Shown: piece by piece, positions 1 to 64,000 of the stretch
Position numbering within the stretch: position 1 is the first letter of the stretch
How the letters are laid out: every line of letters begins with the position of its first letter
Virus record (IMG/VR): IMGVR_UViG_3300020049_008034
Location: 13,549-77,548 of that record
Direction: 5' to 3' (one strand)
DNA from: a virus
Lineage: Duplodnaviria > Caudoviricetes
DNA: 64,000 nt
Made by a program: the position numbers and the translations under genes
Notes under the pieces: generated by a model
What the model saw: the letters and a program-made list of their open reading frames with translations, nothing else
Told to the model about the DNA's origin: nothing
The model's database searches: none

Positions 1-156
1 TCGAGATCAGAAACATTCAACTATTCTGATTTTGGCTTTTCACAAGAAGAGTGGATGGCGCTCAACGATGATGAAAAAATTGAAATGCTGAATGAGGGTA
101 TGGAGCACGAACCTCCGTATTGGACAGTTGATTATTTCACCGAAGAACCAGAATAA
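1..156 (+). CDS. 3' part of acidic hypothetical protein (truncated by window start)
   Basis: Open frame 1 from base 1 to TAA at 154-156; next ATG follows at 158. Confidence 0.6.
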   Translation, partial: SRSETFNYSDFGFSQEEWMALNDDEKIEMLNEGMEHEPPYWTVDYFTEEPE

Positions 157-157
157 T

Positions 158-520
158 ATGGAACATTTCTTTATTGAAGATCGCTTTTACTCCGATCTTG
201 ATGATTTTATCAATGATCTTTTCCCCGAAGACGGAGCCGTGGAGGAGCTGGAGGATGATTGGTCCATCCGGGTTCAGGAATCGAAATTGGAGCCGATGTT
301 TCAATTGGAAGACATCGCTGATTACGCCTTTGATCGAATCTTTGACAGATTTGAAGAGCGATTCAGTCACGAATCAGACGAACAAGATGAAGACATCTGT
401 CAAGCACTAAACGAGTGTTTTGACGCAGAGAAATTCAACTCACTCGTTCCGAAGCTCCATTACCCTACTGTGCTCACGACGATTACTAAACAAGATTTAT
501 TGGATTATTTAAACGATTGA
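158..520 (+). CDS. Acidic hypothetical phage protein
   Basis: ORF track 92..520; ATG at 158 directly after upstream stop is the likelier start. Confidence 0.65.
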   Translation: MEHFFIEDRFYSDLDDFINDLFPEDGAVEELEDDWSIRVQESKLEPMFQLEDIADYAFDRIFDRFEERFSHESDEQDEDICQALNECFDAEKFNSLVPKLHYPTVLTTITKQDLLDYLND

Positions 521-521
521 T

Positions 522-863
522 ATGGTAATCAACGACACCGAATACCAGCTCCCTGAGCATATCGAGCGATACATCATTCAAATCGCAGAACAAATTAAAG
601 CCCGTGGCGAAAAAGGTGCTGATGAATTAATTCAGTACAACCGCACTGAAGGCGAAATTATTTACCGGAGAACTGGTAGATCAACTCGGATTGTGGATGC
701 TGCAATTCAGCAACTATTCCCCATCGGAGATGTGTTCATCCGGGATCACTATGACAGAAGAGAAGGTCATCAACGACTAGCGAGTATTATGAAGCGAAGA
801 CTCGACACAGAACACGGAGGCAGGTATAAATTCGATAAAAAAGAACTAAAGTTCACACTATGA
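522..863 (+). CDS. Hypothetical protein with RRTGRST P-loop-like segment
   Basis: Tightly packed ORF, ATGA overlap with next gene. Confidence 0.65.
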   Translation: MVINDTEYQLPEHIERYIIQIAEQIKARGEKGADELIQYNRTEGEIIYRRTGRSTRIVDAAIQQLFPIGDVFIRDHYDRREGHQRLASIMKRRLDTEHGGRYKFDKKELKFTL

Positions 864-1093
864 CCATCGACCAAATGAATGAAATCGCAGAGTGGCTTAG
901 CCCTCTTGATAAGTACGGAATTAGTTGGAACCCTGAGTATGACTGGAAAATATACATCAACCTACCATCTCAGATCATTCCTCTCTACTTTAAAGATACC
1001 GAACTTGGGATTGCGGTAGAGAATGCAGCAGAAACATGGGAGTTGTGTAGGGTTACTACAGTCTGGGAACAAATTTGTCTAAGAAATTTATAG
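860..1093 (+). CDS. Hypothetical protein
   Basis: ATGA-coupled ORF in gene run. Confidence 0.6.
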   Translation: MTIDQMNEIAEWLSPLDKYGISWNPEYDWKIYINLPSQIIPLYFKDTELGIAVENAAETWELCRVTTVWEQICLRNL

Positions 1094-1098
1094 AAAAA

Positions 1099-1130
1099 CT
1101 TGCATGATTGAATTGGAGTGTTTATATTTG
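1099..1130 (+). promoter_or_regulatory. Bacteroidota sigma-A type promoter upstream of ncRNA/tRNA cluster
   Basis: CTTG (1099-1102), 20-nt spacer, TATATTTG (1123-1130) matching TAnnTTTG. Confidence 0.75.
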
Positions 1131-1262
1131 TGTTCGTTATATTGAAGCGCACAAGCTTAAACCAAAATCCACGACCATGTAGTTTTTAAAAATAAACTGA
1201 AGTACTCTAGGAGTTAGTAGGTTTACAGACTGACCAATAAGGGGAAAAAACGATTTTTATTA

Positions 1263-1298
1263 TCATCCGGGCTTTAAATACGATTAGACCCCGGATGA
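1263..1298 (+). repeat. Inverted pair of genome motif: TCATCCGGG-N18-CCCGGATGA hairpin
   Basis: Perfect 9-bp inverted repeat 1263-1271 / 1290-1298. Confidence 0.9.
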
Positions 1299-1301
1299 AC
1301 C

Positions 1302-1404
1302 AAGAGATCAGATAGCGAGCTGGCCCGCATGGGTGATCAATAAACGGTGCAAACAAGAGTCTAACTCCCGAAGCTGTAAGCGATTTGCCTGATCTCTTTT
1401 TTTT
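1302..1404 (+). ncRNA. Putative structured RNA closed by a 10-bp stem and followed by a T-run
   Basis: AAGAGATCAG 1302-1311 pairs with CTGATCTCTT 1389-1398; T-run 1397-1404; internal mini-hairpins. Confidence 0.45.
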
Positions 1405-1470
1405 ACGACTCTGGAGCAGAAGGAGTCGCCCGGATGAATACCCTCTAAGCTTTTGTGGCGGCGAGGTGAC

Positions 1471-1542
1471 TTTGCAGTAGTTTAGTGGCGAAAATACTCT
1501 GCGTGTAGCGGGGCGACGTCGGTTCGAATCCGGCCTGTAAAG
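1471..1542 (+). tRNA. tRNA-like gene, nominal anticodon UGU (Thr), non-canonical G33
   Basis: Cloverleaf: acceptor TTTGCAG/CTGTAAA, D-stem GTTT/AAAT, anticodon stem CTCTG/CGGGG with loop CGTGTAG, T-arm GTCGG-TTCGAAT-CCGGC; no encoded CCA. Confidence 0.65.
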
Positions 1543-1547
1543 CAAAC

Positions 1548-1633
1548 TTGATAGGTAGAGGGCAGATGGCTTAGCCCGACCGCTACGTGAAAGTCGTAAC
1601 GGAAACTTGCGGGTTCGAATCCCGTCTATCGAG
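1548..1633 (+). tRNA. Distorted tRNA-like element, anticodon not assignable
   Basis: Acceptor TTGATAG/CTATCGA, D-stem GGGC/GCCC, T-arm GCGGG-TTCGAAT-CCCGT; 5-nt linker after acceptor and an elongated anticodon stem. Confidence 0.5.
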
Positions 1634-1727
1634 CGCAGTCGACAACGCCTGTTTAGCGTCCTCTTGCGCGAAAACAGTAACCTAAAACGCCAATGCGCGT
1701 AAAGAGAGTGACTCCGATACAATCGGA

Positions 1728-1838
1728 TCATCCGGGCGGCTAAAGCAAGCTCAGTAAAAGCCTTGCAAGGGGAGGATGCAGTACTCGGTGCTGTGTAGGG
1801 TTCGACGCCCTCCCTAGCTTAGCTTAGAGCCCGGATGA
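1728..1838 (+). ncRNA. Structured element with T-loop (GGG-TTCGACG-CCC) enclosed by motif inverted pair
   Basis: TCATCCGGGC 1728-1737 / GCCCGGATGA 1829-1838; internal hairpin GCAGTAC-TCG-GTGCTGT. Confidence 0.5.
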
Positions 1839-1842
1839 ACAC

Positions 1843-1916
1843 AGCGGAGTAGCGCAGTTGGTTAGCGCGGGAGGCTCATAACCTCTAGGTCGTCGGTTCA
1901 AATCCGGCCTCCGCAA
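1843..1916 (+). tRNA. tRNA-Met(CAU), initiator-like
   Basis: Full cloverleaf, loop CTCATAA (CAT 1877-1879), 1:72 mismatch and fMet-like 3' half; anticodon stem has AGG rather than GGG and the A11:U24 pair is absent. Confidence 0.9.
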
Positions 1917-1919
1917 CAA

Positions 1920-2001
1920 TTCATCCGGGCGGTTAAAGAAAGTTCTGGAACGCCGAATCAGGAATAAGGTGACGGTATCCCACCTCCTGAGCCCGGATGA
2001 A
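1920..2001 (+). repeat. Motif inverted pair (11 bp) enclosing a hairpin
   Basis: TTCATCCGGGC 1920-1930 / GCCCGGATGAA 1991-2001; internal TCAGG..AGGTG / CACCT..CCTGA stem. Confidence 0.85.
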
Positions 2002-2009
2002 AAAAACAT

Positions 2010-2040
2010 TTTGTTTATTCAAAAATTGTTTTTATCTTTG
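2010..2040 (+). promoter_or_regulatory. Bacteroidota promoter for antirepressor gene
   Basis: TTTG 2010-2013, 19-nt spacer, TATCTTTG 2033-2040. Confidence 0.8.
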
Positions 2041-2153
2041 CAGTGCTTTCACACAGCGTCTAGGTAAAAACAAACAAGCCAAAGGCTTGGCAATGAAGAG
2101 GGGGTATTACCTGCCCGTGTGAACTCTGATTTGCCAAGCCTTTTTTAATTGTA

Positions 2154-3155
2154 ATGAAAAAGAAAGTTCAATTCAAAGGCCAAGACCTAGAACTTGGCAT
2201 CGGCGAAAGCCTGTGGGTCAACATGAATGACCTCGAAAAAGTATCTAGCATCAAAGTGCTTACCTATCTTCAAACACCCAGGGTTTTATCTTTGGTTGAC
2301 AGAATGGAGCCAAAGCCACTAAAAGTAGATGACAGGGTGATTTGGTTCCCCGAGAAACTGGCATTGGATTATGCAAAAGCAACAGGTGATCACAGCGCTC
2401 TCAGGGGACTGATTTTAGAGCACAAACCAATTAATCCGATTATTGAAAGTAAAGACGGCAAACTCTTGGTCAGGTCTACCGACGTAGCTAACGAGTTCGT
2501 AAAGGATCACGACAATGTTCTTAGGGACATTAGAACAATGGATTGTAGTCGAGAATTCACTTCCCTCAATTTTGAGGTCAGTACATACGTTGACAGTCAA
2601 GGAGTTACAAAGCCGTGCTACTTGATGACAAGAGATGGGTTTTCGTTCTTAGTTATGGGTTTCACCGGAAAGATGGCAGCTAGATTCAAGGAGGCGTACA
2701 TCAATGCGTTTAATCGCATGGAGCACAAGTTAAGAAACAGGGCAATCGCCTTGCCCTCAAACTACATTGAAGCGCTTAAGGCTCTAGTTGTTTCAGAAGA
2801 AGCCCGGATGATCGCAGAAACCCAAGCGGAAGAGAACCAAGAAAAAGCAGAGATAGTTGATCTGATTGTAGAAACTGGCGACAACTACACTATGCAGCAA
2901 GCGGCAAATGTTCTAGGGAGCGGCAGGAAAGACTTTTTCACTTGGCTTAGAGCAAATAACTATCTCCAGTCAAACAACGAACCATACCAAAAGTACATCC
3001 GCCAAAGCCCATTTTTCGTCGTTAAGGAAAGACCCAAAGATGGGCACGTTTACCATACGCCATTCGTAACACCCAGAGGACTGGCGTATTTTGCTAAAAA
3101 GTTCAGTAAAATAAATAAATCTTCTAAAACCCTTGTACTTTTCAATCCTAATTAA
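2154..3155 (+). CDS. Phage antirepressor/regulator: KilA-N-like + Rha + ANT/KilA-C domains
   Basis: Rha motif (STDVANEFVKDHDNVLRDI...YLMTRDGFSFLVMGFTG); ANT motif (AANVLGSGRKDFFTWLR...VTPRGLAY). Confidence 0.85.
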   Translation: MKKKVQFKGQDLELGIGESLWVNMNDLEKVSSIKVLTYLQTPRVLSLVDRMEPKPLKVDDRVIWFPEKLALDYAKATGDHSALRGLILEHKPINPIIESKDGKLLVRSTDVANEFVKDHDNVLRDIRTMDCSREFTSLNFEVSTYVDSQGVTKPCYLMTRDGFSFLVMGFTGKMAARFKEAYINAFNRMEHKLRNRAIALPSNYIEALKALVVSEEARMIAETQAEENQEKAEIVDLIVETGDNYTMQQAANVLGSGRKDFFTWLRANNYLQSNNEPYQKYIRQSPFFVVKERPKDGHVYHTPFVTPRGLAYFAKKFSKINKSSKTLVLFNPN

Positions 3156-3163
3156 TACATTTG
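3132..3163 (+). promoter_or_regulatory. Bacteroidota promoter for replication operon
   Basis: CTTG 3132-3135, 20-nt spacer, TACATTTG 3156-3163. Confidence 0.7.
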
Positions 3164-3216
3164 TATCGCAAGCCAGTTTAGAAGCTTGCGATACATCCCA
3201 GCCTCAAACACAAACC

Positions 3217-3429
3217 ATGACAAAGAAAACATTCTACGCCCTAGTGGCAGAAGTCGAAGAATCTCTAGAAGGACATCCAAACGCCAATCTGATTATTTCG
3301 ATTGGCCGTTGTAATAATGAGATTGCGTTCGACAAGCGCTGGCCTCCAGTTGAGATCCTAACCTCTTACATTAACTATGTCACACCGTTTTTACACCAAG
3401 CGGTGATGACGGAAGAAGTTTATCAATGA
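3217..3429 (+). CDS. Hypothetical protein
   Basis: ATG at 3217 downstream of promoter, within ORF 3133..3429. Confidence 0.55.
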   Translation: MTKKTFYALVAEVEESLEGHPNANLIISIGRCNNEIAFDKRWPPVEILTSYINYVTPFLHQAVMTEEVYQ

Positions 3430-3671
3430 TCATCAAAACAGTAATGGATGTCTGCGCCACGGAATGGTTAGGCCTCTGCGAAGCACCTGATTACTTTGCG
3501 TTTAGGTGCTTAATAAAATTCGCCGAACACGGAGCATCTGGTCCAAGTTGCCCATACATATGTACGGGATTATGGGCACATAGTGTCAATGCGTTCATTT
3601 ACGACAATGAAGATTACGGAGACTTGACTCCGGTTTCATTTATCCCACTGTATGATCAAATTCATCCATGA
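3426..3671 (+). CDS. Hypothetical protein
   Basis: ATGA-coupled ORF. Confidence 0.55.
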   Translation: MIIKTVMDVCATEWLGLCEAPDYFAFRCLIKFAEHGASGPSCPYICTGLWAHSVNAFIYDNEDYGDLTPVSFIPLYDQIHP

Positions 3672-3940
3672 AACAGGAAATAATCAATAAAATTGCCAAC
3701 TACCTACATTATTGTACGGTATACGAAGCTCCGGACAACATAGATATCGCTGAGGATATATACTCCAAGATTGAGCCCATGATCGAGGCAGAAGCTCAAA
3801 AGTTTGCCGGCTGGGTGGCGAATCAAGCGATTAATGGGAGGACTTATAATAAGCTATGGCTAGACTACAAGCAGAGCAGCAAGGCTGACTGGAATATGAA
3901 TTTGATTACCCCGGTAGATATAAAGCATGACACTCCCTGA
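3668..3940 (+). CDS. Hypothetical protein
   Basis: ATGA-coupled ORF. Confidence 0.6.
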   Translation: MKQEIINKIANYLHYCTVYEAPDNIDIAEDIYSKIEPMIEAEAQKFAGWVANQAINGRTYNKLWLDYKQSSKADWNMNLITPVDIKHDTP

Positions 3941-4421
3941 CTTCATCACGCCCAAATTGATTAGGGAATTTTCCCGAAAAGCTAATGTCTCCGAGCAAGT
4001 CTTTGAAGAATCTTTAGTTGACTACGTGACCACCCAACGTATCACAATCGACTCACGGTACGTCAAAGACTTCCTAAACAGGCATGTCAAGTTTTTAGAA
4101 AAAGCTCCTCCTCGGGTGGTATGGCAGTATGACGCCAGTTCACACATGGATTTGGCTCATAAAGTTGTTTCGTTCCTTAAGAACCTAAAAACGAAAGACG
4201 AGTACGGCCACACATACGGAAAGACAGTGACAGGTCTTGAGATTGACCGAGTCCCGGATGAACAGGCACTCACGACCGCCTTGATTAAAGGCTGGGTCGG
4301 TAGAGAAGATTTAAAATCAATTTGCCTATATTGGCGCAAAACCAAACCAAAATCATTTGTTTCTTTTCGTACTGAAAATGACTGGAAAGAAGAAGTGAGG
4401 TGGTGTAAAAATGGGTTATGA
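3927..4421 (+). CDS. Hypothetical protein, possibly replication-associated
   Basis: ORF in run preceding helicase; function inferred from position only. Confidence 0.6.
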   Translation: MTLPDFITPKLIREFSRKANVSEQVFEESLVDYVTTQRITIDSRYVKDFLNRHVKFLEKAPPRVVWQYDASSHMDLAHKVVSFLKNLKTKDEYGHTYGKTVTGLEIDRVPDEQALTTALIKGWVGREDLKSICLYWRKTKPKSFVSFRTENDWKEEVRWCKNGL

Positions 4422-4759
4422 AAATCAACCGAAATAACTTCGACTTTATGACCAAAACAGAAACAACGATTACTGTTTTGGTCACGGAAATCCCGGATGA
4501 AATTGAACGATTTGAAGCAGATCCTAAAGACGAACGGTTTCTTTCGTTTCCAGTCGGGAAATTTATTGAAAAGATAGACGCAACCGACCAGCACAAATAC
4601 TTCGGATGTCAAGTCTGGATGGCAACCTACGAGCGTCACCCAGATCAAAAATTCACTCCGCTTAAAGCTATGAATAAAGAAGCTGCCGAGCATTACAATC
4701 GGATTAGTGGGAAAGGGACTAGGGCGCGGAAGATTCCTAAAAAGAAAACAAATGATTGA
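4418..4759 (+). CDS. Hypothetical protein
   Basis: Coupled ORF immediately upstream of helicase. Confidence 0.6.
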   Translation: MKINRNNFDFMTKTETTITVLVTEIPDEIERFEADPKDERFLSFPVGKFIEKIDATDQHKYFGCQVWMATYERHPDQKFTPLKAMNKEAAEHYNRISGKGTRARKIPKKKTND

Positions 4760-6113
4760 AAAAATAGCGCTAAGCGCAGCCATGGTTCATAATGAACTTG
4801 TGGCGGATTTACATACTGAATTTTTCGTAGAATATAACGAGATAGCCAAAGCTATCAAAAAGTTGTATTATGAACAGAAAAAGATCACACCGAATCTCGT
4901 TAAAATAAAGCTAGGAGACAGTCCTGCTTTGAGTGAAATCGTTGAGGTATACCCCACGATAGACGAAGGCAAAGAAGCCTTTAAAGACCTTAAGATTGCT
5001 TTTGAGAAGCGCGCATTTACTGAAGCCATCGTCGAGCTGGGTAAAATGAACGAACGGCACAGTATTGATATGTCTATGAAGGTATTCTCAGACAGGATAA
5101 ATGCAATACGCGACATATCTGACCGAAGAATACATTCTGCTGAAGACCTAATAGAGCCACTTTTAGCCTACATGTCAGAAGCAAGAATAAAAGGCCCGTG
5201 GAAGCCATTATTTGGCATTTCTCACGTAGATGAACTCATAAAAGGTTATGCTCCCGGGGATGTTACAGTCTTTCTTTCGGCTCCTAAGGAGGGGAAAAGC
5301 TCAGTAGCAACTAGGATTATACAAAATGCAATCGAAACAAACTCGGGCGTTTTTATATCTTCTGGAGAAATGACTGAGATAGACGTTCTAATGAGACCGC
5401 TGGCAGTAATGAGTAACCACCGAACGGCTGAGCTCGAAGACGGGTCGGTAATATCAGACGATAAATTCCTGCAATCCCTCGATGAATTAAAAGACAAAAA
5501 GGTATTCATATCTAACCGTGGGCTATCTATTCCACATATGCAGGAAGAAATAACTACGTATAAATCCCTTCACGGAGTGGATCTTTTCATGTACGATCAG
5601 TTAAACCTGTTTGACGAAGTGATTCAAGACAAGGGATGGACTGCTTACCAGCAAGTTATAGCCTCTGCGCGAAAACTAGCAAATCATCACAAGGTCGCAA
5701 TTTGTATCTTCCATCAAGTAAATAAAGAATTTTTGGTAAAGCCAGCGTTTAGGCCTACGGTGTACTCCGCTAGGGGCGGTCAGTCATCTTTGATGCAATC
5801 CACAAAAGTGATCTTACTTCACAGGCCAGAAGCTCACGGGCTGGTTAATTTCGAAGACGGACCGTTCAAAGGCGTAAGGTCATCCGGACTCATGGAGGTG
5901 TTTGTTGGGCTAGGAAACCGTATTAGGCTTGGATCCGCTTTAGTCAGGTTCGTTGGAGAACAACAAGCCGTAGTCCCACTAGACCCAGGACTAGAAATTA
6001 GCGGAATCAAACTGGATGAGCCATTCTATTATGGAGCTAGTTCAAAAATTGACGAAAAGCCTATTTTTCACTTTGAGGACGAAGGCGAAAAAGCTGACGA
6101 CCTGCCATTCTAA
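4752..6113 (+). CDS. dnaB: DnaB-like replicative helicase
   Basis: Walker A SAPKEGKS, SGEM motif, Walker B MYDQL, HQVN motif, N-terminal helical domain; ends in DDLPF. Confidence 0.85.
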   Translation: MIEKIALSAAMVHNELVADLHTEFFVEYNEIAKAIKKLYYEQKKITPNLVKIKLGDSPALSEIVEVYPTIDEGKEAFKDLKIAFEKRAFTEAIVELGKMNERHSIDMSMKVFSDRINAIRDISDRRIHSAEDLIEPLLAYMSEARIKGPWKPLFGISHVDELIKGYAPGDVTVFLSAPKEGKSSVATRIIQNAIETNSGVFISSGEMTEIDVLMRPLAVMSNHRTAELEDGSVISDDKFLQSLDELKDKKVFISNRGLSIPHMQEEITTYKSLHGVDLFMYDQLNLFDEVIQDKGWTAYQQVIASARKLANHHKVAICIFHQVNKEFLVKPAFRPTVYSARGGQSSLMQSTKVILLHRPEAHGLVNFEDGPFKGVRSSGLMEVFVGLGNRIRLGSALVRFVGEQQAVVPLDPGLEISGIKLDEPFYYGASSKIDEKPIFHFEDEGEKADDLPF

Positions 6114-6117
6114 TATC

Positions 6118-6411
6118 ATGAAAATTTTAAAAAACCATTGGTTTTGGGTTGTTGTAGTTACGATCCTAATTGCTATCGGATCGTTCGCGTGCACCGATAT
6201 ACCTGTTCCTTGCGAAACGGGTCGAGTTAAAATCTTGACAGATTTCGCTGGGCCGTACTACCAAGAGGTGAATGGATACCGTGAAGGTGCAAATTTCTAT
6301 ATGCCAGAATGTCACGACTATCAAACTGGTCGCGTCTTGGTGAATGTGGATATTACTAACATCGCCGTTGGATTTACTCCGATGGTGGTTAAATTTCCGA
6401 GCTGTGACTAA
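6118..6411 (+). CDS. Putative lipoprotein/membrane-anchored protein
   Basis: Hydrophobic N-terminus ending in GSFAC lipobox-like sequence. Confidence 0.55.
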   Translation: MKILKNHWFWVVVVTILIAIGSFACTDIPVPCETGRVKILTDFAGPYYQEVNGYREGANFYMPECHDYQTGRVLVNVDITNIAVGFTPMVVKFPSCD

Positions 6412-6573
6412 GCACATTATCAAATCGCGTTACATTAAATTTTGCCCAGTGATCGGGATTGGATACTGGAAGGACGTGTACTTGAAAGAAGAAATTGGAA
6501 TGGGTGGGGTTGCTCATAATTTTGTGCTTCCGTTCATTCGTATTCAGTGGGGTTATCTTGAAATCGACAAACC

Positions 6574-6783
6574 ATGACTAAAGAGCAAGCAAAAAAGTTC
6601 GCAAGAGTATGGATTGGGCAACTTTTGTGGGAGGTGAATTTCGACAGAAAGTCTGTAGATTGCCCTGATGAAGACAAGGATATAATCGAGTTAGCAATCA
6701 ACGATCAGTTTTTCAAACTTCTTGGGAAATGTGATTACCTATCTCCTCAAGAGATTTATGACATCATGAATGATAGTATCTAA
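6574..6783 (+). CDS. Hypothetical protein
   Basis: ORF in operon run. Confidence 0.5.
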   Translation: MTKEQAKKFARVWIGQLLWEVNFDRKSVDCPDEDKDIIELAINDQFFKLLGKCDYLSPQEIYDIMNDSI

Positions 6784-7135
6784 GCGAAACGGAAGAATTG
6801 ACTTAAAAATCCTCGAACAACACCTTCGAGAAATGCCTGATGGAGACTACGCAGTTGACCTTACTCCGCTTACTACAGCTACACGTAGGCAGAATGCGTA
6901 TTTGTTCTCTCATTTGGCTAAGTTGTGCCAAGATCACTTGAGGTCAACCGGGATTTCGGTATCAAAAGATGTTGCGATAAATATTTTCCGCAAAAGTCTT
7001 GGATATTCAGAAATGATCATTAATTTTGATGAGAAGTTCGAAGGATACGATGTTCAAAACTTCATTGAGGCATTGTTCTTTGAACTTTTAGATTTGGGCT
7101 GCAAACCTGTTCACCCTAAAGACTATGTTAAATAG
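6770..7135 (+). CDS. NinB-like recombination protein (tentative)
   Basis: TRRQNAYLFSHL motif resembles NinB family. Confidence 0.5.
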   Translation: MIVSKRNGRIDLKILEQHLREMPDGDYAVDLTPLTTATRRQNAYLFSHLAKLCQDHLRSTGISVSKDVAINIFRKSLGYSEMIINFDEKFEGYDVQNFIEALFFELLDLGCKPVHPKDYVK

Positions 7136-7291
7136 CTATTTATCTATCATCTCATCAATCGAATTTATTCGAGAAACGGAGTTTGAAAACCAGAGTCAGG
7201 TAAAAGACTGTTTAAAGTTTCTTTCCGCAATGGGTTTGCTGACAGACGACGTTCTTGATCATCTATTGCTAATCTTCTTAACTTTACCAGA

Positions 7292-7579
7292 ATGACACTA
7301 CACGACCAAATGCGAAAAGACCTCCTTAAGCAGAAGGAACAAATCGAATCGCGCGGATACATGAAAGGCAGAGACCTTGAATTAAACTTGGGAACTTTTG
7401 TCGTCAAGAAAGGCGACAAACACTACTCTAACGGGAATTTTTCATTGAGCGACCCGGATGAATTTGACCGGCGTGACGCTACGGAGTTAGCCTTTAAAAC
7501 CGGAGGATTGGTTTTTAAGTCCGAAGTTTACTGGGGTAAGAAATACCAAACAATTTTACAAGCACTTTCTTCGCTTTAG
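7292..7579 (+). CDS. Hypothetical protein
   Basis: ORF upstream of primase. Confidence 0.6.
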   Translation: MTLHDQMRKDLLKQKEQIESRGYMKGRDLELNLGTFVVKKGDKHYSNGNFSLSDPDEFDRRDATELAFKTGGLVFKSEVYWGKKYQTILQALSSL

Positions 7580-7591
7580 AATACACCCAAC

Positions 7592-9037
7592 ATGCTGGAT
7601 CAAATAAAGTCCCAACTAGACTTGAAAGAGCTAGTTGGGCGCTACACCTCTCTCCGTAGGTCAGGGTCCAGATGGAAAGGGCTCTGTCCCTTCCATGCCG
7701 AGAAGACTCCCTCTTTTGTCGTGGAGGACGACCACGTGCATTGTTTTGGGTGCGGCATCCATTACGATCACTTTGGGTTTATACAGGCTATTGAAAATGT
7801 CAGCTTCCCAGAAGCCAAACGTATTTTAGCCAAAGAAGCCGGAGTTGAAATCGAGGATAAGGTTTACGAACGCCAAGATAAGGTTTTTCACATCAATGAA
7901 ATGGTCCAAAAGATTTGGGCTGATGGTGACACGGGATATTGGGAGTCTCGGGGGTATACGGAAGAAACGATTAAGAAATTCGGGTTGGGATGGTGCGACA
8001 AAGTTCCCTATAACGAAAAGACTTGGTATTTATTACATGATGCTGGAGTTTATAAAGATGGCAAACAGTTGTTGTACGACCGAGCTTCCGTTCCGCTTAA
8101 AAATCTCACCGGTCGAATCGTGGGGTTTGCCGGTCGGACACTTACTGGGCATCCTAAGTACATTAACACACCAGAAACTTCAGCTTACAAAAAGTCTAAT
8201 TATTTATACGGGTTATACGAGGCTAAGGACTCTATTCGCAAGTTAAGGTCTTGTTATGTTGTTGAAGGTTACACGGATGTTATCTCTCTTCACCAACGAG
8301 ACATTAAAAATGTCGTAGCGTCCTGCGGAACTGCGTTTACTGAGGAACACTGTAACCTTATTAAGCGTTATTGCAATAAGGTCGTATTTATGTTCGATGG
8401 CGACAGCGCGGGAGCTGCTGCGACCATCCGGGCTATCAAAACTGCTATTCAGTGGAATATGGATGTTTACGTCGTTCCACTTGATTGCGACCCGGATGAA
8501 CACCATGGTCCTCTCGTAGAAATTGAAGCTGTTGAATATTTAACGAGACAAATAAAAGGAACGCCAAATGAAATCGCAGATCACATTCGAGATGTTTGCA
8601 CGGCTATCCAAGACCCTATCACCGCTAAGATTTACTCTAAAAAGTTTGCCGATCAATACGGTGTCGCTCAGGAGGATATAGAGTCGATGATTTCCTACCG
8701 ACCGGTGGACCTAGAAGACAAATTAATCGATTTATACTTCGCAAAACCAGAGTTGAAAAATTTAATTAGAGAAAACATAGTAAATTTTTGCATTATTGAC
8801 CAAGATGATTTAATTTTACAAAACGAACCAACCGGGGGAGTATATATTTATAAATACTCCCCCGAACCCGAGATTGAAGCGAAGATTATTATCTCTAAAT
8901 TACTTTTAGAAATGCTGTCTCGCAAACAAGCCGAAGTAATTGGTTCTCAGGACTTAGATTTCAAACACCGAGCACTACAAAAGATTAATGAAGATCGCAG
9001 AGAGGTGCTTAAAAATATTCCGATACAATGGCAGTGA
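7592..9037 (+). CDS. dnaG: DnaG-type DNA primase
   Basis: CHC2 zinc finger (CPFHAEKTPSF...HCFGC), GR...PKYINTPET, TOPRIM VVEGYTDV and DGDSAG. Confidence 0.95.
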   Translation: MLDQIKSQLDLKELVGRYTSLRRSGSRWKGLCPFHAEKTPSFVVEDDHVHCFGCGIHYDHFGFIQAIENVSFPEAKRILAKEAGVEIEDKVYERQDKVFHINEMVQKIWADGDTGYWESRGYTEETIKKFGLGWCDKVPYNEKTWYLLHDAGVYKDGKQLLYDRASVPLKNLTGRIVGFAGRTLTGHPKYINTPETSAYKKSNYLYGLYEAKDSIRKLRSCYVVEGYTDVISLHQRDIKNVVASCGTAFTEEHCNLIKRYCNKVVFMFDGDSAGAAATIRAIKTAIQWNMDVYVVPLDCDPDEHHGPLVEIEAVEYLTRQIKGTPNEIADHIRDVCTAIQDPITAKIYSKKFADQYGVAQEDIESMISYRPVDLEDKLIDLYFAKPELKNLIRENIVNFCIIDQDDLILQNEPTGGVYIYKYSPEPEIEAKIIISKLLLEMLSRKQAEVIGSQDLDFKHRALQKINEDRREVLKNIPIQWQ

Positions 9038-9228
9038 AGTTTGTAATCAAACAGTTTTATAAAAATGGTAATTACGGGTACTTTCAAGGCAAGCACGAAG
9101 GAGTTGATCTTTTTACCACAATGATAGTTCTTGCGGAAGAATTTAATTCATACGAAGAAGCGGTACTGGCTATCGAGAATATGCAATGGAAAGGTATCTT
9201 TCAAGTCGAAAAAATATATTTAAACTAA
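9028..9228 (+). CDS. Hypothetical protein
   Basis: Coupled short ORF. Confidence 0.5.
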   Translation: MAVKFVIKQFYKNGNYGYFQGKHEGVDLFTTMIVLAEEFNSYEEAVLAIENMQWKGIFQVEKIYLN

Positions 9229-9854
9229 TGTGGACACTGACACTTTTTAGAGCACTTTCTGGCGTTCAAAACGCCTTATACTACGCCAAACTGGAAATGA
9301 TCGCCAAGCTTTGGGCCTTAGTTTTGATTGGGTATATCTGTTGGATGCTGAACGGATGGTATGTTGTTTCAGCAATTGGCGTGGTGTTTGCGTATCTCTC
9401 TTTTGAAGGGAAGTTATGGAGGGGTTCTATTCATTTAGTGGAGATCTTTAAAACAGGACTTCCGATCATTACTTATTTCATAAGTGGCGGGAATTTAGTT
9501 GATATTATGTTATCAACTTACCCCGGACTTGTTTTACATAAAATGGTCATAAATTGGGGATCAGGCCAACCTATTCTCTCGGACGTGACAGACGACCCAA
9601 CCGGGCGGTCGTTTACTTTTACTGTTTCTTTAAAATGGAAATGGGCAGTGAGCTGGATTCATTTTTTCTGGTTCAAAGTAAAGGGAAACGCTGACGCCAG
9701 ACAGTTTATTTTTGAGCAAGCAAATCCCGGATGGACTAAAATCTTCGTCCCTCGTCAAACGATGGCAGACCGAATCATATGGAGCCTTATTTCCATTGGG
9801 GTATGGGCTTTGATGTATTTCGATATTCTTAACTATTTAAAAATTCAAATCTAA
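9186..9854 (+). CDS. Multi-pass membrane protein (start probably ATG 9228)
   Basis: Several hydrophobic segments. Confidence 0.6.
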   Translation: MERYLSSRKNIFKLMWTLTLFRALSGVQNALYYAKLEMIAKLWALVLIGYICWMLNGWYVVSAIGVVFAYLSFEGKLWRGSIHLVEIFKTGLPIITYFISGGNLVDIMLSTYPGLVLHKMVINWGSGQPILSDVTDDPTGRSFTFTVSLKWKWAVSWIHFFWFKVKGNADARQFIFEQANPGWTKIFVPRQTMADRIIWSLISIGVWALMYFDILNYLKIQI

Positions 9855-10078
9855 TGGGAGTCAAGTATCATCTTTTATCTGAAAAAGCCAAGGTATATAA
9901 AAAGCTACCTAAAAATGCTACTGAACCAGTTCTTGAGACAGAAGAAACAATCGAGTACCATGTTTTCCCGTGGTACTATATCGAGCGCAAAGAAGCTGTT
10001 AACAAGTGTTCCTTTTGCGGCAAACCCAAATACAACCCCTGCATCCATCAGTCACAAGTAAAATACTGTAAGCGATGA
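9854..10078 (+). CDS. Small Cys-containing hypothetical protein
   Basis: CSFC...C motif; coupled ORF. Confidence 0.5.
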   Translation: MGVKYHLLSEKAKVYKKLPKNATEPVLETEETIEYHVFPWYYIERKEAVNKCSFCGKPKYNPCIHQSQVKYCKR

Positions 10079-10956
10079 TCTACACCTCAACTGCACCCAT
10101 CGCTAAAGGGTTATTAAATGAGCTCCGTACTAAATTTCACCAAGAGGTGAAGTACGGAGCTTTATTTGATATTTTTATGTTCTGCGGCCCTCGGGCGAAT
10201 GAGGTTTTAAAACTACAAGTCGCCCACGTTGCAACCCCTTTAAGCAAAATTGACTGGGAATACGTGGACGGGACGTGCCGGTGGGGGGAGACGAAAAAAG
10301 GATTTAAGTACGAATACCAGATTCGTGACAACATTCTTTTCTATACAACAAAGCAAGACCGTAACGGAAGGCGAACAAAGCGCACTCCGCCTATCAATCC
10401 TCTTCTTAAGGCATCTTTAGGGAAATATTTAGACGGAAGTATCTTGAACCCGGATGATCTTCTTTTCCCCGGAAACAGCGGTAAAATGCTTAGCTATGAA
10501 GCCATTAACCGAAGATTGGAAAAATACTGCGCTGAGCTACGCATCGACGAAACCGTTTTGGGTGGTCAAATTGGGTTTCACATGATTAGGAAGGCTTTTG
10601 CCGTTGCACTTTTTCAACACTTCGGTGGAGGGCTTCTGGCTGCAATTAAAGTTCAAAAGGAATTTGGTCACAAAAACCTACTTACAACCTATCGGTATTT
10701 AGGTGTTAGGTTAGACGAGGACGTCCACGATGCCATCCGGACTGGAGAAATGTACAACGTTACTCTTGTAGACCGCATACAAGGTCGTGAAGCAGCTTTA
10801 GTAGGTTGGCAGAATCTTTATACTATATTTGAAAATTCTGGCGTCCTAGACTTGCAAATGACCAACTGGCTTCGTACCTTTACATCGGACGAAAAAGACA
10901 TCGACCGCACTTTGCAGTGGATGAAATCTCATAACCAAAAAATTGATTTTTTATGA
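10075..10956 (+). CDS. Tyrosine recombinase (integrase/Xer-like catalytic domain)
   Basis: GPRANEV (Arg), HMIRK (HxxR), GH and TYRY (Tyr) catalytic motifs. Confidence 0.88.
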   Translation: MIYTSTAPIAKGLLNELRTKFHQEVKYGALFDIFMFCGPRANEVLKLQVAHVATPLSKIDWEYVDGTCRWGETKKGFKYEYQIRDNILFYTTKQDRNGRRTKRTPPINPLLKASLGKYLDGSILNPDDLLFPGNSGKMLSYEAINRRLEKYCAELRIDETVLGGQIGFHMIRKAFAVALFQHFGGGLLAAIKVQKEFGHKNLLTTYRYLGVRLDEDVHDAIRTGEMYNVTLVDRIQGREAALVGWQNLYTIFENSGVLDLQMTNWLRTFTSDEKDIDRTLQWMKSHNQKIDFL

Positions 10957-11189
10957 TAGGAGTGAACAGTAAAATGAAAGACGGAAACGGCAAGCTCGTG
11001 TATAGCGGCCAGCGCCTCAAACTTAAAAATCCCCCACCGGGAGACCTGTCTTTGGACTGGCCGGTAAGCTGGGGGCTTTATAATGGATTCCAGTTTATGG
11101 GAAGGAAACTGGACCAATACCAACTTGAAAAGTACGTAATTGTAAAAGATATTTCGTGGTGGGATAAAATTAAACTAAAATTTGTATGA
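10953..11189 (+). CDS. Hypothetical protein (YopX-like start)
   Basis: KDGNGKLVYSG resembles the D.NG.EIYEG motif. Confidence 0.5.
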   Translation: MIGVNSKMKDGNGKLVYSGQRLKLKNPPPGDLSLDWPVSWGLYNGFQFMGRKLDQYQLEKYVIVKDISWWDKIKLKFV

Positions 11190-11491
11190 AAACAACATAC
11201 TTGATCCTGGCCTGCATTCTTGTTGTTGCAATCCAATGTTCGGCACAAATTGCTTTTCGAAACCCATCCGGGCTCATGATAGTTGCTCCGCCTCCGGCAT
11301 TTGGAGTTACTACAATTTACGATTATGTCGTCACTGACGGGAGACAGCAATGGCGACATAACACTTATAATTGGCGCGCACAGATCCCGGTTGGGCCAAA
11401 TCGCTGCAAAATCTACCTCTGGGTACGAGAATACGTAAATCAACGACAAGTAAACCGTAAATTTTACATCTTTTATGAAGAAAATAATTAA
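11186..11491 (+). CDS. Small secreted protein
   Basis: Signal peptide MKTTYLILACILVVAIQCSA followed by Q. Confidence 0.6.
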   Translation: MKTTYLILACILVVAIQCSAQIAFRNPSGLMIVAPPPAFGVTTIYDYVVTDGRQQWRHNTYNWRAQIPVGPNRCKIYLWVREYVNQRQVNRKFYIFYEENN

Positions 11492-11591
11492 AATTGTTTT
11501 GATCATAGCAGTTTTTGTTTTAGCTTTGATCTTGACATTCACCAAGATGGTGGAAGGACTTTTAAACCTAATACTAGATTCGTTTTTATGA
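11475..11591 (+). CDS. 38-aa membrane peptide (below ORF-track cutoff)
   Basis: MKKIIKIVLIIAVFVLALILTF...; ATGA overlap with next ORF. Confidence 0.45.
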   Translation: MKKIIKIVLIIAVFVLALILTFTKMVEGLLNLILDSFL

Positions 11592-11746
11592 AACGTACCG
11601 CCCTATTAGCAGCAGGAATTGCTGCGATTATGTTGATTCCAATCGGATTCTTTTTCCCAGACAAAATAGGAGTAATCTCTATTGTTGGGGTTGCTTTTAT
11701 TCTTTTATGTCTTTTTATGTACTTGCTATTTCGTAATTATGAGTAA
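11588..11746 (+). CDS. 52-aa two-TM membrane peptide (below ORF-track cutoff)
   Basis: MKRTALLAAGIAAIMLIPIGFFFPDKIGVISIVGVAFILLCLFMYLLFRNYE. Confidence 0.5.
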   Translation: MKRTALLAAGIAAIMLIPIGFFFPDKIGVISIVGVAFILLCLFMYLLFRNYE

Positions 11747-12053
11747 ACATATCAAGGTTTACGAAGAATTTTTCGGAACTCGGGATTGCGAACTTACTGG
11801 ACTTAACGGTGCTGACATTCACCACATAGTTGCAAAACAAATGGGTGGCTCTAAGATTAGAGATAACATCGAGAACCTAATGGCGTTGACTCGCCAAGCC
11901 CACGAATACTTCGGAGACAAAAAACAATTCAAAGAGTGGCTTCAGGAGTGGCACGACCAGTACATGAAGCACCAAACCCCAATGTATATCATCCGCCCGG
12001 ATGATCCGATTCTAAAAGAATACCTAATTAAAATATATGGAAGTTATCTTTGA
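11739..12053 (+). CDS. HNH-like nuclease domain protein
   Basis: DIHHIVAKQMGG...ENLMALTRQAH. Confidence 0.65.
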   Translation: MSKHIKVYEEFFGTRDCELTGLNGADIHHIVAKQMGGSKIRDNIENLMALTRQAHEYFGDKKQFKEWLQEWHDQYMKHQTPMYIIRPDDPILKEYLIKIYGSYL

Positions 12054-12261
12054 TCACGACGCCGAAGGCAAGACAGACATCGAGGCGTACAATTATGTTC
12101 CAGAAGAGAATGATGTAATTGGAAACCTGATGGCTGCTGAAATTGCCATGAAGCGATATTCGTCTTACATTCACTTTAAAGGTGAATTATACAAGCACTG
12201 GAATCAGTTCCTCATGGCTTACCACACCGACCTGAATGAACGAGGAGTTAGTTTCGCTTAG
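12037..12261 (+). CDS. Hypothetical protein
   Basis: Coupled ORF. Confidence 0.5.
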   Translation: MEVIFDHDAEGKTDIEAYNYVPEENDVIGNLMAAEIAMKRYSSYIHFKGELYKHWNQFLMAYHTDLNERGVSFA

Positions 12262-12541
12262 GTTTTGGCTGGGAATGAAACCCGAAGAACAGGCAGTAGC
12301 TTTTATCTGTCTTTATCTGTTAGATAAAAAACTAGCAAGTAAAGATGAGATAATGAGCTACTGCCTTCATTCGTTTAAACCCGAAGGGAAACCTATTTTA
12401 TTTGATTTAGCCAAACAGTATTTAAATGAGAAAGAAGCGATCAAACTTAACGCAAAAGGAGTCAAATATGCCCAACAACTCAAGCTCAGATATAATGCTT
12501 ATCGAATTAGTCTTCGAGTTCAACACTCCGAGTCTGAATAG
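12236..12541 (+). CDS. Hypothetical protein, possible winged helix
   Basis: Coupled ORF; IKLNAKG wing-like end. Confidence 0.45.
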   Translation: MNEELVSLRFWLGMKPEEQAVAFICLYLLDKKLASKDEIMSYCLHSFKPEGKPILFDLAKQYLNEKEAIKLNAKGVKYAQQLKLRYNAYRISLRVQHSESE

Positions 12542-12863
12542 AATGCAAAAACAACGACATATGGATGCCCGGATGAAGTCAAAAATCAAGGAACACATGA
12601 TCGCTCAGTTAAAAGAAAAATACGGCATTCCATTCCCAAGAGCCAAGGGGAACGTAACAATAGAGTATACCAGAATTGGGAAGAGAGTTTTAGATCACGT
12701 CAACGCAGTCGGATCTTTAAAATGGTGGGAAGACAGACTTGTAGAGTTGGAAATCTGCCCTAACGACCGCCCGGTTGACGATGGAGGATGTATGCACATG
12801 CCCATCGTCAACCAAATCAAAGGAGAGCCTGGGACTATTCTGCGAGTTCTTGTGCAAGAATAA
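12495..12863 (+). CDS. RusA-like Holliday junction resolvase
   Basis: PSLN start motif, R..D..N....K...D (RVLDHVNAVGSLKWWED), PNDR..DD. Confidence 0.65.
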   Translation: MLIELVFEFNTPSLNRMQKQRHMDARMKSKIKEHMIAQLKEKYGIPFPRAKGNVTIEYTRIGKRVLDHVNAVGSLKWWEDRLVELEICPNDRPVDDGGCMHMPIVNQIKGEPGTILRVLVQE

Positions 12864-13173
12864 TCATTTCGTCTCCCCAATTTTGTTTTACTAAAAACAC
12901 AAGTTGCTCATACTCAGCTTCCATTTGCCGAAGTCTTGCCAAAGTATCGATTGAAATATTTACCAACGGATTTGTTGCTCCATCAGTTGGCGGAGCATTT
13001 AAAAGATACCTCGAACCATCTCTAAAAATATAATGCTCCCCCTTTTCTACGTCTTCGACGAATTCTGCGAACTTGAGGAGGTCTGTGATGTCTCTTTCTC
13101 TTGAAAGATAGGCAACCATTTTTGCCATTGACCGCATGTGAAATAATTTAAAACCGCACCACGAGCCATGCAT
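12835..13173 (-). CDS. Hypothetical protein, last gene of convergent - arm
   Basis: ORF converging on + arm. Confidence 0.5.
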   Translation of the reverse strand: MHGSWCGFKLFHMRSMAKMVAYLSRERDITDLLKFAEFVEDVEKGEHYIFRDGSRYLLNAPPTDGATNPLVNISIDTLARLRQMEAEYEQLVFLVKQNWGDEMIILAQELAE

Positions 13174-13257
13174 TCGGCTTTGTTATCCGGTAGGTGTGAG
13201 TAATTCTTTTTTACTTTTTCGTACTCTTCTCTAAGTTCTGGTATTTCTCGCCAGCGC

Positions 13258-13659
13258 TTAAATATCTCTTGGGGTCCTTTGAAAGTCATGCTTAGAAAAC
13301 TCCTTAAAGTGTGTATAGAAGAAATGTTCTGAGACCTCGGATAATACTTGTACTGTTTTTAAGCAGTCAATTGCTCTTTTCTCGTTGTTTTTCAACCTTT
13401 TAAGGAATTCTCTAAAGTTCCATCCAGTTTGGCGCTCTACTTCATTTTTAATGAAGAGTTTAATCTCATCCGGGCGATCTCTCTTTACCTTTAGATCCAT
13501 CCAGTAATGAAAATACTTGTAAACAAAAGACTGGCTCAGGATTTCGGCCTGAGCGATTTCTTTTATTTGTTTAACAGCCCACGGTTGTTTGGTCTTTAAA
13601 CCTTCTTTTAGCGCTTCTACGTCGTATTTAGCGCTTACTTTAACCCACTTTGGCCCCAT
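13258..13659 (-). CDS. Hypothetical protein
   Basis: ORF in - strand run. Confidence 0.6.
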   Translation of the reverse strand: MGPKWVKVSAKYDVEALKEGLKTKQPWAVKQIKEIAQAEILSQSFVYKYFHYWMDLKVKRDRPDEIKLFIKNEVERQTGWNFREFLKRLKNNEKRAIDCLKTVQVLSEVSEHFFYTHFKEFSKHDFQRTPRDI

Positions 13660-13943
13660 CTTATGTTAATTTTGTTAGGTACTTGCTGGCCGAAGAATTT
13701 CTTCAGACCTTTTGTCGTTTCAAATATAATACCATCCGACCATAATTTTACTTTATTGCCAAGAAATTTTCCATCTTTAACAATAAAAAAATGGTTAGTG
13801 TAAGTCTGGAGTAATACATCTCCTGAGATGTATTCATAACCCATTGATTCGACGTGAACTCCCATTTTAAGAGAAAGCTCTAACGCTTGTTGGGTTGTGA
13901 TTTCTACTTCTTTTTTGTACATAGTCTTTCGTGATATTTCCAA
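13635..13943 (-). CDS. Hypothetical protein
   Basis: ORF in - strand run. Confidence 0.55.
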   Translation of the reverse strand: MEISRKTMYKKEVEITTQQALELSLKMGVHVESMGYEYISGDVLLQTYTNHFFIVKDGKFLGNKVKLWSDGIIFETTKGLKKFFGQQVPNKINIRWGQSGLK

Positions 13944-15511
13944 ATCCCACTTTCGTCTTCCTCAGCTTTTAAAAGTTCGAGGATTTGATCGTATTGGGTG
14001 TTTGGATCAAGTGAAGTATAACCATAAGTCTTAGCAGCGAAGACTGCCCATCTGTCGGACCATCCTTTTATTGCTGCGGTGATCCTTAAAAGCTCAGGTC
14101 TTTGAACAGCAGCGAAACGTTTTTTAATAGCTTCCCCTGAAGATGCTAGGATTTTATCAATAAACAAATCAATCTGATCAACCTCTTCAAAATCAACCTC
14201 GTCGGCGTGTACTTTATCATCTGTGACTTTAAATTGAAATTTATAGCCGCAGTTTTTACAGAAATGCACCTGAACAGCTTGGACATGATCGCACTGAGGG
14301 CAAGTTTTAGTCGGAGCCACGCCGTCACGTTTAGGTTTTCCCGTAAGGTCAAACCCCATTACGTCAAACTGCTCAGGGCCACCGTGGCGACGGACATTCA
14401 TTCCTAAATCCAAAATAATGGCGTTGGGTTTTACGTAAATATCACCATCCTTAGCCCAGCTACTTCCGTCCCAGATTGGCCTTGCAGCCCTAGCGGTAGC
14501 TTGGATATATTTCACGATAGAAGCGGTGGCGCAGAGAAGCATGACGGCTCCGCAGTTATCCACCGAGACACCTTCAGACACCATAGAAATATTGACTAAA
14601 ACTTTAAATAACTCGTCTTCAAACTCCTTTAAAACCCTTAGTTGTTCTTCAGGTCCCATGTCTGATGTGATCGCCTTAGCACTTATTCCGGCCTCGTTAA
14701 ATCGCTTAGCAGTCTCGTGAGCGTGTTCTTTTCTGTTAGTTGTAAAAACTATAGTCTGGCGGTTCTCGCAGTGCTGCTTCCATTTGTCTATGGCTGCTTG
14801 ATAGATTCTATCATTGTCGAATTTCTTAAATACTTCTTTTTGGTTGAAGTCGACATCTCCATCCGGGGTTGGCCTGATTTTTATCCCGGTAAAATCCAAC
14901 CCTACGTTCGGAGCGATTAGTTTAAAAGGGACAAGGGCTTTTTGCTCAATCAGCTTCATTGTTGTTGTGGACTGGAGCAGGACATCAAAGTCGTTCTCAA
15001 AACTCTCACCGGACTTCATTCTCACCGGCGAAGCCGTGTATCCTATGATTATCTTCCCTTTAAACTGTTCTAAAAGTCGTTGGTATTCTTTAGCCGGAGT
15101 CCGGTGAGCTTCATCGATCATTATGACATCAAAGTCTAGCTTGCGATTAAGGGCAGTTTGGTAAGTCGATAACATAACTGACTTACGAGCAGACTTCACT
15201 CCTGAGAGGCAAAACCCGAAGTCATGGAAGTTCATTTGTTTCTTTAGGCGGTCAGCCAGGGCGTTTGTACCGCTTACTAAATTCCGCTTGTGAGTCGTGA
15301 ATAAAATTCGTTTCCCTTGCTTGGCCCAGTCTGCTATCCGATAGGCGATGCAACTCCCTTTGCCTGAGCCGGCAGGCGCTACGTATAAAATCCTACGTTT
15401 GCCGATTGCTATGTAATCAAGGATAGCTTGATCGGCTCGTTGTTGGTAGTCTCTGAGTTTAAACATAATGAGAAATGCCGCTTCAGACAGTAGGAGTGTC
15501 ATCCACGGCAT
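13904..15511 (-). CDS. Superfamily II (DEAH) helicase with C-terminal Zn finger, RadD/YejH-like
   Basis: APAGSGKG, DEAH, TASP, SEGV, YIQATARAAR motifs; CPQC...CKNC. Confidence 0.9.
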   Translation of the reverse strand: MPWMTLLLSEAAFLIMFKLRDYQQRADQAILDYIAIGKRRILYVAPAGSGKGSCIAYRIADWAKQGKRILFTTHKRNLVSGTNALADRLKKQMNFHDFGFCLSGVKSARKSVMLSTYQTALNRKLDFDVIMIDEAHRTPAKEYQRLLEQFKGKIIIGYTASPVRMKSGESFENDFDVLLQSTTTMKLIEQKALVPFKLIAPNVGLDFTGIKIRPTPDGDVDFNQKEVFKKFDNDRIYQAAIDKWKQHCENRQTIVFTTNRKEHAHETAKRFNEAGISAKAITSDMGPEEQLRVLKEFEDELFKVLVNISMVSEGVSVDNCGAVMLLCATASIVKYIQATARAARPIWDGSSWAKDGDIYVKPNAIILDLGMNVRRHGGPEQFDVMGFDLTGKPKRDGVAPTKTCPQCDHVQAVQVHFCKNCGYKFQFKVTDDKVHADEVDFEEVDQIDLFIDKILASSGEAIKKRFAAVQRPELLRITAAIKGWSDRWAVFAAKTYGYTSLDPNTQYDQILELLKAEEDESGIWKYHERLCTKKK

Positions 15512-15557
15512 TAAGGGTGATAAAATTCTTTATGTGGCTCCTACCTCACAAGAAGAA

Positions 15558-16052
15558 TTACATGTAGCTTTTGATTATTTTAGCCCTTTCTTTGAATACT
15601 GCATTAATAACATCGGGGTTTCTAGTTAGGATGCCAGACTCGTATAGATCACGATACGTATCAAGCCAATTGATAAACGGCCTTAAATCTCCGATTTTGC
15701 TCAGCCGGGCTCCAAGGTTAATGTCATCAATACAAAGCGTACCGTATGCCTTTGGCGAAGAGGTCCACTTTTCTTGAGTTGGATTCGTATTGATTCCATA
15801 AAGCGGAATGTTGCGATTCTCAAACCATTTCACTGCCTCAGACAAATAACATCCGCCGTGTGGGTGAATATCGGGGTCGTCAGTGACGGGAGGTTCGGTG
15901 TGATCGCAACGCATAGTCCATAAGATAAGTTGATGCCCAGTAGCTACCAATTCTCTCAAAACAGGGGCAGCGCCGATGTCTTTACCGATGGCTGGGAATT
16001 CGTGGGTACAACATGTCCCGTCAAAATCAATTAAACAAATAAGTTTTTTCAT
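15558..16052 (-). CDS. HAD-superfamily hydrolase (BT0820-like)
   Basis: DFDGT, LWTMR and K...IDD motifs. Confidence 0.8.
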   Translation of the reverse strand: MKKLICLIDFDGTCCTHEFPAIGKDIGAAPVLRELVATGHQLILWTMRCDHTEPPVTDDPDIHPHGGCYLSEAVKWFENRNIPLYGINTNPTQEKWTSSPKAYGTLCIDDINLGARLSKIGDLRPFINWLDTYRDLYESGILTRNPDVINAVFKERAKIIKSYM

Positions 16053-16639
16053 TCAATTAAATATTTCATTTTTATCCCGCCGTTTTTGACGGAATAACCC
16101 TTTGATTCCATTTCCATCTCCCACGTCCTAAAGTGAACTCCATTACAGTACCCAGCCCCTTCTCCCCGTGCTGGAGTTTTGAAGGATATTGTTTGGTCGT
16201 AACTTAAGTCCGACACGGTGTTTTCCGGTGCTTTACATTCGAACAAGTAGTGGGTCTTAAAGAGTGATAAAAACTCAGCCCCGCACTTCGTTTCGTGTAT
16301 TGTCGAGTTGTATTCGATTGCCTTAGCCATAGCCGCATAGAAACCCATGTACCTCACCAACCATCCAAACGGAGCTGTATTGAATCCAGGATTATTACCC
16401 GGATGAATACCATGCCCCTTCAAGTGTTGTTTCATGGCCGCAGCCTTTTGATCGGCTTCAGTTCCGTTGTCGTACTTGGTCCTAAAAACAGCTTGAGCAA
16501 TCTTCCCCCATGGAGTGACTTGGTAGATTCCATCTTTAAGGCTCAACCATTTATAAGACTCCGCTTCTTTGATTCCGGCTTTCAGCATATTGATTTTAGA
16601 ATCATCTACCGAAAACGGAGCTACTGTCATCGCCCACAT
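16049..16639 (-). CDS. Hypothetical protein
   Basis: Coupled ORF. Confidence 0.6.
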   Translation of the reverse strand: MWAMTVAPFSVDDSKINMLKAGIKEAESYKWLSLKDGIYQVTPWGKIAQAVFRTKYDNGTEADQKAAAMKQHLKGHGIHPGNNPGFNTAPFGWLVRYMGFYAAMAKAIEYNSTIHETKCGAEFLSLFKTHYLFECKAPENTVSDLSYDQTISFKTPARGEGAGYCNGVHFRTWEMEMESKGYSVKNGGIKMKYLIE

Positions 16640-16833
16640 AAGCTTTCAAGTTTTAATGGCCAAATAAGCATCATTGATACGATTTCAACTTTGAATTCCT
16701 TCTCGTCCCACTCATTTAATTGAATGTCATCCTCAAATTTTTCAACGTAGATATGGTATCTAAGCTTAAAATCTGTGAGGAATAAAATAAGGACTCCAAA
16801 GTAGATTGAAAATACTATAAGCATGGCATCCAT
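16627..16833 (-). CDS. Small membrane protein
   Basis: N-terminal TM segment. Confidence 0.5.
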   Translation of the reverse strand: MDAMLIVFSIYFGVLILFLTDFKLRYHIYVEKFEDDIQLNEWDEKEFKVEIVSMMLIWPLKLESLCGR

Positions 16834-16994
16834 TTTGTAAACAACCTAGCTTTCCCTCTCTCATCCCTAAAATCAGCTAGAGCTTCGTCTGCTGGGAATG
16901 GGTTATTCCATCTAACCGTAAAGGGGTGGTTATCTAAGTATTTAACTACAATCCATTCCCCAGTTCTTGGGGCAGTGTTTTCTGGTTGCCACAT
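16815..16994 (-). CDS. 59-aa hypothetical protein (below ORF-track cutoff)
   Basis: MWQPENTAPRTGEWIVV..., a typical small phage protein start; fills the gap between coupled genes. Confidence 0.5.
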   Translation of the reverse strand: MWQPENTAPRTGEWIVVKYLDNHPFTVRWNNPFPADEALADFRDERGKARLFTKWMPCL

Positions 16995-17590
16995 TAGAAC
17001 ATAATTTTAATCCCACCAGTTACTCCCGGCTTCCCGTTCCACATAACCCCTCCTATGAGGCTTAGGGCTGGCGTGAGTGGCTTTTCGTAGGATAGTTGAT
17101 AGATTGGATTGCTGCCAATTAAAATGCCGTAGGAAGCGCTTAAACCGTGTTTGAACTTCTTGTAGGTAACTGAATCCTTAACAACACGGTTTCTTTCAAT
17201 CCACAAATCGTTGGTCGTTTGAGAAAGAATGTCAACCAAGCTGTTTTTGTCTTCAACTAAAAGTTCATTTTCATTTTGGAGCTTTTCCGCTTCGACAGTC
17301 ATCCGGGCGATTTGCGACCTAAAGGCGTAAAAACTTACGGAATCTGGCAGTCCATAATGGATTGAATCCCGGATGACCCGAATCTTGTCGATATGCTTCG
17401 TGCTAACGACGGTATTTTTGACTGCATAAGGCACATAAACCGTGTCCACCTTAACGACAGTCTTTGTGGCTACCTTGGTAATTGTCTCAGCTACATCAGC
17501 CGGAACTTCACACTTATTCAGCCCGAAGGCCATTAGGATTGCGGCGATAAACGCGCCTAGAGGTATCATGTTTTTCATTCGATTGTCCAT
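16994..17590 (-). CDS. Membrane-anchored protein with coiled coil and beta-rich C-terminus
   Basis: Hydrophobic N-terminus with Cys, coiled coil, terminal GGIKIMF. Confidence 0.6.
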   Translation of the reverse strand: MDNRMKNMIPLGAFIAAILMAFGLNKCEVPADVAETITKVATKTVVKVDTVYVPYAVKNTVVSTKHIDKIRVIRDSIHYGLPDSVSFYAFRSQIARMTVEAEKLQNENELLVEDKNSLVDILSQTTNDLWIERNRVVKDSVTYKKFKHGLSASYGILIGSNPIYQLSYEKPLTPALSLIGGVMWNGKPGVTGGIKIMF

Positions 17591-17913
17591 TCTCCTTGTT
17601 TGATAATAGGGGTTTCTCCGTCGTTAAAGTTAGACATAAAAACCTCGCCTTCATGTTGCTTAATAGTATGTGCAGTCCCAAGCATTCGATTGCTTAGGTA
17701 AATTTTTGCTTCATCGTCGAATTGTTCATCCGGGATTTTGTGGCAAATTTCGAATACTAATTCTCTCCAAGTCATTGTTAAAGATTTGGATGGGGAGATA
17801 TTAATATCTCCCCATCTTTGATTAAAACGGTAAATCGTCTTTCTTTTCAAACACATCAGTAGGCGGTGGGGGAGGAGTTGATTCTCCCTGTTCCTGCGGG
17901 ACATAGTCGTCAA
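17575..17913 (-). CDS. Hypothetical protein (true start likely downstream)
   Basis: ORF between coupled genes. Confidence 0.5.
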   Translation of the reverse strand: MTTMSRRNRENQLLPHRLLMCLKRKTIYRFNQRWGDINISPSKSLTMTWRELVFEICHKIPDEQFDDEAKIYLSNRMLGTAHTIKQHEGEVFMSNFNDGETPIIKQGEWTIE

Positions 17914-18649
17914 AGTCGCCGGCCCAATATTTGGGCAGCTCCTCGTTGAATCGATGCCATTGATTCATAGCTTCGTTGAAGATCTCGGGCTTGGTATCTT
18001 TTAACCAAACCAACTCTGGCACAGGGTAGGTGTTCTCCTTCCCTACCTTCTCGCTCTTAAAGGTGTTTGTTTGCCCTAAGTACTTGATGCCAACCCCCCC
18101 CAATTCATAGGCAGAAATCTGTTCAGCAATCTCTCCTTTACCTTCAGTGATTAGAGATAATTTGAGCTCTTCGACTTTCTTTTCGATGTTCTTATACCCC
18201 GTGTATTTGGAGTGGATCAGAACAATGCTCGGATCATCCGGGCCGTTCTTGCGGAATTTCCCGCTGTCTTCAATGTCGTAAGACAACATTTTTACGAGTG
18301 TGAAGTTTTTGAACTCAGAATCGGCGAAGTCTCGCTCGTTGCGAACTTTAAACCAATCGATGAGTCCAAAATCATTCACCATCTCCTTACCCTTGTATAG
18401 CTTGGTTCGGACTTTTTTGCCCCGAGTGAATACAGAGGCTCCGTATTCAGAACGAAATTCAAAAGGTTCTTTACCGCCTCCAATTCGGTAAACGTCGGAA
18501 CGGATGACAATTGCCCAGATATTTTTCACTTCCTTCCAAACATCTTTGGCTGAGTAGAAGAAACCTTTCTTGTCGCAGTTCCACGTAATTGTAGCGTCAA
18601 TTGGCAGGCCTTTACCAGACCCCGCTACTTTGCCATCAAATAATCCCAT
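17822..18649 (-). CDS. Putative ssDNA-binding protein
   Basis: Pro-rich linker and acidic DDLPF tail; adjacent to exonuclease. Confidence 0.55.
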   Translation of the reverse strand: MGLFDGKVAGSGKGLPIDATITWNCDKKGFFYSAKDVWKEVKNIWAIVIRSDVYRIGGGKEPFEFRSEYGASVFTRGKKVRTKLYKGKEMVNDFGLIDWFKVRNERDFADSEFKNFTLVKMLSYDIEDSGKFRKNGPDDPSIVLIHSKYTGYKNIEKKVEELKLSLITEGKGEIAEQISAYELGGVGIKYLGQTNTFKSEKVGKENTYPVPELVWLKDTKPEIFNEAMNQWHRFNEELPKYWAGDFDDYVPQEQGESTPPPPPTDVFEKKDDLPF

Positions 18650-18664
18650 TTTGTTACTGTTTTG

Positions 18665-19600
18665 TTATAATTGATAGTTGATAATGTGTTTTGAAGCATC
18701 AAACGCTCCTTCAAATTTCCCTTGAATAAAGGAAAACTTGGAACTTGGTTTGTCTAAATACCCCATAGTTTTAGCCTCAAGCATTTTCATTACGAAAAGA
18801 TTGATAGGACCGTTAGGGGAGATTAGATCTCGTGAGAATTTATTATTAGTTTGGTTTTTTAGTTCGTAGGTAGGAACGTCTCCTTTATAATTCGTAGGGG
18901 CAAAGTTGAAGAGATGAGTAATTGGCAACTCAGGAAAGTTCTCATTCCAACAAAACTTCTGGCCTTCCAATTGGAATTCATGGCCATTATGGAACTCCTT
19001 TTTCTTGGATGATCCTGGTTCAAGGATCATAGATTTGAAGTCCACTCCAGCTACCACTGGCTTGCCGTTAAACATAAGCTCACAAACCATATCTAACGTA
19101 GCAGCATAACCTAGCTGAGAACGTATAGGAAGTTCAATAGCGTAAATGTCAGTGACTTTTTCTTCCAAAAATTGAAAGAAACACGTCAAACCTTTTTTAA
19201 ACCCTTCGATCCACCTCGGAGCCATGTGAGCGTAATCGCCTAACATGTTTTCGAAGTTTGTTTTTCCTTTAGTAATACGGGAGAGCCAATCAAAATCGAA
19301 CCCGCCTTGTTTTACTTTCATGGAACAACAAGTGTGATACGCTGTTCCGTAGGCGGCGGCAGCATCCCGGATGGTTTCGGCTTGCTCCCCATGCTTCATG
19401 GCCCATTTGACAAACTCTATCCCCTTCGGAAGGAGTTTGTCACTCAAATTTGTTACGGAGCAATAATGACGCACTTCGTCGCCGATAAACTCGTAATAAA
19501 AACGACCCGCTCCGAGATCTTTACGGTAAAGCCGATAAGGTCTTCTTTTGTAGAAGAAATCCGGCTTTACTTCTTCGAATAGTTTTTTAATGTTTTTCAT
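18665..19600 (-). CDS. PD-(D/E)xK exonuclease-like protein
   Basis: SVT, GTAYH, ELPI, AATLD, VDFKS and FQLEG motifs. Confidence 0.75.
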   Translation of the reverse strand: MKNIKKLFEEVKPDFFYKRRPYRLYRKDLGAGRFYYEFIGDEVRHYCSVTNLSDKLLPKGIEFVKWAMKHGEQAETIRDAAAAYGTAYHTCCSMKVKQGGFDFDWLSRITKGKTNFENMLGDYAHMAPRWIEGFKKGLTCFFQFLEEKVTDIYAIELPIRSQLGYAATLDMVCELMFNGKPVVAGVDFKSMILEPGSSKKKEFHNGHEFQLEGQKFCWNENFPELPITHLFNFAPTNYKGDVPTYELKNQTNNKFSRDLISPNGPINLFVMKMLEAKTMGYLDKPSSKFSFIQGKFEGAFDASKHIINYQL

Positions 19601-19618
19601 TTACACTTTGTTACGATG

Positions 19619-19650
19619 CAAATGTAGCATTGTTATTTTTATTTTCCAAA
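19619..19650 (-). promoter_or_regulatory. Bacteroidota promoter for exonuclease/SSB/helicase operon
   Basis: On - strand TTTG, 20-nt spacer, TACATTTG. Confidence 0.8.
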
Positions 19651-19651
19651 T

Positions 19652-22600
19652 TTATTTCTTAAGAAATTGCGGTTCTTTTATCTCTCCAGTCTGGATTGCT
19701 TTGACCGTAACGGCGTCTAGTCGCAAATCCTTAAGTGCTTCATCTATTTTCTTTTTGTCGACTCCTGGGAACTCGATAGCTGCCATATATATTTCATGGA
19801 AATCCATGACAAACTTAGAGTAGTCCTTCATTTCTCTTTCTTTTACTTTAGCAAGGTGTTCTTTACGGTCCTTTTCGGGTAAGGCTTTGACCTGCTCTTT
19901 ATTTTTCTCCACCCCGTAATCTGCCTTTGAATCATTTATTTTATCGGCCATATTCCGACCCAGAAATCCAAACGACCGATGAATGTCCACGTTATAAGAT
20001 CTAAATCCAGGGAATATCGCAATACCCTCTTGTATTGGGTTTAATTTTCCGTAATAATCGGTTTCTGGTTCATTAAAAGACCTAAATACTCTCTCGAACG
20101 ACTTCAGTGTGCCGGGAGTGAGCTTCTTCCCTACATGCTCCATCCGGGCTTTTAGCCAGTCTGTTTCACCGACTTGAGAAATTGGTCGCCCTGTTTTACC
20201 TAACTGCTGGCCATAGGTGGCTTCCAGCAACGATTTCATTAAAGGGTCGATAGTGTAAAATGGCTCAAAGAATTTCTCTGCTGCCCGACCCGCGTTTTCA
20301 GCAGGAGAGAAGCGCTCATCAGAAACCGTTGAAAGAGTAGATAAAATGTGCCCTTGAGGGAACATATAACCCCAGTCATAATAGTCAACAGAGCCTTTCT
20401 TTTCGTTCCATGGTGATGGGATTAAAAGAGATCCTTCATGGTAAAAAGGAACGAAATATTTTAGTTTTTCATCGTCATCGTCAGCCCAGCCGAGCATATT
20501 TGTAATTAGCTCTTTTAAGAGAAATGGAGCAATGGACACAGCCATTGTGCCAGCCATCACCTTACCTAGCATCAAGTTCTTATAAGACATGTCCACCCCG
20601 GCTACCTTTACTTTCGTATCTTGGCCCATCTTCATATCCTGGACTAAATTAGCCATGATATTATAAGACACTCTAACCATCTCGTAAGGGAAGGATGGGA
20701 ACGGAGCTACAAAAGGGTTGCGGCGGAGAGCCTTGATGTTCCTTGGGAGCCGAGAATAGGTTGGGTTTTCGCTTGAAACGCGCTCAGCGGCCAATTGTTT
20801 GACTTCTTGTTGCACATCTGGGCTTAAGGTGTCGTATTCAGCACCCTTGTAAAGCCGAGCCATCTTGTCTAGGTTCCGATAGTAGTCGATAGCCCGATAA
20901 AACTCATCGCCGAATTGGTAGATGTGAGACATAAACTGAGTTACCATTCGCCCCTTTTCGGCCAGCTTGCCTTGGGTGGTATTGTCGACTCCTGCGAACT
21001 TTCTAGCATACTGTTTTCTAACGTCAGCGATTTCTCCGAAAGTAATCCCATCTCCCAAAACCCCGAGTGAATACATTTCAACCAATTCGGCCTCATTATT
21101 GCCCTTAAATAAATCAAATGCCTTTTTTATATTAGGGTCGGCTACATTAAACAAACCTTTTTGGGCTTGTAGTAATAAGTTTGAAGTAAAGTTTCTTGCG
21201 GCAGACGCAATAGAAAAAATAGTCATGAATGACTTTGCCCGAGACGTTATTCCGAGCATTGATTTGTAAACCAAGCCCATAACATCTCCTTCCTCGGTCA
21301 TGTCGCCGATAGGTTTATTGTAAAGTCTAAAAGCCTCTACGATCTCAGGAGTAGAATAATATCCAGCCAATGGCCCCATTTGGGGAGTGTCAGGGAATTG
21401 TGTGGTGTAAGCCCCGGTTGGGCGTTCAAACAAAAACTTATCCCGCCCTTCGTCTTCGACCTTAGATAAGAACTTATTATTCTCTAAAATATGTGCTGTT
21501 TTAAAAATAGAAGTCATGTAGTTTACAATGGGGTCTTTGACCTCGCCAAAAACATCACGGATTTCTTCGGCGATTTCTTTTCGCTTTTTAAATACCCCTA
21601 AATTCATAGAGCCCAACGACCCGCTCTTGGCTACGTCACCCAAAGAAAGTCCCTTGGCTTGTTTTTCCAAAATTGCATCAAGCTCAGCTTCTACGTCTCT
21701 ACCGATACGTTTTTTCTGATTTTCAATTCTTTTCCCCCAATATTCAGGGTTATTAGGAAGTTTTGCTTGGTATTTTGCAATTTTAGCCTGAGCGTCAACT
21801 TCTTCTTGGGCGAACTTTTTATCAAGAAAAGCCTTGGCCCGAGTGTAAACAGCGGTGTCCTTCACGTTCTTAACCCAGTTCTTATTGAAGTGAATCTGAT
21901 AAGAACGGGTCAGGTAAGTATCAAGGTTTTTGGAGATAATCGCGGCGAGGTTTCCGTCAGCAATTCCTGTGTTAATTAACTCAGAAGACATTGAGGTTAC
22001 GTGTTCGCGCATCTTACCAATTAGATCCAAAACTTCAGGCTCAATTGGCCGACCATCGGAATAAGTAGTGGCAGTTGACTGTAAGGCGTAGTTTAAATCC
22101 TCAATCTGCTGAGGTGTTTTGCCTTTAATCAGCTTTTTGAGTTTATTAGCCGTCAGCTCAGATTGCTTCATCATCCCCTCGATCCGAGCTATTCTACGAT
22201 AGTTGAGTTGAGCAACATCTAATGGAAGATCACCACGACCAAAGAAGGTGTACTTCCATGCTTTTTTTAACCAACTCATTGCCCCTGATTTCGCTATTAC
22301 TCCCCATACTTTGTCAGTGATGAAGCCCGGCTGAGCAGCAAAACTATTTACTTCTTCGATCAGAGGGAGAATGTTGGGTTTTGGACGATTTGGATTATTC
22401 GGGTTTGCTTCGGCAGGTTGTTGAGATGTCGCACTTATATCTGGTGTTGCGTACTTCGCTCTAACTTCCTTTTGTCTCCTATCAAATTCAGCAAAATCCT
22501 CTTCAGTTACCTCGTCTTTACCTAACGCAGCAGCAACACGTCCTTCGGGGTCTACTCCTGAAACTCTACTTAAAAACGGAAGATCTTCTTCTGATACTCC

Positions 22601-25570
22601 TCTAGCTTTTAATTCGTCATAAACCTTTTGCTGATCTGCATAATTATCTCCGCCTTCTTCGTTTTCCATCCGGGCTTCAGCTCCAGCGGATGCCTCCTCC
22701 ATGTCGGTTAGCGTGTCGGCCAGAGATAGGGTATCGGCGTTTTTCGTCCAGTCTTGATTACCCAAGCTAACCTCTTGAGGTTTTTCGGCGGAGGCACTCT
22801 CATCTGCCTGAATTTCAATCACATTCTCATATGGATCAGCAGCAACCTCCTCCAATGATCTTGAGTTGACAAACCCGACGGACGTCGGAGAGGTTATAGC
22901 TCTAGGTACTGGAGATGTTGGATATTTTTTCTCCAAACTAGATAAACTTGCGCTAGAATCTGTATCCGGCAAATTCACGGCTGTTTCAGCATAACCAGTG
23001 TCGGTTGATCTTTTATCTGAAAATTCAACTCTGGTGGGGATGGACTTTACGCCCAACTTCTTTGCCGCAGCTACTCTATGGTTCCCTTCGGTAATGACGG
23101 CTTTCTTGTCTTTAAATACAGTTAGTACAATTGGCTCTTTAATACCGCCGTCTTTAGTGATCTGATCCGCTAATTCGTCTACGTTTCCAGATGTTTTAGG
23201 GTCGACAGCCCTGTCTACTTCCACAAATTGAGATATGTCGTCAACCGGAACATATTCAGGCTTACTGGATGGTCTCGTTATTTCTTTGTCTGCCAATATG
23301 GTTTCCGCGATACTCTTGCTGGCCGCAACAGATTCTTCGTATGTTCTTGGCGTAATCTCTTGAGGAGTTTCGGTCGGCAAGCTTCCATCTTGATTAACGG
23401 GTTCTTGCGCAGTCGCTTCTACTATTATTTCGGCGGGTAAATTTTCACCAGTTACAACATATTGATTAATAGGCTCTTGCGCAGATGTTTCTTGAGGGAC
23501 TTCGGCGGATTCAGCAACAACTTCATCTGAAATCTCCTTCTCATTCTCCTTAAAAATCTCCACCTCCTTCGCCTCGGCTTGTTCTTTAAAAACCTTAGCC
23601 TGAGCGTCAGCACCAATGGCTTTGGCTTTTTCAGCTTTGTCTTTTAGATCGGTGAGCTCGTCGAGTTTTGGAATGTCTTCTTCCTTGACCTCTTTTATCT
23701 CGCTTAGCCCTTTAATTTTTAGGGCTTTGTTGTACATTTTTTCAACGTCAACTTTTTTGCCATTAGCCACCTCGGCCTGCAAGGCTTTTTTGAACTCTTC
23801 AGGATTTTCAGCAGCCACCAGCCAAGCTGAATTCTTAAAATCACTCTCTCCTGCCCCCATTAACGCCCCAACAGCAAATGAAATTAACGCTGTCCCTTTC
23901 ATCTCATTTAGATCGATGTCTTCAGCGTCGCCATTTAAAACCATGGCAGTAGCTCCTTCGATTGCTTTTTCAAGAATTGTTTCTTCAAACATCTCGCCTG
24001 ACCCTTGTTTGAAAAAATTGGTAGCAGTTCTAGCGGCAGCGGCCTTTGGCGTAAGACCTTTTACGGCTTGGGTCATCGTGATGTTATCAAACACTCCCGG
24101 TCCTCCGGCGAGTCTTGCTTCAACTCCAAAAAGATTAGACCCCACCCCAATTGCTAGGCCGGTCATGGTAGCGTACTGAGCTGCCTTTCTCTTATCGCCA
24201 TCAAACATCTTAAGACCTTGATCATATAAACCTCCAGCCATTTGACCCATCGTTGAAGCAGTGACCCCTGTGGCATAGGCAGCTTTCGCCCCCATACCTG
24301 TCTTAACTAAACTCCCACCTATGCCTTTTGTGGTGGCAATTTGCACCATGGCATCGGCTAAAACCTCTCCGGTTTGATAAAACAAACCTTTGCCGTTGTA
24401 TTGGTTTTTAGCTTCTAGTCCTTTAAATTGATTAGGATCGGCGTCAATAACAGAACCTTTACTATCTCTGACGACCGTGGGTTTGCCGTCTTGGAAATCT
24501 ACTTCGACTTTTTCTCCGTTTAGAGTCGTCTTCGCGGTTTTAGTATAAAGGGGGCGAGTGTATTTAGTGGGCCGTGGAGCAACTTTGGCGGTTTGATCTT
24601 GGAAGTCGATAAAGAAATCTTCGATCTTATCCCAAGTCCCGTAGGTTTTATCTTCGGTTACAAGATTTTCTCCAATATTCATTACCTCTCCGATAGACCC
24701 AACCAGCTTGCCGGTTGCTCTTTGTAGGATTCCCAAAGTCAGATTACCCCAGCCTTCTGTTTCTGATTTCTTCTGCCTGTCAGCGTCGTATTTTTCTAAT
24801 GCCCGAGCGTAGGCGTACTTGTCGTCTTTTAAGATCTGAGCGCCTGACTTCTGATTAGCCTCAAGTGCAGTGATAAACTTGTTTCGGTCGTTAATAAATT
24901 CGTCTTTCTCAAACTCCTCTTGGCGCTTGATGATCTCGTTCTTGTCGTACTTGTAATTTGGGTCTTCTAGGGCTTGTTGACGAGCGTAATATTCTTCCAT
25001 CCAATTATCCCCCCACTTTTCTTTAATACGCGCCTCAGCAGCTTCTACAGCTCTCTGGAGATTCCCTGAGTCAGACTGAAGAGTATTCAACCGGGCTTCA
25101 TATTCTTTTTCTGGAGCTATAATTGATCCTTGGACTTGTTGTTTAGTATAGTCGTCAAGATCAGCAGCTTTTTCAAAGTTAGGTCTTTGGCGGGCTTTTT
25201 GCAAAGCAAGTTCTTGTTCTGCTCGTTTAGATCCAGCAATAGCTTCCGGCGTCAGTGGTCCGGATGAACCAGTAAGTGATGTCCTTGTGGAAGGAGAAGC
25301 AAGTTTAGGTGTGCCAGAATCCCATGAATAGCTTGCGCCAGAACCCGATATTTGGCTGTTTGACTGCGCTTTTTTTTTACTTAAATCCTCGAACTTGGCA
25401 TGAAAGCGAGTCAAGAATTCATCCGGATTGAGGTCCGAATAAGAGTCTTTACGCAGCATCTCCATCGTTTTGAGATACTGCCCATTGTCGATATATTTTG
25501 CTTGAATTTCTGCGTCGGTTAACTTTGGATTATAGTTGCGTGCGAATCCAAAAATTGGATGTTCTTCCAT
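19652..25570 (-). CDS. Large virion ejection/cargo protein (1972 aa) with internal ParB/Srx-like domain
   Basis: Position in ejection cluster, Gly/Ala-rich helical segments, EPIVL...ITEGNHRVAAAKKLG, LPD38-like C-terminus. Confidence 0.7.
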   Translation of the reverse strand: MEEHPIFGFARNYNPKLTDAEIQAKYIDNGQYLKTMEMLRKDSYSDLNPDEFLTRFHAKFEDLSKKKAQSNSQISGSGASYSWDSGTPKLASPSTRTSLTGSSGPLTPEAIAGSKRAEQELALQKARQRPNFEKAADLDDYTKQQVQGSIIAPEKEYEARLNTLQSDSGNLQRAVEAAEARIKEKWGDNWMEEYYARQQALEDPNYKYDKNEIIKRQEEFEKDEFINDRNKFITALEANQKSGAQILKDDKYAYARALEKYDADRQKKSETEGWGNLTLGILQRATGKLVGSIGEVMNIGENLVTEDKTYGTWDKIEDFFIDFQDQTAKVAPRPTKYTRPLYTKTAKTTLNGEKVEVDFQDGKPTVVRDSKGSVIDADPNQFKGLEAKNQYNGKGLFYQTGEVLADAMVQIATTKGIGGSLVKTGMGAKAAYATGVTASTMGQMAGGLYDQGLKMFDGDKRKAAQYATMTGLAIGVGSNLFGVEARLAGGPGVFDNITMTQAVKGLTPKAAAARTATNFFKQGSGEMFEETILEKAIEGATAMVLNGDAEDIDLNEMKGTALISFAVGALMGAGESDFKNSAWLVAAENPEEFKKALQAEVANGKKVDVEKMYNKALKIKGLSEIKEVKEEDIPKLDELTDLKDKAEKAKAIGADAQAKVFKEQAEAKEVEIFKENEKEISDEVVAESAEVPQETSAQEPINQYVVTGENLPAEIIVEATAQEPVNQDGSLPTETPQEITPRTYEESVAASKSIAETILADKEITRPSSKPEYVPVDDISQFVEVDRAVDPKTSGNVDELADQITKDGGIKEPIVLTVFKDKKAVITEGNHRVAAAKKLGVKSIPTRVEFSDKRSTDTGYAETAVNLPDTDSSASLSSLEKKYPTSPVPRAITSPTSVGFVNSRSLEEVAADPYENVIEIQADESASAEKPQEVSLGNQDWTKNADTLSLADTLTDMEEASAGAEARMENEEGGDNYADQQKVYDELKARGVSEEDLPFLSRVSGVDPEGRVAAALGKDEVTEEDFAEFDRRQKEVRAKYATPDISATSQQPAEANPNNPNRPKPNILPLIEEVNSFAAQPGFITDKVWGVIAKSGAMSWLKKAWKYTFFGRGDLPLDVAQLNYRRIARIEGMMKQSELTANKLKKLIKGKTPQQIEDLNYALQSTATTYSDGRPIEPEVLDLIGKMREHVTSMSSELINTGIADGNLAAIISKNLDTYLTRSYQIHFNKNWVKNVKDTAVYTRAKAFLDKKFAQEEVDAQAKIAKYQAKLPNNPEYWGKRIENQKKRIGRDVEAELDAILEKQAKGLSLGDVAKSGSLGSMNLGVFKKRKEIAEEIRDVFGEVKDPIVNYMTSIFKTAHILENNKFLSKVEDEGRDKFLFERPTGAYTTQFPDTPQMGPLAGYYSTPEIVEAFRLYNKPIGDMTEEGDVMGLVYKSMLGITSRAKSFMTIFSIASAARNFTSNLLLQAQKGLFNVADPNIKKAFDLFKGNNEAELVEMYSLGVLGDGITFGEIADVRKQYARKFAGVDNTTQGKLAEKGRMVTQFMSHIYQFGDEFYRAIDYYRNLDKMARLYKGAEYDTLSPDVQQEVKQLAAERVSSENPTYSRLPRNIKALRRNPFVAPFPSFPYEMVRVSYNIMANLVQDMKMGQDTKVKVAGVDMSYKNLMLGKVMAGTMAVSIAPFLLKELITNMLGWADDDDEKLKYFVPFYHEGSLLIPSPWNEKKGSVDYYDWGYMFPQGHILSTLSTVSDERFSPAENAGRAAEKFFEPFYTIDPLMKSLLEATYGQQLGKTGRPISQVGETDWLKARMEHVGKKLTPGTLKSFERVFRSFNEPETDYYGKLNPIQEGIAIFPGFRSYNVDIHRSFGFLGRNMADKINDSKADYGVEKNKEQVKALPEKDRKEHLAKVKEREMKDYSKFVMDFHEIYMAAIEFPGVDKKKIDEALKDLRLDAVTVKAIQTGEIKEPQFLKK

Positions 25571-25572
25571 GG

Positions 25573-27255
25573 TTAAATTTTAGGGGCTCCAGCCCAGCCA
25601 CTTTTTTGAGTAGGGTTGAAATAGTTTTCGATTTCGGCTTTCTGCATTGACTTACCGACAGCTTCAAACGGCTCTTTGGTTTGCTTGATGGTCTGGCCGT
25701 GAATTCTTTTTAAGATTTGCTCGTTTTCAGGAGTGATAGGGACTTTTAAGACAGTTCCGAATTTTGACTCGTTGCGGTAGTAGTCAACCAAGTTAGAGTA
25801 AGCTTTCCCCTCGGAGGAGTTATCCCCACCCTTTTTAATCTCGGTGTACATTTTCTCCCGAGCATTCTCCATTTCGGCCTGATTCCGGAAAACGATCTGA
25901 AGCACTTTGACTTTTTTGTCCGGCTTGCCCATAGTGTATTGGTCGTAAGCCCGTTTACCTTTTTCGTTTATGTTGTAGTCCTCGGAAACAAACGCTGAGG
26001 CAACTTGAGACTTATCAACTCCCAATCCCTGAACCAGCCAGTTTGCCGCTTCGGTAGATGTTGCCTTATCCTTAGATGTTAGGTTTATCCGCCACTTATC
26101 ATAGTTAGCCCGGGCTTCGGAATCTGAAAGATTCCCTGACCCCGCCCGGCTTAATCCGTATTCTGATTTAGTTGCAATATTGTCTTTAATTTGTTTTGAC
26201 ATCGCAACAATTGCTTTTTTCTTTCTCTCTTCTAACGGAAGGTTAGGATCAACACCCAAGGCTTCCATGTACTGAGGTTCATTGAGAGCCCATGCGTTTT
26301 TAGCAAAATAAGAAGTTGCTTGTTGTGTTGGGTATGCTGAGTTCTTAAGGAAGCTCTTAGAAGATGATATAGTGACTTGTGAGCGATCTTCAACCGACGA
26401 CTCGCTAGTTGATAGCTCTGCCTTGTTTGCGATTGCTAGTGCGTCCGCAGCGATGTCTAGTGGAGGCTTTTTGTATCGGCTTTTTAATTGGTCGTTGGCG
26501 TATGCTAACCAACCTTGCCCATTGAACCCGGGAGTGTTTTGAGCTTCTGAAATGTAAGCGTTCTGAGTTTCCTGATCCAGAGAAGAAAACATTTGCTTGG
26601 CAGCTACTACATTCTTCCCCGCTTCCGGTGTCGAGAAATAAGATACAGAATAATTGTTAAAATCACGATCTGTTAGTACGTTGTCTCCGGCTGCTTTCTC
26701 CAAATTGCCCAACCCATTCACCATATAATCTTGATGGATGGTGGAAGGATTTTTGAATTCAGCTTGCGGGAAGTCAAATTTTCCGGTGGCGATTACATCA
26801 ACCGGGTTGTTGGCGGCGAAATTTCTTACCTTTTCTTTGTACTCGTCAGTATACTCATCCCCACGGGAGTTGATATCCCCCATGGCTTTATCCCATAATG
26901 CTTTAGCTTGTTTGATATTCTCGTTGGCTGCCTTGATCCTAGACCCTTCGATCTGCCACTGAATTGCTTCATCGTCGTATCTCTTAAATGGGTTGCCTTT
27001 GGGCATCATCTCAGCGCCTTTGTTGACCCAGTTTTCCCATGTCTTTTGCTGCGCCCCGGAATAAAAGTGCCAAACTTCTTCGGGTTTAACATCCATCATG
27101 CCTTTCGACAGATCGGCAGCATCCTTGGCTTTGTCATTGGCTTTTTTAGCCGCATACCCTTCGTAAGACGCCAAAGCGCGGCTAGGGCCAAGAACTGTTG
27201 CCAGTTGATTGCCCTGTTGCCCGGTATAAACTTGTCCTAAATTTGATCCAATCAT
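25573..27255 (-). CDS. Putative ejection/cargo protein
   Basis: Helical, Ala/Lys-rich, between cargo-type genes. Confidence 0.55.
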   Translation of the reverse strand: MIGSNLGQVYTGQQGNQLATVLGPSRALASYEGYAAKKANDKAKDAADLSKGMMDVKPEEVWHFYSGAQQKTWENWVNKGAEMMPKGNPFKRYDDEAIQWQIEGSRIKAANENIKQAKALWDKAMGDINSRGDEYTDEYKEKVRNFAANNPVDVIATGKFDFPQAEFKNPSTIHQDYMVNGLGNLEKAAGDNVLTDRDFNNYSVSYFSTPEAGKNVVAAKQMFSSLDQETQNAYISEAQNTPGFNGQGWLAYANDQLKSRYKKPPLDIAADALAIANKAELSTSESSVEDRSQVTISSSKSFLKNSAYPTQQATSYFAKNAWALNEPQYMEALGVDPNLPLEERKKKAIVAMSKQIKDNIATKSEYGLSRAGSGNLSDSEARANYDKWRINLTSKDKATSTEAANWLVQGLGVDKSQVASAFVSEDYNINEKGKRAYDQYTMGKPDKKVKVLQIVFRNQAEMENAREKMYTEIKKGGDNSSEGKAYSNLVDYYRNESKFGTVLKVPITPENEQILKRIHGQTIKQTKEPFEAVGKSMQKAEIENYFNPTQKSGWAGAPKI

Positions 27256-27842
27256 ATTAGTGAAAACTTCAATACTTCCATGAGTTTGGACATATCAAGT
27301 GGTTTTTGACCACCTGTCTGCCCTCCGTACATCTTTTTAATCATATCCATCTGTGCATACATGTCGCCAGCTCCGAAAAGATTCTCAAGCCCACCTCCAA
27401 CCAGGTTTTTGGATTGTTGAGATTTATCGGCATACGGAGCAAATTGATTCATCTGGAACTGAAGGTCTTGAGCTTGTTGCAGTTTCCCAAGCTCCCCTTG
27501 AAGAGAAGCGTAATCTTGCTGTTGAGACTGTTGGTTATACATCTCAAGATCCCGCATGGTTTTCTGTTGAGCGCCAGCCAGTGATTGAATAGACTCTTGG
27601 GGGTTGCCTTGCTGTTGGGATGCTGCCAATTGGTTACTCAAGGTAAGATCAGCTTGCATTTTAGCCTGTCCATATCCCGGAGCATTAGGATCAGCTACGT
27701 TGACACGCGCCAGCGCCAAAGACTCTCGGAGAGCTGGCGGGATTGGGTAGTCTGGTCGATCTCCTTTGGATAATAATCCGCCTATCATTTGTGCGCCGCC
27801 AAGAATTCCTTGGCCTAACGCCAACATTGTCATTGGGTCCAT
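27252..27842 (-). CDS. Small ejection/pilot protein
   Basis: Gly-rich hydrophobic N-terminus (LGQGILGGAQMIGGLL) followed by Gln-rich region. Confidence 0.65.
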   Translation of the reverse strand: MDPMTMLALGQGILGGAQMIGGLLSKGDRPDYPIPPALRESLALARVNVADPNAPGYGQAKMQADLTLSNQLAASQQQGNPQESIQSLAGAQQKTMRDLEMYNQQSQQQDYASLQGELGKLQQAQDLQFQMNQFAPYADKSQQSKNLVGGGLENLFGAGDMYAQMDMIKKMYGGQTGGQKPLDMSKLMEVLKFSLI

Positions 27843-29020
27843 GATGTAAAATTAGATTGTGGGTTACTGAATTCAGCTTCACGAGTCATTACTCCGACTA
27901 ACGTTGGCAGTTCGTCGTGATTTTTAGTCTCTACCCTAGAGACATGGTTTATTAATGCGAACTTTTTTATGTTCTGAGCGGCCAATAAATCACGGTCATT
28001 GATTGATCCGCAAGAATTACATGTCCACTCTCGATCAGAAAGTTTAAGTTCTTTATTTACGACACCGCAATGACACATTTTAGATGATGGCTCAAACCGA
28101 CCAATACGAAGAATATTAACTCCGTACCATTCGGCTTTATAGGTCAAAAACTCATTAAATTTACCCCATGATACATCTTGTATCGCCTGGGCTAGTTTAT
28201 GGTTTTTCATCATCCCGCCTACATTCAAAGTTTCCAAAGCGATAGCTTGGTTCTCGTCTATCAGCTTTTTAGTTACTTTATGTAGAAAGTCATTGCGTTT
28301 GTTGGCTACTTTTTCATGTAGTAAAGCTAGTTTTCGTTTCGTTCGCTTGCCTTTATATTTTGAGTATTTGCGTTGGGTGTACTTTAGTTTAGATAATGCC
28401 TTTTTTAGGCATCTTGGGTTTTCGATCACCCGACCATCAGAAAGTGTAGCAAATGTTTTTATTCCTAGATCGACGCCAATTGTGTTTTCTTCAGTTGCAA
28501 CTGGTTTTACGGGAGTATTTTCGGTAGTTTCGAATAAAACTGAAATAAAATATTTCCCAGTTGGGGTTTTCGAAACTACACCCGATTTTACTTTTCCTTC
28601 AAATTTACGGTGGATTGCAGCCTTTATTCCTTCTCTAAATTTGGGAATCTCAATAAAATCATTCCCAACCCTAAGCAAAGAAGTAACGGTAAACGATTTT
28701 CTACTTGTCTTTTTGTTTTTAAACCTAGGGAAATTGGATTTGCCATTAAAGAAGTTAGTATATGCTGAGTCCATTTTGCTAACGGAAGCTTGTAGCGATT
28801 GCGAACTAACCTCTTTTAGCCATTCGCAGTGAGACTTTAAGTCTGGAAGTTGATTTATTAAATCAAATCTAGATAAGTTAACCCTAACTGATGACCACGC
28901 AGCCTGCTTTGTCTCCAAGGCTAAGTTATAAACAAATCTACACGCGCTAATATGCTTGTCAAGCAATTCAGTCTGAAGTTCAGTTGGGTAAATTCGATAT
29001 TTTATAGCCTTTATGACCAT
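27830..29020 (-). CDS. tnpB: TnpB RNA-guided endonuclease (IS200/IS605 OrfB)
   Basis: HTH KAIKYRIYP, RuvC GVDLGIK / ALETLN / DRDLLAAQNI, Zn ribbon CHC...CNSC; start at MVIK (29020). Confidence 0.95.
   Translation of the reverse strand: MVIKAIKYRIYPTELQTELLDKHISACRFVYNLALETKQAAWSSVRVNLSRFDLINQLPDLKSHCEWLKEVSSQSLQASVSKMDSAYTNFFNGKSNFPRFKNKKTSRKSFTVTSLLRVGNDFIEIPKFREGIKAAIHRKFEGKVKSGVVSKTPTGKYFISVLFETTENTPVKPVATEENTIGVDLGIKTFATLSDGRVIENPRCLKKALSKLKYTQRKYSKYKGKRTKRKLALLHEKVANKRNDFLHKVTKKLIDENQAIALETLNVGGMMKNHKLAQAIQDVSWGKFNEFLTYKAEWYGVNILRIGRFEPSSKMCHCGVVNKELKLSDREWTCNSCGSINDRDLLAAQNIKKFALINHVSRVETKNHDELPTLVGVMTREAEFSNPQSNFTSWTQ
27868..27960 (-). ncRNA. Putative omegaRNA scaffold overlapping tnpB 3' end
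   Basis: Hairpin GTCTCT/AGAGAC (27927-27943), CACGA/TCGTG pairing, ends GAAGCTGAATTCA; omegaRNAs overlapping the tnpB 3' end are established. Confidence 0.55.
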
Positions 29021-29024
29021 ACCA

Positions 29025-29056
29025 TAAAGATACAAAAAATAATTTAAATAAACAAA
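29025..29056 (-). promoter_or_regulatory. Promoter 4 nt upstream of tnpB ATG
   Basis: TTTG, 20-nt spacer, TATCTTTA, TGGT, ATG. Confidence 0.6.
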
Positions 29057-29082
29057 CCTTTTGTTTAAATATAGCATTCTAG

Positions 29083-29382
29083 TTATTTTTCTGATTTACG
29101 CAAGTATCCATCCAGTCTTGACATAATATCTTTCGACATGTCAACATAGGTCTCGATTTTAGCCATCGAGACTCGGATGGCATTCACGGCTTCGCGCGTG
29201 TTTTCGTTGTCTTTCTCCACTTCTTTGATCTTTTCATCAATTGAAATAAATCGCTTTTCCGTGGAAGTTTGATGTTCTTCCATCACAGTAAGTCTTTTAT
29301 TGATAGAGCTCACATAACCAGCGAGGACTATCAATGTTGGTATTGCGACAGCCGCAATACTAATTAGATTTTCTAACTGCAT
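29083..29382 (-). CDS. Small TM plus coiled-coil protein, holin-like candidate
   Basis: Single N-terminal TM then coiled coil. Confidence 0.45.
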   Translation of the reverse strand: MQLENLISIAAVAIPTLIVLAGYVSSINKRLTVMEEHQTSTEKRFISIDEKIKEVEKDNENTREAVNAIRVSMAKIETYVDMSKDIMSRLDGYLRKSEK

Positions 29383-32300
29383 TGACCGTAATAGATAGTA
29401 GCCTTGAGAAAATGTTTGTTTCTACAGTAATCAAAATTACTGTCCCCCATAACTTTCTTCCTCTCCGAAGTCTTTCACCAGATGGGAAGTTAGGGTCATT
29501 CTGATCTCTTAAAAAAGAGCCTTTCCATACTCCATTAAAAGCTCGAAGGTCGGGTATTTTTGATGTTTGTCCCGAAGCGTAGTTTCCGTTTATTGGAACT
29601 TCAACTAAGGGTACATCCCATCGTTTGTCGGCAACGATCTGGATCTCACTGGGACTAATTTCGACTCCTTGGGTATAGTGGCATTTTAACTTAGCTTTGG
29701 TTTGGAGTCCATAGTAGGTAGCCACAGTGCCGCTTTCGTGCAAGTAAAGACCGCCTTCGTAAAAAGAAACCATTCTTTGATCTAAAGAACACATGGCTTC
29801 TGGATAGAACGAATAAAAAGAAACCCATCCTTCGTCGTACCCTGCGGTAAAAGACGAGCCAGTTGTGCCTGAAATGTAATAAGTATTATATTCACGTTGA
29901 AACCCACCGATTATTGTTGCGTTACCCTGATCCCACGCATACTGACCGAACGCCTGAAAGAAATTCACTAGACCTTTAGTGATAATATCTTGCCCCGCTC
30001 CAGCTACATACCGCCAAACCGTCCCTCGGTAGACGTCAAAAGCGTAACATGCACCTTCGTTTACCACAACTGACTCGGGGTTCTGAGTACCCAGATCGTA
30101 ACGAAGTTCGTCAGCAATTGAAAATAGATTAGACGACCTTGACAAAAGTGTTTGCCCGGATGCGTCAATCACTCTCCCTCGCGAGACATAAATAGGTTGT
30201 GTTTTGAACTCACCTATCGCCAATAGGACTCCATCAACAAAAGCTAACTTTCCTATCGTTCCGTTTTCGATTGAGCATCTTACATAGTCTGTACCTCTGA
30301 AAGACGATAGTCCGTTTAGCTCGGTATACAGCCCTGTAGCGCGAATTTTGTTCTTTTCGAATCTTTGTTGCTCATCCGGGTTTCTCACCACTACTCTACC
30401 GAAGTCCGTAAAGACGTCAGTGGAGTTCTTGTGTAGAGTATTCCTTTCGATTTGCGGGGTGATAAAGTACGGCCCTCCGCCGTTGAATGTGTTGTCGAAT
30501 CTTTGAGAAACCAAAATAGCATCCCCGTAATTCTCAAGTGAAACACTCGGGGCGGTACGAAACTCTGTTCCGGGTTGGTCGATCAAAACCGTTGGACCTA
30601 TCTCATAATAAACCTCCGGAGAGGTTGAGTTAGATGGCGTGTAGACCTCGCATAAAATATAATCCGTCGTCCCTCCTAGCGTAGAGAAGTCAGGGAAATC
30701 GGCATTGAATTCTACGAAAACAGAGAACTTGTCTATTGTCGACGTCCCTGTTACCGTAGTTAAGTTATACCCCTCAATGTCGAAATTGTAATCAGAAATA
30801 TTCGCTGTCCCGGGGTCAGACCCACTCAGTGTTACCCAACTTAAAAATTGAATGCGATCTCCTTTTCTGGGGATAAATACGTTCCCCGGCGCTTGAGCAT
30901 CGAAGAATTGATTTCTCAAAGATCCTGCAATTTCTTCAGTAGGATTGAAAGCCAATCCTACGTGTGTGGCGTCACCCGCTGCATAGGTCGTGGAGGTTGC
31001 AGTATCATCAGCTCGGTCTATCTTCCAGTACGTTAATTCAAATGCGGGTGCTTGAAAGTAAACAGCTTGGTTTTGATTCTTACTCATCCCAATCCGATAC
31101 TTGGTGGCCCAAATAGGGGGAGCTGAGGTGAATGAAAATTCAGGGTTGTAGCTTTGCCCTAATCTGTTAAACTGAGGGGAGTACTTTCCGATATAAGCAG
31201 GAGCTTGACGACCATAATCGTCCTCCCAAATAACCACACACTCATACAGCCCTCCCGCCTTGAATGTTTTAAAACGAGTATCTTGCGGGACAACCGGGGA
31301 GTATGGTATATAAGTTGTCGAAGTTATAGTTGCATCTACTTCTTCCACGTCCTTCCCTTCTACACATCCGGACCAGACCATGATTGGATTTCCGTTCTCA
31401 TCATAGACGGTCTCGCAAGACATGGCGATTTCAGGGCAGAAGTCGTAGTTTTTCAACGCCTGCGTGTCAGCATCGGATGCTTCATCAGATGCGATGGCAG
31501 GATAAGACCGGTCGTTATAAAAGTATATCTGATCTATTTTGTCAACATCATACCGGTCTACATATCTCCAGATTCCATTCTCAGAAGTCCTCATTCCGAC
31601 TTCAATAGCCCGGATGAAGTGACGATCTGTATTTAATTTAGGGTCTATTAGATTAATTCTAATCCTGTCATATAGTCTCGTGTTAGAGCTGTCTGCCGCA
31701 AAATTTGTCGGATTAAAAGACGCCGGCCCCCATGCACTCTTTTCTCCGTCGTCAAATACATATCGGTAGCGGAACTGGAAAGAGAACCCAAAACATTTAT
31801 TATTATCCTGTCCACTCTGTTCGTAATAAGGATACGGCTCAAATGGGGTTGGTTTTATGAGGTTTAGGTTTACATTTAAAGGGTAGTGGTTAAGGGGGTA
31901 GAAGAATGTATTGCTATTTACAATATCAATAATTCGAGTATTTGCATCTTCTATTCGAATATTCGTGTAGGTTGGAGACGTAACTACTCCGGTAATACCG
32001 TATCCGCTTAATGCAGAAATTAAATCAGCAACAACAGTCGCTCTTGCGGTGGCTGGTGCGGCTACGTAAAGCGGATTAGCGGACTGTAGTGTTCCATCCG
32101 GGGTTCGAATGACTAAGGTAAAAAGCCCACCTGCTACGTAAGCTGCTTCAGGCAGATCTAATTGATAGGTAAGGGTTTTGTTTCGAGATGCCTTTGTGAT
32201 ATTAAATTTCCTTGGCGGATTCCCTTCTCCGTCTTTCCCGTCCGTAAAATAACACAAATTGTTTACAAACTTACAGGAATGGATACGTTGATCAAACAGT

Positions 32301-32587
32301 CCTGTTCCAAAAATTAGAGTTTCAATTACCCCATCTTTGTAGCGACAAATCCTATCTTCATCCCCCTTTATGAAATAAATTACTGAGTTTTCTTGCCTGT
32401 TTTCAAACGCGCCGATACACTCCGCATTGGCCGGAAGATCATATTCGACAAGCGTATTCCCTTCAGCCACGGTGATCACCCCACGCTCTGCTCCCACTCC
32501 GTTGCGGATATTCATCGCGTCTAGGTAATCACCCTCTTTGACTAAGTGAACGTTGGTGTCTTGATCGAGTCTTCCAGTGAAAATCAT
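29360..32587 (-). CDS. Tail muzzle/stabilization protein (crAss-like, P22 gp10-like)
   Basis: N-terminal G.LDQD....VKEGDYLDAMNIR...GNTLV motif; 1075 aa beta-rich. Confidence 0.75.
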   Translation of the reverse strand: MIFTGRLDQDTNVHLVKEGDYLDAMNIRNGVGAERGVITVAEGNTLVEYDLPANAECIGAFENRQENSVIYFIKGDEDRICRYKDGVIETLIFGTGLFDQRIHSCKFVNNLCYFTDGKDGEGNPPRKFNITKASRNKTLTYQLDLPEAAYVAGGLFTLVIRTPDGTLQSANPLYVAAPATARATVVADLISALSGYGITGVVTSPTYTNIRIEDANTRIIDIVNSNTFFYPLNHYPLNVNLNLIKPTPFEPYPYYEQSGQDNNKCFGFSFQFRYRYVFDDGEKSAWGPASFNPTNFAADSSNTRLYDRIRINLIDPKLNTDRHFIRAIEVGMRTSENGIWRYVDRYDVDKIDQIYFYNDRSYPAIASDEASDADTQALKNYDFCPEIAMSCETVYDENGNPIMVWSGCVEGKDVEEVDATITSTTYIPYSPVVPQDTRFKTFKAGGLYECVVIWEDDYGRQAPAYIGKYSPQFNRLGQSYNPEFSFTSAPPIWATKYRIGMSKNQNQAVYFQAPAFELTYWKIDRADDTATSTTYAAGDATHVGLAFNPTEEIAGSLRNQFFDAQAPGNVFIPRKGDRIQFLSWVTLSGSDPGTANISDYNFDIEGYNLTTVTGTSTIDKFSVFVEFNADFPDFSTLGGTTDYILCEVYTPSNSTSPEVYYEIGPTVLIDQPGTEFRTAPSVSLENYGDAILVSQRFDNTFNGGGPYFITPQIERNTLHKNSTDVFTDFGRVVVRNPDEQQRFEKNKIRATGLYTELNGLSSFRGTDYVRCSIENGTIGKLAFVDGVLLAIGEFKTQPIYVSRGRVIDASGQTLLSRSSNLFSIADELRYDLGTQNPESVVVNEGACYAFDVYRGTVWRYVAGAGQDIITKGLVNFFQAFGQYAWDQGNATIIGGFQREYNTYYISGTTGSSFTAGYDEGWVSFYSFYPEAMCSLDQRMVSFYEGGLYLHESGTVATYYGLQTKAKLKCHYTQGVEISPSEIQIVADKRWDVPLVEVPINGNYASGQTSKIPDLRAFNGVWKGSFLRDQNDPNFPSGERLRRGRKLWGTVILITVETNIFSRLLSITVNAVRKSN

Positions 32588-33324
32588 CGTGGGCGGCTTG
32601 AGTATGCTGAGGTAATAGCGTCTACGTAATCTTCGTATGGGAGCTTTTGGACGTCACGCTTGAAGCGACGATAGTTATCCGCAAATCTACGCTCAAACAT
32701 TTGACTCTTACTGGGGTCGGCATTCTCCCAAAAATACATTAAAGCCCGAGCTTCAACTACAGGAGCAATGTTCATGGTAAAATGTTCGTATCCTTGATCC
32801 GTTGACTTGTACTTAACAGCCACGTAATCCCCGGCTGCTACACAGTAACCAGATAGCAGATAGAGTTTATTAAGAGCTTCGTCGTAATCATACAAACCGA
32901 AAAATCGACTTTGCTCAGCCCCGTAAATCTCCCCGTAGTAATAAGGATAGTAAGAGTACTCAATACCATAATGATATACAGTGTTAGAAACCACCGTATC
33001 GGTATACTGAGCGCAGTTTAACGGCTTTTTAATATCTACCAACATGGAGTTCTTTTCCCTGCCTAACGGATAGCAGTACGGTTCTCCGTTGATAAAAAAT
33101 GTCTTGGCGGCGGAGAACACCGATAAACAATCCCCAGGTAGTTGAATTGTAAGCAAATCAGAAACAGTGCCGACATAAACTCCTGTTTTGTGGTTTCCGC
33201 CAAATTGAAACAGCTCGTCCGCTGCCCGGGTGATACACCGGGACAGCGGAACGTAAGCGTCGGGATTAGACATCGTTGCCATTAAATCCCGAATCATTTC
33301 GTCAAAAGTCTTTACTCGTCTCAA
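32584..33324 (-). CDS. Tail ring/tubular protein
   Basis: Position and helical-beta-helical pattern of crAss-like ring proteins. Confidence 0.55.
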   Translation of the reverse strand: MRRVKTFDEMIRDLMATMSNPDAYVPLSRCITRAADELFQFGGNHKTGVYVGTVSDLLTIQLPGDCLSVFSAAKTFFINGEPYCYPLGREKNSMLVDIKKPLNCAQYTDTVVSNTVYHYGIEYSYYPYYYGEIYGAEQSRFFGLYDYDEALNKLYLLSGYCVAAGDYVAVKYKSTDQGYEHFTMNIAPVVEARALMYFWENADPSKSQMFERRFADNYRRFKRDVQKLPYEDYVDAITSAYSSRPR

Positions 33325-33974
33325 CTGACAGCTTTTAGGGTAACTGATCCCAAGGTTGCTCCTGATCCAGCCGTGGTGACTTTGGCCCGGAGGAATGGGA
33401 ATTGTGTGTCATTCACTTTGATCGTAACAGTGCTAGAGGCGACAGAAGTCAGCGCAGCAGTAAGTGCTACCCAATTTGAGTTGTCTTCCGATCCCTCAAT
33501 CATGAACTGTGGAGCCGTAGTAGTGATCGCACCCATGGTAACGCTCAGTACGGCACTTCTTGCATCAAAGCCCGGAAGAGTTGAAGTTACAGAGTTCAGG
33601 GTATTTACAGTAAGTGCGCGGTCTGTGATTTGAGTCACGAGAACTTCTGCGTCGGAAACAACGTCACGAGTGACGGAGCGAGTAAAGGTTGGAGTGTCGG
33701 TTCCACCTACGGTTTGTACGTATCGAATCAAACTACCCCGAAGCGGAATGGTATGAGATCGGTACGTGCCTGCGGCGGTAATACGGGGGAACGAATAAAT
33801 TCGTGTCCATGTAACACCCTTGTCATCAGACGATTCGACGTGTACGTCAAGGGTTTCGTTTGTTCCAGACGCCGCTGTTACCTGAACAGCCACTTGAAAG
33901 GCTGGGCGAAGCGGGGCCGCAAATGCACGGCTGGTCTGGGTCGCGGTCAAGTCCGCTGCATGAATGTCTACCAT
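33321..33974 (-). CDS. Beta-rich virion protein with two jelly-roll-like repeats
   Basis: Thr/Val-rich; ESSDD.G.TW and EGSED...W repeats. Confidence 0.5.
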   Translation of the reverse strand: MVDIHAADLTATQTSRAFAAPLRPAFQVAVQVTAASGTNETLDVHVESSDDKGVTWTRIYSFPRITAAGTYRSHTIPLRGSLIRYVQTVGGTDTPTFTRSVTRDVVSDAEVLVTQITDRALTVNTLNSVTSTLPGFDARSAVLSVTMGAITTTAPQFMIEGSEDNSNWVALTAALTSVASSTVTIKVNDTQFPFLRAKVTTAGSGATLGSVTLKAVS

Positions 33975-33998
33975 TTTGATATAGTTTTATTCGTTAGA

Positions 33999-34607
33999 TC
34001 ACCCTTGTTGTTCTTTAACGTCGTGATCGTTAGTTCGGTAATCCGTTGGGTTCCCACGTTGTTTTTCAAAGTGAGTACACAATAAATCTATGACCTTTGC
34101 TTCTCCTCCATCCGGGAATGGTATGTCATCGTCGTCTTCGAATCCGCTTGGATCGAGTTGATATGTGACTCGGAGTTCGCAATTTAATTCTTGATTAAAA
34201 ATATACACCCTCCGCCCTTCAGTCCAAAAGATTGGGAACTTCAAAGGGGAGGACTGTACGTCGGAAGCAGATCGAACTTTCACGTACTCTGGCCCAGATT
34301 TACTTGCTACCCGAGCTACCCAATTGCCAGTGTCATTTGCTGCTACGGGCTCCATATAATAATATGGATCGCCCTGAGTTGGCGTTATGAGCGTGCTGGT
34401 AAAAGTAGCAAGGTTTTGGATCACCCCCGGGCCTTGGATTCTGAATTCCTTTATGTTCTGTTGCCTTGTTGGGTCTTGTGAAATCACAAAACTAAACACG
34501 GCAGGGAACATAGCATCTATATCCTCACGCCTGACAACAATATCAGTCGAGAGCTTACCGCCAGAAACCCTTAGCAGTACAAGTTCGATCAGTTGAGCCT
34601 TGGTCAC
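33999..34607 (-). CDS. Tail ring/adaptor protein
   Basis: Position in tail block; DIPFPDG...IDL motif typical of ring proteins. Confidence 0.5.
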   Translation of the reverse strand: MTKAQLIELVLLRVSGGKLSTDIVVRREDIDAMFPAVFSFVISQDPTRQQNIKEFRIQGPGVIQNLATFTSTLITPTQGDPYYYMEPVAANDTGNWVARVASKSGPEYVKVRSASDVQSSPLKFPIFWTEGRRVYIFNQELNCELRVTYQLDPSGFEDDDDIPFPDGGEAKVIDLLCTHFEKQRGNPTDYRTNDHDVKEQQG

Positions 34608-34930
34608 TTATCTTCGTACTTATTAACCTCAGTCTTGAATACGCCACCACCTTTAGCCCGGTTAGGCAGCCAGTCATCCAGTTTTTGAATGAATCGAGTA
34701 AGGGGAGCGAGGTTCTTTTCAGATACGAAAATCCGAAGGAATACTTCGAGAGCTCCAAGCATACCGATAAACAAACCAAGAACTTCGTCCCAGTTGTTTA
34801 CACCCCATGCAATAATTGCTACAAGGAATTTAGCCAAGTCCTTCTCCCATTGCGGAATAGGCTGAGGACCTTGAGCAAGCAAGAAGCTGGCAGATAGAAT
34901 AAAAATAGAAAAAAGAAGGATTTTTTTCAT
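34604..34930 (-). CDS. Signal-peptide plus 2-TM membrane protein (holin candidate)
   Basis: MKKILLFSIFILSASFLLA followed by Q, then two hydrophobic helices. Confidence 0.5.
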   Translation of the reverse strand: MKKILLFSIFILSASFLLAQGPQPIPQWEKDLAKFLVAIIAWGVNNWDEVLGLFIGMLGALEVFLRIFVSEKNLAPLTRFIQKLDDWLPNRAKGGGVFKTEVNKYEDK

Positions 34931-35643
34931 TGTTGTCGAGTTAGGTAGTCTCTATTTTTAGAGGGGATAAAAGCATTTTTAGTTTGTACCCAATTTATCA
35001 GATCAGGCATTGATGTCGTTACTGCTGCGTAGTAAAGTGTCAGGTCTAAAACAATTGATTTGTCGGTGGCGTTCCATTCCAAATCCACTGTTCCGGTTGG
35101 GTTGTACGCCTCATCATCTCCGCTATAGGTTACTTTGCGCTCTGCGTCAACCGGGTTTCGGAAGTACTTTAGGAGGATTTGAATATTCTTCACTGGGTAG
35201 AGAGTGAAGTTAGTGTCAAATACATACCCGAATGTTTTTGTCGTTGGTTTTCGGATGACAGATGTCATCGTTAATCCGAGATTTTCAATTGGGTATACTG
35301 GCCGGTATTCTGTTACACCCGTAGGGAGAACAAAAGGGACTGCGACTTCTCGGAGTGCTGCGAAATTTGCTGGTTTTGTGTATACTCCTGAAGATTTAGT
35401 AATCAGGGTTTCTTCTTTAAACGGGTCGAGCGAGGTGTCGGTATAACGGTCTACATTTGAGTCCTCAAGCAAGAAGGAGAACAAATGCGCCTGAGCTTGA
35501 TTTACAGCCCGGTTGAACTCATCATTGCTTAAGTACCCGCCTTGATAGGTGCGGGTGATGTCTTGAACCTCATTGTAAAGCACATTTACTCCGATCACAT
35601 CAGTGGTATTTGCATGTAAAATGAAGGTGTAAGTGCAGCCCAA
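34927..35643 (-). CDS. Tail ring protein (crAss-like); true start probably near 35571
   Basis: GGYLSNDEFNRAVNQAQ and YFRNP motifs typical of ring proteins. Confidence 0.65.
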   Translation of the reverse strand: MGCTYTFILHANTTDVIGVNVLYNEVQDITRTYQGGYLSNDEFNRAVNQAQAHLFSFLLEDSNVDRYTDTSLDPFKEETLITKSSGVYTKPANFAALREVAVPFVLPTGVTEYRPVYPIENLGLTMTSVIRKPTTKTFGYVFDTNFTLYPVKNIQILLKYFRNPVDAERKVTYSGDDEAYNPTGTVDLEWNATDKSIVLDLTLYYAAVTTSMPDLINWVQTKNAFIPSKNRDYLTRQQ

Positions 35644-37295
35644 GATGGGTATGCAACCGGGTCTGAGTTATACAGAGCCAGTCCGCCTTGTGTTTCGGCG
35701 TATCCAATTTGCTCAAATTCATCGCTTCCAGTGGTTGCGAATATCGGGGCTTTTACGCCGCTTGTAAGCGTCACTCCAAGGTCATCAAGGAACGTATCCA
35801 CAGTAATGAGATCAATCGCTCCTCCTCCAGTCACAACCGCATTGCAGGTGAAAGATCCCTTAATGTAGAAGAAGTTTGAGTCCTTCGACCAAGACAAGTT
35901 AATGTTAGGATTGCCCGAAATCTGAGCATTCGTAAACGGTGTGAATGTTCTTTCAAACGAATAGGCCAAGGTTGTAAGAACGCCTTCCCATGGAATCTTA
36001 CCGGATATAATCCGACTTGGGTTTCCGGCGAGTGCTACATCCGCGTACATCACCCAAGTTGTTGACTGCTTACAGAATGATCCTACTGTTCGGTACGAGT
36101 CTGAATATACAGGGATAGGTGCTTCTAAGACGACGTTTCCGGGGTCAAAAGTACTGAGTAAAACAATAAACGGTGACACTGGATCAGATGCAGCAACTCT
36201 AACAAATTTGCCTGCGAACTGAAGTCCGTCTCGTGTTACTCGATACCGTAAAGGATCATCGGTGTCTGATTCAAAATCTGGGTCAAAATCGGCGGCTGGT
36301 ACGTTGGTCCAGTTTCCAACCGGATTTAGGGTGTTCAGGAAATCTTCCTCTGATCCACTGTTGCCTTCTCCTAACCAAATCTCATAGGCACTCTGTCCTG
36401 AGAGATAAACTGTATTATTAACTGGGATGGTAGTTGAAACTGTACAATTACAAGTCCCAACCAGTCCTTCAATTTTTTCACGATAGTAGTTAACTTTATC
36501 TGCATCCCGACAGGCGTCAGCATTATTGTACATCCCCAAGTAAAGTTGGAGCTGTTGGTAAAGCTCCTTTGTGCCTGTAGGGAGAGAAGAAAACCCGCCT
36601 GAAATACAGGCTTGGTTGTCGATCTCCAACAGTTTAGTGTGAACGCAGTCCAAAAGACCACAACTGTCATACTTGACAGTAACCTCAACGTCATCTGCTG
36701 TGTATTCATAGACGCCGCCGAAATCCCAATCACCCGTTATGGTGGAAGTTTCGAGCTCAGCGGATGGCCTAACTCGGTAGGTAACGTTGTTGTAAGCAAC
36801 GCCAGTCGACCGGATCATAGTAATCGATCCGGTCGCGGCGGTGATTGATGTGTCTGCTACATTTGTCTCTCCCGTTATACGGGGAGACACGACAACAAAA
36901 TCGCGTGTAACAGTACCCGTGGGGTAATCGGTTGTGTCTTCCACTACCAGCCTCTTAATAAAGGGGTCGGCGTAGGCTTCAATCAACAAGTCTCCAGAGA
37001 GATCTTGGAAGTTGAAGGTTTTAGTTTCACTGAATTCGACTCCGGAATCATCCGGGTCGTTGGCGGTAATGACAAAAGAGTAGGTTCCATACAGATAGGC
37101 GTCGTCAGAATCTGTTGGGATTGGGACAGAGAATGTAGCCGTTGCTCCAGTGATGTTCGAGATCCCGGAGATAGCTCCTGCTGGGCCAGTGATTGCCAAG
37201 GTATTGACCGTGGACGCGCCCAATTCGTTCTCAACCGAAACGATAATATTATCCTGACTTGTTCCTGTTGTATGGAACCTAACTTCAATTAGCAT
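35595..37295 (-). CDS. Virion structural protein (tail hub/fibre-attachment candidate)
   Basis: Position; contains SGQSAYEIWLGEGNSGSEEDFLNTL motif common in tail proteins. Confidence 0.55.
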   Translation of the reverse strand: MLIEVRFHTTGTSQDNIIVSVENELGASTVNTLAITGPAGAISGISNITGATATFSVPIPTDSDDAYLYGTYSFVITANDPDDSGVEFSETKTFNFQDLSGDLLIEAYADPFIKRLVVEDTTDYPTGTVTRDFVVVSPRITGETNVADTSITAATGSITMIRSTGVAYNNVTYRVRPSAELETSTITGDWDFGGVYEYTADDVEVTVKYDSCGLLDCVHTKLLEIDNQACISGGFSSLPTGTKELYQQLQLYLGMYNNADACRDADKVNYYREKIEGLVGTCNCTVSTTIPVNNTVYLSGQSAYEIWLGEGNSGSEEDFLNTLNPVGNWTNVPAADFDPDFESDTDDPLRYRVTRDGLQFAGKFVRVAASDPVSPFIVLLSTFDPGNVVLEAPIPVYSDSYRTVGSFCKQSTTWVMYADVALAGNPSRIISGKIPWEGVLTTLAYSFERTFTPFTNAQISGNPNINLSWSKDSNFFYIKGSFTCNAVVTGGGAIDLITVDTFLDDLGVTLTSGVKAPIFATTGSDEFEQIGYAETQGGLALYNSDPVAYPSWAALTPSFYMQIPLM

Positions 37296-38149
37296 TTAGA
37301 TAGAATTTCAGTGTAAATGTCAGAGTTCTTTTTAAGGAACTCAATAAGTGTTTTTTCTCGATCATTAGCCGGAGCTACTTCAAGTAATTCTTTTTTGCCG
37401 TACATCCAGCGACCAAGGCCGCCTGAGTCGGAATAAGAGATTACTTTTTTCTCCTCAGCCAAACGGACAGTTCCCCTAACTTGAGTCAATGGATCGTTCC
37501 ATGCGTTTGTGAAGGATTCAACATTGGTTCGATCCAAGAGTTTTGTAAGCTCTAGTGTCGCTTGCCCATGCCCCATTGGAATGTTGGAAATCTGCTCTGT
37601 ACCTACCTGAATACCTTTTGCCATCAAGACGTTGTTGGCATTAGAATAGATTAGAGTCAGGATGTCATTCCTAGATTGATCCTTTTGGTTTTGAGCCAAG
37701 GCTTTAGCCTCGAAGTCAACCATGCGCCAGCTTGGGCGTTTTTTTGAGTCACGGAAAGGGCTTTGTTCGCAGTCAGGATGAATCATGTACAAAAGTGCCA
37801 ATTCCTTTCCTTTGCCGGTGGAGGCATCTACCCGAACCGTCATCTGGTTACGGAAAACCGTAAGCCTTTGCCCGATGTAGTTATACTCTCCTTTTTTCCC
37901 ATTTCGCTTATCGAAATAATTGATGGTTACTGGGTTGTCGCCAACATAACCGGAAACCGAAAAACGTCGAGAAATAAGGAATACTTTACGGGCTTGATCA
38001 TCACGGCCTTTGCCTTTTTTCTTTTCCGCAAGCTCAAAGCTCACCACCCCTTTGGGTAGCGTGATTCCTAATAATTTTGCAAGATCGTCAACTTTTATGA
38101 CCTCTTGCTCTACAAGCGACTTGTTGCGCTCTCCTGAATAATCTAGCAT
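37289..38149 (-). CDS. Conserved-position protein downstream of MCP
   Basis: Long ORF between MCP and tail genes. Confidence 0.55.
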   Translation of the reverse strand: MLDYSGERNKSLVEQEVIKVDDLAKLLGITLPKGVVSFELAEKKKGKGRDDQARKVFLISRRFSVSGYVGDNPVTINYFDKRNGKKGEYNYIGQRLTVFRNQMTVRVDASTGKGKELALLYMIHPDCEQSPFRDSKKRPSWRMVDFEAKALAQNQKDQSRNDILTLIYSNANNVLMAKGIQVGTEQISNIPMGHGQATLELTKLLDRTNVESFTNAWNDPLTQVRGTVRLAEEKKVISYSDSGGLGRWMYGKKELLEVAPANDREKTLIEFLKKNSDIYTEILSKC

Positions 38150-38164
38150 AGATTTTGTTTTTAA

Positions 38165-38193
38165 AGGGGTGAGGATTGGGAGTCCTCACCCCT
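38165..38193 (-). terminator. Hairpin immediately downstream of MCP stop (terminator or mRNA stabiliser)
   Basis: AGGGGTGAGGA / TCCTCACCCCT 11-bp stem with 7-nt loop; only a short U-tail on - strand. Confidence 0.6.
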
Positions 38194-38198
38194 CTCAG

Positions 38199-39725
38199 TT
38201 ATACTGGTTTCATCATCGTCAGTGCGTTTCCGCACGCGATATGTGCGGCTCCTTCATGGAGCCAAAAACGCTGCATCGAGTCGTATTGGGTTACGGGTTT
38301 TCCGAATGGAGTATTACCGCCAACGCCTGCGCCAGGGAGGATATCTGTTACAACTTCACGAGAATAGCCATTCAGGGCTTTGTACTCATATCCGATTGCA
38401 CTCTTCTTCTCACCGGTTCCTTTGTCGGTGTACCACTGGTATGGAGCCCATACGCCCCACTTGCGGTGCTCGTATCCACTGCCGCCAGCCAATTGAATGT
38501 CAGAGAATTCTCCGAGGTTCTTAAGGTGGAATGTGAAACCTTTGGTTTCAATGGCACGATACTGAAACGACAGTGTGATGTCTGCTTGCTTGTAATCTTG
38601 TTTAGGGATTGCGGCGGCAGAGGTGAATCCACGCATATCGTCTGACATGATTCGGTCAAGGTTCTTAGTGTAGTTGCCATCAAGAACCGCTGTGTAGGCG
38701 TTTTCGATGTCCGATCCAAGGTCTGGGCCGATAAAGCCGAGGATGTCGGCGCTATCGCAGCATCGGTTATCCAGGTAGACATCGGCCAAAGCCTGCAAAT
38801 CTGTGGTAGCAAAAGCACCGGAAGAGTAGTCTACGTCATTACCACCGCTTTCTGCGAACTCAAGAAATCCTTCAGTTCCAGTTGTGGTCATGTCGATGGA
38901 GTTCAGGTCGGTGTTTACGAAGGAGTAGGTTCCTTGTTGTCCGAATAGATACATGTTGCTCATCCGGGCTTCGAAACGCCGTGCGGCATTCCAGTCCATT
39001 GAAACAACAATACTCTGACCGGGACCAGCGCCGGGCTGAGAATGGTAAACTGCGTTGGTCAATTCAGAACCAGTGATTTTGGTCGCTTCCTTAACGATAC
39101 CAAACGTGTTGGTGTATTTGAAGAATCGAGGCAAAACTGGCTCAGGGAGACCAGAGCCTTCAGCCCAGTCATTGTGAGTGATTGCGTAAGACTCAGTAGC
39201 GACTACCAAAGAAGCGAGATCTACATCTGCTTGAGGGGTTAGCGTGAGGCGGTGTGGGTTGGTCGTTACGTTCTTTGCGGTGATCTTACAAGTCGTGCCA
39301 TCATGCAAAAGAACGATGTCATTTACCCGTGGGTAAGAAGTTGGCCGTGCCGAGCTAGACACAGTGGCTCCAGAGGAGTACATGTCAGTTGCATCGATTG
39401 CAACGATTACGTTTGTGCCGGCGCCAGAAGAAGCGGTAACAATCGAGCTGACGGTAAACGTCTGCTCGTCCCAAGGCATTTCGTAGTGGCCGATGGTTGG
39501 GTTTGACACACCCCGGCTGTAGCCTAGTGTCTTAAGGAACCACCGAAAACCCATATACGACATATGTCGCATGAATAAGTCGGTAGACTCCGCAATGGGG
39601 CGAGCGTAATCATCATAGATTTCGCTCTGGCTGGCTGCTCCGCCAGCGGGGTTGTAAAGGTTGGGATTGGCATTGCCTGTCCCGGCTTCGGGATTATCAT
39701 AAATCCCTGAATTAACATATGGCAT
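38199..39725 (-). CDS. Major capsid protein (crAss-like, HK97 fold)
   Basis: 508 aa after portal and scaffold; F.KYTNTFGIVKEATKITGS, E..Y.FG and TEG motifs; followed by strong hairpin. Confidence 0.8.
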   Translation of the reverse strand: MPYVNSGIYDNPEAGTGNANPNLYNPAGGAASQSEIYDDYARPIAESTDLFMRHMSYMGFRWFLKTLGYSRGVSNPTIGHYEMPWDEQTFTVSSIVTASSGAGTNVIVAIDATDMYSSGATVSSSARPTSYPRVNDIVLLHDGTTCKITAKNVTTNPHRLTLTPQADVDLASLVVATESYAITHNDWAEGSGLPEPVLPRFFKYTNTFGIVKEATKITGSELTNAVYHSQPGAGPGQSIVVSMDWNAARRFEARMSNMYLFGQQGTYSFVNTDLNSIDMTTTGTEGFLEFAESGGNDVDYSSGAFATTDLQALADVYLDNRCCDSADILGFIGPDLGSDIENAYTAVLDGNYTKNLDRIMSDDMRGFTSAAAIPKQDYKQADITLSFQYRAIETKGFTFHLKNLGEFSDIQLAGGSGYEHRKWGVWAPYQWYTDKGTGEKKSAIGYEYKALNGYSREVVTDILPGAGVGGNTPFGKPVTQYDSMQRFWLHEGAAHIACGNALTMMKPV

Positions 39726-39726
39726 G

Positions 39727-40611
39727 TTACTTTTTTGTATTGAGTTGACGATAAGCCATTTCGGTCGCCGATGCCCAAGCGTCTTTCACTATCGCCTCAA
39801 TCATTTGGTCTTTAGCCAATGTCTGAACTGAAAACTGGAACATTTGTTTTGCCATTACCAACCCCTGTTCATCTAGTTTAACGCCCTGCGCAACCAGAGT
39901 ACTTAGAACATTTTGTTGTACGGCGTTCAATTGCTCCTGAGACAGCTCAGGTTTGAAATTGAGTTCGTAGCGATTCCCTTTATCAAGATCCACTTTAAGT
40001 GGGATCTCTTCGACACCCATAGACGGCAGTACTTGCTTCCAACCCGTCTCAAGCGCCCTGCGCTGTTCGACTTCTGGGTTTTTCACATTTGCTAAATCCG
40101 CCTTGTAGGTTTCGAGAAATTTCTTGGATTCGGTGGCCTTCATTTTGGCCTTTATTTCTCGTAGTCTTGAAGCCTTCGAAAACCCCTCTGGGTCGTCTTC
40201 CTCGTTTGGAAGCTCACCTAGTTCGTAGTTGATCAGTTCGTCGATCTCACTAGCCTCTAGTGAAGGATTTTGCATTTGATAATGGAGTTTGATTGCCGTG
40301 TTGTGGTCAATCTTGTCCATATCTAGGCTCTGGAGCTGAGTGAAGCGAAGTAGGTGATCAGAAGATGCTCCTTGTTTTGCTAGGTCGTTTATTTTGGCAA
40401 CGAAATCATTAGCAAATGGAGAGATTTGAGATTGAGCTTTATATTGCTCTACCTCTCCTTTAAGGAGATCATACTGGCCCAACCGGGCTTTTACTTCCTC
40501 AGCGGGTAGCCCGAAGGCATCAGCCTGAACAGGGGTAGAAGCTGGCGCGTTAGCGTTAGCGGCTGCCTGATTCGCTTGTTGGTCGGTTGCGACCGGAGCT
40601 GTGTTTTCCAT
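39727..40611 (-). CDS. Putative scaffolding protein
   Basis: Acidic, helical, low-complexity N-terminus; between portal and MCP. Confidence 0.6.
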   Translation of the reverse strand: MENTAPVATDQQANQAAANANAPASTPVQADAFGLPAEEVKARLGQYDLLKGEVEQYKAQSQISPFANDFVAKINDLAKQGASSDHLLRFTQLQSLDMDKIDHNTAIKLHYQMQNPSLEASEIDELINYELGELPNEEDDPEGFSKASRLREIKAKMKATESKKFLETYKADLANVKNPEVEQRRALETGWKQVLPSMGVEEIPLKVDLDKGNRYELNFKPELSQEQLNAVQQNVLSTLVAQGVKLDEQGLVMAKQMFQFSVQTLAKDQMIEAIVKDAWASATEMAYRQLNTKK

Positions 40612-40615
40612 GGTA

Positions 40616-40647
40616 CAAATATAATACTTTTTGTTTAAAAATCCAAA
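40616..40647 (-). promoter_or_regulatory. Promoter 4 nt upstream of scaffold ATG
   Basis: TTTG, 20-nt spacer, TATATTTG, TACC, ATG. Confidence 0.8.
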
Positions 40648-40649
40648 TG

Positions 40650-42863
40650 CTACTGCTCTAGCCTAGATTGGTTGTTTTCTCTTACCACATCTACCGCTTG
40701 AGCGTGTGACATAGCTGCTTGCTTTTCGATTTTCTGCATCTCGAATGGATGCTTTTTGATGTATAGATCGAACTCCGCTTGATTCATTGCGGCAATTTCC
40801 TGAAGCTTGGCTTGCATCGCATTCATTGCATTCTGCCCTCTTGCGTTTTCAACCGCTACTCCAGCCTCAGCATTGCCTTGAGCGACTGCTTGCTGAACTT
40901 CCATTTGTCTTTGGTGAGCGCGTTCTTCTGCTTTTTTAATCGCCAACATCAAAATGAACTGAGCCTTTTTCAGATCGTTTTGTTCAAGGCAGTTCATCAC
41001 CACCAAATAAGACTCTGGAGGTAGTTGATCACGCTTCTCCATAAGGCTTTGCATAATCATATTCTTGGTCTCTTGCGTTTCGACTTGCACGTCTACCAAA
41101 AACTCCTCACGACCGAAATCTCTTCCTCCGGTGATCACCGTTAGCCCTTCTCGCTGCTGTGATCCATATGCCAAGATAGATTGCTGTTGCCTAAGGACAA
41201 CATATTTGATCATGGCGTTGTAGAAGTTAACGTATGTGGTTAGGAGTGGGCGAATAATCGAATTAGAAGCCTTTTCCAGCCCGATAGCGACGTTTTTAAG
41301 CATATCTGGCACTGCTCCGTCTACCAACTCATTTAAGCCCGTCATGGCTCTTATGTTCTGGATGTGCGACATAATTTCTTGCTGGAGGATGGCAAAGTCT
41401 TCCCCTACTCCGGAAGGCAAAAATTCGATAGGCTTGAGGTTGGCAATATTGGGGTTGTCTGAAAAGTCAGCATTTCTTTCTAAAACAAATATACCTTCGG
41501 TTTGGTATAAATGCAGGAGTTCTTTGATTGAAAACTCATCTGCCCCAATAGAAACGCTGTCCATGATCACGTCCTTCCAGATGATCATCCGGGGTCCGGG
41601 TGCGATTTTTGTCTTAAGCGCCCGAAGCTTATATGTGTCTAATTGGAGGTCGTCATCGAACGGGATTACGTTTTCTGTAACCGAAGTTCTTTGTGTGCAA
41701 AAAACAATCAAAGGGAACATTAGTCGGTCTCCATCACGCACCATCATGTCTACCGGCCCAAACTCCAAAATGATATCTGTTCCAACAACCCATTGGGCTT
41801 TGTACATTCTTAAAATATCGTACTCTTCTACCGTCTTTCCTTGCTTTACGCCTCTTTCGGAGAGTTTAAAGCCCGGTTGAACAACCTCGAACTGCCGAAC
41901 TCCATTCTTGCGAACTCCCTTAACTACCGGGTAATTGTCGTATTCAATCCAGTACATCGTTACGACCTTTACGCTCTCTTTTGGGACACCATGACGAACA
42001 TAATCCTCTTTCTCTCCCCATGTCCACTTGATACCGGCGACATTTTTCAATGCTTTAATGTCGACGTTTTTGTGCTTGGCTTTAATTTCAGAGATAGAAG
42101 GGTAAGCCCAATAGCCACGATACTCAGTGTCTCGGTAGTCTTCATGGATGGATTTAGGGATAATCAGTGATGCTGGGTCAACATAAAGGAACTGCCCTAC
42201 TCCGTTGATCACATCATAGTCCATGGCTGCTAAAGCAATATCGATAAAATCCTCAATAGGCAGATTGAAAAGAGATGCCTGACCGGAATTTCTTAAAGCG
42301 ACGTCAGCGACGTCTTTTGCGATGATTTCTCGCTCTAGTCGAATTCCGCCCAACTGATCAAGAATGTCGACATCTTCCTGAGATTGAGCAGGCATAGGAG
42401 GCGTGGTGTAGTCGGCCCCTTGCATGAATGTCTTCATCTCATCCGATAAGAGAAGCTTCATTTTGTTTTTAACAAAGTCCTTCTCCAACACCGCATCATT
42501 AGAGGTTGCGTCTATTTTAGGCGTTAGGATGAGTTCTTGGAACTTAGACCTTAAGATAGCCTTGTACCTCTCGTAGTGCCTAGATATCTCCCAAGAAATA
42601 TTCATGTTGTACTTCTTGGCATTACCCTTTTTTCTGGGTGGGTCGACCTGATCTCGGTATCGGGACGGATGTTGAACGCCTTTACCATGATCTCTGAGTT
42701 CTTTAAATGATCTTTGAGAATAACCATGAAGACCGCCGTTGGGGCCAATCATGCAGTTATTCTGAGAGAATTGACCATAGTAGTATTTGCACATATCCAA
42801 GGCGTATTTTTCATCTCGGTTTGTGCCTTCTGGTCGGGAGGTTATGGATCTGTAATCAAACAT
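40650..42863 (-). CDS. Portal protein
   Basis: 737 aa directly after terminase; helical, TGLNELVDG motif, coiled-coil C-terminus. Confidence 0.8.
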   Translation of the reverse strand: MFDYRSITSRPEGTNRDEKYALDMCKYYYGQFSQNNCMIGPNGGLHGYSQRSFKELRDHGKGVQHPSRYRDQVDPPRKKGNAKKYNMNISWEISRHYERYKAILRSKFQELILTPKIDATSNDAVLEKDFVKNKMKLLLSDEMKTFMQGADYTTPPMPAQSQEDVDILDQLGGIRLEREIIAKDVADVALRNSGQASLFNLPIEDFIDIALAAMDYDVINGVGQFLYVDPASLIIPKSIHEDYRDTEYRGYWAYPSISEIKAKHKNVDIKALKNVAGIKWTWGEKEDYVRHGVPKESVKVVTMYWIEYDNYPVVKGVRKNGVRQFEVVQPGFKLSERGVKQGKTVEEYDILRMYKAQWVVGTDIILEFGPVDMMVRDGDRLMFPLIVFCTQRTSVTENVIPFDDDLQLDTYKLRALKTKIAPGPRMIIWKDVIMDSVSIGADEFSIKELLHLYQTEGIFVLERNADFSDNPNIANLKPIEFLPSGVGEDFAILQQEIMSHIQNIRAMTGLNELVDGAVPDMLKNVAIGLEKASNSIIRPLLTTYVNFYNAMIKYVVLRQQQSILAYGSQQREGLTVITGGRDFGREEFLVDVQVETQETKNMIMQSLMEKRDQLPPESYLVVMNCLEQNDLKKAQFILMLAIKKAEERAHQRQMEVQQAVAQGNAEAGVAVENARGQNAMNAMQAKLQEIAAMNQAEFDLYIKKHPFEMQKIEKQAAMSHAQAVDVVRENNQSRLEQ

Positions 42864-42864
42864 G

Positions 42865-44937
42865 TCAGTTGTTTAAATAGAATGAATTGGCGCCCCATAC
42901 TGGTTTTTCATCCGGGGTTTCTTTTTTGTGCTCCATATCCGCAATGAGTGTCCAGCCTGAAGCAACGGCTGTGTCAAATTTTGTTCTCTTGGCGGTTTCA
43001 AAATACATCCACTGGTAAATCAATCTTGGAAGTTTTTCGGCCCAGATGTTTTTAGCAATGTGGGCAGAAAGAAGGTCCACGTAGTTCGATACCAAGTGGG
43101 TAGTTGTTTTTGATCCATGGCGAGCTTCACGCTTTCTTGACAAGCCTGTAATGAGTTCGTGTGGCTCGTATTGCACCAAACCCTTGTATCCTGTTCTCTT
43201 GGCCCATTGTACTAGCCCTGGCTTATCTACCTCTGGGTAGAACTGAACTCCGAAGAACCACGCTGTTAATAACACGTCACGGTAAAAGTCATCCGGGTCT
43301 TTATGGCGGTATTTATAGTCGCAAACAAATTGATTCGTTCGCATATCCCATGTATTGACAACCTCTCCGTTTTCGTCGAACTGTAGCTTACCTTGGTCTT
43401 CATGAAGTAGGTTAAATTTCCGAAAAACAGTGAATGACCCGTCAGATCCTTTGAGTACCGGAACGTCGCTATCGTATGGGTCAACCCCCATGCGGTAGTA
43501 TGGCATATTCTGGGCAACGTAATTATTGCCTCTTTTAAGGATAGCGTTTTCCCGGAACGGCATCTGCGAAAATTGCCAATGTCCTCCCTTTCTTCGGATA
43601 AACTCAACCTCAGTGTTGGGCTTACCGTTTTTCCAAACCAAATCACCTTCGATGATTTCGACCTTTTCGCCGGGTTTATTCCATCTATTCAACCCTTCCT
43701 TGATTTGATTAAGACGGATCTCACACATCCTGGGGTGGAGTGGACAATTAGAAGTTGGTTTTACGAATGCATCCTCAATCGAAGCAGGTTCCTTTCTTTT
43801 AAGCGAAATTATCGCTTCTTCGTTCCCCTGCTCCATTAGGGTTTCCATGCGGTTTTGGCGGTGCTTCTTGGCTTGCTCAACTTTAGGCATCCCAAACTCG
43901 TCCACAATGGCGTTCTTAGTGAAGTCTCTGAATATTCTATAAAGGCCAGAAATAGTTCTGCCGTTCTTATCTCTTTCGTTTGGGTTTGAATCGTCCCAAA
44001 TTTGGGATGCCATTTCAACTGTAGACTTATCTACGTCTGACTCCTTTTCTTCTACCGTGCTGGTTAAGAGGGCTTTACCGTAAACTGTCATCTCGTTATT
44101 TAGCGTAATAACTCGACGTATATTTTCCCATTGAGCCCTAAGTGACATCCTGAAACTTTGGATCTTGAAAATCTCATCCATGTACATTGTGCCGAGTTGG
44201 CTTCCGTCAAACGCTCCTGTCACTGCTGCTTCGTAAGATATAGTAGAGTCTAAGAATTCCCCATAAGACTCCGGGACGACAATGTCTCTTTCTCCTTTCA
44301 TCCGCTTCATTGTTACAACCTCGTTAGGTATATGGAACTGAAGTGTCTCCCCGGTAGATCCAGAATGTTTTGGTTTGAAGAAGTAAGGCATTTTATTGTG
44401 CCCTCTAACTAAGCGATTGTAAGCTTTTTTTGCCTCTGGATCACTATAAGACTGGAGTCCGCCTGGGTAATTAAAGAATCTAGTTGTTCTCTCATAAAGA
44501 ATAAACAATGCTTTTTCGGTTTCACCAATTCTACGTGGCTTTATTGTTATTCCGCCAAGGCAGTGGGGGTCTGGCTCTATTATCATGTAAAAAAACCACA
44601 TAAACTCAAGTGCCTCTAACCTAAAATCTGGTCTCTTGCCTGTATTAGTTGTCCAAAAATCAAAGAACATTGTCGCTGGACCAGGGATATAGTATGGTTC
44701 TCCTTTTATTAGCTGCCACTCCCCGTGCTCCCTCCGATGCCATTGTTGTTCTGCCAGATTATCCAAGTCAAATTCGTTCATTGACTTCAGGTCTGGCATC
44801 TCAAATTTCTTGTACTTTTGCTGACTGATAGGAAGATGATAATTTATCATCTCTCTTTCAATGGGCTGGTCCGGAACAGCAAATGTGTATTCCTCAAGTG
44901 TTTGTGTCAAGCCTTGGTCCCATGTCTTAGTGTACAT
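42865..44937 (-). CDS. terL: Terminase large subunit
   Basis: KPRRIGET Walker A, MYMDE Walker B, GVDPYD nuclease motif, FDTAVASG. Confidence 0.88.
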   Translation of the reverse strand: MYTKTWDQGLTQTLEEYTFAVPDQPIEREMINYHLPISQQKYKKFEMPDLKSMNEFDLDNLAEQQWHRREHGEWQLIKGEPYYIPGPATMFFDFWTTNTGKRPDFRLEALEFMWFFYMIIEPDPHCLGGITIKPRRIGETEKALFILYERTTRFFNYPGGLQSYSDPEAKKAYNRLVRGHNKMPYFFKPKHSGSTGETLQFHIPNEVVTMKRMKGERDIVVPESYGEFLDSTISYEAAVTGAFDGSQLGTMYMDEIFKIQSFRMSLRAQWENIRRVITLNNEMTVYGKALLTSTVEEKESDVDKSTVEMASQIWDDSNPNERDKNGRTISGLYRIFRDFTKNAIVDEFGMPKVEQAKKHRQNRMETLMEQGNEEAIISLKRKEPASIEDAFVKPTSNCPLHPRMCEIRLNQIKEGLNRWNKPGEKVEIIEGDLVWKNGKPNTEVEFIRRKGGHWQFSQMPFRENAILKRGNNYVAQNMPYYRMGVDPYDSDVPVLKGSDGSFTVFRKFNLLHEDQGKLQFDENGEVVNTWDMRTNQFVCDYKYRHKDPDDFYRDVLLTAWFFGVQFYPEVDKPGLVQWAKRTGYKGLVQYEPHELITGLSRKREARHGSKTTTHLVSNYVDLLSAHIAKNIWAEKLPRLIYQWMYFETAKRTKFDTAVASGWTLIADMEHKKETPDEKPVWGANSFYLNN

Positions 44938-46009
44938 CCAAGAATTTTTTAGCTACTTCGTATTTGCGATCCAAGAAATACTTGGGGTCATTTCCGTACA
45001 GCTTTTTCAATAAAACAATAGCTTGCGTTCCGTAGATAGATGTTTTGTAGATATTCCCATCCTTACATGGTTTTGCCATGCTTTCGCAATTTTTTCTGAC
45101 CCATTCTGCGAAAGCGAATACCGCGTCTTTCGACCCGCAAAGCCCAACATAAGGTTTTCCGTAATACTTATCCGTATTTACCCATCCATCCCCATCGATC
45201 ATTCCGCGCCAGAAGTCGGCGTTATTTGCGCAATATTCATACGGCTTGAATGTTAGGCTTTTGTTTGGAGTAATGCCGAACTTCAGCAACGAGCCAACTA
45301 TTCTCTGAGAGCTAAATGTAAAGGCTACGTATTCCCCCTTTTTGGTATTTAGGACATCATGCCCACTCTTACAAAATTCTTTGAATTTATGGAGATGATC
45401 TACATCTCCAGGCTGCAACTCTATTTTTAAGTTCCGCCCGTGAACGTTTCCGTCAGCCCCAATAAATCCCATCCAGTACATTGAATCACGGGTTAGTGAC
45501 TCAAATACCGTTTCATCCAAATCTATTCTTCGAACTGAATCTGCATTTGATCTTCTTTTCTTGTCATGGCGATCCATCATTCTTCGGATGGTATGGTCTT
45601 TTATCCCGTATTCTTTTGCGATGTCAACGCAAGTCATACCGCTTTCATATTTAGCTAAAATATCCGTTTCTTGGACTTTGCTAATATGTCTTCGAGAGCA
45701 CCCACATGAAACAATTCTTCCGTTCTTTACAAAACTTATGTTCTGCGCCTTAGTGACTCCGCATTCACATTTGCAAAAATAAAACTTGATTGCTCCTTGC
45801 TTATGACTAAAGTACAGAATGGTAAGTTTATTAAACTTTTGTCCAATCAGCTCATCTTTCTGCGGCAAAACATCGGATGGCTTGACACCGTATTTTTTCA
45901 TCACGTTGTCTATACAATTTGTAGAAACCCCGTACTCTTTGCCGAGATTGGATCTCGACTCCCCATTGATATACCGATCAATAATTACTTCTTCATCACA
46001 TTGTTTCAT
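44927..46009 (-). CDS. Free-standing LAGLIDADG homing endonuclease with N-terminal HTH/Zn modules
   Basis: WMGFIGADG and FWRGMIDGDG; CKCECG...SCGC; two HTH-like segments. Confidence 0.85.
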   Translation of the reverse strand: MKQCDEEVIIDRYINGESRSNLGKEYGVSTNCIDNVMKKYGVKPSDVLPQKDELIGQKFNKLTILYFSHKQGAIKFYFCKCECGVTKAQNISFVKNGRIVSCGCSRRHISKVQETDILAKYESGMTCVDIAKEYGIKDHTIRRMMDRHDKKRRSNADSVRRIDLDETVFESLTRDSMYWMGFIGADGNVHGRNLKIELQPGDVDHLHKFKEFCKSGHDVLNTKKGEYVAFTFSSQRIVGSLLKFGITPNKSLTFKPYEYCANNADFWRGMIDGDGWVNTDKYYGKPYVGLCGSKDAVFAFAEWVRKNCESMAKPCKDGNIYKTSIYGTQAIVLLKKLYGNDPKYFLDRKYEVAKKFLDVH

Positions 46010-46419
46010 CTCCTAAAGTTTATCGGAATTCCAAAAAAGTTTTTTACCTGAGTGATCAAAAGTTCCAATCGTCGTAATTTCCCATCAATACTTTCCCGGC
46101 CAGGAGCGATGAGTTCATCCGGGTCTTCCAAGAGCGCGTCACGAATATCGGCGGAACTTACAACGTTTTCTTTGAATGAATTACCGGCGTATCGTATTGC
46201 ATCTGGGAGTGTGATTGAGTCTGCGATCCATAAATACTGAACACCTACTGTTCCAGTAAATGTATACCTGTATCTCCCCAGTGAGATAAATGTCATTGCT
46301 CCGCTGGACACAGCAGTACCATCGACCAATGTAACAGTGCATATTGGCGATAAAGAGTTCTCTGGGCCGGATGGCCCGACGAATTCTGCAATGACTGTGT
46401 ATGAAACTGATGCTGCCAT
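46006..46419 (-). CDS. Hypothetical protein
   Basis: Coupled ORF. Confidence 0.55.
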   Translation of the reverse strand: MAASVSYTVIAEFVGPSGPENSLSPICTVTLVDGTAVSSGAMTFISLGRYRYTFTGTVGVQYLWIADSITLPDAIRYAGNSFKENVVSSADIRDALLEDPDELIAPGRESIDGKLRRLELLITQVKNFFGIPINFRR

Positions 46420-47511
46420 TTATAAAGTATAGTCTATCACCGTTGGTTTTGGACCCCCTTCAATAATCATGAATCCGCTCGTTCCTTCTGCCCCCAACTG
46501 TATCCCGTAATCAGTGCTTGGGATAAAAGAAGGTGCGGTTATTTGCCTATAGTTCCGACCATCCGGGCTTCGTTTCACTTGACGAGAATGATTATGCCCT
46601 TGGATAATGATGTTGAACTTATCTTGAGCGCCAAGTCTAAAAATCTTCTCATATGGATCTTGCTTACTTAGAGGCCAATTCCCGTGCTCGGCAATCAATC
46701 TAAACCCATCGTCGTCGGTTACTAAGTAAAATGGATCAAACTTAACTGGATACCCTCTCAACTCAAGGATGTAAGCAATCAAATCGGCAGCTCCGGCTTT
46801 GGAATCATTTTCGGTCTTGTCGCTCATTCTGTCGTGATTACCTCCTATTAGTGTGAATCCGACAAGATTATTGATTTGATCCAAGAAGTGGGCAATAATT
46901 TTGGATGATTCCTTGATCAAGTCTACTCCCCACATCTCAATTGACTTCCATGTATCCGCATGGTTGCGGCCCGTAAAACTCTCTAAGCAATCCCCCAAGC
47001 AGTGTACAATTACTCTTTTGTAATTCCTACTATTAACGATCGCCGCTGTTTCGCTTAAAAGTTCAACAACCTTTTTTAGATTGTATTCCTTGTGGATAGC
47101 CCCCATATGAAGATCAGAAATAATGACGTGAGCAATTTGCCCTTCTACTTCCCTGATCTCATACTTCGGCAGCCCTTCGGCAAATTCTTTAAACTGCTCT
47201 ACTTCTAATGGTCTCGGGACTACCTTGATCTTTAGTCGGTGGTTTTGAACCGTTATTGGTCCATCCGGGCCTTTGATCGGAGTTTCCCAATATGTAGACT
47301 CGATAGGACGAGCCATGTATTTTTTTGGGTCGACTTTATGGTATTTCATTAGGTCGTCAGCCGTTCGGCATGGACCTTCAAAAACAATCTCCCCGTCTTC
47401 ATATTCATACAGGAGAGATCCAGGGCCATCGACTCTTGCTTTTTCTAGAAGCAGCATCCATTGTTTGTACTCATCTTCTGAGGAGTACGTAAGTCTTGGT
47501 CGTATTTCCAT
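46420..47511 (-). CDS. Calcineurin-like metallophosphoesterase
   Basis: SDLH, LGD, GNHD, EHG and GHNH motifs. Confidence 0.85.
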   Translation of the reverse strand: MEIRPRLTYSSEDEYKQWMLLLEKARVDGPGSLLYEYEDGEIVFEGPCRTADDLMKYHKVDPKKYMARPIESTYWETPIKGPDGPITVQNHRLKIKVVPRPLEVEQFKEFAEGLPKYEIREVEGQIAHVIISDLHMGAIHKEYNLKKVVELLSETAAIVNSRNYKRVIVHCLGDCLESFTGRNHADTWKSIEMWGVDLIKESSKIIAHFLDQINNLVGFTLIGGNHDRMSDKTENDSKAGAADLIAYILELRGYPVKFDPFYLVTDDDGFRLIAEHGNWPLSKQDPYEKIFRLGAQDKFNIIIQGHNHSRQVKRSPDGRNYRQITAPSFIPSTDYGIQLGAEGTSGFMIIEGGPKPTVIDYTL

Positions 47512-47515
47512 GCAA

Positions 47516-47547
47516 CAAAAATAGTAACAAATTCTTTAATTTGCAAC
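47516..47547 (-). promoter_or_regulatory. Promoter 4 nt upstream of phosphoesterase ATG (packaging operon)
   Basis: GTTG, 20-nt spacer, TATTTTTG, TTGC, ATG. Confidence 0.65.
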
Positions 47548-48048
47548 TATTAGTGTTGATTTTTCGCTTACCCATCTCTTGCCTCTCCGAAAGAAGATTT
47601 CTTTATTATACTCGAAGACATCTTGAGAGTACCAAGTTATCCGCTTATTGCCGATTTTATCATTTTTGATTGTTACTTCGATGCCGTTCAGTTTCCATTT
47701 GCCTCTGATGGTGTCTCTTGGTCCATCCGGGCTCTTTTTAAACAAATCGTTTAGCTGTTTAGTCGGCTGACGAAGCCTTGTCAAATAAGATTTCTCTTGT
47801 TCTTCCCAAGCAAGCTTGGCGTATCGGTATTGAAGGGCAGCATCGTATCGTTCGTTCACGAGTGTCCTTAAGACAAGAGAATCAGTATTGGTAAATGGAA
47901 ATTTTTGATAAATAATTGAGTCTCCGATATTGGTAAAGGTTTCCTTGAACCAAGTCGAGTCTTTGTTGGATCGAACCCCTTTTGAGTAAACAATGGAGTC
48001 TTGTTGAGCAAAAGAGAAAAAAGGAATAAAAAGAAGCAAATATCTCAT
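47536..48048 (-). CDS. Secreted hypothetical protein
   Basis: Start at 48048: MRYLLLFIPFFSFA followed by QQ. Confidence 0.65.
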   Translation of the reverse strand: MRYLLLFIPFFSFAQQDSIVYSKGVRSNKDSTWFKETFTNIGDSIIYQKFPFTNTDSLVLRTLVNERYDAALQYRYAKLAWEEQEKSYLTRLRQPTKQLNDLFKKSPDGPRDTIRGKWKLNGIEVTIKNDKIGNKRITWYSQDVFEYNKEIFFRRGKRWVSEKSTLIVAN

Positions 48049-48058
48049 GGATGTTGTT

Positions 48059-50992
48059 TTAGTTGCTGTAACGATATTTGTAAACCCCACTGCGAAGCCC
48101 CGCCCGTATATGTATACCATCGCCAGCAGCAGGGTAGTAATTAGTCACAAGCCCGTTTGTGCTGTCCACCGCGTTATTTGTTCCGAATACAATCTTGTTA
48201 TCAAATCCGGCTGGTTCATCTACGGAGTGAATCAGGTATTCGACCTGCATTAGGTTTGCGTCTGGAGTGTGTAATGTCAACTCACTATCGCTTCCCGCCG
48301 CGCCCGTTGTGGTCATCCAGAAAATTACCCGGTTGTAACGGCGTGCTATCTGTGCTGTCGTTATGGCTGCGGAAAAGTCGTAATCCGCGTCCGTGACGTA
48401 GATGGTGGTATCTCGCTTTTGCTCTACATTCAATACCGTTCCGTCCGTTGCAAAGCCAGTAAGCGTCGAAAATGTTTTACCTAGGGCTGCTGCGGTTTTT
48501 GTGTTTGTACCGTATTTTGAAAAATCAATAGTCCCATTTTTTCGGATCACAAAAAGGTTTGTCCCTGCATCCTCCACACTCAAGAACTTACCCGTTGCTA
48601 CACCAAGTCCGTTCACGTTGTTGAACCTGAAATGTGTTGTATCAATACTTGTTGAACCAGCCGAAGTAAACCACAGTGATTTCGGGATTGTATTTGTTTT
48701 AGTCCCAAGTCGAATAAACGCCCAACTTGACCCTGGCACAATAGCCGTATCAAGAGAAGCTGATAAGTAATTTTCCGTAAAAGATGTTTTTGGGTCTAAA
48801 ATGTAATGTTGCGATACATATCTTTCTCTTTCTGCATTGCGATATATTTCATAGGCAGATTCAAAATTTAACCCACTACCAAGTAGGTTAGAAAGGTATA
48901 GCCCGCCTAGCCATCCTGAACTAGATTGAGAAGACATTGAGTAATATGCGCCTTGATTTGCGGCATAGGTTGTTTTTCTTGAAATAATCCCATTGCCCAC
49001 AACTAGATTTCCATTATAAATCCAATCGCCATTTGTGATATTATTATAGGGTTGTCGAATTGTTTTTGAGCCAGAGGAAGTAATTGATCCACCAAAAAAA
49101 GCAGACACAAACATTCCCTCTTCGTATATAATCGTTCTACCACCACCGCCAACTCTGATTGTCCATGTAATGCCGTCGGGGCTAGTGGCTACACCACCCG
49201 CATTATCACACGCAACAAATAGCCCGTTTCCAAAAGTGACATCGTACCATGTGCCACTAGCCAGTGTTCGTATTGTCCATGTTGTAGCGTCGGGCGAAGT
49301 CATCACTCTGTTAGTGCCATCTGAGGAAACGGCTACAAATAGGTTATTTGCGAATGTAACCCCCCTCCATTGATTTGCCGCTGCTGCTGTTCGACCAGTC
49401 CATGTTATCCCATCAGGACTAGTCATTACTCGGTCGGTTCCTCCGTAAGCAACCGCGACGTACAGCCCGTTTGCGTAAATAACCCTGTGCCAATTACTAG
49501 ATACTGCACTTCTTGCAGTCCATGTTATCCCATCAGGACTAGTCATTACTCGGTTAGTTCCGTTGTCTGAAACGGCCACAAATTGATTGTTTCCGTATGT
49601 TACATTAAGCCACTGATTCGCTTCGGCTGCACTTCTTGCAGTCCAGGTTATACCGTCGTTTGATGTAGCAACTCGGTTAGTGCCATTATAAGAAACAGCT
49701 ACGAATATGCCATTCCCATACGCCACGCTAGACCACTGGTTTGCAGCGGGCGCGGTTCGTTCCATCCAGCTTCTACCGTCTGTCGAGGTAAATATTTTCC
49801 CATTAAATGAACACGCCACAAAACGATTATTGCCGTAACAAATTCCGATTAATGAAGGTGAGCCAGTAATCGCCGTGGTATTCCAGGTTATCCCAGTGGA
49901 TGAAAGTAGTTCGGAATTGGTTATTGCAAGACCATTTCCTGTTGCTGTGGAACCTAAATCTCCGTCATTGTCCGCTCCAACTAGACGAATGGGAGCATCG
50001 GTTGTTAGGTCGGTAATTCTTACTTCACCTGTAACATCAATAGTTCTCTGTGGGTTAGTGTTCCCAAATCCAGTCCTTCCGGTTGGGGCAAGATACATCC
50101 AGTTGTTCCCAAACGCGATAGGGTATGTATTTCCATTTGTTGTAAAATCTACTCGCTCAAGACCGTTTCTCCAATACAATCCCCCCGTTTTTGTTGCACT
50201 CTCACCTACCTCCATGCCGTAGTAATCGGAATCTTTTATCAGCCCAAGCCCTACCGTTTGCGTTCCAGATACTTGTAAATCCCAACGAGTACTTGCAAGG
50301 TCAGCCCCATAGAAAGTATAGGCACTACCACGCTGCCAAGGGGTAAAAATTTCATCCCAAGCAGAGCCGTTGTAAAATTCTGGATAATTGTTAGATGTAT
50401 TGAATCCCGTGTACCCCGTCGTACCCGCAGGTCTGCCCGCTGTTGTCCACTGCCCGAACTGCCAGGGCTTGGAGTTCAAGACTCCGACGTAGGTGTTGTT
50501 ATCAAATAAATTCCTTGCAACTAGGTTAGTACCGTTTGAGGTGGCCACATATCCAGTCGCAATTATCGTAGGAAGGGTTTTGGCGAACAGTCTCGTTGCT
50601 AAACCGTTTGGAGAAGTAGTGTCTGCTCGAATTGTTTGTCCTGTCTTGATAATCCCATATCCTACTAACTTAATATAGGCAGCAAGCATAGAGGTTGTAT
50701 CAGTCTTTAAGAGATAAGGAGTCAGGTTAATGGTATCTCCGTTGACGATTGCTGTGGTGCCAGAAATTTGTGTTAAGTAAAGTGTGTCTGGAGTGATGGA
50801 TGGTTCTACTACTTTAACCCAGACGTTAGTATGAATCCAGCGGTAGAAGCTGGAATCAACCGGGCGATAGGCAAATTTTGGGCCTGTTGCGCTAGAAGAT
50901 GGGAATGTAGATCCTATTTCAATCACACCATAAGCCCGGTTAATTTGAGCTGACAGGAAGATTGGGAACAAAAGAAAGAATAAAATTCTCAT
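48059..50992 (-). CDS. Fibre/receptor-binding-like protein with beta-propeller (TSPDGITWT repeats) and signal peptide
   Basis: MRILFFLLFPIFLSA then Q; about six 40-aa blades; beta-helix-like spacers. Confidence 0.75.
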   Translation of the reverse strand: MRILFFLLFPIFLSAQINRAYGVIEIGSTFPSSSATGPKFAYRPVDSSFYRWIHTNVWVKVVEPSITPDTLYLTQISGTTAIVNGDTINLTPYLLKTDTTSMLAAYIKLVGYGIIKTGQTIRADTTSPNGLATRLFAKTLPTIIATGYVATSNGTNLVARNLFDNNTYVGVLNSKPWQFGQWTTAGRPAGTTGYTGFNTSNNYPEFYNGSAWDEIFTPWQRGSAYTFYGADLASTRWDLQVSGTQTVGLGLIKDSDYYGMEVGESATKTGGLYWRNGLERVDFTTNGNTYPIAFGNNWMYLAPTGRTGFGNTNPQRTIDVTGEVRITDLTTDAPIRLVGADNDGDLGSTATGNGLAITNSELLSSTGITWNTTAITGSPSLIGICYGNNRFVACSFNGKIFTSTDGRSWMERTAPAANQWSSVAYGNGIFVAVSYNGTNRVATSNDGITWTARSAAEANQWLNVTYGNNQFVAVSDNGTNRVMTSPDGITWTARSAVSSNWHRVIYANGLYVAVAYGGTDRVMTSPDGITWTGRTAAAANQWRGVTFANNLFVAVSSDGTNRVMTSPDATTWTIRTLASGTWYDVTFGNGLFVACDNAGGVATSPDGITWTIRVGGGGRTIIYEEGMFVSAFFGGSITSSGSKTIRQPYNNITNGDWIYNGNLVVGNGIISRKTTYAANQGAYYSMSSQSSSGWLGGLYLSNLLGSGLNFESAYEIYRNAERERYVSQHYILDPKTSFTENYLSASLDTAIVPGSSWAFIRLGTKTNTIPKSLWFTSAGSTSIDTTHFRFNNVNGLGVATGKFLSVEDAGTNLFVIRKNGTIDFSKYGTNTKTAAALGKTFSTLTGFATDGTVLNVEQKRDTTIYVTDADYDFSAAITTAQIARRYNRVIFWMTTTGAAGSDSELTLHTPDANLMQVEYLIHSVDEPAGFDNKIVFGTNNAVDSTNGLVTNYYPAAGDGIHIRAGLRSGVYKYRYSN
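49398..49554. repeat. Exact 37-nt direct repeat at 120-nt spacing within propeller blades
   Basis: GTCCATGTTATCCCATCAGGACTAGTCATTACTCGGT at 49398-49434 and 49518-49554. Confidence 0.9.
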
Positions 50993-51123
50993 ACTTGTCG
51001 AATTCTTAGTAGCCCATCGTAAATTGAGTAGTAAAGACCCCCAATAGGTACTCCGCCAGCGGCAGCAGTGCCATCGTCGTCATAGGCTCCGTAAATAGCA
51101 AATCCTTTGTTGGTTGCGTACAT
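50989..51123 (-). CDS. 44-aa micro-protein (below ORF-track cutoff)
   Basis: MYATNKGFAIYGAYDDGTAAAGGVPIGGLYYSIYDGLLRIRQV; overlap-coupled at both ends. Confidence 0.6.
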   Translation of the reverse strand: MYATNKGFAIYGAYDDDGTAAAGGVPIGGLYYSIYDGLLRIRQV

Positions 51124-52877
51124 CACTTATATTGGAAAAAGAACACATCACCACTAATAGCGGCGACTGCTAATGTTATGGTTACTGGTTCAGTTGACGC
51201 CACAGTGTAGTCTACCCCTGGGCTTAAAAATAGTCCGTTTTTGTATAATGAAAACCTAATATCGTTGAAGATTCCTAACTCTACACTCTCCGTGAAAGTC
51301 AAAGTAGTTCCAGTTACCCCAGTTACACGCTCATCAGAGGTGAAAGTTGCTGATGGATCGTAGAAGTTGTCTTCAGCCCAATACCAAGTTCCGTTAATTT
51401 GCCTGCATGTCCATGTCCCAACTGATTGGCGCCCAGCATTTATTGATGAGAATGTAAATGCCGTTCCTGCTAGAGTTGTGGGGCTCATGGCCCAAAACTC
51501 ACTTGTTGCTGAAGCTGTGTTTAATACCACTCCGGTGTACCCAAAGTCCGTAGCAGTATAAGAAACAATTACCGATCTTCCAGCCAGTGCTGAGCTGGGT
51601 TCTGGAAGTGTTAGGGTTCTTGAAGTACCGGAGGTCAGGTAGTAGGAAACATAAGTAGTGATTGACGAGTTTACTTGGGTTGAAATATCTACAGCCGCGT
51701 CAATTGCGCTTACATGCGCCGTGGGGTAAACTTGAGTGTAAGGAACCACTTGCCCTGAGCTCGTGATACCGAGAGTTTGGGTTGCTGTGCCTGTTCCTAA
51801 ATTATTAAAAAAGACTCGACCGTCATCATGGAAAACAAACCGGTCATTCGATACTGAGGTTAGCGTTAAGATAGGAGTGGAGTTTGATGAGATCTTTCGG
51901 AGATACCCCAACCCTTTCCCGCTGGAGATTGTGTCGTTAACGATAAATGCCCCGTTGACCCCTGGTTCTACATTCCCTACTAAAACAGTTCTTGCGTTAG
52001 TGTTTGTCCCAACCGATAAAACGTTTCGAGTGTTGTTTGCGTTATAGAAGTTTAAATACTTGGAAGTTGTGCCCCCGAACTCGATTTGGGATGGGAGGTT
52101 GTATGATAACAGTTTTAATCCCGCGTAACCGGTACTGGCTCCGCTTTCTATCAATAGATTTGTTGAGGAGTTTGCAGCGTTTCTCATTGAGAACGGATAG
52201 GTATTGTTTGTGCAAAACTTACCCAGAACTATGTCTCCTTTTATGACTGTTGTGTCTTGAGCAGGATCGTGAATGAACGAGGAGTCGGAGCCTATCTTCA
52301 TCCGGGCGTCAAATTGAATTCGAGTGTCTCGAATTCTCAAGTCTGAAGAAGCTGCTCCGTCGATGTCTACATCTCCAAGTGGGAGTGCGGAGATAATTCC
52401 GTCATTGTCGATGTTTGCTGATTTGGTTTCGATCCACATGTACCCGCCCATGGCATTATCTGATACCGAATAGATCCCGGTTTCGAGTTCGGTTATAGTG
52501 CTTACTAGTTGAAAGGCATTTAGGTCATTACCAGTAAACGCAAGTCCGCACGACCCACCAGGCGAATTTAGCGCCATGACATAGATGGTAGTTGATTTGA
52601 AATCTAATGATGCTTCAGGGACTCTAAGTGTTGCTGAACTAGAATTTGCACTAAGGACAAAAACAATCTTTCGGAATCTCGAAAGATCAATTGAGTCTTC
52701 AATTGAATAGGTGACGTTTTCAACCGTTATCGTTGTGTCTACTAAAAGATCCAGCCGGATGGCTTCTGCTGTGTCAGTTAATGCCGACTGGGTTGCAAAC
52801 GACCCGGCTTGAATGATCTTTTGAGCTGATACCTGAAATGTAATCAATCCAAGTAAAAATATGAATAGTATTCTCAT
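51123..52877 (-). CDS. Fibre-like protein with signal peptide
   Basis: Start 52877 MRILFIFLLGLITFQVSA then Q; C-terminal LYKNGLFLSPGVDYTV...GDV motif common in phage tail proteins. Confidence 0.7.
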   Translation of the reverse strand: MRILFIFLLGLITFQVSAQKIIQAGSFATQSALTDTAEAIRLDLLVDTTITVENVTYSIEDSIDLSRFRKIVFVLSANSSSATLRVPEASLDFKSTTIYVMALNSPGGSCGLAFTGNDLNAFQLVSTITELETGIYSVSDNAMGGYMWIETKSANIDNDGIISALPLGDVDIDGAASSDLRIRDTRIQFDARMKIGSDSSFIHDPAQDTTVIKGDIVLGKFCTNNTYPFSMRNAANSSTNLLIESGASTGYAGLKLLSYNLPSQIEFGGTTSKYLNFYNANNTRNVLSVGTNTNARTVLVGNVEPGVNGAFIVNDTISSGKGLGYLRKISSNSTPILTLTSVSNDRFVFHDDGRVFFNNLGTGTATQTLGITSSGQVVPYTQVYPTAHVSAIDAAVDISTQVNSSITTYVSYYLTSGTSRTLTLPEPSSALAGRSVIVSYTATDFGYTGVVLNTASATSEFWAMSPTTLAGTAFTFSSINAGRQSVGTWTCRQINGTWYWAEDNFYDPSATFTSDERVTGVTGTTLTFTESVELGIFNDIRFSLYKNGLFLSPGVDYTVASTEPVTITLAVAAISGDVFFFQYK

Positions 52878-52878
52878 T

Positions 52879-55461
52879 TTAGTAGTCTTTAGCTTCATAA
52901 GAAATTGTTACTGAAGTAGCTGTTACTGCTGCTCCTGCTGCGTCGAACACGCGGACTTTTACACTTCCTGTTGCTTTGGTATGAGCAGAAAGGATATAAG
53001 CTGTTGTTCCTTCGTTTTGCGAAATTACAGTGTACGTTGCATCAGGCATGGCGGCAGCGAAGGTTATAGTTAGGTCGCCGGAACCATCTGTGCTTCCTGT
53101 GGTGACGCCATGCTGGGAACGGAGAAATGAGGGAACTCCTGCTGTCCAAATTTGGTTTGAGATTGCGCCAGATGCATTATTCGGGGCTACGTTTGCAAAG
53201 GAATAATATCTTAGTTTAACTTGTCCATTTGAGTATATATGGAAAAGGGAATCTGTTGAATGCATGAGGCTGAAAAAATTAGTGCCAGTTGTTGTTCCTT
53301 TGTAAAGATAACTGTGCCTATTATTCCTTTGATTTGAATAAAACACGTGCCTTGTGTAAAATCCATTCGCACCAAAAAGAGAGCCAATTTGTCCATGAAT
53401 AATGTCGTTATTTCTCCCAGCTGTAGTAGTATCTTGAGCCACATATAAGATGTTAGAAAACGTACCTCTATTTTCAGTAACTAACGCATATCGGTAATTG
53501 CTAGTTTGAAGCTCTCCACCAGCCCATCCTTGATTCTGCTCAAGCTGAATATAATTATTACCGAGATAATCCGAGACTTTGAATCGACTTGAACCTAAAT
53601 TTGAGAAAACTCCGACCTCAAAACCACCAAGTAGTGAAATCTTTCTGTTCTTAGCGGTATTCTCAAGTGAGACAACGGCTGTACCGACTGGGTTGATCGT
53701 AATGACTGAATCATTACCGACGTAAAATTTACCATCCTGCTTTAATGCAGCAATTGTACCTGTTGAATTTTGAAAATCAACCAGTTTCTTGTTGGCATGG
53801 TAAGATGTTACATTCTTAAACAGAAAACTTCTTTTTGAGCTTTCATAACTAGTCGTAGCGTAGAATTCAGTACGTCCTCCCCATACACCAAAGGGGTCTC
53901 CATAAGCATGAACAACTTCACCTTCTGTTGTTATATTCATCGCGTCGTGGGGTACTGCATATCCATTCCAAGGCAGGTATGTTATATCGAAAAACCTAGC
54001 ACTGTAACCTGCTGAAGCAGTATGAACTTCCCTATCGAATGAATATCCACCACTTCCGCTTACTCCAAAACCAGCATTCCATCCAGAAGCGTTATTACCT
54101 TGTAATCCAAAGTATTTACCTCCAGCAGAATTCGTCCACATAGTACTAAACCCGTCAAAATTATAAGAATGTGTTCCGTTAACAATGCGTAAAGGGTAAG
54201 CATTATTAATACTTACTGTATCCAATGGTAATGCAGAAATGATTCCATTCCCGTCTGCATTTTGAGCCATTAAATTAAATCCTACAATTGGATTCAGAAT
54301 CAACTTACCATTAAGAACTTGGAAGAGAGGTACTTTAGTAGTATCTGCTGTAAGTGAATAACCAGGACTAGCTGATGTAAACCAGTATAATCCATTAGTC
54401 AGTGAGGTCGTATAAGTCCCACAGTTAGCTACTTTGAATGTATTAGCAGTTAAGCTATCTACTACAATGTAGTCTGGAACTAAACTGTCATATGGAGGTC
54501 TTACATAAGTAGAACCTGTCCAGTAAATAGGCGTCCATTTTCGGAAACCGTGTGATGTTTTAGTCAGAGTTTGTTCGCAGTTCGCGGTTCCTGATCCTCC
54601 GGTTTTCGGATTGATTACCATCCTTCCATCTCCATCCACACTCGTCACAGTTAAAACCTGCCCAACACTCCCGCTAGAATTAAATCTAACCGCTACCGAA
54701 TCCCCAATTCGTAAACTCGCATTATTAGCCCCATTTACGAATTGAAAGTTAGCACCGGTTGTGTCGACGAAAATTCTAGACACTTTGGTTGCGCTAGACG
54801 TTCTTAGTGTGATTTGGTTGTTTTCTTGTAAAAGCCTTGAAAGCCATCCATCAATAGTTTTTGTTGTCAAGCTTACTCTTCGGGTGTTAGTTAAACTTAG
54901 GGCCGTAGAATCAGCTACTACTGAGAAATCCCCGTCAGCAAGGTTATGGAGGCCGAGGTCGGGTTTATCGACCGTCATTACTAATCCACTCCCACTCACG
55001 ACTACATCGCCGTAGTCGCCGTCTGAGAGTGTAGCAAGGCCGCTCGACACGGCTCGTTGGAAACAAGAGATGGCCGAGTCTACGACTACTGAGTAACTTT
55101 CGGTTGTTGTAAAGGTGACATTGATGTCTTTGATGTAAATTAACGCTTTGTTCCCGGATGTTGAATCGATCCGGTTGATCCACTGTCGACCAATGGCGAC
55201 TTTTTGGCTGTTGGCGCTGTTTGTGACTTTAATGAAATATTGGCCATATCCCTCTACTAAATTAAAGATGGACCGAGGAGAGGTGACGTAGGCGTTTCGG
55301 CTGGAGATGTACAACCGGGTTCCAGATGAAATTGAGTCGGCGTAACGAACTTCGTCAGCGCATATCAATCGATAGGAATCAGTTTTAATTAGACACTGGG
55401 AGTACAAATTGCCGAGCGTAGCGCTCAGCATAACCAGTAAGCATATTCCTTTGTTTTTCAT
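52879..55461 (-). CDS. Fibre-like protein with signal peptide and gp53/H-lectin-like C-terminus
   Basis: Start 55461 MKNKGICLLVMLSATLGNLYS then Q; DGDYGDVVVSGSG motif; TITFAAAMPDATYTV. Confidence 0.7.
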   Translation of the reverse strand: MKNKGICLLVMLSATLGNLYSQCLIKTDSYRLICADEVRYADSISSGTRLYISSRNAYVTSPRSIFNLVEGYGQYFIKVTNSANSQKVAIGRQWINRIDSTSGNKALIYIKDINVTFTTTESYSVVVDSAISCFQRAVSSGLATLSDGDYGDVVVSGSGLVMTVDKPDLGLHNLADGDFSVVADSTALSLTNTRRVSLTTKTIDGWLSRLLQENNQITLRTSSATKVSRIFVDTTGANFQFVNGANNASLRIGDSVAVRFNSSGSVGQVLTVTSVDGDGRMVINPKTGGSGTANCEQTLTKTSHGFRKWTPIYWTGSTYVRPPYDSLVPDYIVVDSLTANTFKVANCGTYTTSLTNGLYWFTSASPGYSLTADTTKVPLFQVLNGKLILNPIVGFNLMAQNADGNGIISALPLDTVSINNAYPLRIVNGTHSYNFDGFSTMWTNSAGGKYFGLQGNNASGWNAGFGVSGSGGYSFDREVHTASAGYSARFFDITYLPWNGYAVPHDAMNITTEGEVVHAYGDPFGVWGGRTEFYATTSYESSKRSFLFKNVTSYHANKKLVDFQNSTGTIAALKQDGKFYVGNDSVITINPVGTAVVSLENTAKNRKISLLGGFEVGVFSNLGSSRFKVSDYLGNNYIQLEQNQGWAGGELQTSNYRYALVTENRGTFSNILYVAQDTTTAGRNNDIIHGQIGSLFGANGFYTRHVFYSNQRNNRHSYLYKGTTTGTNFFSLMHSTDSLFHIYSNGQVKLRYYSFANVAPNNASGAISNQIWTAGVPSFLRSQHGVTTGSTDGSGDLTITFAAAMPDATYTVISQNEGTTAYILSAHTKATGSVKVRVFDAAGAAVTATSVTISYEAKDY

Positions 55462-56053
55462 CAGCAACTTGCCGAAGAATCCGGCTGTCTGAAAATAGCT
55501 TTTTTTCAATTTCTTCCAAATTATCCTTCACTGAAGGGATTTGTTTAACAATACTCACTGCTTCGTCGGAGTCGATATTTGGATTTCTAAGACGGTCAGT
55601 GAGAGTTTCGTAAATTGACCGAAGACTCACCCAGTGTACGTAGTCAGAATCGTGAACAAGTTTAAAAAACTCACTCTGGATCAACTGATACACTTGTCCG
55701 CAGCTCTCGATTTCTTTATTGACTTTTTTCGGAATTCTCCCTTTGGCATCCCCGATGGCTTCTTTGGATTTATCCTTACGGACTTTGAAGTCTCGGATCT
55801 TCGCAAAAGGGGATTCAGGGTCAATAAATAAAACGAAAAAACGAATCAACCAATCCTTCATTTCTAAAGCTTCGGCTTTTTGTTTTTTCGTTTCGGCATC
55901 GTCGTTACTTTTAACGAGTTCATCCGGGGTGGCTGTGAGCTGGTCACGGATTCTCAATCGCTCATACATGTCCCAAATATATTCTTTTGGATTGCGGAGC
56001 GGATTGAACTCCATCTTGGTTAGAGCTATTTGCTCTGATTCTTCGAGGCGCAA
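55385..56053 (-). CDS. Hypothetical helical protein (ATG start at 56014 possible)
   Basis: ORF next to co-chaperonin; function unassigned. Confidence 0.6.
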   Translation of the reverse strand: MRLEESEQIALTKMEFNPLRNPKEYIWDMYERLRIRDQLTATPDELVKSNDDAETKKQKAEALEMKDWLIRFFVLFIDPESPFAKIRDFKVRKDKSKEAIGDAKGRIPKKVNKEIESCGQVYQLIQSEFFKLVHDSDYVHWVSLRSIYETLTDRLRNPNIDSDEAVSIVKQIPSVKDNLEEIEKKLFSDSRILRQVADEKQRNMLTGYAERYARQFVLPVSN

Positions 56054-56601
56054 GTTACAACTTTTTGTTTAGATTTCCAAATTACGGGACTTGATCTTCG
56101 GATCAAAAAATACCCATGGTCTTCGTCGTGCGTGTGAGCGTTTTCCATCTCCAGTTTCTTTCCGCCTTTGGGGATGTACATGTCTCCATGGTGATCCAGT
56201 GGGCGTTCGTCACCTTTGTGTGGCTTGCCGGTAGAGATAGTTCGGACAAAATTGGAACGTGTGCTTTGTTCTGCAATTCCAAATCTCTCTTGCTCGTAGA
56301 ATTTAACAATTGTGTGATCACCGATTGGGGTAAGACCGTTACGTTCTACGGCGAATAAGTGATCGTAGCTTACGAGTAAGTAGCCGTTCCAGCGCTCGGT
56401 GATAGGCGAAAACCAGACAGTCTCCCCTGGGTAGACACGTTCGGAGAAATCATCCGGGCCGTCAGTCTTTGTGATGTATTTCGGAACATCAACAACTACT
56501 CCGGATACTGGAGCTGTCTTTGCTGTGTCGTTGTATTCATTTGGGTCCTCAAAAGGCAGGACCAGGATTCGGTTGAATGCTATCATAATTTTGGTTTTCA
56601 T
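56026..56601 (-). CDS. GroES-like co-chaperonin with tandem domains
   Basis: NRILVLP...GVVVDVP...VYPGETVWF...LLVSYDHLFAV, then a second PIGDHTIV... unit. Confidence 0.65.
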   Translation of the reverse strand: MKTKIMIAFNRILVLPFEDPNEYNDTAKTAPVSGVVVDVPKYITKTDGPDDFSERVYPGETVWFSPITERWNGYLLVSYDHLFAVERNGLTPIGDHTIVKFYEQERFGIAEQSTRSNFVRTISTGKPHKGDERPLDHHGDMYIPKGGKKLEMENAHTHDEDHGYFLIRRSSPVIWKSKQKVVTCASKNQSK

Positions 56602-56875
56602 CAGATGCCAGTAGAATGTAATCCTCCAGCCCGTGTTGTTCGGTAAAATTAACCAGCTCAGGAATGGTTGTCAACCCGATTATCTTAATCGTTTTCTTGT
56701 CGGTGTCAATTAGTACTTTCATAGTTGTGTTTTAAGCATAAAAAATAGCCAAATACAAAAATAGCTGTATCGCCCAGTATTTCTAAGATAGAGGATATTG
56801 TTTTGTTAGACACAAAAGCATCTGACACGCCCAGTATAAACATCAGGCAGATCGTAACAATGAGTATCTTGTTTG

Positions 56876-57433
56876 TCATAGCGCCATCAATCTTTTTAAA
56901 ACATCATCACTCGTGTGTCCATCCCATGCGTAATTTGCGGTAGGTGTTTCAGGAATTTTAAATAAATCCCAGTCTTTCGCTTCGTAGTGGTTTGAAATCT
57001 GCCCAGTCGGAAGTATGGCGACAACAATGAACCATCCACCTCCGAAGCACAAGACTCCGTCGTTGTGACGCCATGATTTATGGACGTCGTATTTTGAGTT
57101 GTTGGAGTTTTCATATCCGACACCTCTCTGTTTGCCCCACTCATTAAACAATGCTGCATTGTAAACTTTTCGGAATTCGTAAAGCTCACTGAAAGTATGA
57201 TAGCCGTCTGAGAATTGTTCTTTGTTTGGATGATTTAGAACATTATTTTGGATCACACTGAATTCGACCTTCTCTTTTAGTTCATCCGGGATCTTATCAA
57301 AATCAATGTAGTGGTTTTTGACAAGCAAGCCAGATACTTCGATTTTGTTTGCGATATTTTCAGCGATAAGATCTACCATATCTGCCCTGAAGTCCTTAAG
57401 CCCTTCTTTAATTAGCTCTTTCATAAACCTCAA
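56876..57433 (-). CDS. WDGH-domain protein (copy 1)
   Basis: SDGYHTFSELYEFR...WFIV...QISNHY...WDGHTS. Confidence 0.7.
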   Translation of the reverse strand: MRFMKELIKEGLKDFRADMVDLIAENIANKIEVSGLLVKNHYIDFDKIPDELKEKVEFSVIQNNVLNHPNKEQFSDGYHTFSELYEFRKVYNAALFNEWGKQRGVGYENSNNSKYDVHKSWRHNDGVLCFGGGWFIVVAILPTGQISNHYEAKDWDLFKIPETPTANYAWDGHTSDDVLKRLMAL

Positions 57434-57710
57434 CTTTTGTTTGATTTACCACCCGTAGTTGGCGGTCTTCGATGAAGAAATCCTTACCGTGAGGAAGTAG
57501 AACTCGGTCGCCTACTTTGTATGGGCAAGGGTGGATACCTATGGCCCACTTAAGTCTGGCGATGAATGGGTAATCAGGGAGGTAGGGTGGACCGAGAGAT
57601 ACGACCACACCCCAATCTTCTTTGATTTTTTGGGTATAAACTGATGAACCAGATTCCGTGGGTTCAATGACTGCGAACCCACGGTTGGTTTTAAATTGTT
57701 CTGTGTACAT
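57408..57710 (-). CDS. groES: Co-chaperonin GroES-like
   Basis: GVVVSLGP...KVGDRVLLP; directly downstream of GroEL. Confidence 0.75.
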   Translation of the reverse strand: MYTEQFKTNRGFAVIEPTESGSSVYTQKIKEDWGVVVSLGPPYLPDYPFIARLKWAIGIHPCPYKVGDRVLLPHGKDFFIEDRQLRVVNQTKVEVYERAN

Positions 57711-59160
57711 TGTTGAATTCTCGGATTAATGAATAAGCCGATTTGATCGACTCGTTGACAACATCGGCTGATTCCCAAATGTCAGCTTCATCCGGGCTCA
57801 TGTGTTTTTTGGTTCGGAAATTGTAAACCGTTCCGCCTTCGTCGAGATCCATTGACCGCAACAGTTTTTTACGCGGCTCGTAGATCGCCTCTCCGAATCT
57901 CTCATACCCTTCTTTGTAAGCTTGTTCGGAGATCTTAAAAAATGAATATGCGCATCCGGGAACTACGCCATTTTTTAAGACGGAAATAGAAGAAATAGCG
58001 CAGTCTTCAATCGAATCCCCGATAAGCCGGTGTTCAGCCTCGGTGTCTCCGCCGATGTAGATGAAACCGACACCCTTTGATAACTTGGAAAGTCTTTCCT
58101 CGATGTCATCTTGGTTTTCGGGTGTGATTTGAGCTTTCAGGTCATCGATCAACTTTTGAATTACCCCGAGATCTTTCATTTTGATCCGAGAGTACCCTTG
58201 TTGCCCTGGGCCAGACTGCGTGAGCTCGATTTCTTCGGCTTCTCCGAGGTCTGCGAGTTCGAGGCTTGTTCCTTTGATCGGGAACAGGAACTTAGTAGAC
58301 TGAGAGAACACTGTCGCCCCAGTTGCTTTTTTGATGTCTTCAAAAGAATACCCATCCTTCCATCCTGCGGCTAGGAAAATCGGAAGCCCTCTGTGTGATT
58401 TGCGAACACCGTTGTGCATCCATTCCCTTGGGGTGAGGTTGTCTAAAACTGCTTTAATAGCGGGTTTGGCGATCTCTGTTCCGAAAATAACAAGTGGGCG
58501 GTCTGTTCCAAGTTCCATGTATTTTTGGATAATCAATCCCATTTGCTGATCTCCCATGATAGCATCGTGAACCAACATAACATATGGGTTCTTGAGAACC
58601 ACGGAGTTGTGCGTATACTCGGCATGTGGGGAACGATTCATGAAGTCCGGAGTGTAAAGACCCCCGTCTGTCACATATCCTTCCTTGATTTCGATTCTCG
58701 TTTTAGAGCCGATGTTCGAAATAGGAACGATGTATGCGTGAGTACCAAGCTCCCAAATTAGATCAGCAACAAGTTTAGACTCTGGTCGACCGTTACCGGA
58801 AATCCCGGCAGCTTGGTAAAATTGTTCTTTAGTAGCCTCTTCACCTTTGACTAAGAATTGATCGATGTCAACATCTTCCCAGTTTTCCAAGAAAGCCCCT
58901 GCCAGGATGGCAGTAGTTGTTGTGCCATCTCCGGCCTTTTTGACTGTGCGGTTACAAGCGTCCGCTAGAAGTCGGGCTCCAGTATCGTCTGGTTTGGCGT
59001 TGATGTACTGCATCAATGTCTTAACGCCGTCTCGTAAGATGACGGGATGTGGGATGCCTTCTTGTTTAGAAAATAGAACATTTCCTCCGTTGGGACCGAA
59101 AGTTGTACCTACGGTGTCTGCTGCGTCCTTGATTTGGACGGCGATGTCAGTTTTTGTCAT
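57691..59160 (-). CDS. groEL: Phage chaperonin GroEL-like (489 aa)
   Basis: TFGPNG, DGVK, GDGTTTT, IEDC and GVVPG motifs. Confidence 0.92.
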   Translation of the reverse strand: MTKTDIAVQIKDAADTVGTTFGPNGGNVLFSKQEGIPHPVILRDGVKTLMQYINAKPDDTGARLLADACNRTVKKAGDGTTTTAILAGAFLENWEDVDIDQFLVKGEEATKEQFYQAAGISGNGRPESKLVADLIWELGTHAYIVPISNIGSKTRIEIKEGYVTDGGLYTPDFMNRSPHAEYTHNSVVLKNPYVMLVHDAIMGDQQMGLIIQKYMELGTDRPLVIFGTEIAKPAIKAVLDNLTPREWMHNGVRKSHRGLPIFLAAGWKDGYSFEDIKKATGATVFSQSTKFLFPIKGTSLELADLGEAEEIELTQSGPGQQGYSRIKMKDLGVIQKLIDDLKAQITPENQDDIEERLSKLSKGVGFIYIGGDTEAEHRLIGDSIEDCAISSISVLKNGVVPGCAYSFFKISEQAYKEGYERFGEAIYEPRKKLLRSMDLDEGGTVYNFRTKKHMSPDEADIWESADVVNESIKSAYSLIREFNNVHRTI

Positions 59161-59932
59161 AAATTACCCATTTGCCGGTTGAAGAAGTAATTTTTAAACC
59201 CCTTGCTACGGCGTTATCGATGTTTTCTAGTTTGTATTTCTTGATTGTTCTCCACAGTTTCTTGTCGTACCGACTATCGGTAGCGTATGGGCTTTTATGA
59301 AACACATAGCACCACTCAGCGGTAGACAACTCTTTCCCTTGGGCATTCTTGATCACCCGGTAGTTAGATAAAATTTTGGCCTTACGTTGCCATCCATGCC
59401 ACTGCGTAGGCATGATTTCGTAATAGTCGTTAGACCCCTCGATTTTATCATACCCACGAATACAAGTTGGTGTTTTCTCTAATTCGAGCCTTGCGTGAAT
59501 TCTCCTTAATCTTTTTGACCCATTACACCGACATTTAATATTACCGCTGTTGTTTGTTTTTTGGGTTAACTTGGATTTCCCGAACCTAGACTCTAATGCG
59601 TCCTGAGCGATTAAGACGGATGGGGGACAGCCGATTAGCTCGGAATATGTTACCGCTCTTTTGATAATTTCTCCGTGAGCCAAGTAGTCTCGGATCATTT
59701 TATCAGAGACTAATTGATCGAGTGATACCGATTCTGTAGCTAATGCCAGTGGAGTTCGGTGAGTCGTAAGCGGTGTATCTACGAGTTTTGGTCTAATTAC
59801 ACTGACTAATGTCTCTTCGTCGCTCTCCTCGAAACAAGCGATAGGCTGTTCGGGAGGAAGGATGGCAGCGTTGCACAACTTGTAGTCTTTTACAGCAGTT
59901 AGTGCGATTAAAATAATAAAAAATCTAAGCAT
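59147..59932 (-). CDS. Glucosaminidase (GH73/FlgJ-like) with N-terminal hydrophobic anchor
   Basis: IAQDALESRFG, NNSGNIK and YATDSRY motifs. Confidence 0.85.
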   Translation of the reverse strand: MLRFFIILIALTAVKDYKLCNAAILPPEQPIACFEESDEETLVSVIRPKLVDTPLTTHRTPLALATESVSLDQLVSDKMIRDYLAHGEIIKRAVTYSELIGCPPSVLIAQDALESRFGKSKLTQKTNNSGNIKCRCNGSKRLRRIHARLELEKTPTCIRGYDKIEGSNDYYEIMPTQWHGWQRKAKILSNYRVIKNAQGKELSTAEWCYVFHKSPYATDSRYDKKLWRTIKKYKLENIDNAVARGLKITSSTGKWVIYDKN

Positions 59933-60408
59933 TCTTTTATTTTTTGGTGAAACTCGGACAGCGAACCGTCGTTGTTAATTTCGTAATCTACGTCCAATTT
60001 GTCCCAGTTGTCGGACTCATGCCCGGTGCGTTGGCAGTCGGGGCGGTTGATTCGAATAATTTTCCCTCCTAGTTTTCGGATGGCTTCGACTTCGTTGTCG
60101 TATCTCACATCCGGGATTACTGATAGGTTATAGTAAAATGCTTTGCCTAGAGCCAAATCAACCCAGAAGTCTTCATTTAAGCTTCGCATGGAAGCCCCTA
60201 CGGTTTCCAAGACCTTGCGTCCAGTAACTCCCGGCCATATTTCCATATCTTTAGTCTCGCGGAGCGTATAGTCGTGACCCGTTAGATCTTGGCATACCTG
60301 TTTCAAGGCGTCAGCGAAGCCTATTTTTTCCGCGAATCTTGTTACTGTGGCGTAGTCGCAGAATGTATCCTTTCCGCTCCCTATTCCACCTGTAATCCCG
60401 AGTACCAT
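59908..60408 (-). CDS. Deoxynucleoside monophosphate kinase
   Basis: GITGGIGSGKDT, FADALK and DVRYDNE motifs. Confidence 0.88.
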   Translation of the reverse strand: MVLGITGGIGSGKDTFCDYATVTRFAEKIGFADALKQVCQDLTGHDYTLRETKDMEIWPGVTGRKVLETVGASMRSLNEDFWVDLALGKAFYYNLSVIPDVRYDNEVEAIRKLGGKIIRINRPDCQRTGHESDNWDKLDVDYEINNDGSLSEFHQKIKECLDFLLF

Positions 60409-61007
60409 TCTAAGATCATATTTGTGTGTGCTGCTGCAATAACTCCTATGTTGTCTAAGATTAATTTGCAGTCAAGTTCACTTGTGAAGAAAAAGTTTTC
60501 ACTAAGGATGGCTGAGCAGTTGGTCCCGTGTAGCTCCCAAAAACGTGTCGGATAAGCACGAGATGGATTTGGGTGAACACCGCGATTCTTTTCGCCCGGG
60601 AATAGAAGCTCCATGTGTTTATTTAGAACCTCAGCTTCTCTTTTAGCTGTAGCGTAAAATACGTGATGCCCACGGGCGTGATTAAAGCTCCCGTCACCAA
60701 CCGCGTCGCTATGAACTCCGATCCATAAATCGCCTTTTAACTTATTCCCGAGCTTAACTCGTTCGTTAAGATATTGTCCGACATTTTCAGAATTAGGGAC
60801 TACGTTGATCACCTCAAGGCCATCCGGGTAGTTGGCAGAGACGATATGTCGAACGATTTCTCGGTTGGTCCACCATTCAGGCAAGACAAACTTTCTTTGC
60901 TTATCCTCCCGCATGATCCGTTCTTTAAGCGGATGATCAAACGGAAGCTCGGGGCTGCGCTTGCCTTTTTGATAGAATCCATGTCCCGGGTTAACTAAAA
61001 CTCTCAT
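60381..61007 (-). CDS. N-acetylmuramoyl-L-alanine amidase (Amidase_3)
   Basis: NPGHG, E..N, GVHSD and LSEN motifs. Confidence 0.85.
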   Translation of the reverse strand: MRVLVNPGHGFYQKGKRSPELPFDHPLKERIMREDKQRKFVLPEWWTNREIVRHIVSANYPDGLEVINVVPNSENVGQYLNERVKLGNKLKGDLWIGVHSDAVGDGSFNHARGHHVFYATAKREAEVLNKHMELLFPGEKNRGVHPNPSRAYPTRFWELHGTNCSAILSENFFFTSELDCKLILDNIGVIAAAHTNMILEWYSGLQVE

Positions 61008-61213
61008 TCTTCACATTTAATATTGCCATAATCATCAAAATTCACTTTACCGCTTAAAGCCATTTGAATTCCAATATGAACGGCGTCAATAACGATTGAT
61101 TCCACCTCTGAATGATAACCGGTATGAAGCGGGATGGCCCCAGTGCATTCAAGCCATTCCTGTAGATTGACAATTGCGTAAGCTTCGGCTCTCTTTACTT
61201 CTCCTTTTGTCAT
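61004..61213 (-). CDS. Hypothetical protein
   Basis: Coupled ORF. Confidence 0.55.
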   Translation of the reverse strand: MTKGEVKRAEAYAIVNLQEWLECTGAIPLHTGYHSEVESIVIDAVHIGIQMALSGKVNFDDYGNIKCEE

Positions 61214-61437
61214 TCCTCCAAAGATTTCATGGTCCTCAAAGCAGCTTGACTGTCTTCGATAATGTCTTTAGCCGACTCCTCGTTTACTACAAAAACCATG
61301 CCTTTTAAAATTCGCCCTTCTTTCGTCTGAGCGACTTTTTTAAAAGTTGTGTTTTTTACGATCCAATCGATGATTCCTGATTCGGCGATCTGGTCATGGA
61401 TTGGTCGGCCTTCGATGTAGGTTAGCTCAAATTTCAT
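61210..61437 (-). CDS. Hypothetical protein
   Basis: Coupled ORF. Confidence 0.55.
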   Translation of the reverse strand: MKFELTYIEGRPIHDQIAESGIIDWIVKNTTFKKVAQTKEGRILKGMVFVVNEESAKDIIEDSQAALRTMKSLEE

Positions 61438-61524
61438 TTGTGTGTTTTAGAAGATAGAGAAACTCTTTATATGTGATTTCCTTTTTCTTCATTATTTTTA
61501 CAATTCTTAGGAATGTTTCAAAGC

Positions 61525-61815
61525 TCATGGTTTTACAATGTTTACCAACACCCGACATGTCATTAAGTCGAGATCGGCGGTTTTGAAATAATTCCTTAAT
61601 TTTTCGTTCAACTCTCGCCTCTCCTGTTCGTCGTACCAAGCACTCGTGTCCTCGATAATGTCCTCAGTCTTGACGAACTCACTCCGATCCTTCTTTGGTC
61701 CTTCGAGATAAACGAAGGACAAGACCTTGCCTCCGGACTTGTCCTTGTACCCGTTCACTCTCATGGGGCAAAGATAATCTTTAATTTCGATATACACAAT
61801 GCTTCCTATTTCCAT
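61525..61815 (-). CDS. Hypothetical protein
   Basis: Coupled ORF. Confidence 0.5.
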   Translation of the reverse strand: MEIGSIVYIEIKDYLCPMRVNGYKDKSGGKVLSFVYLEGPKKDRSEFVKTEDIIEDTSAWYDEQERRELNEKLRNYFKTADLDLMTCRVLVNIVKP

Positions 61816-62078
61816 TTTGTAATTTCTTCAATTGGTGCATCGAGCCACTCGAACCATATCAACGAAACTGTGTAGTCATCGATGTCTACAATAATGTTCC
61901 CTGGTGTAGATTTTGTGTTGACTATGACTTCCATTGGGAATTTTATATTGTCAACAGGGAAAACGTTTTTGGGAAATTTCTTAACTGCATGGGTAGACCA
62001 TCCTAGTAAAATCATTTCTGATAAGTTTGTGCCACTCCTCTCGCCTGCCGGTCTTTTTGGCGCTCTTCTAAGTTCCAT
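61806..62078 (-). CDS. Hypothetical protein
   Basis: ORF in run; start uncertain. Confidence 0.45.
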   Translation of the reverse strand: MELRRAPKRPAGERSGTNLSEMILLGWSTHAVKKFPKNVFPVDNIKFPMEVIVNTKSTPGNIIVDIDDYTVSLIWFEWLDAPIEEITKWK

Positions 62079-62338
62079 AGAGCGGCTTGGAGGTGTTCGA
62101 TGGCGGTTGTTGTGAATTTGTTTTCTAACTCGCCTTGGTTGACTGATTCGAGATGTTCAACTAGAAGCTGGATTAGTGTATCAGTGATGAAGCCCGGATG
62201 AGCCGGGGCATCCTTCGATCCTTTGCAGAACTCAATATCTTTACCTCCTATGTGAACTAAGCCATTTTCAGTGACTTTGTAAACTGGGAGCTCATAAGTG
62301 TGTGAGCTCAACCTTGTTATTGTTTTTGGATTTATCAT
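62012..62338 (-). CDS. Tad1-like anti-defence sponge protein
   Basis: IEFCKG...PGFITDTLI...HL...AIEHLQAALWNLEERQKDRQARGVAQT matches the Tad1 pattern F.EG...NG...L..RL...A..K.EEAL.WL..R..DR..RGV.GT. Confidence 0.65.
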   Translation of the reverse strand: MINPKTITRLSSHTYELPVYKVTENGLVHIGGKDIEFCKGSKDAPAHPGFITDTLIQLLVEHLESVNQGELENKFTTTAIEHLQAALWNLEERQKDRQARGVAQTYQK

Positions 62339-62609
62339 ATTTTATAAACATTGGATCAATTGAACAATATGGTCCGCCGAACCAAGCTACGGGTTGACCG
62401 GATGACAATTCAGCCTGATGAGACAAGATTAACATTCGATACTCGGAGTACGGATCTCTCCGCCACATGACCGGATCGCCAACTTTGAATTGACTATTGA
62501 ATCGGTCAACCAAAGCTTTTCGCTCTTTATTTCGCTTCCTCCAGCAAGCAGCGCGGTGATTAGCTATGCCGAGGCTGTGGAATTCTTTTTGGCAAATTGG
62601 ACAGTTCAT
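62292..62609 (-). CDS. Small protein with N-terminal C2HC zinc finger
   Basis: CPICQKEFHSLGIANHRAAC. Confidence 0.55.
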   Translation of the reverse strand: MNCPICQKEFHSLGIANHRAACWRKRNKERKALVDRFNSQFKVGDPVMWRRDPYSEYRMLILSHQAELSSGQPVAWFGGPYCSIDPMFIKYDKSKNNNKVELTHL

Positions 62610-62893
62610 AACGTAAGTTTATCTATTGCTTTACCAATCTCAACCGGATCAGGAACAGGGAGTTCTTCACCTCGTCTCCAGCGGTTGTATGTTTTCAAAA
62701 GTTCAACCTCAGCCTTGTATTCTTCTTTGGCGAACTCAAGTCCTTTAACGACAGCACCCATGACCATATCGAGATCAGTTCCGTGAAACACCTGCCAGCC
62801 TTCTTTTGAGAAGATAGCTTGGTTGCCCTTAAAATCTTCGGTGAGGCATTTGAGGATTTTCTTCTTGATTAGGTTGCGTTGTTTATTGGTCAT
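62606..62893 (-). CDS. Hypothetical protein
   Basis: Coupled ORF. Confidence 0.55.
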   Translation of the reverse strand: MTNKQRNLIKKKILKCLTEDFKGNQAIFSKEGWQVFHGTDLDMVMGAVVKGLEFAKEEYKAEVELLKTYNRWRRGEELPVPDPVEIGKAIDKLTL

Positions 62894-63450
62894 AGGCTTT
62901 TTAAACGATTTATTACATCCTCACTCGTATGCCCATCGAAATATGGATTTACATCAAACCATGGAACGCCCTCCAGCGCTTCCCAGAATCTCATCGGCAA
63001 GTGGTATGTGATTTGCTTCCCTTCTTCAGGGAAAAGGCCAGCTATAAACCATCCTTCCCATTTTTGACCGTCTGCATTGGCTAACGCTCTCCATGCTTGG
63101 GTTCGGTTGGAATTGATTAGGGCGATAAAAAGCGAGTATCGGTGCTCGTACAATTCTTCGAAAGAATGATAGCCATCTGAGAATTTAGATTTGTCTTTGG
63201 TCTGCAAGATGGCATTCTGGACTCCTTTGAACCAAAACTCGTCTTTGTATCCATCCGGGTAGGCCGCGAAGATTACGTCTTGGATTTGCGGTCCAATGAG
63301 CCCGGATAAGGAGAGCTTATCGGAAAGCTCTTTAGCGATCTCATGTTTGGCGCATGGCCATTTTGCATTAAACTCGCCTACCGTTCCGTCCCATCGACGT
63401 TCAGAAATTTTCTTGCCATCCAAGTAGGCGGTGATGATTTCAACTATCAT
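62890..63450 (-). CDS. WDGH-domain protein (copy 2)
   Basis: SDGYHSFEELYEHR...GWFIAG...QITYHL...FDGHTS. Confidence 0.7.
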   Translation of the reverse strand: MIVEIITAYLDGKKISERRWDGTVGEFNAKWPCAKHEIAKELSDKLSLSGLIGPQIQDVIFAAYPDGYKDEFWFKGVQNAILQTKDKSKFSDGYHSFEELYEHRYSLFIALINSNRTQAWRALANADGQKWEGWFIAGLFPEEGKQITYHLPMRFWEALEGVPWFDVNPYFDGHTSEDVINRLKSL

Positions 63451-64000
63451 ATCTTAACAATTTTAAAACACCCATACTTATTCTTAACGAAATAAACTCC
63501 GTTAGGTAAGTCTGAGATGTTGTTGGTTATAAATCTTCCCGTTAAATCGAATACTTTTCCTTCGATTGGACCGTGAGTTGGGAATTTTGGTCTTTCGGAG
63601 CCCGGATGATCTGTTGAAGTTAGATTGTCTTCGAGATAAGTAATGTAAACCATAAACATTTCATCTTGGCTTCTCGGGCCGTAAGTCACAACTCTGTCGG
63701 TTTCGTATACTGCCGTTGCTTTTAAGACATCTCCTTTGTTTGCGACTACCGGTTCTGTGAACTCGTAAGTCCGCTGCCAGTGAAAGCGCCACTTTTGAAT
63801 TCCTATTAACTTTTTATCACCTAAACTAACGTTAATCGACTTGCCGTATGTGTGCATGTGCGGCAATATAGAGATCATGGTGATGTTTTTCGGTATGACT
63901 GTTTGACTATTTACTGTCGTGAGCCCTGATAAAAATAAGTCTGTTTTATTAATGAACGGTTCAGTCTTTAACTCTCTCCCGCGTCCGAGCTTCATTAAAA
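63447..64000 (-). CDS. Copper type II (PHM-like) monooxygenase C-domain plus T9SS C-terminal sorting domain; 5' truncated by window
   Basis: PHMH, WRFHWQRTY, GP.SQDEM; ends VFDLTGRF...LPNGVYFVK...FKIVKI; frame is open to the window edge. Confidence 0.8.
   Translation of the reverse strand, partial: LMKLGRGRELKTEPFINKTDLFLSGLTTVNSQTVIPKNITMISILPHMHTYGKSINVSLGDKKLIGIQKWRFHWQRTYEFTEPVVANKGDVLKATAVYETDRVVTYGPRSQDEMFMVYITYLEDNLTSTDHPGSERPKFPTHGPIEGKVFDLTGRFITNNISDLPNGVYFVKNKYGCFKIVKI

Follow-up and report, generated by a model that had tools for sequence, protein, structure and literature searches.

An asymmetric octamer iterated about once per kilobase, with region-dependent orientation, in a subclade of Bacteroidota phages

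The window analysed here is a stretch of 64,000 nt from the 77,548-bp genome (43% GC) of an uncultured wastewater phage of Bacteroidota. It begins within the early region, runs through a tRNA island into a rightward replication/middle block (2154..12863, + strand) with genes for Rha/ANT, DnaB, DnaG and a truncated tyrosine recombinase, and continues as a leftward arm (12835..63998, − strand) carrying genes for an SNF2 helicase and an exonuclease, the virion genes, TerL and the lysis genes. An array of the octamer CCCGGATG extends over both strands from 265 to 63608, with 56 exact copies in the window and, in addition, 17 copies of an A-to-T variant, CCCGGTTG. Each of the 55 starts listed in the first-pass annotation of this DNA is an exact match when both strands are considered; a single copy (55153, +) had been missed. 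The enrichment reported there holds, at a slightly lower value than the claimed 50-fold over about one expected copy: dinucleotide-preserving shuffles of the window (n = 100) contain 1.42 ± 1.09 copies (maximum 5), giving an enrichment of about 40-fold. The whole genome has 81 copies, unequally divided between the strands (55:26), compared with 2.05 expected from an order-2 Markov model (z = 55); this density is about one per kb, or 722 per Mb for the 9-mer. The enrichment also stands in an 8-mer count against a Markov null, in which no unrelated 8-mer is comparably enriched, the runner-up having 28 copies in the genome.

The octamer differs from its own reverse complement and is thus non-palindromic. 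The purine extension described earlier (52 of 55 copies) is confirmed, with R as the ninth base in 52 of the 56 window copies. The core site can be written as CCCGGWTG-R-A-Y, with an extended consensus of R-N-A-K-CCCGGWTG-R-A-Y, and the flank preferences at positions −4, −2, −1, +9, +10 and +11 hold alike in sense, antisense and intergenic copies. Conservation fades within about 4 nt of the core, and most copies are single and located in coding sequence. The specificity is protein-like: CCCGGTTG, with 18 copies in the genome vs. 2.2 expected, is the one enriched member of the 24 variants with a single mismatch, each of the others having 0–6 copies.

According to the first gene call, 83% of the 81 copies are coding, a fraction that falls to about 69% if doubtful ORFs are left out; the number of intergenic copies varies accordingly, from 14 to 25. 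With doubtful ORFs removed, the window copies comprise 33 sense, 11 antisense and 12 intergenic sites, close to the 37 sense and 11 antisense copies annotated previously. Nucleotide-level purifying selection keeps the motif in place, even at silent codon positions. Shuffling of synonymous codons gene by gene reduces the total from 81 to 20.9 ± 2.1, a number that includes about 14 unshuffled intergenic copies, so that about 90% of the coding copies of CCCGGATG are lost. The enrichment also survives a shuffle that preserves both amino acids and codon-junction bases, which yields 54.8 ± 2.9 copies and at most 63. P-D pairs are written CCG-GAT 30 times vs. 9.3 expected, with a preceding C in 24 and a following G in 26 of the 30, and the commonest reading in the leftward arm is xxC-CCG-GAT-GAx (P-D-E/D/G). 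Of 137 comparisons of orthologous positions in related phages, 84 show the site conserved (60–87% overall, 63–87% for the dominant orientation), far above the 5–20% for background 8-mers. The shuffles, the CCG-GAT bias and the ortholog conservation together support the core proposal of the first-pass annotation, i.e. a signal in the nucleotide sequence and not a codon or peptide effect.

The orientation of the motif follows a regional rule. The ratio of + to − copies is 4:22 in the early region (genome 1.3–14.7 kb), 9:2 in the middle block and 8:28 in the late arm (Fisher p = 2e-4 and 6e-4 for the regional contrasts), with switches at about 14.8 kb and 26.4 kb in genome coordinates. The motif is mostly sense in the middle block (+) and in the leftward arm (−), and mostly antisense in the early region, whose last two copies (265..744, −) fall within the window; the early genes run rightward, and the motif is on the other strand. 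The early operon punctuated by the motif lies mainly left of the window. In this operon one antisense copy is found 1–3 nt past nearly every stop codon and 20–47 nt (about 30 nt) before the next ATG, and all intergenic junction copies share one orientation and one register. Spacing is regular in the early region (CV 0.53, P < 0.001) and slightly so in the late arm (CV 0.75, P = 0.03). The rule is conserved in relatives: the early-region bias is repeated in L163 (2:9) and L164 (2:15), the early junctions of both running, as here, from the stop codon through motif, small hairpin and leader to the ATG, and the late genes of relatives again show a sense bias (41:17); their middle block is mixed. 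Both orientations are enriched over chance, and since even the minority orientation is about 10-fold above chance, either orientation appears to be wanted, with the bias being second-order.

The orientation map is also compatible with a replication-strand rule. The motif could mark the lagging-strand template, for example as a start site for the phage DnaG or for a replisome-coupled factor, with forks that start at an iteron origin and cross the early region and the late arm leftward but the middle block rightward. Iterons of 23 bp do follow a DnaD/HTH_36 initiator gene, at genome 12.07–12.14 kb, DnaB and DnaG are encoded with no polymerase among the proteins scanned, and one site per 0.8–1 kb, with the slight regularity of the late arm, fits Okazaki-fragment spacing. 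DnaG-type primases, however, read about 3 bases and not eight or more, the switch lies 2.7 kb from the iterons, and the implied replichores would be very unequal (14 kb vs. 63 kb). The mixed middle block of relatives, a GC skew that tracks gene direction only and the stop-codon register also speak against a replication mark, which we consider improbable.

Sequence comparisons restrict the motif to one phage subclade. Metagenomic relatives with TerL identities of 43–95% and DnaB identities of 57–75% carry it at the same density, and in L007 a drifted form of the core, GGCCCGGWT, is seen. Twelve relatives with TerL identities of 39% or less, at similar GC content, lack the motif, as does Cellulophaga phage phi19:3. 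Among the about 650 Bacteroidota genomes searched, the 9-mer reaches a maximum of 69 per Mb, about one-tenth of the phage density. The richest genome has 94 octamers vs. 41 (order-2) or 76 (order-6) expected, a count attributable to its general richness in CCGGAT, and shows no long-range skew. Strand counts in a contig of G014 are even (26:29), and in G247, the only genome tested with replication direction inferred from rRNA operon orientation, counts of 14:16 and 11:14 on the two sides reveal no leading-strand skew. Since none of these genomes has anything like this density, they lend no support to an origin as a host Chi, uptake or compositional signal; the enrichment in candidate hosts that the first-pass annotation proposed as a test is not seen in them, and its Chi, KOPS and uptake-sequence precedents are unsupported. 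Its HIP1 and REP precedents fail as well, the former because the site is non-palindromic and the latter because it is not a 35-bp intergenic palindrome; REP/BIME elements are imperfect palindromes of that size that cluster between genes. DNA uptake sequences, HIP1 and REP do resemble the motif as highly iterated short words that invade coding sequence. They are, however, properties of host genomes, with HIP1 and REP being palindromic, whereas the present word is asymmetric and specific to a phage clade, and the density of about one copy per kb typical of uptake sequences in a competent host is seen in none of the approximately 650 Bacteroidota genomes. What could be said for an inherited host word (uptake, HIP- or REP-like, or a codon or repair bias) is that in most Bacteroidota genomes CCCGGATGA outnumbers its reversed control (typically 20–60 vs. 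1–5), and that at least one of them has CCGGAT among its frequent hexamers. This bias is small and not octamer-specific, though, the site is not within a longer repeat, the shuffles exclude chance and codon usage, and the sister phages lacking the motif have a similar GC content. We regard this reading, including a chance or codon artefact, as largely refuted and highly improbable.

Known Chi sequences are G-rich, and the present motif is not. A Chi-like site would be a crossover hotspot of the host AddAB or RecBCD enzyme that the phage has amassed to tame that nuclease. In the chromosome of such a host the word should be clearly over-represented, at about one per 5 kb or more, and skewed to the leading strand. 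CCCGGATG is the top octamer of the phage and is orientation-biased, with about 79% of sites on one strand outside the middle block. In the coliphages P1 and LLS, Chi similarly outnumbers every other octamer, with one site per 1.9 kb, its orientation is 20:3 in LLS and 32:0 in Pseudomonas phage MD8, and the sites in these phages come and go, with codon usage being no explanation (PMC12315714). The likeness includes next-ranked octamers that overlap the top one by 7 nt, one site per 1–2 kb, and sites that lie in coding sequence and turn over (PMC12315714). In those phages, however, Chi is also abundant and skewed in the host and only 2.5-fold denser in P1 and LLS than in the host (PMC12315714), whereas our phage is at least 10-fold denser than any of the approximately 650 genomes, the richest of which has 94 octamers vs. 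76 under the order-6 model and lacks skew. This phage, unlike the Chi-rich ones, also has its own exonucleases, and a Chi function leaves the stop-codon register unexplained. The Chi sequence of Bacteroides AddAB was still unknown in 2010 (PMC2887965). Overall, a Chi-like site seems unlikely. A neighbour of the phage exonucleases is a phage-family protein, possibly SSB-like, and is a lead only.

Several motif copies lie in arrangements that would suit a function in RNA. The tRNA island starts with an inverted motif pair (1263..1298, +) with a 9-bp stem and an 18-nt loop, whose homologue in the relative L157 carries the compensatory pair CATCCTGG/CCAGGATG. A second pair (1429..1737, +) flanks tRNA-Thr (1471–1543) and a further, tRNA-like unit, and tRNA-Met (1843–1917) is enclosed, at a distance of 4 nt, by the 11-bp inverted copies GCCCGGATGAA on one side and TTCATCCGGGC on the other (1828..1931, +). 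The trailer of the tRNA-Met unit, in which the tRNA end is followed by CAA and TCATCCGGG, is also found after a tRNA-Leu in L157. Two phages have tRNAs enclosed by inverted copies of the motif, and a compensatory double change is seen once. The last pair (1920..2001, +) has a 60-nt loop, and its second copy is just upstream of the Rha/ANT promoter, which is of the Bacteroidota type (TTTG ... TAnnTTTG); this arrangement with the motif pair is conserved in L157. In the early operon, about 17 of 29 junction copies run on into a GGGC-loop-GCCC hairpin, these hairpins covary (GGGA/TCCC, GGGTC/GACCC), two of them pair via G-U, which is possible on the sense strand only, and one motif-less junction holds a type III hammerhead ribozyme (Rfam E = 2.8e-6). 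The hammerhead in place of the motif and the G-U pairing favour an RNA-level role at these junctions.

More generally, (U)UCAUCCGGG in rightward transcripts could be a processing or decay site for a sequence-specific endoribonuclease or an RNA-binding protein. The early polycistron would then be cut into units and later inactivated, and middle and late mRNAs, which carry the complement, would be spared, with antisense or read-through RNAs from those regions being destroyed. A comparable system is T4 RegB, an endoribonuclease that cuts early mRNAs at GGAG, 4-nt sites that overlap Shine-Dalgarno sequences. Common to both are a short word at early-gene intergenic junctions and temporal shut-off; in contrast to the present motif, the RegB site is only 4 nt long, overlaps the Shine-Dalgarno sequence and does not have its complement enriched in late genes. 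No complementarity of the motif to 16S rRNA was found. The fixed early register, which is kept in L163 and L164, the tRNA brackets and the junction hairpins all fit an RNA signal. On the other hand, such a signal leaves unexplained why the complement is about 40-fold enriched and under purifying selection inside middle and late mRNAs, and selecting against antisense RNA at a site in every kb would be without known precedent. Late genes are about 10-fold enriched in the very orientation that should be cleavable, and single copies are barely more structured than GC-matched controls (0.71 vs. 0.64). As a general explanation, an RNA signal is doubtful.

Our best, though tentative, explanation is that CCCGGWTG(RAY) is the site of a lineage-specific DNA-binding or nicking protein, with an orientation relevant to transcription. 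We infer that the reader is a phage-encoded protein that acts on DNA and not on RNA, and that orientation takes effect via transcription. This sequence-specific protein, which would be confined to the phage lineage, may bind or nick the DNA at about 100 places. In the early operon the site is on the template strand, and early transcription would be punctuated or shut off when it is occupied; middle and late genes have it on the non-template (sense) strand, where it might present a strand-specific obstacle that RNA polymerase can pass. Of the possibilities raised in the first-pass annotation, binding sites for a phage protein remain the best class, but a binder is missing among the proteins scanned, in which Pfam, PHROGs and NCBIfam reveal no repressor-like HTH, methyltransferase or nickase tied to the motif. 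The lack of a methyltransferase in this subset of proteins, and the fact that GGATG and CCGG are not depleted outside the motif, also count against the methylase-driven motif that had been suggested. As the reader, the truncated tyrosine recombinase of the replication module and an HNH/HTH endonuclease encoded next to TerL are no more than candidates.

Stoperators are sites in cluster A mycobacteriophages that a phage repressor binds as a monomer. In L5, whose repressor is gp71, roughly 30 of these asymmetric 13-bp elements lie close to stop codons and block transcription depending on their orientation, which relative to transcription is the same in both arms. Like them, the present motif forms dozens of short asymmetric sites across the genome, roughly one per 1–2 kb, is orientation-dependent, is specific to the phage lineage and not to the host, and in the early operon often abuts stop codons in tiny gaps. 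Differences are the strict 8-mer core, the lack of a repressor in the proteins scanned and the location, which is mostly intergenic at gene ends in the early operon only; the large coding fraction genome-wide counts against a protein site of the stoperator type. The same applies to orientation relative to transcription, which is opposite in early (antisense, 22:4) and in middle and late genes (sense, 9:2 and 28:8), and not uniform as for stoperators. Moreover, since no internal host-type promoters were seen in the early operon, DNA roadblocks at the junctions would abolish downstream expression unless imposed late. Sequence-specific nick sites, at which one strand of the virion DNA is physically interrupted, occur at 5–20 per genome in T5 and in the Pseudomonas phages tf and phiKMV, and resemble the motif in having a short, asymmetric and strand-specific consensus that is encoded by the phage lineage and far above chance. 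Here there are about 100 sites, in a phage known from sequence alone. If the template strand were nicked, the polarity rule seen here would follow exactly.

The protein might also be indifferent to orientation, coating, compacting or labelling the DNA as self, so that, for example, a nuclease with which the phage degrades host DNA would spare the genome, or host defence would not reach it, with the strand bias as a side effect. Consistent with such a role, both orientations are far above chance, the at least 10-fold excess over every searched Bacteroidota genome means that the word discriminates phage from host DNA, and the recently acquired TnpB (IS605 OrfB) gene (27830..29077, −) has no copy and lies within the motif-poorest stretch of the genome. 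The phage also encodes a 1972-aa virion protein with a ParB-like domain, as well as an Mre11-like and other exonucleases. An orientation-blind function does not, however, predict the single orientation and register of the early junction copies, and the proteins scanned include no binding protein for this role either; a pure genome mark is rather unlikely.

Finally, it is conceivable, if speculative, that the octamer serves this phage lineage as an 8-bp strand mark of its own, and that a reader outside known families uses it both to label the genome and to switch off or cut early transcripts. Repeated about every kb, the mark is on the template strand in the early operon but on the non-template strand of middle and late genes, and one sequence-specific protein, or an RNA-level counterpart, would do both jobs. 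To our knowledge, such a principle is undescribed for any phage: if true, temporal control would be encoded in the orientation of one ubiquitous word.

The octamer CCCGGATG occurs 56 times in the window, against 1.4 copies in dinucleotide-preserving shuffles (maximum 5), and 81 times in the whole phage genome (L001; 55 minus-strand and 26 plus-strand copies), where an order-2 Markov model predicts 2.05 (z = 55). The first-pass annotation had listed 55 coordinates for it in the window; all of these are exact matches, and one extra copy lies at 55153. Every other high-scoring 7-, 8- or 9-mer overlaps the octamer, and a check for equally enriched but unrelated 8-mers gave at best 28 copies vs. 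81. The word is strict, as only one of its 24 single-mismatch variants is enriched (CCCGGTTG, 18 copies vs. 2.2 expected), the rest being present in 0-6 copies. A purine occupies the ninth position in 75 of the 81 copies, and the flanks show further biases (A at +10, C/T at +11, G/T at -1, A at -2 and A/G at -4) that are the same in sense, antisense and intergenic copies. From the mismatch counts and the ninth-base and flank biases, the site is about R-N-A-K-CCCGGWTG-R-A-Y, asymmetric and with a very strict core. A literature search for the literal octamer returned primers only. Scanning IMG/VR for an inverted-pair pattern gave at least 118 matches, about the chance level and mostly in GC-rich contigs, none of them like the phage. 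Restriction-site logic was also rejected, since FokI (GGATG) and HpaII (CCGG) sites are not depleted outside the motif.

The word had been proposed to be a nucleotide-level signal woven into coding sequence that no single codon pair explains, and codon shuffling bears this out. When synonymous codons are shuffled within each gene, the total falls from 81 to 20.9 +/- 2.1, about 14 of which are intergenic copies beyond the reach of such a shuffle. A stricter shuffle that also fixes the bases flanking each codon reaches a maximum of 63, never as many as observed. Pro-Asp is written as CCG-GAT 30 times, where codon usage predicts 9.3; in 24 of these 30 the codon before has C as its last base (background 23%), and in 26 the codon after begins with G (background 32%).

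By gene content, the DNA is that of a tailed phage. The single 77,548-bp contig from which the window derives (43% GC, roughly 120 ORFs) encodes a large terminase, virion proteins, an endolysin and a GroEL-like chaperonin, together with Rha/ANT, DnaB, DnaG, a DnaD/HTH_36 initiator beside 23-bp iterons, an SNF2 helicase, exonucleases and a TnpB insertion. The probable replication origin lies at L001:11444-12140, where 2.8 copies of the 23-bp iteron and an AT-rich stretch come directly after a gene whose product has HTH_36 and DnaD_N-like domains. A C-rich tract (L001:12330-12420; CCCCC runs broken by AA or T) separates this origin from two inverted motif copies that immediately precede the ATG at 12547. 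The first 121 bp of the contig (genome 1-121) recur exactly, as a direct repeat, at 76117-76237 (window 62569-62689), 1.3 kb from the contig end; this is not a terminal overlap and establishes neither the physical ends nor the completeness of the genome. The tyrosine recombinase (window 10075-10956, plus strand) has a catalytic domain at residues 14-209 without the usual N-terminal core-binding domain, and lies beside DnaG here and in both relatives whose loci reach there (L158 and L159), a place and architecture unusual for an integrase. A 1972-aa virion protein (window 19652-25570, minus strand) has an internal ParB-like domain at residues about 770-855, and its gene is unusually poor in octamers (2 copies in 5.9 kb). 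TnpB (IS605 OrfB, Cas12f-like TNB domain; window 27830-29077, minus strand) lies within the virion-gene arm with no TnpA nearby, and its gene contains no octamer. A 275-aa protein adjoining an exonuclease was assigned by protein-atlas look-up to the phage family Pam3_Gp34/DUF5895, which is only a lead.

The host is probably a Bacteroidota bacterium, because Pachyviridae-type phages of Cellulophaga and Flavobacterium are the closest cultured relatives by TerL (only 24% identity), one phage protein matches a Bacteroides-type phosphatase family, promoter-like TAnnTTTG boxes are present in the genome, and the four best of the seven DNA sequencing runs containing the phage are labelled wastewater (no RNA run is listed). 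TnpB is not diagnostic as a host tracer, its relatives at 54-61% identity being spread over several phyla, Patescibacteria and Chloroflexota MAGs among them. Neither a 20-kb megablast against phage records nor a query of IMG/VR with the TerL protein alone gave a match.

Related-phage loci were gathered from metagenomes via TerL and DnaB homologues. The octamer is a top 8-mer, at 0.3-2.2 copies/kb, at every locus with TerL of at least 43% or DnaB of at least 57% identity. The count is 0-1 in 38 kb of Cellulophaga phage phi19:3 and in twelve loci whose TerL is 28-39% identical, and no other word reaches a comparable enrichment in these. In alignments of relatives to the phage genome at 64-81% nucleotide identity, motif positions are shared in 84 of 137 comparisons, and only 5-20% of arbitrary 8-mers are identical. 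Sites in the dominant orientation are 63-87% conserved. Turnover does occur, with one of two TerL sites lost from a 95%-identical protein via a single synonymous change. Judged by these comparisons, the octamer is a selected, heritable trait of one phage subclade, because it is kept in closer relatives, conserved above background and missing from sister loci. In one relative (L007, TerL 47%) the enriched core has shifted to GGCCCGGWT, with GCCCGGAT present 15 times, GCCCGGTT 11 times and GGCCCGG 18 times in 22 kb; this drift could help to find a co-varying reader. GGCGCC is likewise enriched in L007. The replication module of some relatives carries an N6/N4 DNA methyltransferase, a PAPS-reductase-like gene and a nucleoside deoxyribosyltransferase (L159:16674-17363, L157:13019-14281). 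No counterparts were found among the scanned proteins of the phage, and octamer density is equal with or without these genes.

Orientation of the octamer depends on the region. The rightward small genes of the early region (genome 1.3-14.7 kb) have 4 plus and 22 minus copies, i.e. mostly antisense, the rightward replication genes of the middle block (15.6-26.4 kb) have 9 plus and 2 minus copies, and the leftward arm (26.4-77.5 kb) has 8 plus and 28 minus copies, i.e. mostly sense. These regional contrasts are significant (Fisher p = 2e-4 and 6e-4), unlike a runs test on orientation order along the genome, and even the minority orientation is about ten-fold over chance. By our rough estimate, made by reasoning, amino-acid constraints would not predict the sense preference. 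The orientation map is also compatible with a replication-strand rule around the iteron origin. As a promoter, the word was rejected: sense copies are not clustered upstream of gene starts, and those of the early region are not followed by a host -7 box. Pairing with 16S rRNA was discarded too, with complementarity of at most 7 nt.

Genome 2,057-7,558 contains thirteen copies that appear as (T)TCATCCGGG in the coding strand, most of them 1-3 nt past a stop codon and 20-47 nt ahead of the next ATG, and the spacing of the early copies is regular (CV 0.53). A small GGGC-loop-GCCC hairpin continues from about half of the thirteen. Two relatives at 67-72% protein identity, L163 and L164, share this orientation (9:2 and 15:2), register and set of hairpins in their early regions, with covarying stems (GGGA/TCCC, GGGTC/GACCC). 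The octamer does not generally sit in a hairpin, because structure around single copies is only slightly above that of GC-matched controls. Around two tRNAs in the window, seven copies alternate in orientation within 740 bp, and tRNA-Met is flanked by 11-bp inverted copies 4 nt off on each side. One relative shares this design, including a hairpin changed in both arms (CATCCTGG with CCAGGATG). The early-junction evidence fits an RNA-processing signal at least as well as recognition of duplex DNA: the early operon lacks internal promoters, tRNA trailers carry the motif, and two early hairpin stems pair only via G-U on the sense strand. In addition, a candidate type III hammerhead ribozyme (L001:3922-3976, left of the window; Rfam 41.5 bits, E = 2.8e-6, below the gathering score of 48.5) would substitute for the octamer at the one junction between two early genes where it lies and the octamer does not.

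The 9-mer CCCGGATGA was counted in 401 genomes across the Bacteroidota phylum and 251 of one order. There are typically 20-60 copies per genome, with a maximum of 254 in 3.7 Mb (69 per Mb); the phage has 722 per Mb. A 400-kb stretch of the richest genome contains the octamer 94 times, vs. 41 (order 2), 59.5 (order 5) or 76 (order 6) expected, alongside many other CCGGAT-containing words, and its strands are balanced along 737 kb. In one complete genome, with rRNA operon direction as guide, no replichore skew was found (14:16 and 11:14), and a replication skew suggested by one-strand 9-mer runs in three large contigs was not confirmed by the full octamer list. In most of the genomes counted (G005-G621), CCCGGATGA is about 5-20 times commoner than its reversed control (78 vs. 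2 in one Balneolaceae MAG); in the one genome sampled this excess is a general excess of CCGGAT words. Given the low host density, the CCGGAT background and the balanced strands, a host Chi, KOPS or uptake word, or plain compositional inheritance, is not supported in the genomes searched, although the true host may be outside this set. Phages P1, LLS and MD8 provide the precedent of a Chi site carried by a phage, and their within-phage statistics are matched strikingly well here (PMC12315714). We nevertheless consider a Chi site improbable, because it fails on the host side and leaves the stop-codon register unexplained.

Taken together, this is a real and strong finding that no known family explains. 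The strict core with its common flanks, the selection on silent positions, the sharp phylogenetic limit with core drift in one lineage, and the lack of a host counterpart all point to a sequence-specific reader proper to the phage lineage and away from a general process of the host. Because both orientations are selected and the bias tracks gene class, we tentatively suggest that the main function may be recognition of the duplex site, with the orientation bias a polar side effect of a strand-specific obstacle to RNA polymerase. Such an obstacle, a bound monomer or a nick, would halt the polymerase only from the template strand; this would fit the sites that follow each early gene on that strand as well as the non-template sites within later-expressed genes. 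We regard this as possible rather than likely, because no reader was identified among the phage proteins scanned, because RNA processing accounts for the early junctions at least as well, and because a replication-strand rule is also compatible with the orientation map. Candidate readers are the truncated tyrosine recombinase, an HNH/HTH protein (window 44927-46009), the ParB-like segment of the 1972-aa protein and the small early and middle proteins.

The closest known design is that of the stoperators of cluster A mycobacteriophages, which are mostly intergenic and have one orientation in all arms. The octamer has neither property, which places the phage outside that family. Few words are iterated genome-wide, and Chi, KOPS, uptake sequences and stoperators each exposed new DNA-handling machinery. 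The present case is unusually clean: a strict 8-mer, about 40-55-fold enriched, is maintained by selection at synonymous positions throughout a diverged clade, sister clades lack it, the host phylum shows no matching enrichment, and its orientation follows an early vs. middle/late rule. If it were a Chi site, it would be the first Chi sequence for Bacteroidota AddAB. The octamer is also a practical marker for spotting members of this phage clade in metagenomes, and may bring to light a new reader of specific DNA or RNA sequences in phages of Bacteroidota.

Follow-up and report, generated by a model that had tools for sequence, protein, structure and literature searches.

The question raised by positions 1135-2001 of the DNA examined here is why a gene-poor array of tRNAs and non-coding units should be punctuated by inverted copies of one short word. 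The window comprises 64,000 nucleotides, bases 13549-77548 of the 77,548-bp IMG/VR virus record of an uncultured wastewater phage, and positions refer to the window unless stated otherwise. The original prediction described the array as a polycistronic transcript in which motif stems act as clamps around structured RNAs, or as REPIN-like units with small RNA cargo, fitting no nameable family. The observation itself is confirmed and the interpretation is partly supported, with the statement about families being too strong: the best-supported description of the stretch (the island) is a phage tRNA cluster, gene-free and fronted by a promoter, with tRNA and non-coding units on one strand, and not a new class of RNA.

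Genomic setting

The record has an estimated completeness of about 48% (CheckV) and encodes a large terminase, a primase, DnaB-like and other helicases, a Rha/Ant regulator, a tyrosine recombinase (10072-10956) and TnpB. The island is located between a small early gene block and the replication genes (Rha/Ant, DnaB-like helicase and primase), with the Rha/Ant gene adjoining it on the right. A pattern scan places host-type promoters of the Bacteroidota form (TTTG or TTGC, ~19 nt, TAnnTTTG) in front of several genes and finds only two in the island stretch, both on the plus strand. The first, P1 (TTGC-N19-TATATTTG, 1100-1130), is the predicted upstream promoter that had been proposed to drive the array, with a transcript start expected near 1137. 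The second, P2 (TTTG-N19-TATCTTTG, 2010-2040), is the predicted promoter of the Rha/Ant gene and forms the right border of the island. An ORF scan found no plus-strand ORF of at least 33 codons within 1094-1996, in agreement with the gene-poor character noted originally. Two minus-strand ORFs (1207-1731 and 1824-2009) belong to no Pfam family and run antisense through the tRNAs, and a protein-coding reading of the minus strand was rejected.

Organization of the island

The plus-strand units begin with an A/T-rich, untranslated leader (1137-1262) that contains no ORF and folds no better than shuffled sequences (z +0.27). It is followed by a word hairpin (1263-1298), in which TCATCCGGG and CCCGGATGA enclose an interior of 17-18 nt and form a 9-bp stem (-18.4 kcal/mol), and by a long stem-loop (1302-1404) with a 10-bp closing stem (1302-1311/1389-1398) and a U-run at 1399-1404, which could be a tRNA-sized unit or a leaky terminator. 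This 97-nt stem-loop (1302-1398) is the only one with a U-run behind it; a plus-strand scan for intrinsic terminators found none, the word hairpins preceding ACCAAG, ACACAG and AAAAAAC. A short hairpin (1406-1412/1422-1428) then abuts the word copy GCCCGGATGA (1428-1437), the only copy in the island without a partner.

The first tRNA gene, tRNA-Thr(UGU) at 1471-1543, is called by ARAGORN and passes the Rfam tRNA threshold (41.4 bits). A second tRNA-like gene at 1548-1634, with a long arm, is degenerate: ARAGORN reports it only with -ps80, Rfam gives a tRNA-Sec match of 19.4 bits (E 0.7) and the T-arm alone fits the tRNA model. The spacer U7 (1634-1727) has conserved ends and a variable middle stem (1661-1670/1695-1706), with a small hairpin (1713-1717/1723-1727) directly 5' of the next word copy. 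That copy opens the word-closed unit U8 (1728-1838, 10-bp stem), the interior of which (1738-1820) is the longest in the island and is possibly a decayed tRNA with a T-loop-like GGGTTCGACGCCC; ARAGORN calls it at a relaxed threshold only and it gave no match to the tRNA covariance model. The second tRNA gene, tRNA-Met(CAU) at 1843-1917, is called by ARAGORN and passes the Rfam threshold with 63.7 bits, and a second word-closed unit, U10 (1920-2001, 11-bp stem), completes the series. U8 and U10 are paralogous over their first 27 nt.

Two tRNA genes close together on one strand, as found here with tRNA-Thr and tRNA-Met, are what defines a phage tRNA cluster, and the degenerate gene at 1548-1634 and the possible one at 1738-1820 lie on the same plus strand. 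Of the two tRNA-like genes originally listed, the first is tRNA-Thr and the second is degenerate; tRNA-Met and the further stems that had been listed (1302-1398, 1661-1706 and 1713-1727) are all present. An Rfam search of the island (gathering thresholds, and E up to 10), suggested with the original prediction, returned the two tRNAs above threshold and no other family beyond weak tRNA-Sec, YrlA and leader-like matches.

Several more specific assignments were rejected. ARAGORN found no tmRNA, a second hammerhead candidate had no Rfam match at E up to 0.1, and the YrlA/Y RNA match reached 15.4 bits against a cut-off of 69 bits, in a record that has no TROVE match. Two other ideas, a permuted tRNA and an origin of the word in the acceptor stem of a tRNA, were discarded on inspection by eye because no T-arm matched.

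Inverted pairs and their folding

Seven copies of TCATCCGGG(C) occur within 740 nt, at 1263+, 1290-, 1429-, 1728+, 1830-, 1921+ and 1992-. Six of them form the three perfect inverted pairs that were originally reported, 1263-1271/1290-1298 (9 bp, with C against C at the tenth position), 1728-1737/1829-1838 (10 bp) and 1920-1930/1991-2001 (11 bp), and the openers at 1728 and 1921 share 18-mers (TCATCCGGGCGGCTAAAG and TCATCCGGGCGGTTAAAG, respectively). As substrates of RNase III, stems of 9-11 bp would be short. The placement of the copies relative to the tRNAs is regular. In each of the three genomes compared below, the CCCGGATGA form ends 3-6 nt 5' of the point at which a tRNA or tRNA-like unit begins. 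The tRNA-Met of the island is flanked by word copies 4-5 nt upstream and, in the TCATCCGGG form, 3-4 nt downstream. The flanks of the seven copies share nothing outside the word, conservation stopping at 10-11 nt. All six closers from the three genomes are CCCGGATGAA. Of the six mismatches at the stem ends, four place C opposite A on the plus strand and would be G-U on the minus strand, so that the mismatches do not favour an RNA in the sense of the tRNAs.

Only the word-closed units fold better than shuffled sequences, with z values of -5.5 for the hairpin at 1263-1298 (folded as 1258-1303), -3.3 for U8 (1725-1842) and -4.25 for U10 (1917-2005). The segments 1135-1262, 1299-1445 (which includes the long stem-loop) and 1631-1740 do not rise above shuffled controls. 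The whole 874-nt transcript folds in two competing registers. In the minimum-energy register the otherwise unpartnered copy at 1429 pairs with that at 1728, and 1830 pairs with 1921, so that the tRNAs are enclosed; in the centroid register 1728 pairs with 1830 and the spacer is enclosed.

Traces in public sequencing libraries

Parts of the stretch are contained in 20 public sequencing runs, mostly from wastewater, of which four were examined in detail; runs with shares under 0.2 were left out as habitat evidence. Two metatranscriptome libraries of one study yielded a 205-nt contig covering 1164-1365 and a 164-nt contig that is a complete insert, with Illumina adapter on both sides, matching exactly 1305-1442 without mismatch. 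One end of the insert coincides with the first base of a 7-bp terminal stem, 6 nt past a word copy, and the other lies 5 nt beyond the following copy. This arrangement hints at cleavage at a fixed distance after the CCCGGATGA form, where the 5' ends of tRNAs lie elsewhere in the island. As a sign that the island is transcribed, these two low-depth, unstranded contigs offer a weak hint, as they represent very few molecules and could be DNA carry-over or one PCR-duplicated fragment.

Contigs from DNA runs and from runs of uncertain type show variant joints (1721-1921 and 1624-1920), a different tRNA end before 1921 and a different interior after 1728. Since the short sides of these joints measure 21-31 nt, with likeness set at 85%, and may come from other organisms, the fit to unit turnover at the word borders is no more than suggestive.

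Conservation in two relatives

A metagenome scan gave two short word-bearing contigs, L137 and L138, with a 55%-identical Ant homologue; the Ant homologues used as baits are only ~55-58% identical to the Rha/Ant protein of the window. Both contigs carry a rearranged island of like kind directly before the same promoter P2 and Rha/Ant gene. The order in L138 is tRNA-His, an atypical tRNA, U7, a word hairpin with a 26-nt interior, ~135 nt, tRNA-Met, a second word hairpin with a 40-nt interior, another tRNA-Met and P2. In L137, two DNA methylase genes surround a 36-nt remnant (626-661) that is 94% identical to the 3' 36 nt of U10 (1966-2001) and ends in the word, and these are followed by a promoter, a word hairpin with a 52-nt interior, a tRNA-Sec-like unit and P2. 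The block around P2 is identical to L138 at 48 of 48 positions (2000-2047) and to L137 at 40 of 40 (2008-2047), and the ends of U7 (1634-1650 and 1701-1737) show 94-95% identity to L138, compared with 85% for tRNA-Met. U10 has a partial orthologue at 584-643 of L138.

The word copies after U7 and after tRNA-Met retain a downstream inverted partner in L138 although the sequences between the partners have been replaced (91 nt in the window versus 26 nt in L138, and 60 versus 40 nt), and border pairs are kept in this way in both relatives, a point on which the original prediction is supported. Across the three genomes the interiors measure 17-18, 26, 40, 52, 60 and 91 nt and are mostly unrelated. 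What is kept across the relatives is therefore the stems and their positions, and not the interiors. Conserved structure, the loss of which in relatives had been named as grounds for abandoning the RNA interpretation, is largely lacking in the interiors and persists in the stems. Since the interiors are variable and mostly unrelated, they do not constitute a new structured-RNA family, and the idea of a structured RNA cargo is not borne out; most of their content is debris. In one inner stem pair, the C-G of the window is replaced by A-T in L138. This single compensatory change, at a position that varies anyway, is weak support for an RNA stem, and the invariance of the 8-nt core leaves no covariation signal.

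Wider searches gave little. No close relatives were found in IMG/VR, the GenBank phages or a prokaryote genome collection. Within IMG/VR, the primase led to three distant loci, all without the word, and the terminase to no relatives, and an alignment-based search with the Rha/Ant protein was swamped by generic Rha proteins. Exact patterns (the shared 18-mer, P2 and the U7 block) had no matches there, and a hairpin pattern had 45, about the estimated chance level, none in a word-rich contig. In the GenBank phage collection tRNA-Met alone matched, and the prokaryote genome collection gave no match to P2 or to the U7 block.

Proposed explanation

The explanation that is preferred here, with a likelihood approaching an even chance, is that of a phage tRNA cluster in which inverted word pairs at the unit borders form spacer hairpins in a polycistronic precursor. 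The host-type promoter at 1100-1130 would drive a single untranslated precursor containing the Thr and Met tRNAs, a tRNA-like unit that is clearly degenerate, perhaps two others (1302-1398 and 1738-1820) and the conserved spacer. Inverted copies of TCATCCGGG(C) at the unit borders could pair in this precursor into stems of 9-11 bp, which would close spacers in one register and hold leader and trailer together around a tRNA in the alternative one. Such stems may delimit processing units and shield the excised pieces from exonucleases, and a short conserved border word would also let related phages swap units.

Genome-wide distribution of the word and alternative explanations

The record contains 30 exact copies of the 10-mer, 56 of the 9-mer and 81 of the 8-nt core, at a spacing of ~1 copy per kb, and the 10-mer with at most one mismatch occurs 60 times in the window, compared with 2.8 expected. 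The island is the densest 740-nt stretch of the 77.5-kb record (Poisson P 1.7e-5 per 740-nt window, ~0.002 genome-wide). Confident genes hold 16 antisense and eight sense 9-mers, compared with 0.56 and 0.25 expected from synonymous-codon shuffles, and the word is used in every reading frame in which it creates no stop codon, indicating that it is selected at the nucleic acid level. Neighbouring core copies at most 130 nt apart form seven inverted and no direct pairs, whereas 4.6 inverted and 5.7 direct pairs would be expected if the 81 copies were placed at random. The island contains four of the seven close pairs, and two lie inside protein-coding genes (8424/8490 and 17299/17367), one of which is the primase gene; inverted pairs at places where there is no processing unit are a point against the processing reading. 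In record coordinates, the word is on the plus strand at 2-15 kb, on the minus strand at 15-26 kb and on the plus strand again at 27-77 kb, and the first of these flips coincides exactly with the island, where gene direction is unchanged. New here are the findings that the island is the densest cluster of the word, that close pairs are always inverted and that polarity flips at the island.

Since the word is overwhelmingly a genome-wide signal, the hairpins may be a by-product of a DNA-level function, and a DNA-level reading of the word is a strong rival, the strongest of those considered. According to this reading the word is recognised on DNA by a protein of phage or host origin and works as a polar operator or roadblock, in the manner of the stoperators of cluster A mycobacteriophages. 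The island would then be a place where such sites are crowded in both orientations, insulating the tRNA unit or setting its timing, and the RNA hairpins would be incidental. A precedent is the L5-type repressor, a monomer that has more than 20 binding sites; these are asymmetric 13-mers located in promoters and short intergenic spaces, and their effect depends on the direction in which they face (PMC9283540). The asymmetry of the word, its genome-wide excess over codon shuffles and its use in all stop-free frames are as this reading would have it, as is its position in the small early gene block upstream of the window, where the copies are all in the sense orientation, follow stop codons at a distance of 1-3 nt and precede the next start by 13-40 nt. 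Outside this block there are ~26 antisense and five sense copies. The word overlaps a host-type promoter or transcript start at two places, a copy within the Ant gene is kept to the codon in the relatives, and the tyrosine recombinase and the Rha/Ant protein hint at a temperate phage. Stoperator-like copy number and asymmetry are thus present, but orientation is with transcription in the early block only and against it elsewhere, an opposition that stoperators do not show. Moreover, no candidate reader protein emerged from the analysis, plus-strand copies in the island would block the tRNAs themselves, and the reading explains neither the uniformly inverted arrangement of close pairs and their retention as pairs in the relatives nor the extension of the island stems past the core to 10-11 bp. 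As an account of the whole stretch it is considered rather unlikely.

Two further possibilities, which are not exclusive, are that the word marks recombination borders and that the island is an origin or polarity switch. If the word copies were borders for the exchange of tRNA and small-gene modules among related phages, with hairpins that have no role of their own, then the three relatives with different unit sets between identical flanks, the survival in L137 of a piece with the word at its end between inserted methylase genes, the breaks of metagenome contigs at word edges, the common 27-nt start of U8 and U10 and the presence of the word at nearly every gene junction of the early block would find a ready explanation. 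An identity of 9-10 nt is, however, very short for homologous exchange, breakpoints at the sole conserved letters are partly an alignment artefact, and in-gene copies, strand bias and the restriction of close pairs to the inverted arrangement would be left unexplained; exchange as the full explanation is therefore improbable. Equally doubtful is a trans-acting role, in which the island would make stable small RNAs that display the word single-stranded (for example an RNA ending at 1428-1442) or as a defined duplex, and that act in one of two ways, as seed RNAs that base-pair with early-gene junctions or late messages at the complementary copies there, or as decoys that occupy the putative reader of the word.

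A replication origin or other polarity switch, with the word as a strand-specific replication or recombination signal (Chi-like or priming-site-like), has a lower probability still. The exact coincidence of the first polarity flip with the island, the adjoining helicase and primase genes, the promoter with its A/T-rich leader and the spacing of the word would all be in keeping with an origin, but an odd fork geometry would be required, in which a terminus lies just 11 kb off, GC skew tracks gene direction and does not turn at the island, there are no iterons besides the word, and the tie of the early-block copies to stop codons would be needless for a replication signal.

The pairs are very improbable as REPIN- or MITE-like mobile units or as attC/pdif cassette sites with small RNA cargo: inverted copies do bracket units and alternate in orientation, and TnpB and tyrosine recombinase genes are present elsewhere in the record, but the 9-11 conserved nucleotides fall short of the extragenic imperfect palindromes of 20-40 nt required for REP/REPIN and of the composite site of at least ~28 bp with two half-sites required for attC/pdif, most copies are single and inside genes, the scanned ORFs of a record that represents ~48% of the genome include TnpB and no RAYT (Y1 transposase), the sole tyrosine recombinase gene lies 8 kb from the array, and there are neither target duplications nor repeated cargo.

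The preferred reading, a tRNA cluster with spacer hairpins, is of interest because it links a tRNA island to a word found throughout the genome, at the place where the polarity of that word switches. If the stems work in RNA, the phage would mark the units of its tRNA precursor with the word of its early-gene junctions and late-gene interiors, and a single reader (a nuclease, an RNA-binding protein or a DNA-binding protein) could coordinate tRNA supply, early shut-off and antisense control. Were the trans-acting RNAs real, a DNA word present about once per kb would be tied to an RNA-based switch of the infection programme at the polarity flip. Should the hairpins be incidental, what is left is a phage tRNA cluster of the ordinary, fast-evolving sort. 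For seeking the reader of the word, no other place is as small and as well conserved as the island.

Comparison with known systems

YrlA and other bacterial Y RNAs (PMC4201824) resemble unit 1728-1838 in that a long terminal stem closes what may be a tRNA-like domain; the differences are the score of ~15 bits where 69 are needed, the absence of a Ro/TROVE gene from the record and the occurrence of other word-closed units without a tRNA-like interior. With the cluster A stoperators (PMC9283540) the word shares its shortness and asymmetry, tens of copies, a location in promoters and short intergenic gaps and a strong orientation bias. It differs from them in being sense in the early block and antisense elsewhere, in its conserved inverted pairs and in its many in-gene copies.

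In the processing stems of rRNA and tRNA operons and in REP/BIME stabiliser hairpins, a stable RNA is enclosed or adjoined by a stem that arises from complementary flanks. The flanks of the island units are predicted to form a stem around or beside an RNA in the precursor in the same manner, with the differences that the stems here are only 9-11 bp long, use the same word each time and are built from a word that also occurs inside genes.

The tRNA region of phage T4 is a phage tRNA cluster with two co-transcribed small stable RNAs. In the crAss-like phage phi14:2, early intergenic regions are highly transcribed (bioRxiv 10.1101/2020.03.07.982082). The island differs from both in that an inverted genome-wide word of 9-10 nt marks the unit borders and in that several units appear to be decayed tRNAs; it agrees with them in having tRNAs and non-coding units arrayed on one strand behind a promoter, with no ORF among them, and in lying between early and replication genes.

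Orientation and pairing of the word

Along the record from 2 to 77 kb, the strand polarity of the word, the 9-10-nt motif dispersed through this phage genome, runs from plus to minus and back to plus. The first flip lies at the tRNA island (window about 1263-2001), where gene direction is unchanged, and the second (window about 12900) coincides with a turn of gene direction. Close pairs of the word are all inverted throughout the genome, with no direct pair. Two such inverted pairs, with copies 66-68 nt apart, lie inside genes, one of them in the primase gene and one in another gene (window 8424-8499 and 17299-17376).

Single copies of the word that precede early genes are often followed by a mini-hairpin of the form GGGC-NNN-GCCC, as at 3146-3170 of L137, a short metagenome contig from a relative, and at record positions 5827 and 7557. 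At one orthologous site in L138, a contig from a second relative, exactly the GGGC-NNN-GCCC part is missing (L138 1768-1782 versus L137 3146-3170).

The Rha/Ant gene and the island in relatives

The Rha/Ant gene has a 5' leader (window 2041-2150; L138 763-880; L137 2195-2312) whose last part, directly ahead of the start codon, is a long stem with a U-run after it. Both relatives retain this stem across several two-sided changes, and the predicted promoter block that precedes it is identical in them. The stem and U-run may act as an attenuator or a regulated terminator. Within the Ant gene, a copy of the word encoding the peptide EARMIA (window 2802-2811; L137 2701; L138 1329) is part of a 21-nt block that is identical in all three genomes and has divergent flanks.

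The island of L137 carries an inserted N6/N4 DNA methylase gene and an inserted C5 cytosine methylase gene (3-596 and 688-1869), flanking a 36-nt remnant that terminates in the word.

Other features of the phage

A match to the type III hammerhead (41.5 bits, E = 2.7e-6) is located at an early-gene junction upstream of the window (L217 3922-3976, in record coordinates) and falls below the Rfam cut-off of 48.5 bits for this family. A second hammerhead candidate gave no Rfam match at E values up to 0.1.

A full-length TnpB with OrfB_IS605 and Cas12f-like TNB domains is encoded on the minus strand (window 27830-29095), surrounded by virion genes; no adjoining TnpA was found among the ORFs scanned. 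Also on the minus strand are genes for a virion-type protein of 1975 amino acids with an internal ParB-like domain (window 19652-25579) and for a GroEL-like chaperonin (window 57691-59163). The plus strand encodes a 294-residue tyrosine recombinase of the Phage_integrase family (window 10072-10956); its presence alongside the Rha/Ant protein is a hint that the phage is temperate or proficient in recombination.

What the first reader, a model, noticed from the sequence alone, without database searches (positions are those of the whole stretch)
47536..55461. Four tandem genes in the virion region, three of them fibre-like, all carry Bacteroidota Sec signal peptides with +1 Gln
Seen: MRYLLLFIPFFSFA|Q (48048), MRILFFLLFPIFLSA|Q (50992), MRILFIFLLGLITFQVSA|Q (52877) and MKNKGICLLVMLSATLGNLYS|Q (55461). 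The three large proteins carry tail-fibre-type modules (beta-propeller, NG...DYT...GD module, gp53/H-lectin-like end). Established: tailed-phage fibres normally fold and assemble in the cytoplasm without signal peptides, while +1 Gln is the hallmark of Bacteroidota SPI substrates. Inference: these receptor-binding-like proteins are exported to the periplasm or surface. They might be added to virions only at lysis (avoiding cytoplasmic sensing by defence systems), or displayed on the infected cell or lysogen as adhesins or decoys.
Basis: partly seen in the sequence, partly recalled or inferred. Interest (0 to 1): 0.82.

Follow-up and report, generated by a model that had tools for sequence, protein, structure and literature searches.

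The report
Phage tail fibres carrying export signals
An uncultured crAss-like phage of Bacteroidota puts its host's own secretion signal on all of its tail-fibre-like host-recognition proteins, so these parts probably fold (and are probably sugar-tagged) in the periplasm, away from the cytoplasm where tailed-phage particles are built.

Summary
Four minus-strand genes (47536-55461) start with classical Sec/signal-peptidase-I leaders that end in a small residue followed by Gln. A strict pattern finds 7 such N-termini in the contig, against 0.05 per shuffled proteome. Three are true fibre or tailspike proteins. P0004 ends in an AP22-gp53/R-pyocin tip fold. P0003 ends in CBA120-TSP4/T7-gp17-like domains. 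P0002 carries a beta-propeller. All are mosaics whose relatives swap in esterase and lyase modules.

The leader and the +1 Gln are kept in almost all full-length relatives. The Bacteroidota periplasmic O-glycosylation motif is enriched and is conserved as a motif even where its residues change. Both points argue for real export. No T9SS tail or lipobox is present, so the periplasm is the likely destination.

In cultured Cellulophaga phages phi18:3 and phi10:1, leader-bearing proteins at the same genomic position are recorded as virion proteins by MS/MS.

Best reading (about 0.55): the fibres mature in the periplasm and join particles at lysis. Main rival: they are free envelope-acting proteins.

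I found no paper describing this. This scan has noted the same habit in at least 87 other genomes.

The parts
52879..55461 (-). P0004: 860-aa fibre/tailspike-like preprotein, first gene of the cassette. The N-terminal half is conserved in the family; C-terminal halves are swapped among relatives.
   Evidence: 86 relatives. The N-terminal half is 70-80% identical. Relatives' C-terminal halves carry SASA (PF03629), GDSL (PF13472/PF00657), Pectate_lyase_3 (PF12708) or propeller modules.
55399..55461 (-). P0004 signal peptide MKNKGICLLVMLSATLGNLYS, predicted cleavage before Gln-Cys.
   Evidence: Sequence. Relatives carry MKYLLFLFPIFLQA|QC and other leaders followed by Gln. It overlaps the 3' end of the upstream gene in another frame.
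52882..53175 (-). P0004 C-terminal tip domain (residues 763-860).
   Evidence: AF2 pLDDT is above 90 here. Fold matches: AP22 tail fibre gp53 (4mtm, Z 10.2, rmsd 2.2, 86 aligned), R2-pyocin fibre (6cu2, Z 9.2), cyanophage Pam1 tailspike RBD (7eea, Z 8.9).
51123..52877 (-). P0003: 584-aa fibre-like preprotein.
   Evidence: Full-length relatives all carry a leader followed by Gln. Residues 158-372 are shared with P0004-family proteins. AF2 mean pLDDT is 72.6.
52824..52877 (-). P0003 signal peptide MRILFIFLLGLITFQVSA, cleavage before Gln.
   Evidence: Sequence; strict-pattern hit; modelled as a detached low-confidence helix.
51126..51728 (-). P0003 C-terminal pair of beta-sandwich domains (residues 384-584).
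   Evidence: CBA120 TSP4 N-terminal gp10-like region (7rej, Z 10.7, 162 aligned; rmsd is high because the two domains are oriented differently). Residues 511-584 match podophage tail-fibre/tail-complex domains (9efk Z 8.7, 8ck1 Z 7.6, T7 gp17 N-terminus 7boz Z 6.0). BFVD hits are tailspikes, tail fibres and gp10.
50989..51126 (-). Conserved 45-aa gene without a signal peptide, between P0003 and P0002.
   Evidence: Counterparts sit at the same place in L004 (44 aa) and L006 (58 aa) and share the GAY..D..AA..GV..G..YY motif. No family hit.
48059..50992 (-). P0002: 977-aa mosaic fibre-like preprotein. Modules: N-terminal 1-220, shared core 142-348, propeller, C-terminal 802-977.
   Evidence: Close relatives (778-1259 aa) keep the leader and the mature start QINRAYGVIEIG but differ in their middle and C-terminal modules.
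50948..50992 (-). P0002 signal peptide MRILFFLLFPIFLSA, cleavage before Gln.
   Evidence: Sequence; strict-pattern hit; kept in P0005, P0006, P0008, P0061 and P0114.
49073..49828 (-). P0002 beta-propeller (about residues 389-640) with repeated S-x-D-G-x-T-W blades.
   Evidence: Pfam DUF6242, 5.6e-08. More than 3000 hits share it. They include T9SS-tailed bacterial surface proteins (PF18962) and leaderless phage fibres with Peptidase_S74 or tail-collar N-termini.
47536..48048 (-). P0001: 170-aa exported partner protein that always follows a P0002-type gene.
   Evidence: The partner gene is present in L002, L003, L004 and L005. There are 46 relatives at 65-100% identity. No family or fold assignment.
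48007..48048 (-). P0001 signal peptide MRYLLLFIPFFSFA, cleavage before Gln-Gln.
   Evidence: Strict-pattern hit. The +1 Gln and the following Asp-Ser are invariant in 24 aligned sequences, including distant partners, while the leaders themselves diverge.

Best explanation
The cassette encodes the phage's receptor-binding gear: three mosaic fibre/tailspike proteins plus a small conserved partner. All are made as preproteins.

Shown or well supported:
- Each starts with a Bacteroidota-type Sec leader.
- The fold and module make-up are those of phage tail fibres and tailspikes.
- The leader is an integral, conserved part of these families.

Inferred mechanism:
1. SecYEG moves the unfolded chains into the periplasm.
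2. Signal peptidase I cuts before Gln.
3. The host glutaminyl cyclase turns the new N-terminus into pyroglutamate.
4. The host's general O-glycosylation system decorates the D-S/T-(A/I/L/V/M/T) sites.
5. The proteins fold and oligomerise in the periplasm.

None has a T9SS tail or a lipobox, so they stay in the periplasm. Fibreless particles are built in the cytoplasm. When the lysis proteins breach the inner membrane and cell wall, particles and fibres meet and dock.

The last step, joining the virion, is the least certain. It rests on cultured analogues, not on this phage.
For: Leaders.
- Anatomy is canonical.
- 7 strict-pattern N-termini, against 0.05 per shuffled proteome and 0 of 294 internal Met sites.

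Conservation.
- 73 of 86 P0004-family hits have an h-region followed by small|Gln. The other 13 are fragments or a variant with a possible upstream TTG start.
- 20 of 35 P0003 hits have it; nearly all the rest are fragments or small one-domain proteins.
- All close P0002 relatives have it.
- The +1 Gln is invariant in the P0001 alignment while the leaders diverge.
- Bacterial T9SS cargo proteins with the same propeller domain, which must use Sec, have leaders of the same form.

O-glycosylation motif, observed versus shuffles.
- P0001: 5 vs 0.5 (p <= 0.0005).
- P0004: 13 vs 3.3 (p <= 0.0005).
- P0002: 8 vs 3.9 (p = 0.03).
- Most other proteins of the contig have none.

Motif-level conservation.
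- P0001 sites stay valid in 40-46 of 46 relatives, even where the triplet is identical in only 4-6.
- P0004 site 325 is valid in 42 of 43 relatives and identical in 4.
- The motif is glycosylated only in non-cytoplasmic proteins (PMC12871550).

Fibre nature: and the module swapping.

Same layout elsewhere. Runs of 2-6 consecutive leader-bearing fibre-like genes sit beside head, tail or lysis genes in L003, L004, L005, L006 and L007.

Virion link.
- phi18:3 gp085-087 and phi10:1 gp091-094 start with a leader followed by Gln.

Q-rule biology: PMC5837995, PMC10653852.
Against: - No dedicated signal-peptide predictor and no experiment were available. Cleavage, pyroglutamate and glycans are all inferred.
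- Virion membership is not shown for this phage. The MS/MS notes come from database records of unrelated fibre sequences, and abundant exported proteins could co-purify with particles.
- The contig is rated about 48% complete, so leaderless fibres may lie elsewhere.
- crAss001 gp22-26, Cellulophaga phi14:2 g080-g086 and Elemovirus fibres have no leader. In crAss001 the first 26 residues of gp22 dock in the tail hub (PMC10172136). Cytoplasmic assembly is therefore the norm even among relatives and on the same host genus.
- The motif is not enriched in phi18:3 gp085-087 or in P0003.
- The shuffle controls keep composition only, and relatives are not independent samples.
Confidence: 0.55

Rival explanations
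1. The proteins are exported but never join the virion. They would act as free periplasmic or envelope-associated glycan-binding or glycan-modifying proteins in the infected cell. Possible roles: destroying or masking receptors, blocking superinfection, or loosening the envelope or capsule so that progeny are not trapped on debris.
For: - Export is supported as above.
- Family members carry SASA and GDSL esterase and pectate-lyase modules that act on surface glycans.
- The cassette lies outside the head-tail block, next to early and lysis-type genes such as GroEL, glucosaminidase and amidase.
- Phage-encoded exported exclusion proteins are well known (T4 Spackle/Imm, T5 Llp; own knowledge).
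Against: - The folds are those of virion fibre tips and fibre-docking domains.
- The pattern of a conserved N-terminal module with swapped distal modules is the signature of virion receptor-binding proteins.
- In L003 and L007 the leader-bearing genes occupy the place where fibres are expected, and no other fibre candidate is nearby.
- The cultured analogues were found in particles.
- Periplasmic proteins without a surface route cannot reach surface receptors.
Confidence: 0.25
2. The proteins are displayed on the surface of the infected cell or on vesicles, as adhesins or decoys.
For: The propeller module is shared with T9SS-secreted bacterial surface proteins. The leaders give entry to the secretory pathway.
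Against: - No T9SS C-terminal domain: Pfam PF18962 does not appear at E <= 0.01 and NCBIfam gives nothing at E <= 1.
- No lipobox in P0001-P0003. P0004 has Cys only at +2, after Gln.
- No beta-barrel was seen in the models.
Confidence: 0.08
3. The hydrophobic N-termini are not cleaved export signals. They would be membrane anchors or assembly handles that stay on the protein, or they do nothing.
For: - No predictor or experiment was available.
- P0004's leader is weaker than the others.
- In one sub-lineage the canonical start of that leader is missing.
- Uncleaved signal-anchor sequences occur in phage lysis proteins (own knowledge).
Against: - Small residues at -1/-3 and an invariant +1 Gln point to cleavage by signal peptidase I under the Q-rule (PMC5837995).
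- Leader sequences drift freely while keeping the n-h-c form.
- Motif-level conservation of a periplasm-only glycosylation motif.
- In the P0003 model the leader is a detached, low-confidence helix.
Confidence: 0.07

Closest known systems
Leader-bearing 'structural proteins' of cultured Cellulophaga phages: phi18:3 gp085-087 (podovirus, Pachyviridae, NC_021794) and phi10:1 gp091-095 (siphovirus, Assiduviridae, NC_021802)
   Same: - Runs of 3-5 large genes beside the lysis, terminase or tail-end genes.
- Each starts with a Sec leader followed by Gln.
- phi18:3 shares a distant terminase, portal and muzzle-like protein with this contig.
- Seven of the eight are noted as found in particles by MS/MS.
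   Different: - No detectable sequence similarity to P0001-P0004.
- No enrichment of the glycosylation motif in phi18:3.
- The records do not comment on the leaders, and I found no paper that does.
Tail fibres of Crassvirales: crAss001 gp22-gp26 (PMC10172136) and Cellulophaga phi14:2 g080-g086
   Same: Short-tailed, crAss-type virion plan. A cluster of several fibre or tailspike genes lies next to the portal and terminase. A relative of this contig (L006) has a Crass_capsid protein.
   Different: Those fibres have no leader. The first 26 residues of gp22 sit in the tail hub, so they are assembled uncleaved in the cytoplasm.
Bacteroidota Sec / signal peptidase I substrates obeying the Q-rule (PMC5837995, PMC10653852), including Q-rule genes of unknown function in Porphyromonas gingivalis prophages (PMC10367356)
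   Same: The n-h-c leader, a small residue at -1 and Gln at +1. The precedent shows that Bacteroidota phages encode such substrates.
   Different: The published phage cases are genes of unknown function, read as modifying the host envelope. Here the substrates are the fibre/tailspike proteins themselves.
Branched tailspike systems of CBA120 (TSP1-4) and G7C; AP22 gp53; R-type pyocin fibres
   Same: gp10-like docking domains (P0003), a lectin-like trimeric tip fold (P0004), and enzyme modules such as SGNH esterases in family members.
   Different: All of these are made and assembled in the cytoplasm without leaders (own knowledge). In P0003 the docking-type domains are at the C-terminal end, not the N-terminal end.
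Filamentous phage coat proteins (Ff g3p, g8p)
   Same: Virion proteins that carry cleavable Sec leaders (own knowledge).
   Different: Those virions assemble at the membrane and are extruded without lysis. This is a tailed, terminase-packaged phage.

Membership tests
Bacteroidota Sec/SPI Q-rule substrate | N-terminal leader with a basic n-region, an uncharged hydrophobic h-region and a short c-region | tested here: met
   Sequences. The strict pattern hits P0001-P0003; P0004 fits by eye and through its relatives.
Bacteroidota Sec/SPI Q-rule substrate | Small residue at -1 and Gln at +1 of the cleavage site | tested here: met
   A|Q, A|Q, A|Q and S|Q. The Gln is invariant in the P0001 alignment. 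73 of 86 P0004 relatives have it.
Bacteroidota Sec/SPI Q-rule substrate | Actual cleavage and a pyroglutamate N-terminus | not testable with these tools
   Needs N-terminal proteomics. No SignalP-type tool was available either.
Bacteroidota general O-glycosylation substrates | D-S/T-(A/I/L/V/M/T) motif in a non-cytoplasmic protein | tested here: met
   Enriched in P0001, P0004 and P0002. Valid motifs are kept across relatives despite residue changes. Not significant in P0003.
Bacteroidota general O-glycosylation substrates | Glycan attached to the motif | not testable with these tools
   Needs glycoproteomics.
Phage tail fibre / tailspike receptor-binding proteins | Folds characteristic of fibre tips or fibre-docking domains | tested here: met
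   P0004 tip matches 4mtm (Z 10.2) and 6cu2 (Z 9.2). P0003 matches 7rej (Z 10.7) and podophage tail domains. Most of P0004 is modelled poorly (mean pLDDT 47.5).
Phage tail fibre / tailspike receptor-binding proteins | Conserved proximal module with exchangeable distal modules | tested here: met
   In L005 one gene joins the P0004 N-terminal half to the P0003 C-terminal end.
Phage tail fibre / tailspike receptor-binding proteins | Physical presence in the virion | not testable with these tools
   Only analogues in phi18:3 and phi10:1 carry MS/MS notes.
Phage tail fibre / tailspike receptor-binding proteins | Trimeric assembly | not tested
T9SS cargo | C-terminal sorting domain (PF18962/TIGR04183 or type B) | tested here: not met
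   No such hit in Pfam at E <= 0.01 or in NCBIfam at E <= 1 for any of the four. Bacterial relatives of the propeller do carry PF18962.
Bacterial lipoproteins (SPII substrates) | Lipobox with Cys at +1 | tested here: not met
   P0001-P0003 have Gln at +1 and no Cys nearby. P0004 has Cys at +2 after Gln (S-Q-C), which is not a lipobox.

The most novel reading that the evidence does not exclude
A tailed dsDNA phage builds its virion in two compartments. Heads and tails assemble in the cytoplasm. The receptor-binding fibres are exported by Sec, trimmed, pyroglutamylated and O-glycosylated by host periplasmic enzymes, and dock onto particles only when lysis merges the compartments. The virion would then carry host-made glycans on its fibres. 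The trait is patchy but widespread among Bacteroidota phages of several morphotypes.
Probability: 0.5. Interest if true: 0.9.

Novelty: new variant of a known kind. Interest (0 to 1): 0.78.

Why it matters
Textbook assembly of tailed phages takes place entirely in the cytoplasm. Fibres that pass through the periplasm would change several things.
- They would add a new assembly step: docking at lysis.
- Phage infectivity would depend on the host's Sec system, signal peptidase, glutaminyl cyclase and O-glycosylation machinery.
- They could place host glycans on virions, which bears on stability, protease resistance and recognition in environments rich in Bacteroidota.
- They would affect how receptor-binding proteins of these phages should be expressed for host-range work: without the leader, or in a Bacteroidota periplasm.

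The question can be tested directly with the cultured Cellulophaga phages phi18:3 and phi10:1.

Tried and rejected
Family searches.
- Pfam, PHROGs and NCBIfam on the four proteins gave only DUF6242 and a weak propeller hit for P0002.
- tblastn of P0003 and P0004 against 50,697 GenBank phage records found nothing.
- An ESM Atlas feature search for P0001 scored 0.76, below the noise level, so no lead.

Ideas dropped.
- T9SS tail and lipobox were looked for and not found.
- I considered that the 108-aa leader-bearing gene at 34604-34930 is a fibre-docking hub like crAss001 gp39. I rejected this because the protein has two further membrane helices and looks like a small membrane protein.
- I considered that leaders on fibres are a host-determined universal. 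I rejected this because phi14:2, on the same host genus, crAss001 and Elemovirus all lack them.

Not run or not usable.
No trimer or partner test was run.
- The monomer model of P0004 is poor outside residues 290-390 and 763-860, so nothing is claimed for the rest.
- The paper behind the Cellulophaga MS/MS notes was not held under the PMC id I recalled, which may be wrong, so purification details could not be checked.

Literature.
- Searches for phage fibres with signal peptides found no description of the phenomenon.
- One search on 'crAss' was wasted on unrelated words.
Full report
**What the window is**

The window is bases 13549-77548 of a 77.5-kb linear IMG/VR virus contig that CheckV rates about 48% complete.

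On the minus strand it carries, in transcription order:
- lysis-type genes: Amidase_3 at 60381-61007, and a glucosaminidase with a hydrophobic N-terminus at 59147-59932;
- a GroEL-like gene at 57691-59160;
- the cassette in question;
- a metallophosphatase-type exonuclease at 46420-47511;
- a 137-aa gene;
- a homing endonuclease;
- the large terminase at 42865-44937;
- a portal, a capsid protein, a muzzle-like 1075-aa protein and a 1972-aa protein.

The terminase is 24% identical to those of the Cellulophaga podoviruses phi18:3, phi19:3 and phi13:2 and of the Flavobacterium Elemoviruses. The portal and the muzzle-like protein also match phi18:3 weakly. A more distant phage that carries fibre genes of the same families (L006) has a Crass_capsid protein.

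So this is a crAss-like or Pachyviridae-like short-tailed phage of Bacteroidota. The cassette lies just upstream of the packaging genes, not inside the head-tail block.

**The observation**

Each has one to three basic residues, an uncharged hydrophobic stretch, a small residue at -1 and Gln at +1.

A strict regular expression for this anatomy hits seven N-termini in the contig. These are P0001, P0002, P0003, the small gene at 34604-34930, and three small early genes upstream of the window. It hits no internal Met site out of 294, and 0.05 N-termini per shuffled proteome.

P0004's leader is less hydrophobic and misses that pattern. Most of its relatives have a strong leader, MKYLLFLFPIFLQA|QC.

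A fifth, 45-aa gene without a leader sits between P0003 and P0002. It is conserved in two related loci.

**The proteins are fibre/tailspike proteins**

- P0004. The monomer model is poor overall (mean pLDDT 47.5), as is usual for trimeric fibres. Its last 98 residues are confident. They match the tip of the Acinetobacter phage AP22 fibre gp53 (Z 10.2), R-type pyocin fibres (Z 8.8-9.2) and several tailspike C-termini, with H-type lectins further down the list.
- P0003. The model has mean pLDDT 72.6. It ends in two beta-sandwich domains like the gp10-type docking region of CBA120 TSP4 (Z 10.7). The last domain resembles podophage tail-fibre and tail-complex domains, including the N-terminus of T7 gp17. 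Hits in the viral structure library are tailspikes, tail fibres and gp10.
- P0002. It carries a propeller found both in T9SS-secreted bacterial surface proteins and in ordinary leaderless phage fibres.

All three are mosaics.
- The N-terminal half of P0004 is 70-80% identical in proteins whose distal halves are sialate-esterase-like, GDSL-esterase, pectate-lyase-like or propeller modules.
- P0003 shares an internal module with P0004-family proteins.
- P0002 is built from at least four exchangeable modules.
- One relative fuses the P0004 start to the P0003 end.

This is the evolutionary style of receptor-binding proteins.

**The leader belongs to these families**

- 73 of 86 P0004-family hits have a hydrophobic core followed by small|Gln. 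The other 13 are fragments, or a variant whose leader may start at an upstream TTG.
- Full-length P0003 relatives and all close P0002 relatives have a leader.
- In the P0001 family the leaders diverge freely (MRYLLLFIPFFSFA, MKHIFLFLFIASTLSA, MKQIFIFCIVLFAMPAMA), yet the +1 Gln is invariant, even in the distant partner genes of L002 and L003.
- Other phage lineages show runs of four (L006) or six (L007) consecutive leader-bearing fibre-like genes, placed after the capsid and portal genes and before peptidase or holin-like genes.

**Independent sign of a periplasmic life**

Bacteroidota O-glycosylate D-S/T-(A/I/L/V/M/T) sites, and only in non-cytoplasmic proteins (PMC12871550).

Motif counts against composition-preserving shuffles:

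| Protein | Observed | Expected | p |
|---|---|---|---|
| P0001 | 5 | 0.5 | <= 0.0005 |
| P0004 | 13 | 3.3 | <= 0.0005 |
| P0002 | 8 | 3.9 | 0.03 |
| P0003 | 5 | 3.4 | not significant |

Most other proteins of the contig have none. The one other enriched protein (16994-17590) also has an N-terminal membrane or lipoprotein-like segment.

The sites are conserved as motifs rather than as residues.
- In 46 P0001 relatives the five sites remain valid motifs in 46, 40, 46, 46 and 43 sequences. The triplet is identical in only 43, 6, 35, 44 and 4.
- In the P0004 family, site 325 is valid in 42 of 43 and identical in 4. Site 414 is valid in 28 of 41 and identical in none.

Caveats: relatives are not independent, and phi18:3 gp085-087 show no enrichment.

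**Where the proteins go**

None has a T9SS C-terminal domain or a lipobox. The periplasm is therefore the expected destination, not the cell surface.

**Link to virions**

- In Cellulophaga phage phi18:3, three genes at the matching position begin MKNKITIIMILMSISFGYS|Q, MKKTIYILSILLLTISGVSA|Q and MKHTFSIVLFFILSIGLNA|Q. They lie upstream of the lysis genes and the terminase. All three are annotated as virion or tail proteins 'based on experimental MS/MS proteomics analysis'.
In this siphovirus the five genes after the tail genes (gp091-095) all start with a leader followed by Gln. Four of them carry the same MS/MS note. The N-termini of gp093 and gp094 match those of phi18:3 gp086 and gp087 over the leader and the first mature residues (gp093 fully, gp094 with a few changes).
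- By contrast, crAss001 gp22-26, phi14:2 g080-086 (also MS-verified, on the same host genus) and Elemovirus fibres have no leader. The N-terminus of crAss001 gp22 sits in the tail hub (PMC10172136).

The trait is therefore lineage-specific and patchy, not imposed by the host.

**Most likely mechanism and its rivals**

The best reading is periplasmic maturation followed by docking at lysis. Export itself I put at about 0.85-0.9, the fibre nature at about 0.9, and virion incorporation at about 0.6. That gives 0.55 for the whole chain.

The main rival (0.25) is that the proteins act as free periplasmic or envelope-directed glycan-binding or glycan-modifying proteins. Surface display (0.08) and uncleaved anchors (0.07) are less likely.

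**Known or new**

- Published: the Q-rule itself (PMC5837995, PMC10653852), and a remark that P. gingivalis prophages encode Q-rule proteins of unknown function (PMC10367356).
- My literature searches found no paper that describes Sec leaders on tail fibres of tailed phages, or explains them.
- Within this scan the same habit has been noted in at least 87 other genomes, with the same cultured analogues. This window is one more well-supported instance. It adds motif-level conservation of the glycosylation sites and the conserved exported partner P0001.

**Limits**

- No signal-peptide predictor and no multimer prediction were available.
- There are no experimental data for this phage.
- The genome is incomplete.
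- The MS/MS evidence is taken from database notes.

Noticed in passing
window 50989-51126 (-): A conserved 45-aa gene without a leader (MMYATNKGFAIYGAYDDDGTAAAGGVPIGGLYYSIYDGLLRIRQV) sits between the P0003-type and P0002-type genes. Counterparts lie at the same place in L004 (44 aa) and L006 (58 aa). Function unknown.
   Followed up: partly
contig upstream of the window (window coordinates -10990..-10784, -5254..-4928, -4311..-3949; lipoprotein-like -4897..-4700): Three small early-region genes start with the same kind of leader followed by Gln (MKNLTFAFLFIPFLSFS|Q, MKTLIFILFPFFLSA|Q, VKYLLLLLPFPLFS|Q). One has a lipobox (LIALSSC). The phage therefore sends at least nine proteins into the secretory pathway.
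   Followed up: no
window 34604-34930 (-): A 108-aa protein inside the head-tail block has a leader followed by Gln and two more membrane helices. It looks like a small membrane protein, possibly holin-like.
   Followed up: partly
window 16994-17590 (-): A 198-aa protein with an N-terminal membrane or lipoprotein-like segment (AFGLNKC) and a coiled coil. It has 4 O-glycosylation motifs against 0.6 expected (p 0.003). Possibly a spanin-type lysis protein.
   Followed up: no
window 59147-59932 and 60381-61007 (-): Two cell-wall hydrolases lie upstream of the cassette. One is a glucosaminidase with a hydrophobic N-terminus (signal-anchor or SAR type). The other is an Amidase_3 protein.
   Followed up: partly
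window 27830-29077 (-) and 44927-46009 (-): Selfish elements inside the late region. One is a TnpB (OrfB_IS605 plus a Cas12f1-like TNB domain) between tail genes. The other is a homing endonuclease between the cassette and the terminase; it is absent from relatives L004 and L005.
   Followed up: partly
L005 1888-4476: A natural chimera of 862 aa that joins the P0004-type N-terminal half to the P0003-type C-terminal end. That phage has two large fibre genes instead of three.
   Followed up: partly
L014 (phi10:1 gp093, gp094) and L009 (phi18:3 gp086, gp087): A siphovirus and a podovirus of Cellulophaga share leader-bearing fibre genes whose first 50 residues are the same (gp093/gp086) or nearly so (gp094/gp087). 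Exported fibre genes therefore move between morphotypes.
   Followed up: partly
window 63447-63998 (-): The C-terminal part of a copper monooxygenase (Cu2_monoox_C, 5e-11).
   Followed up: partly
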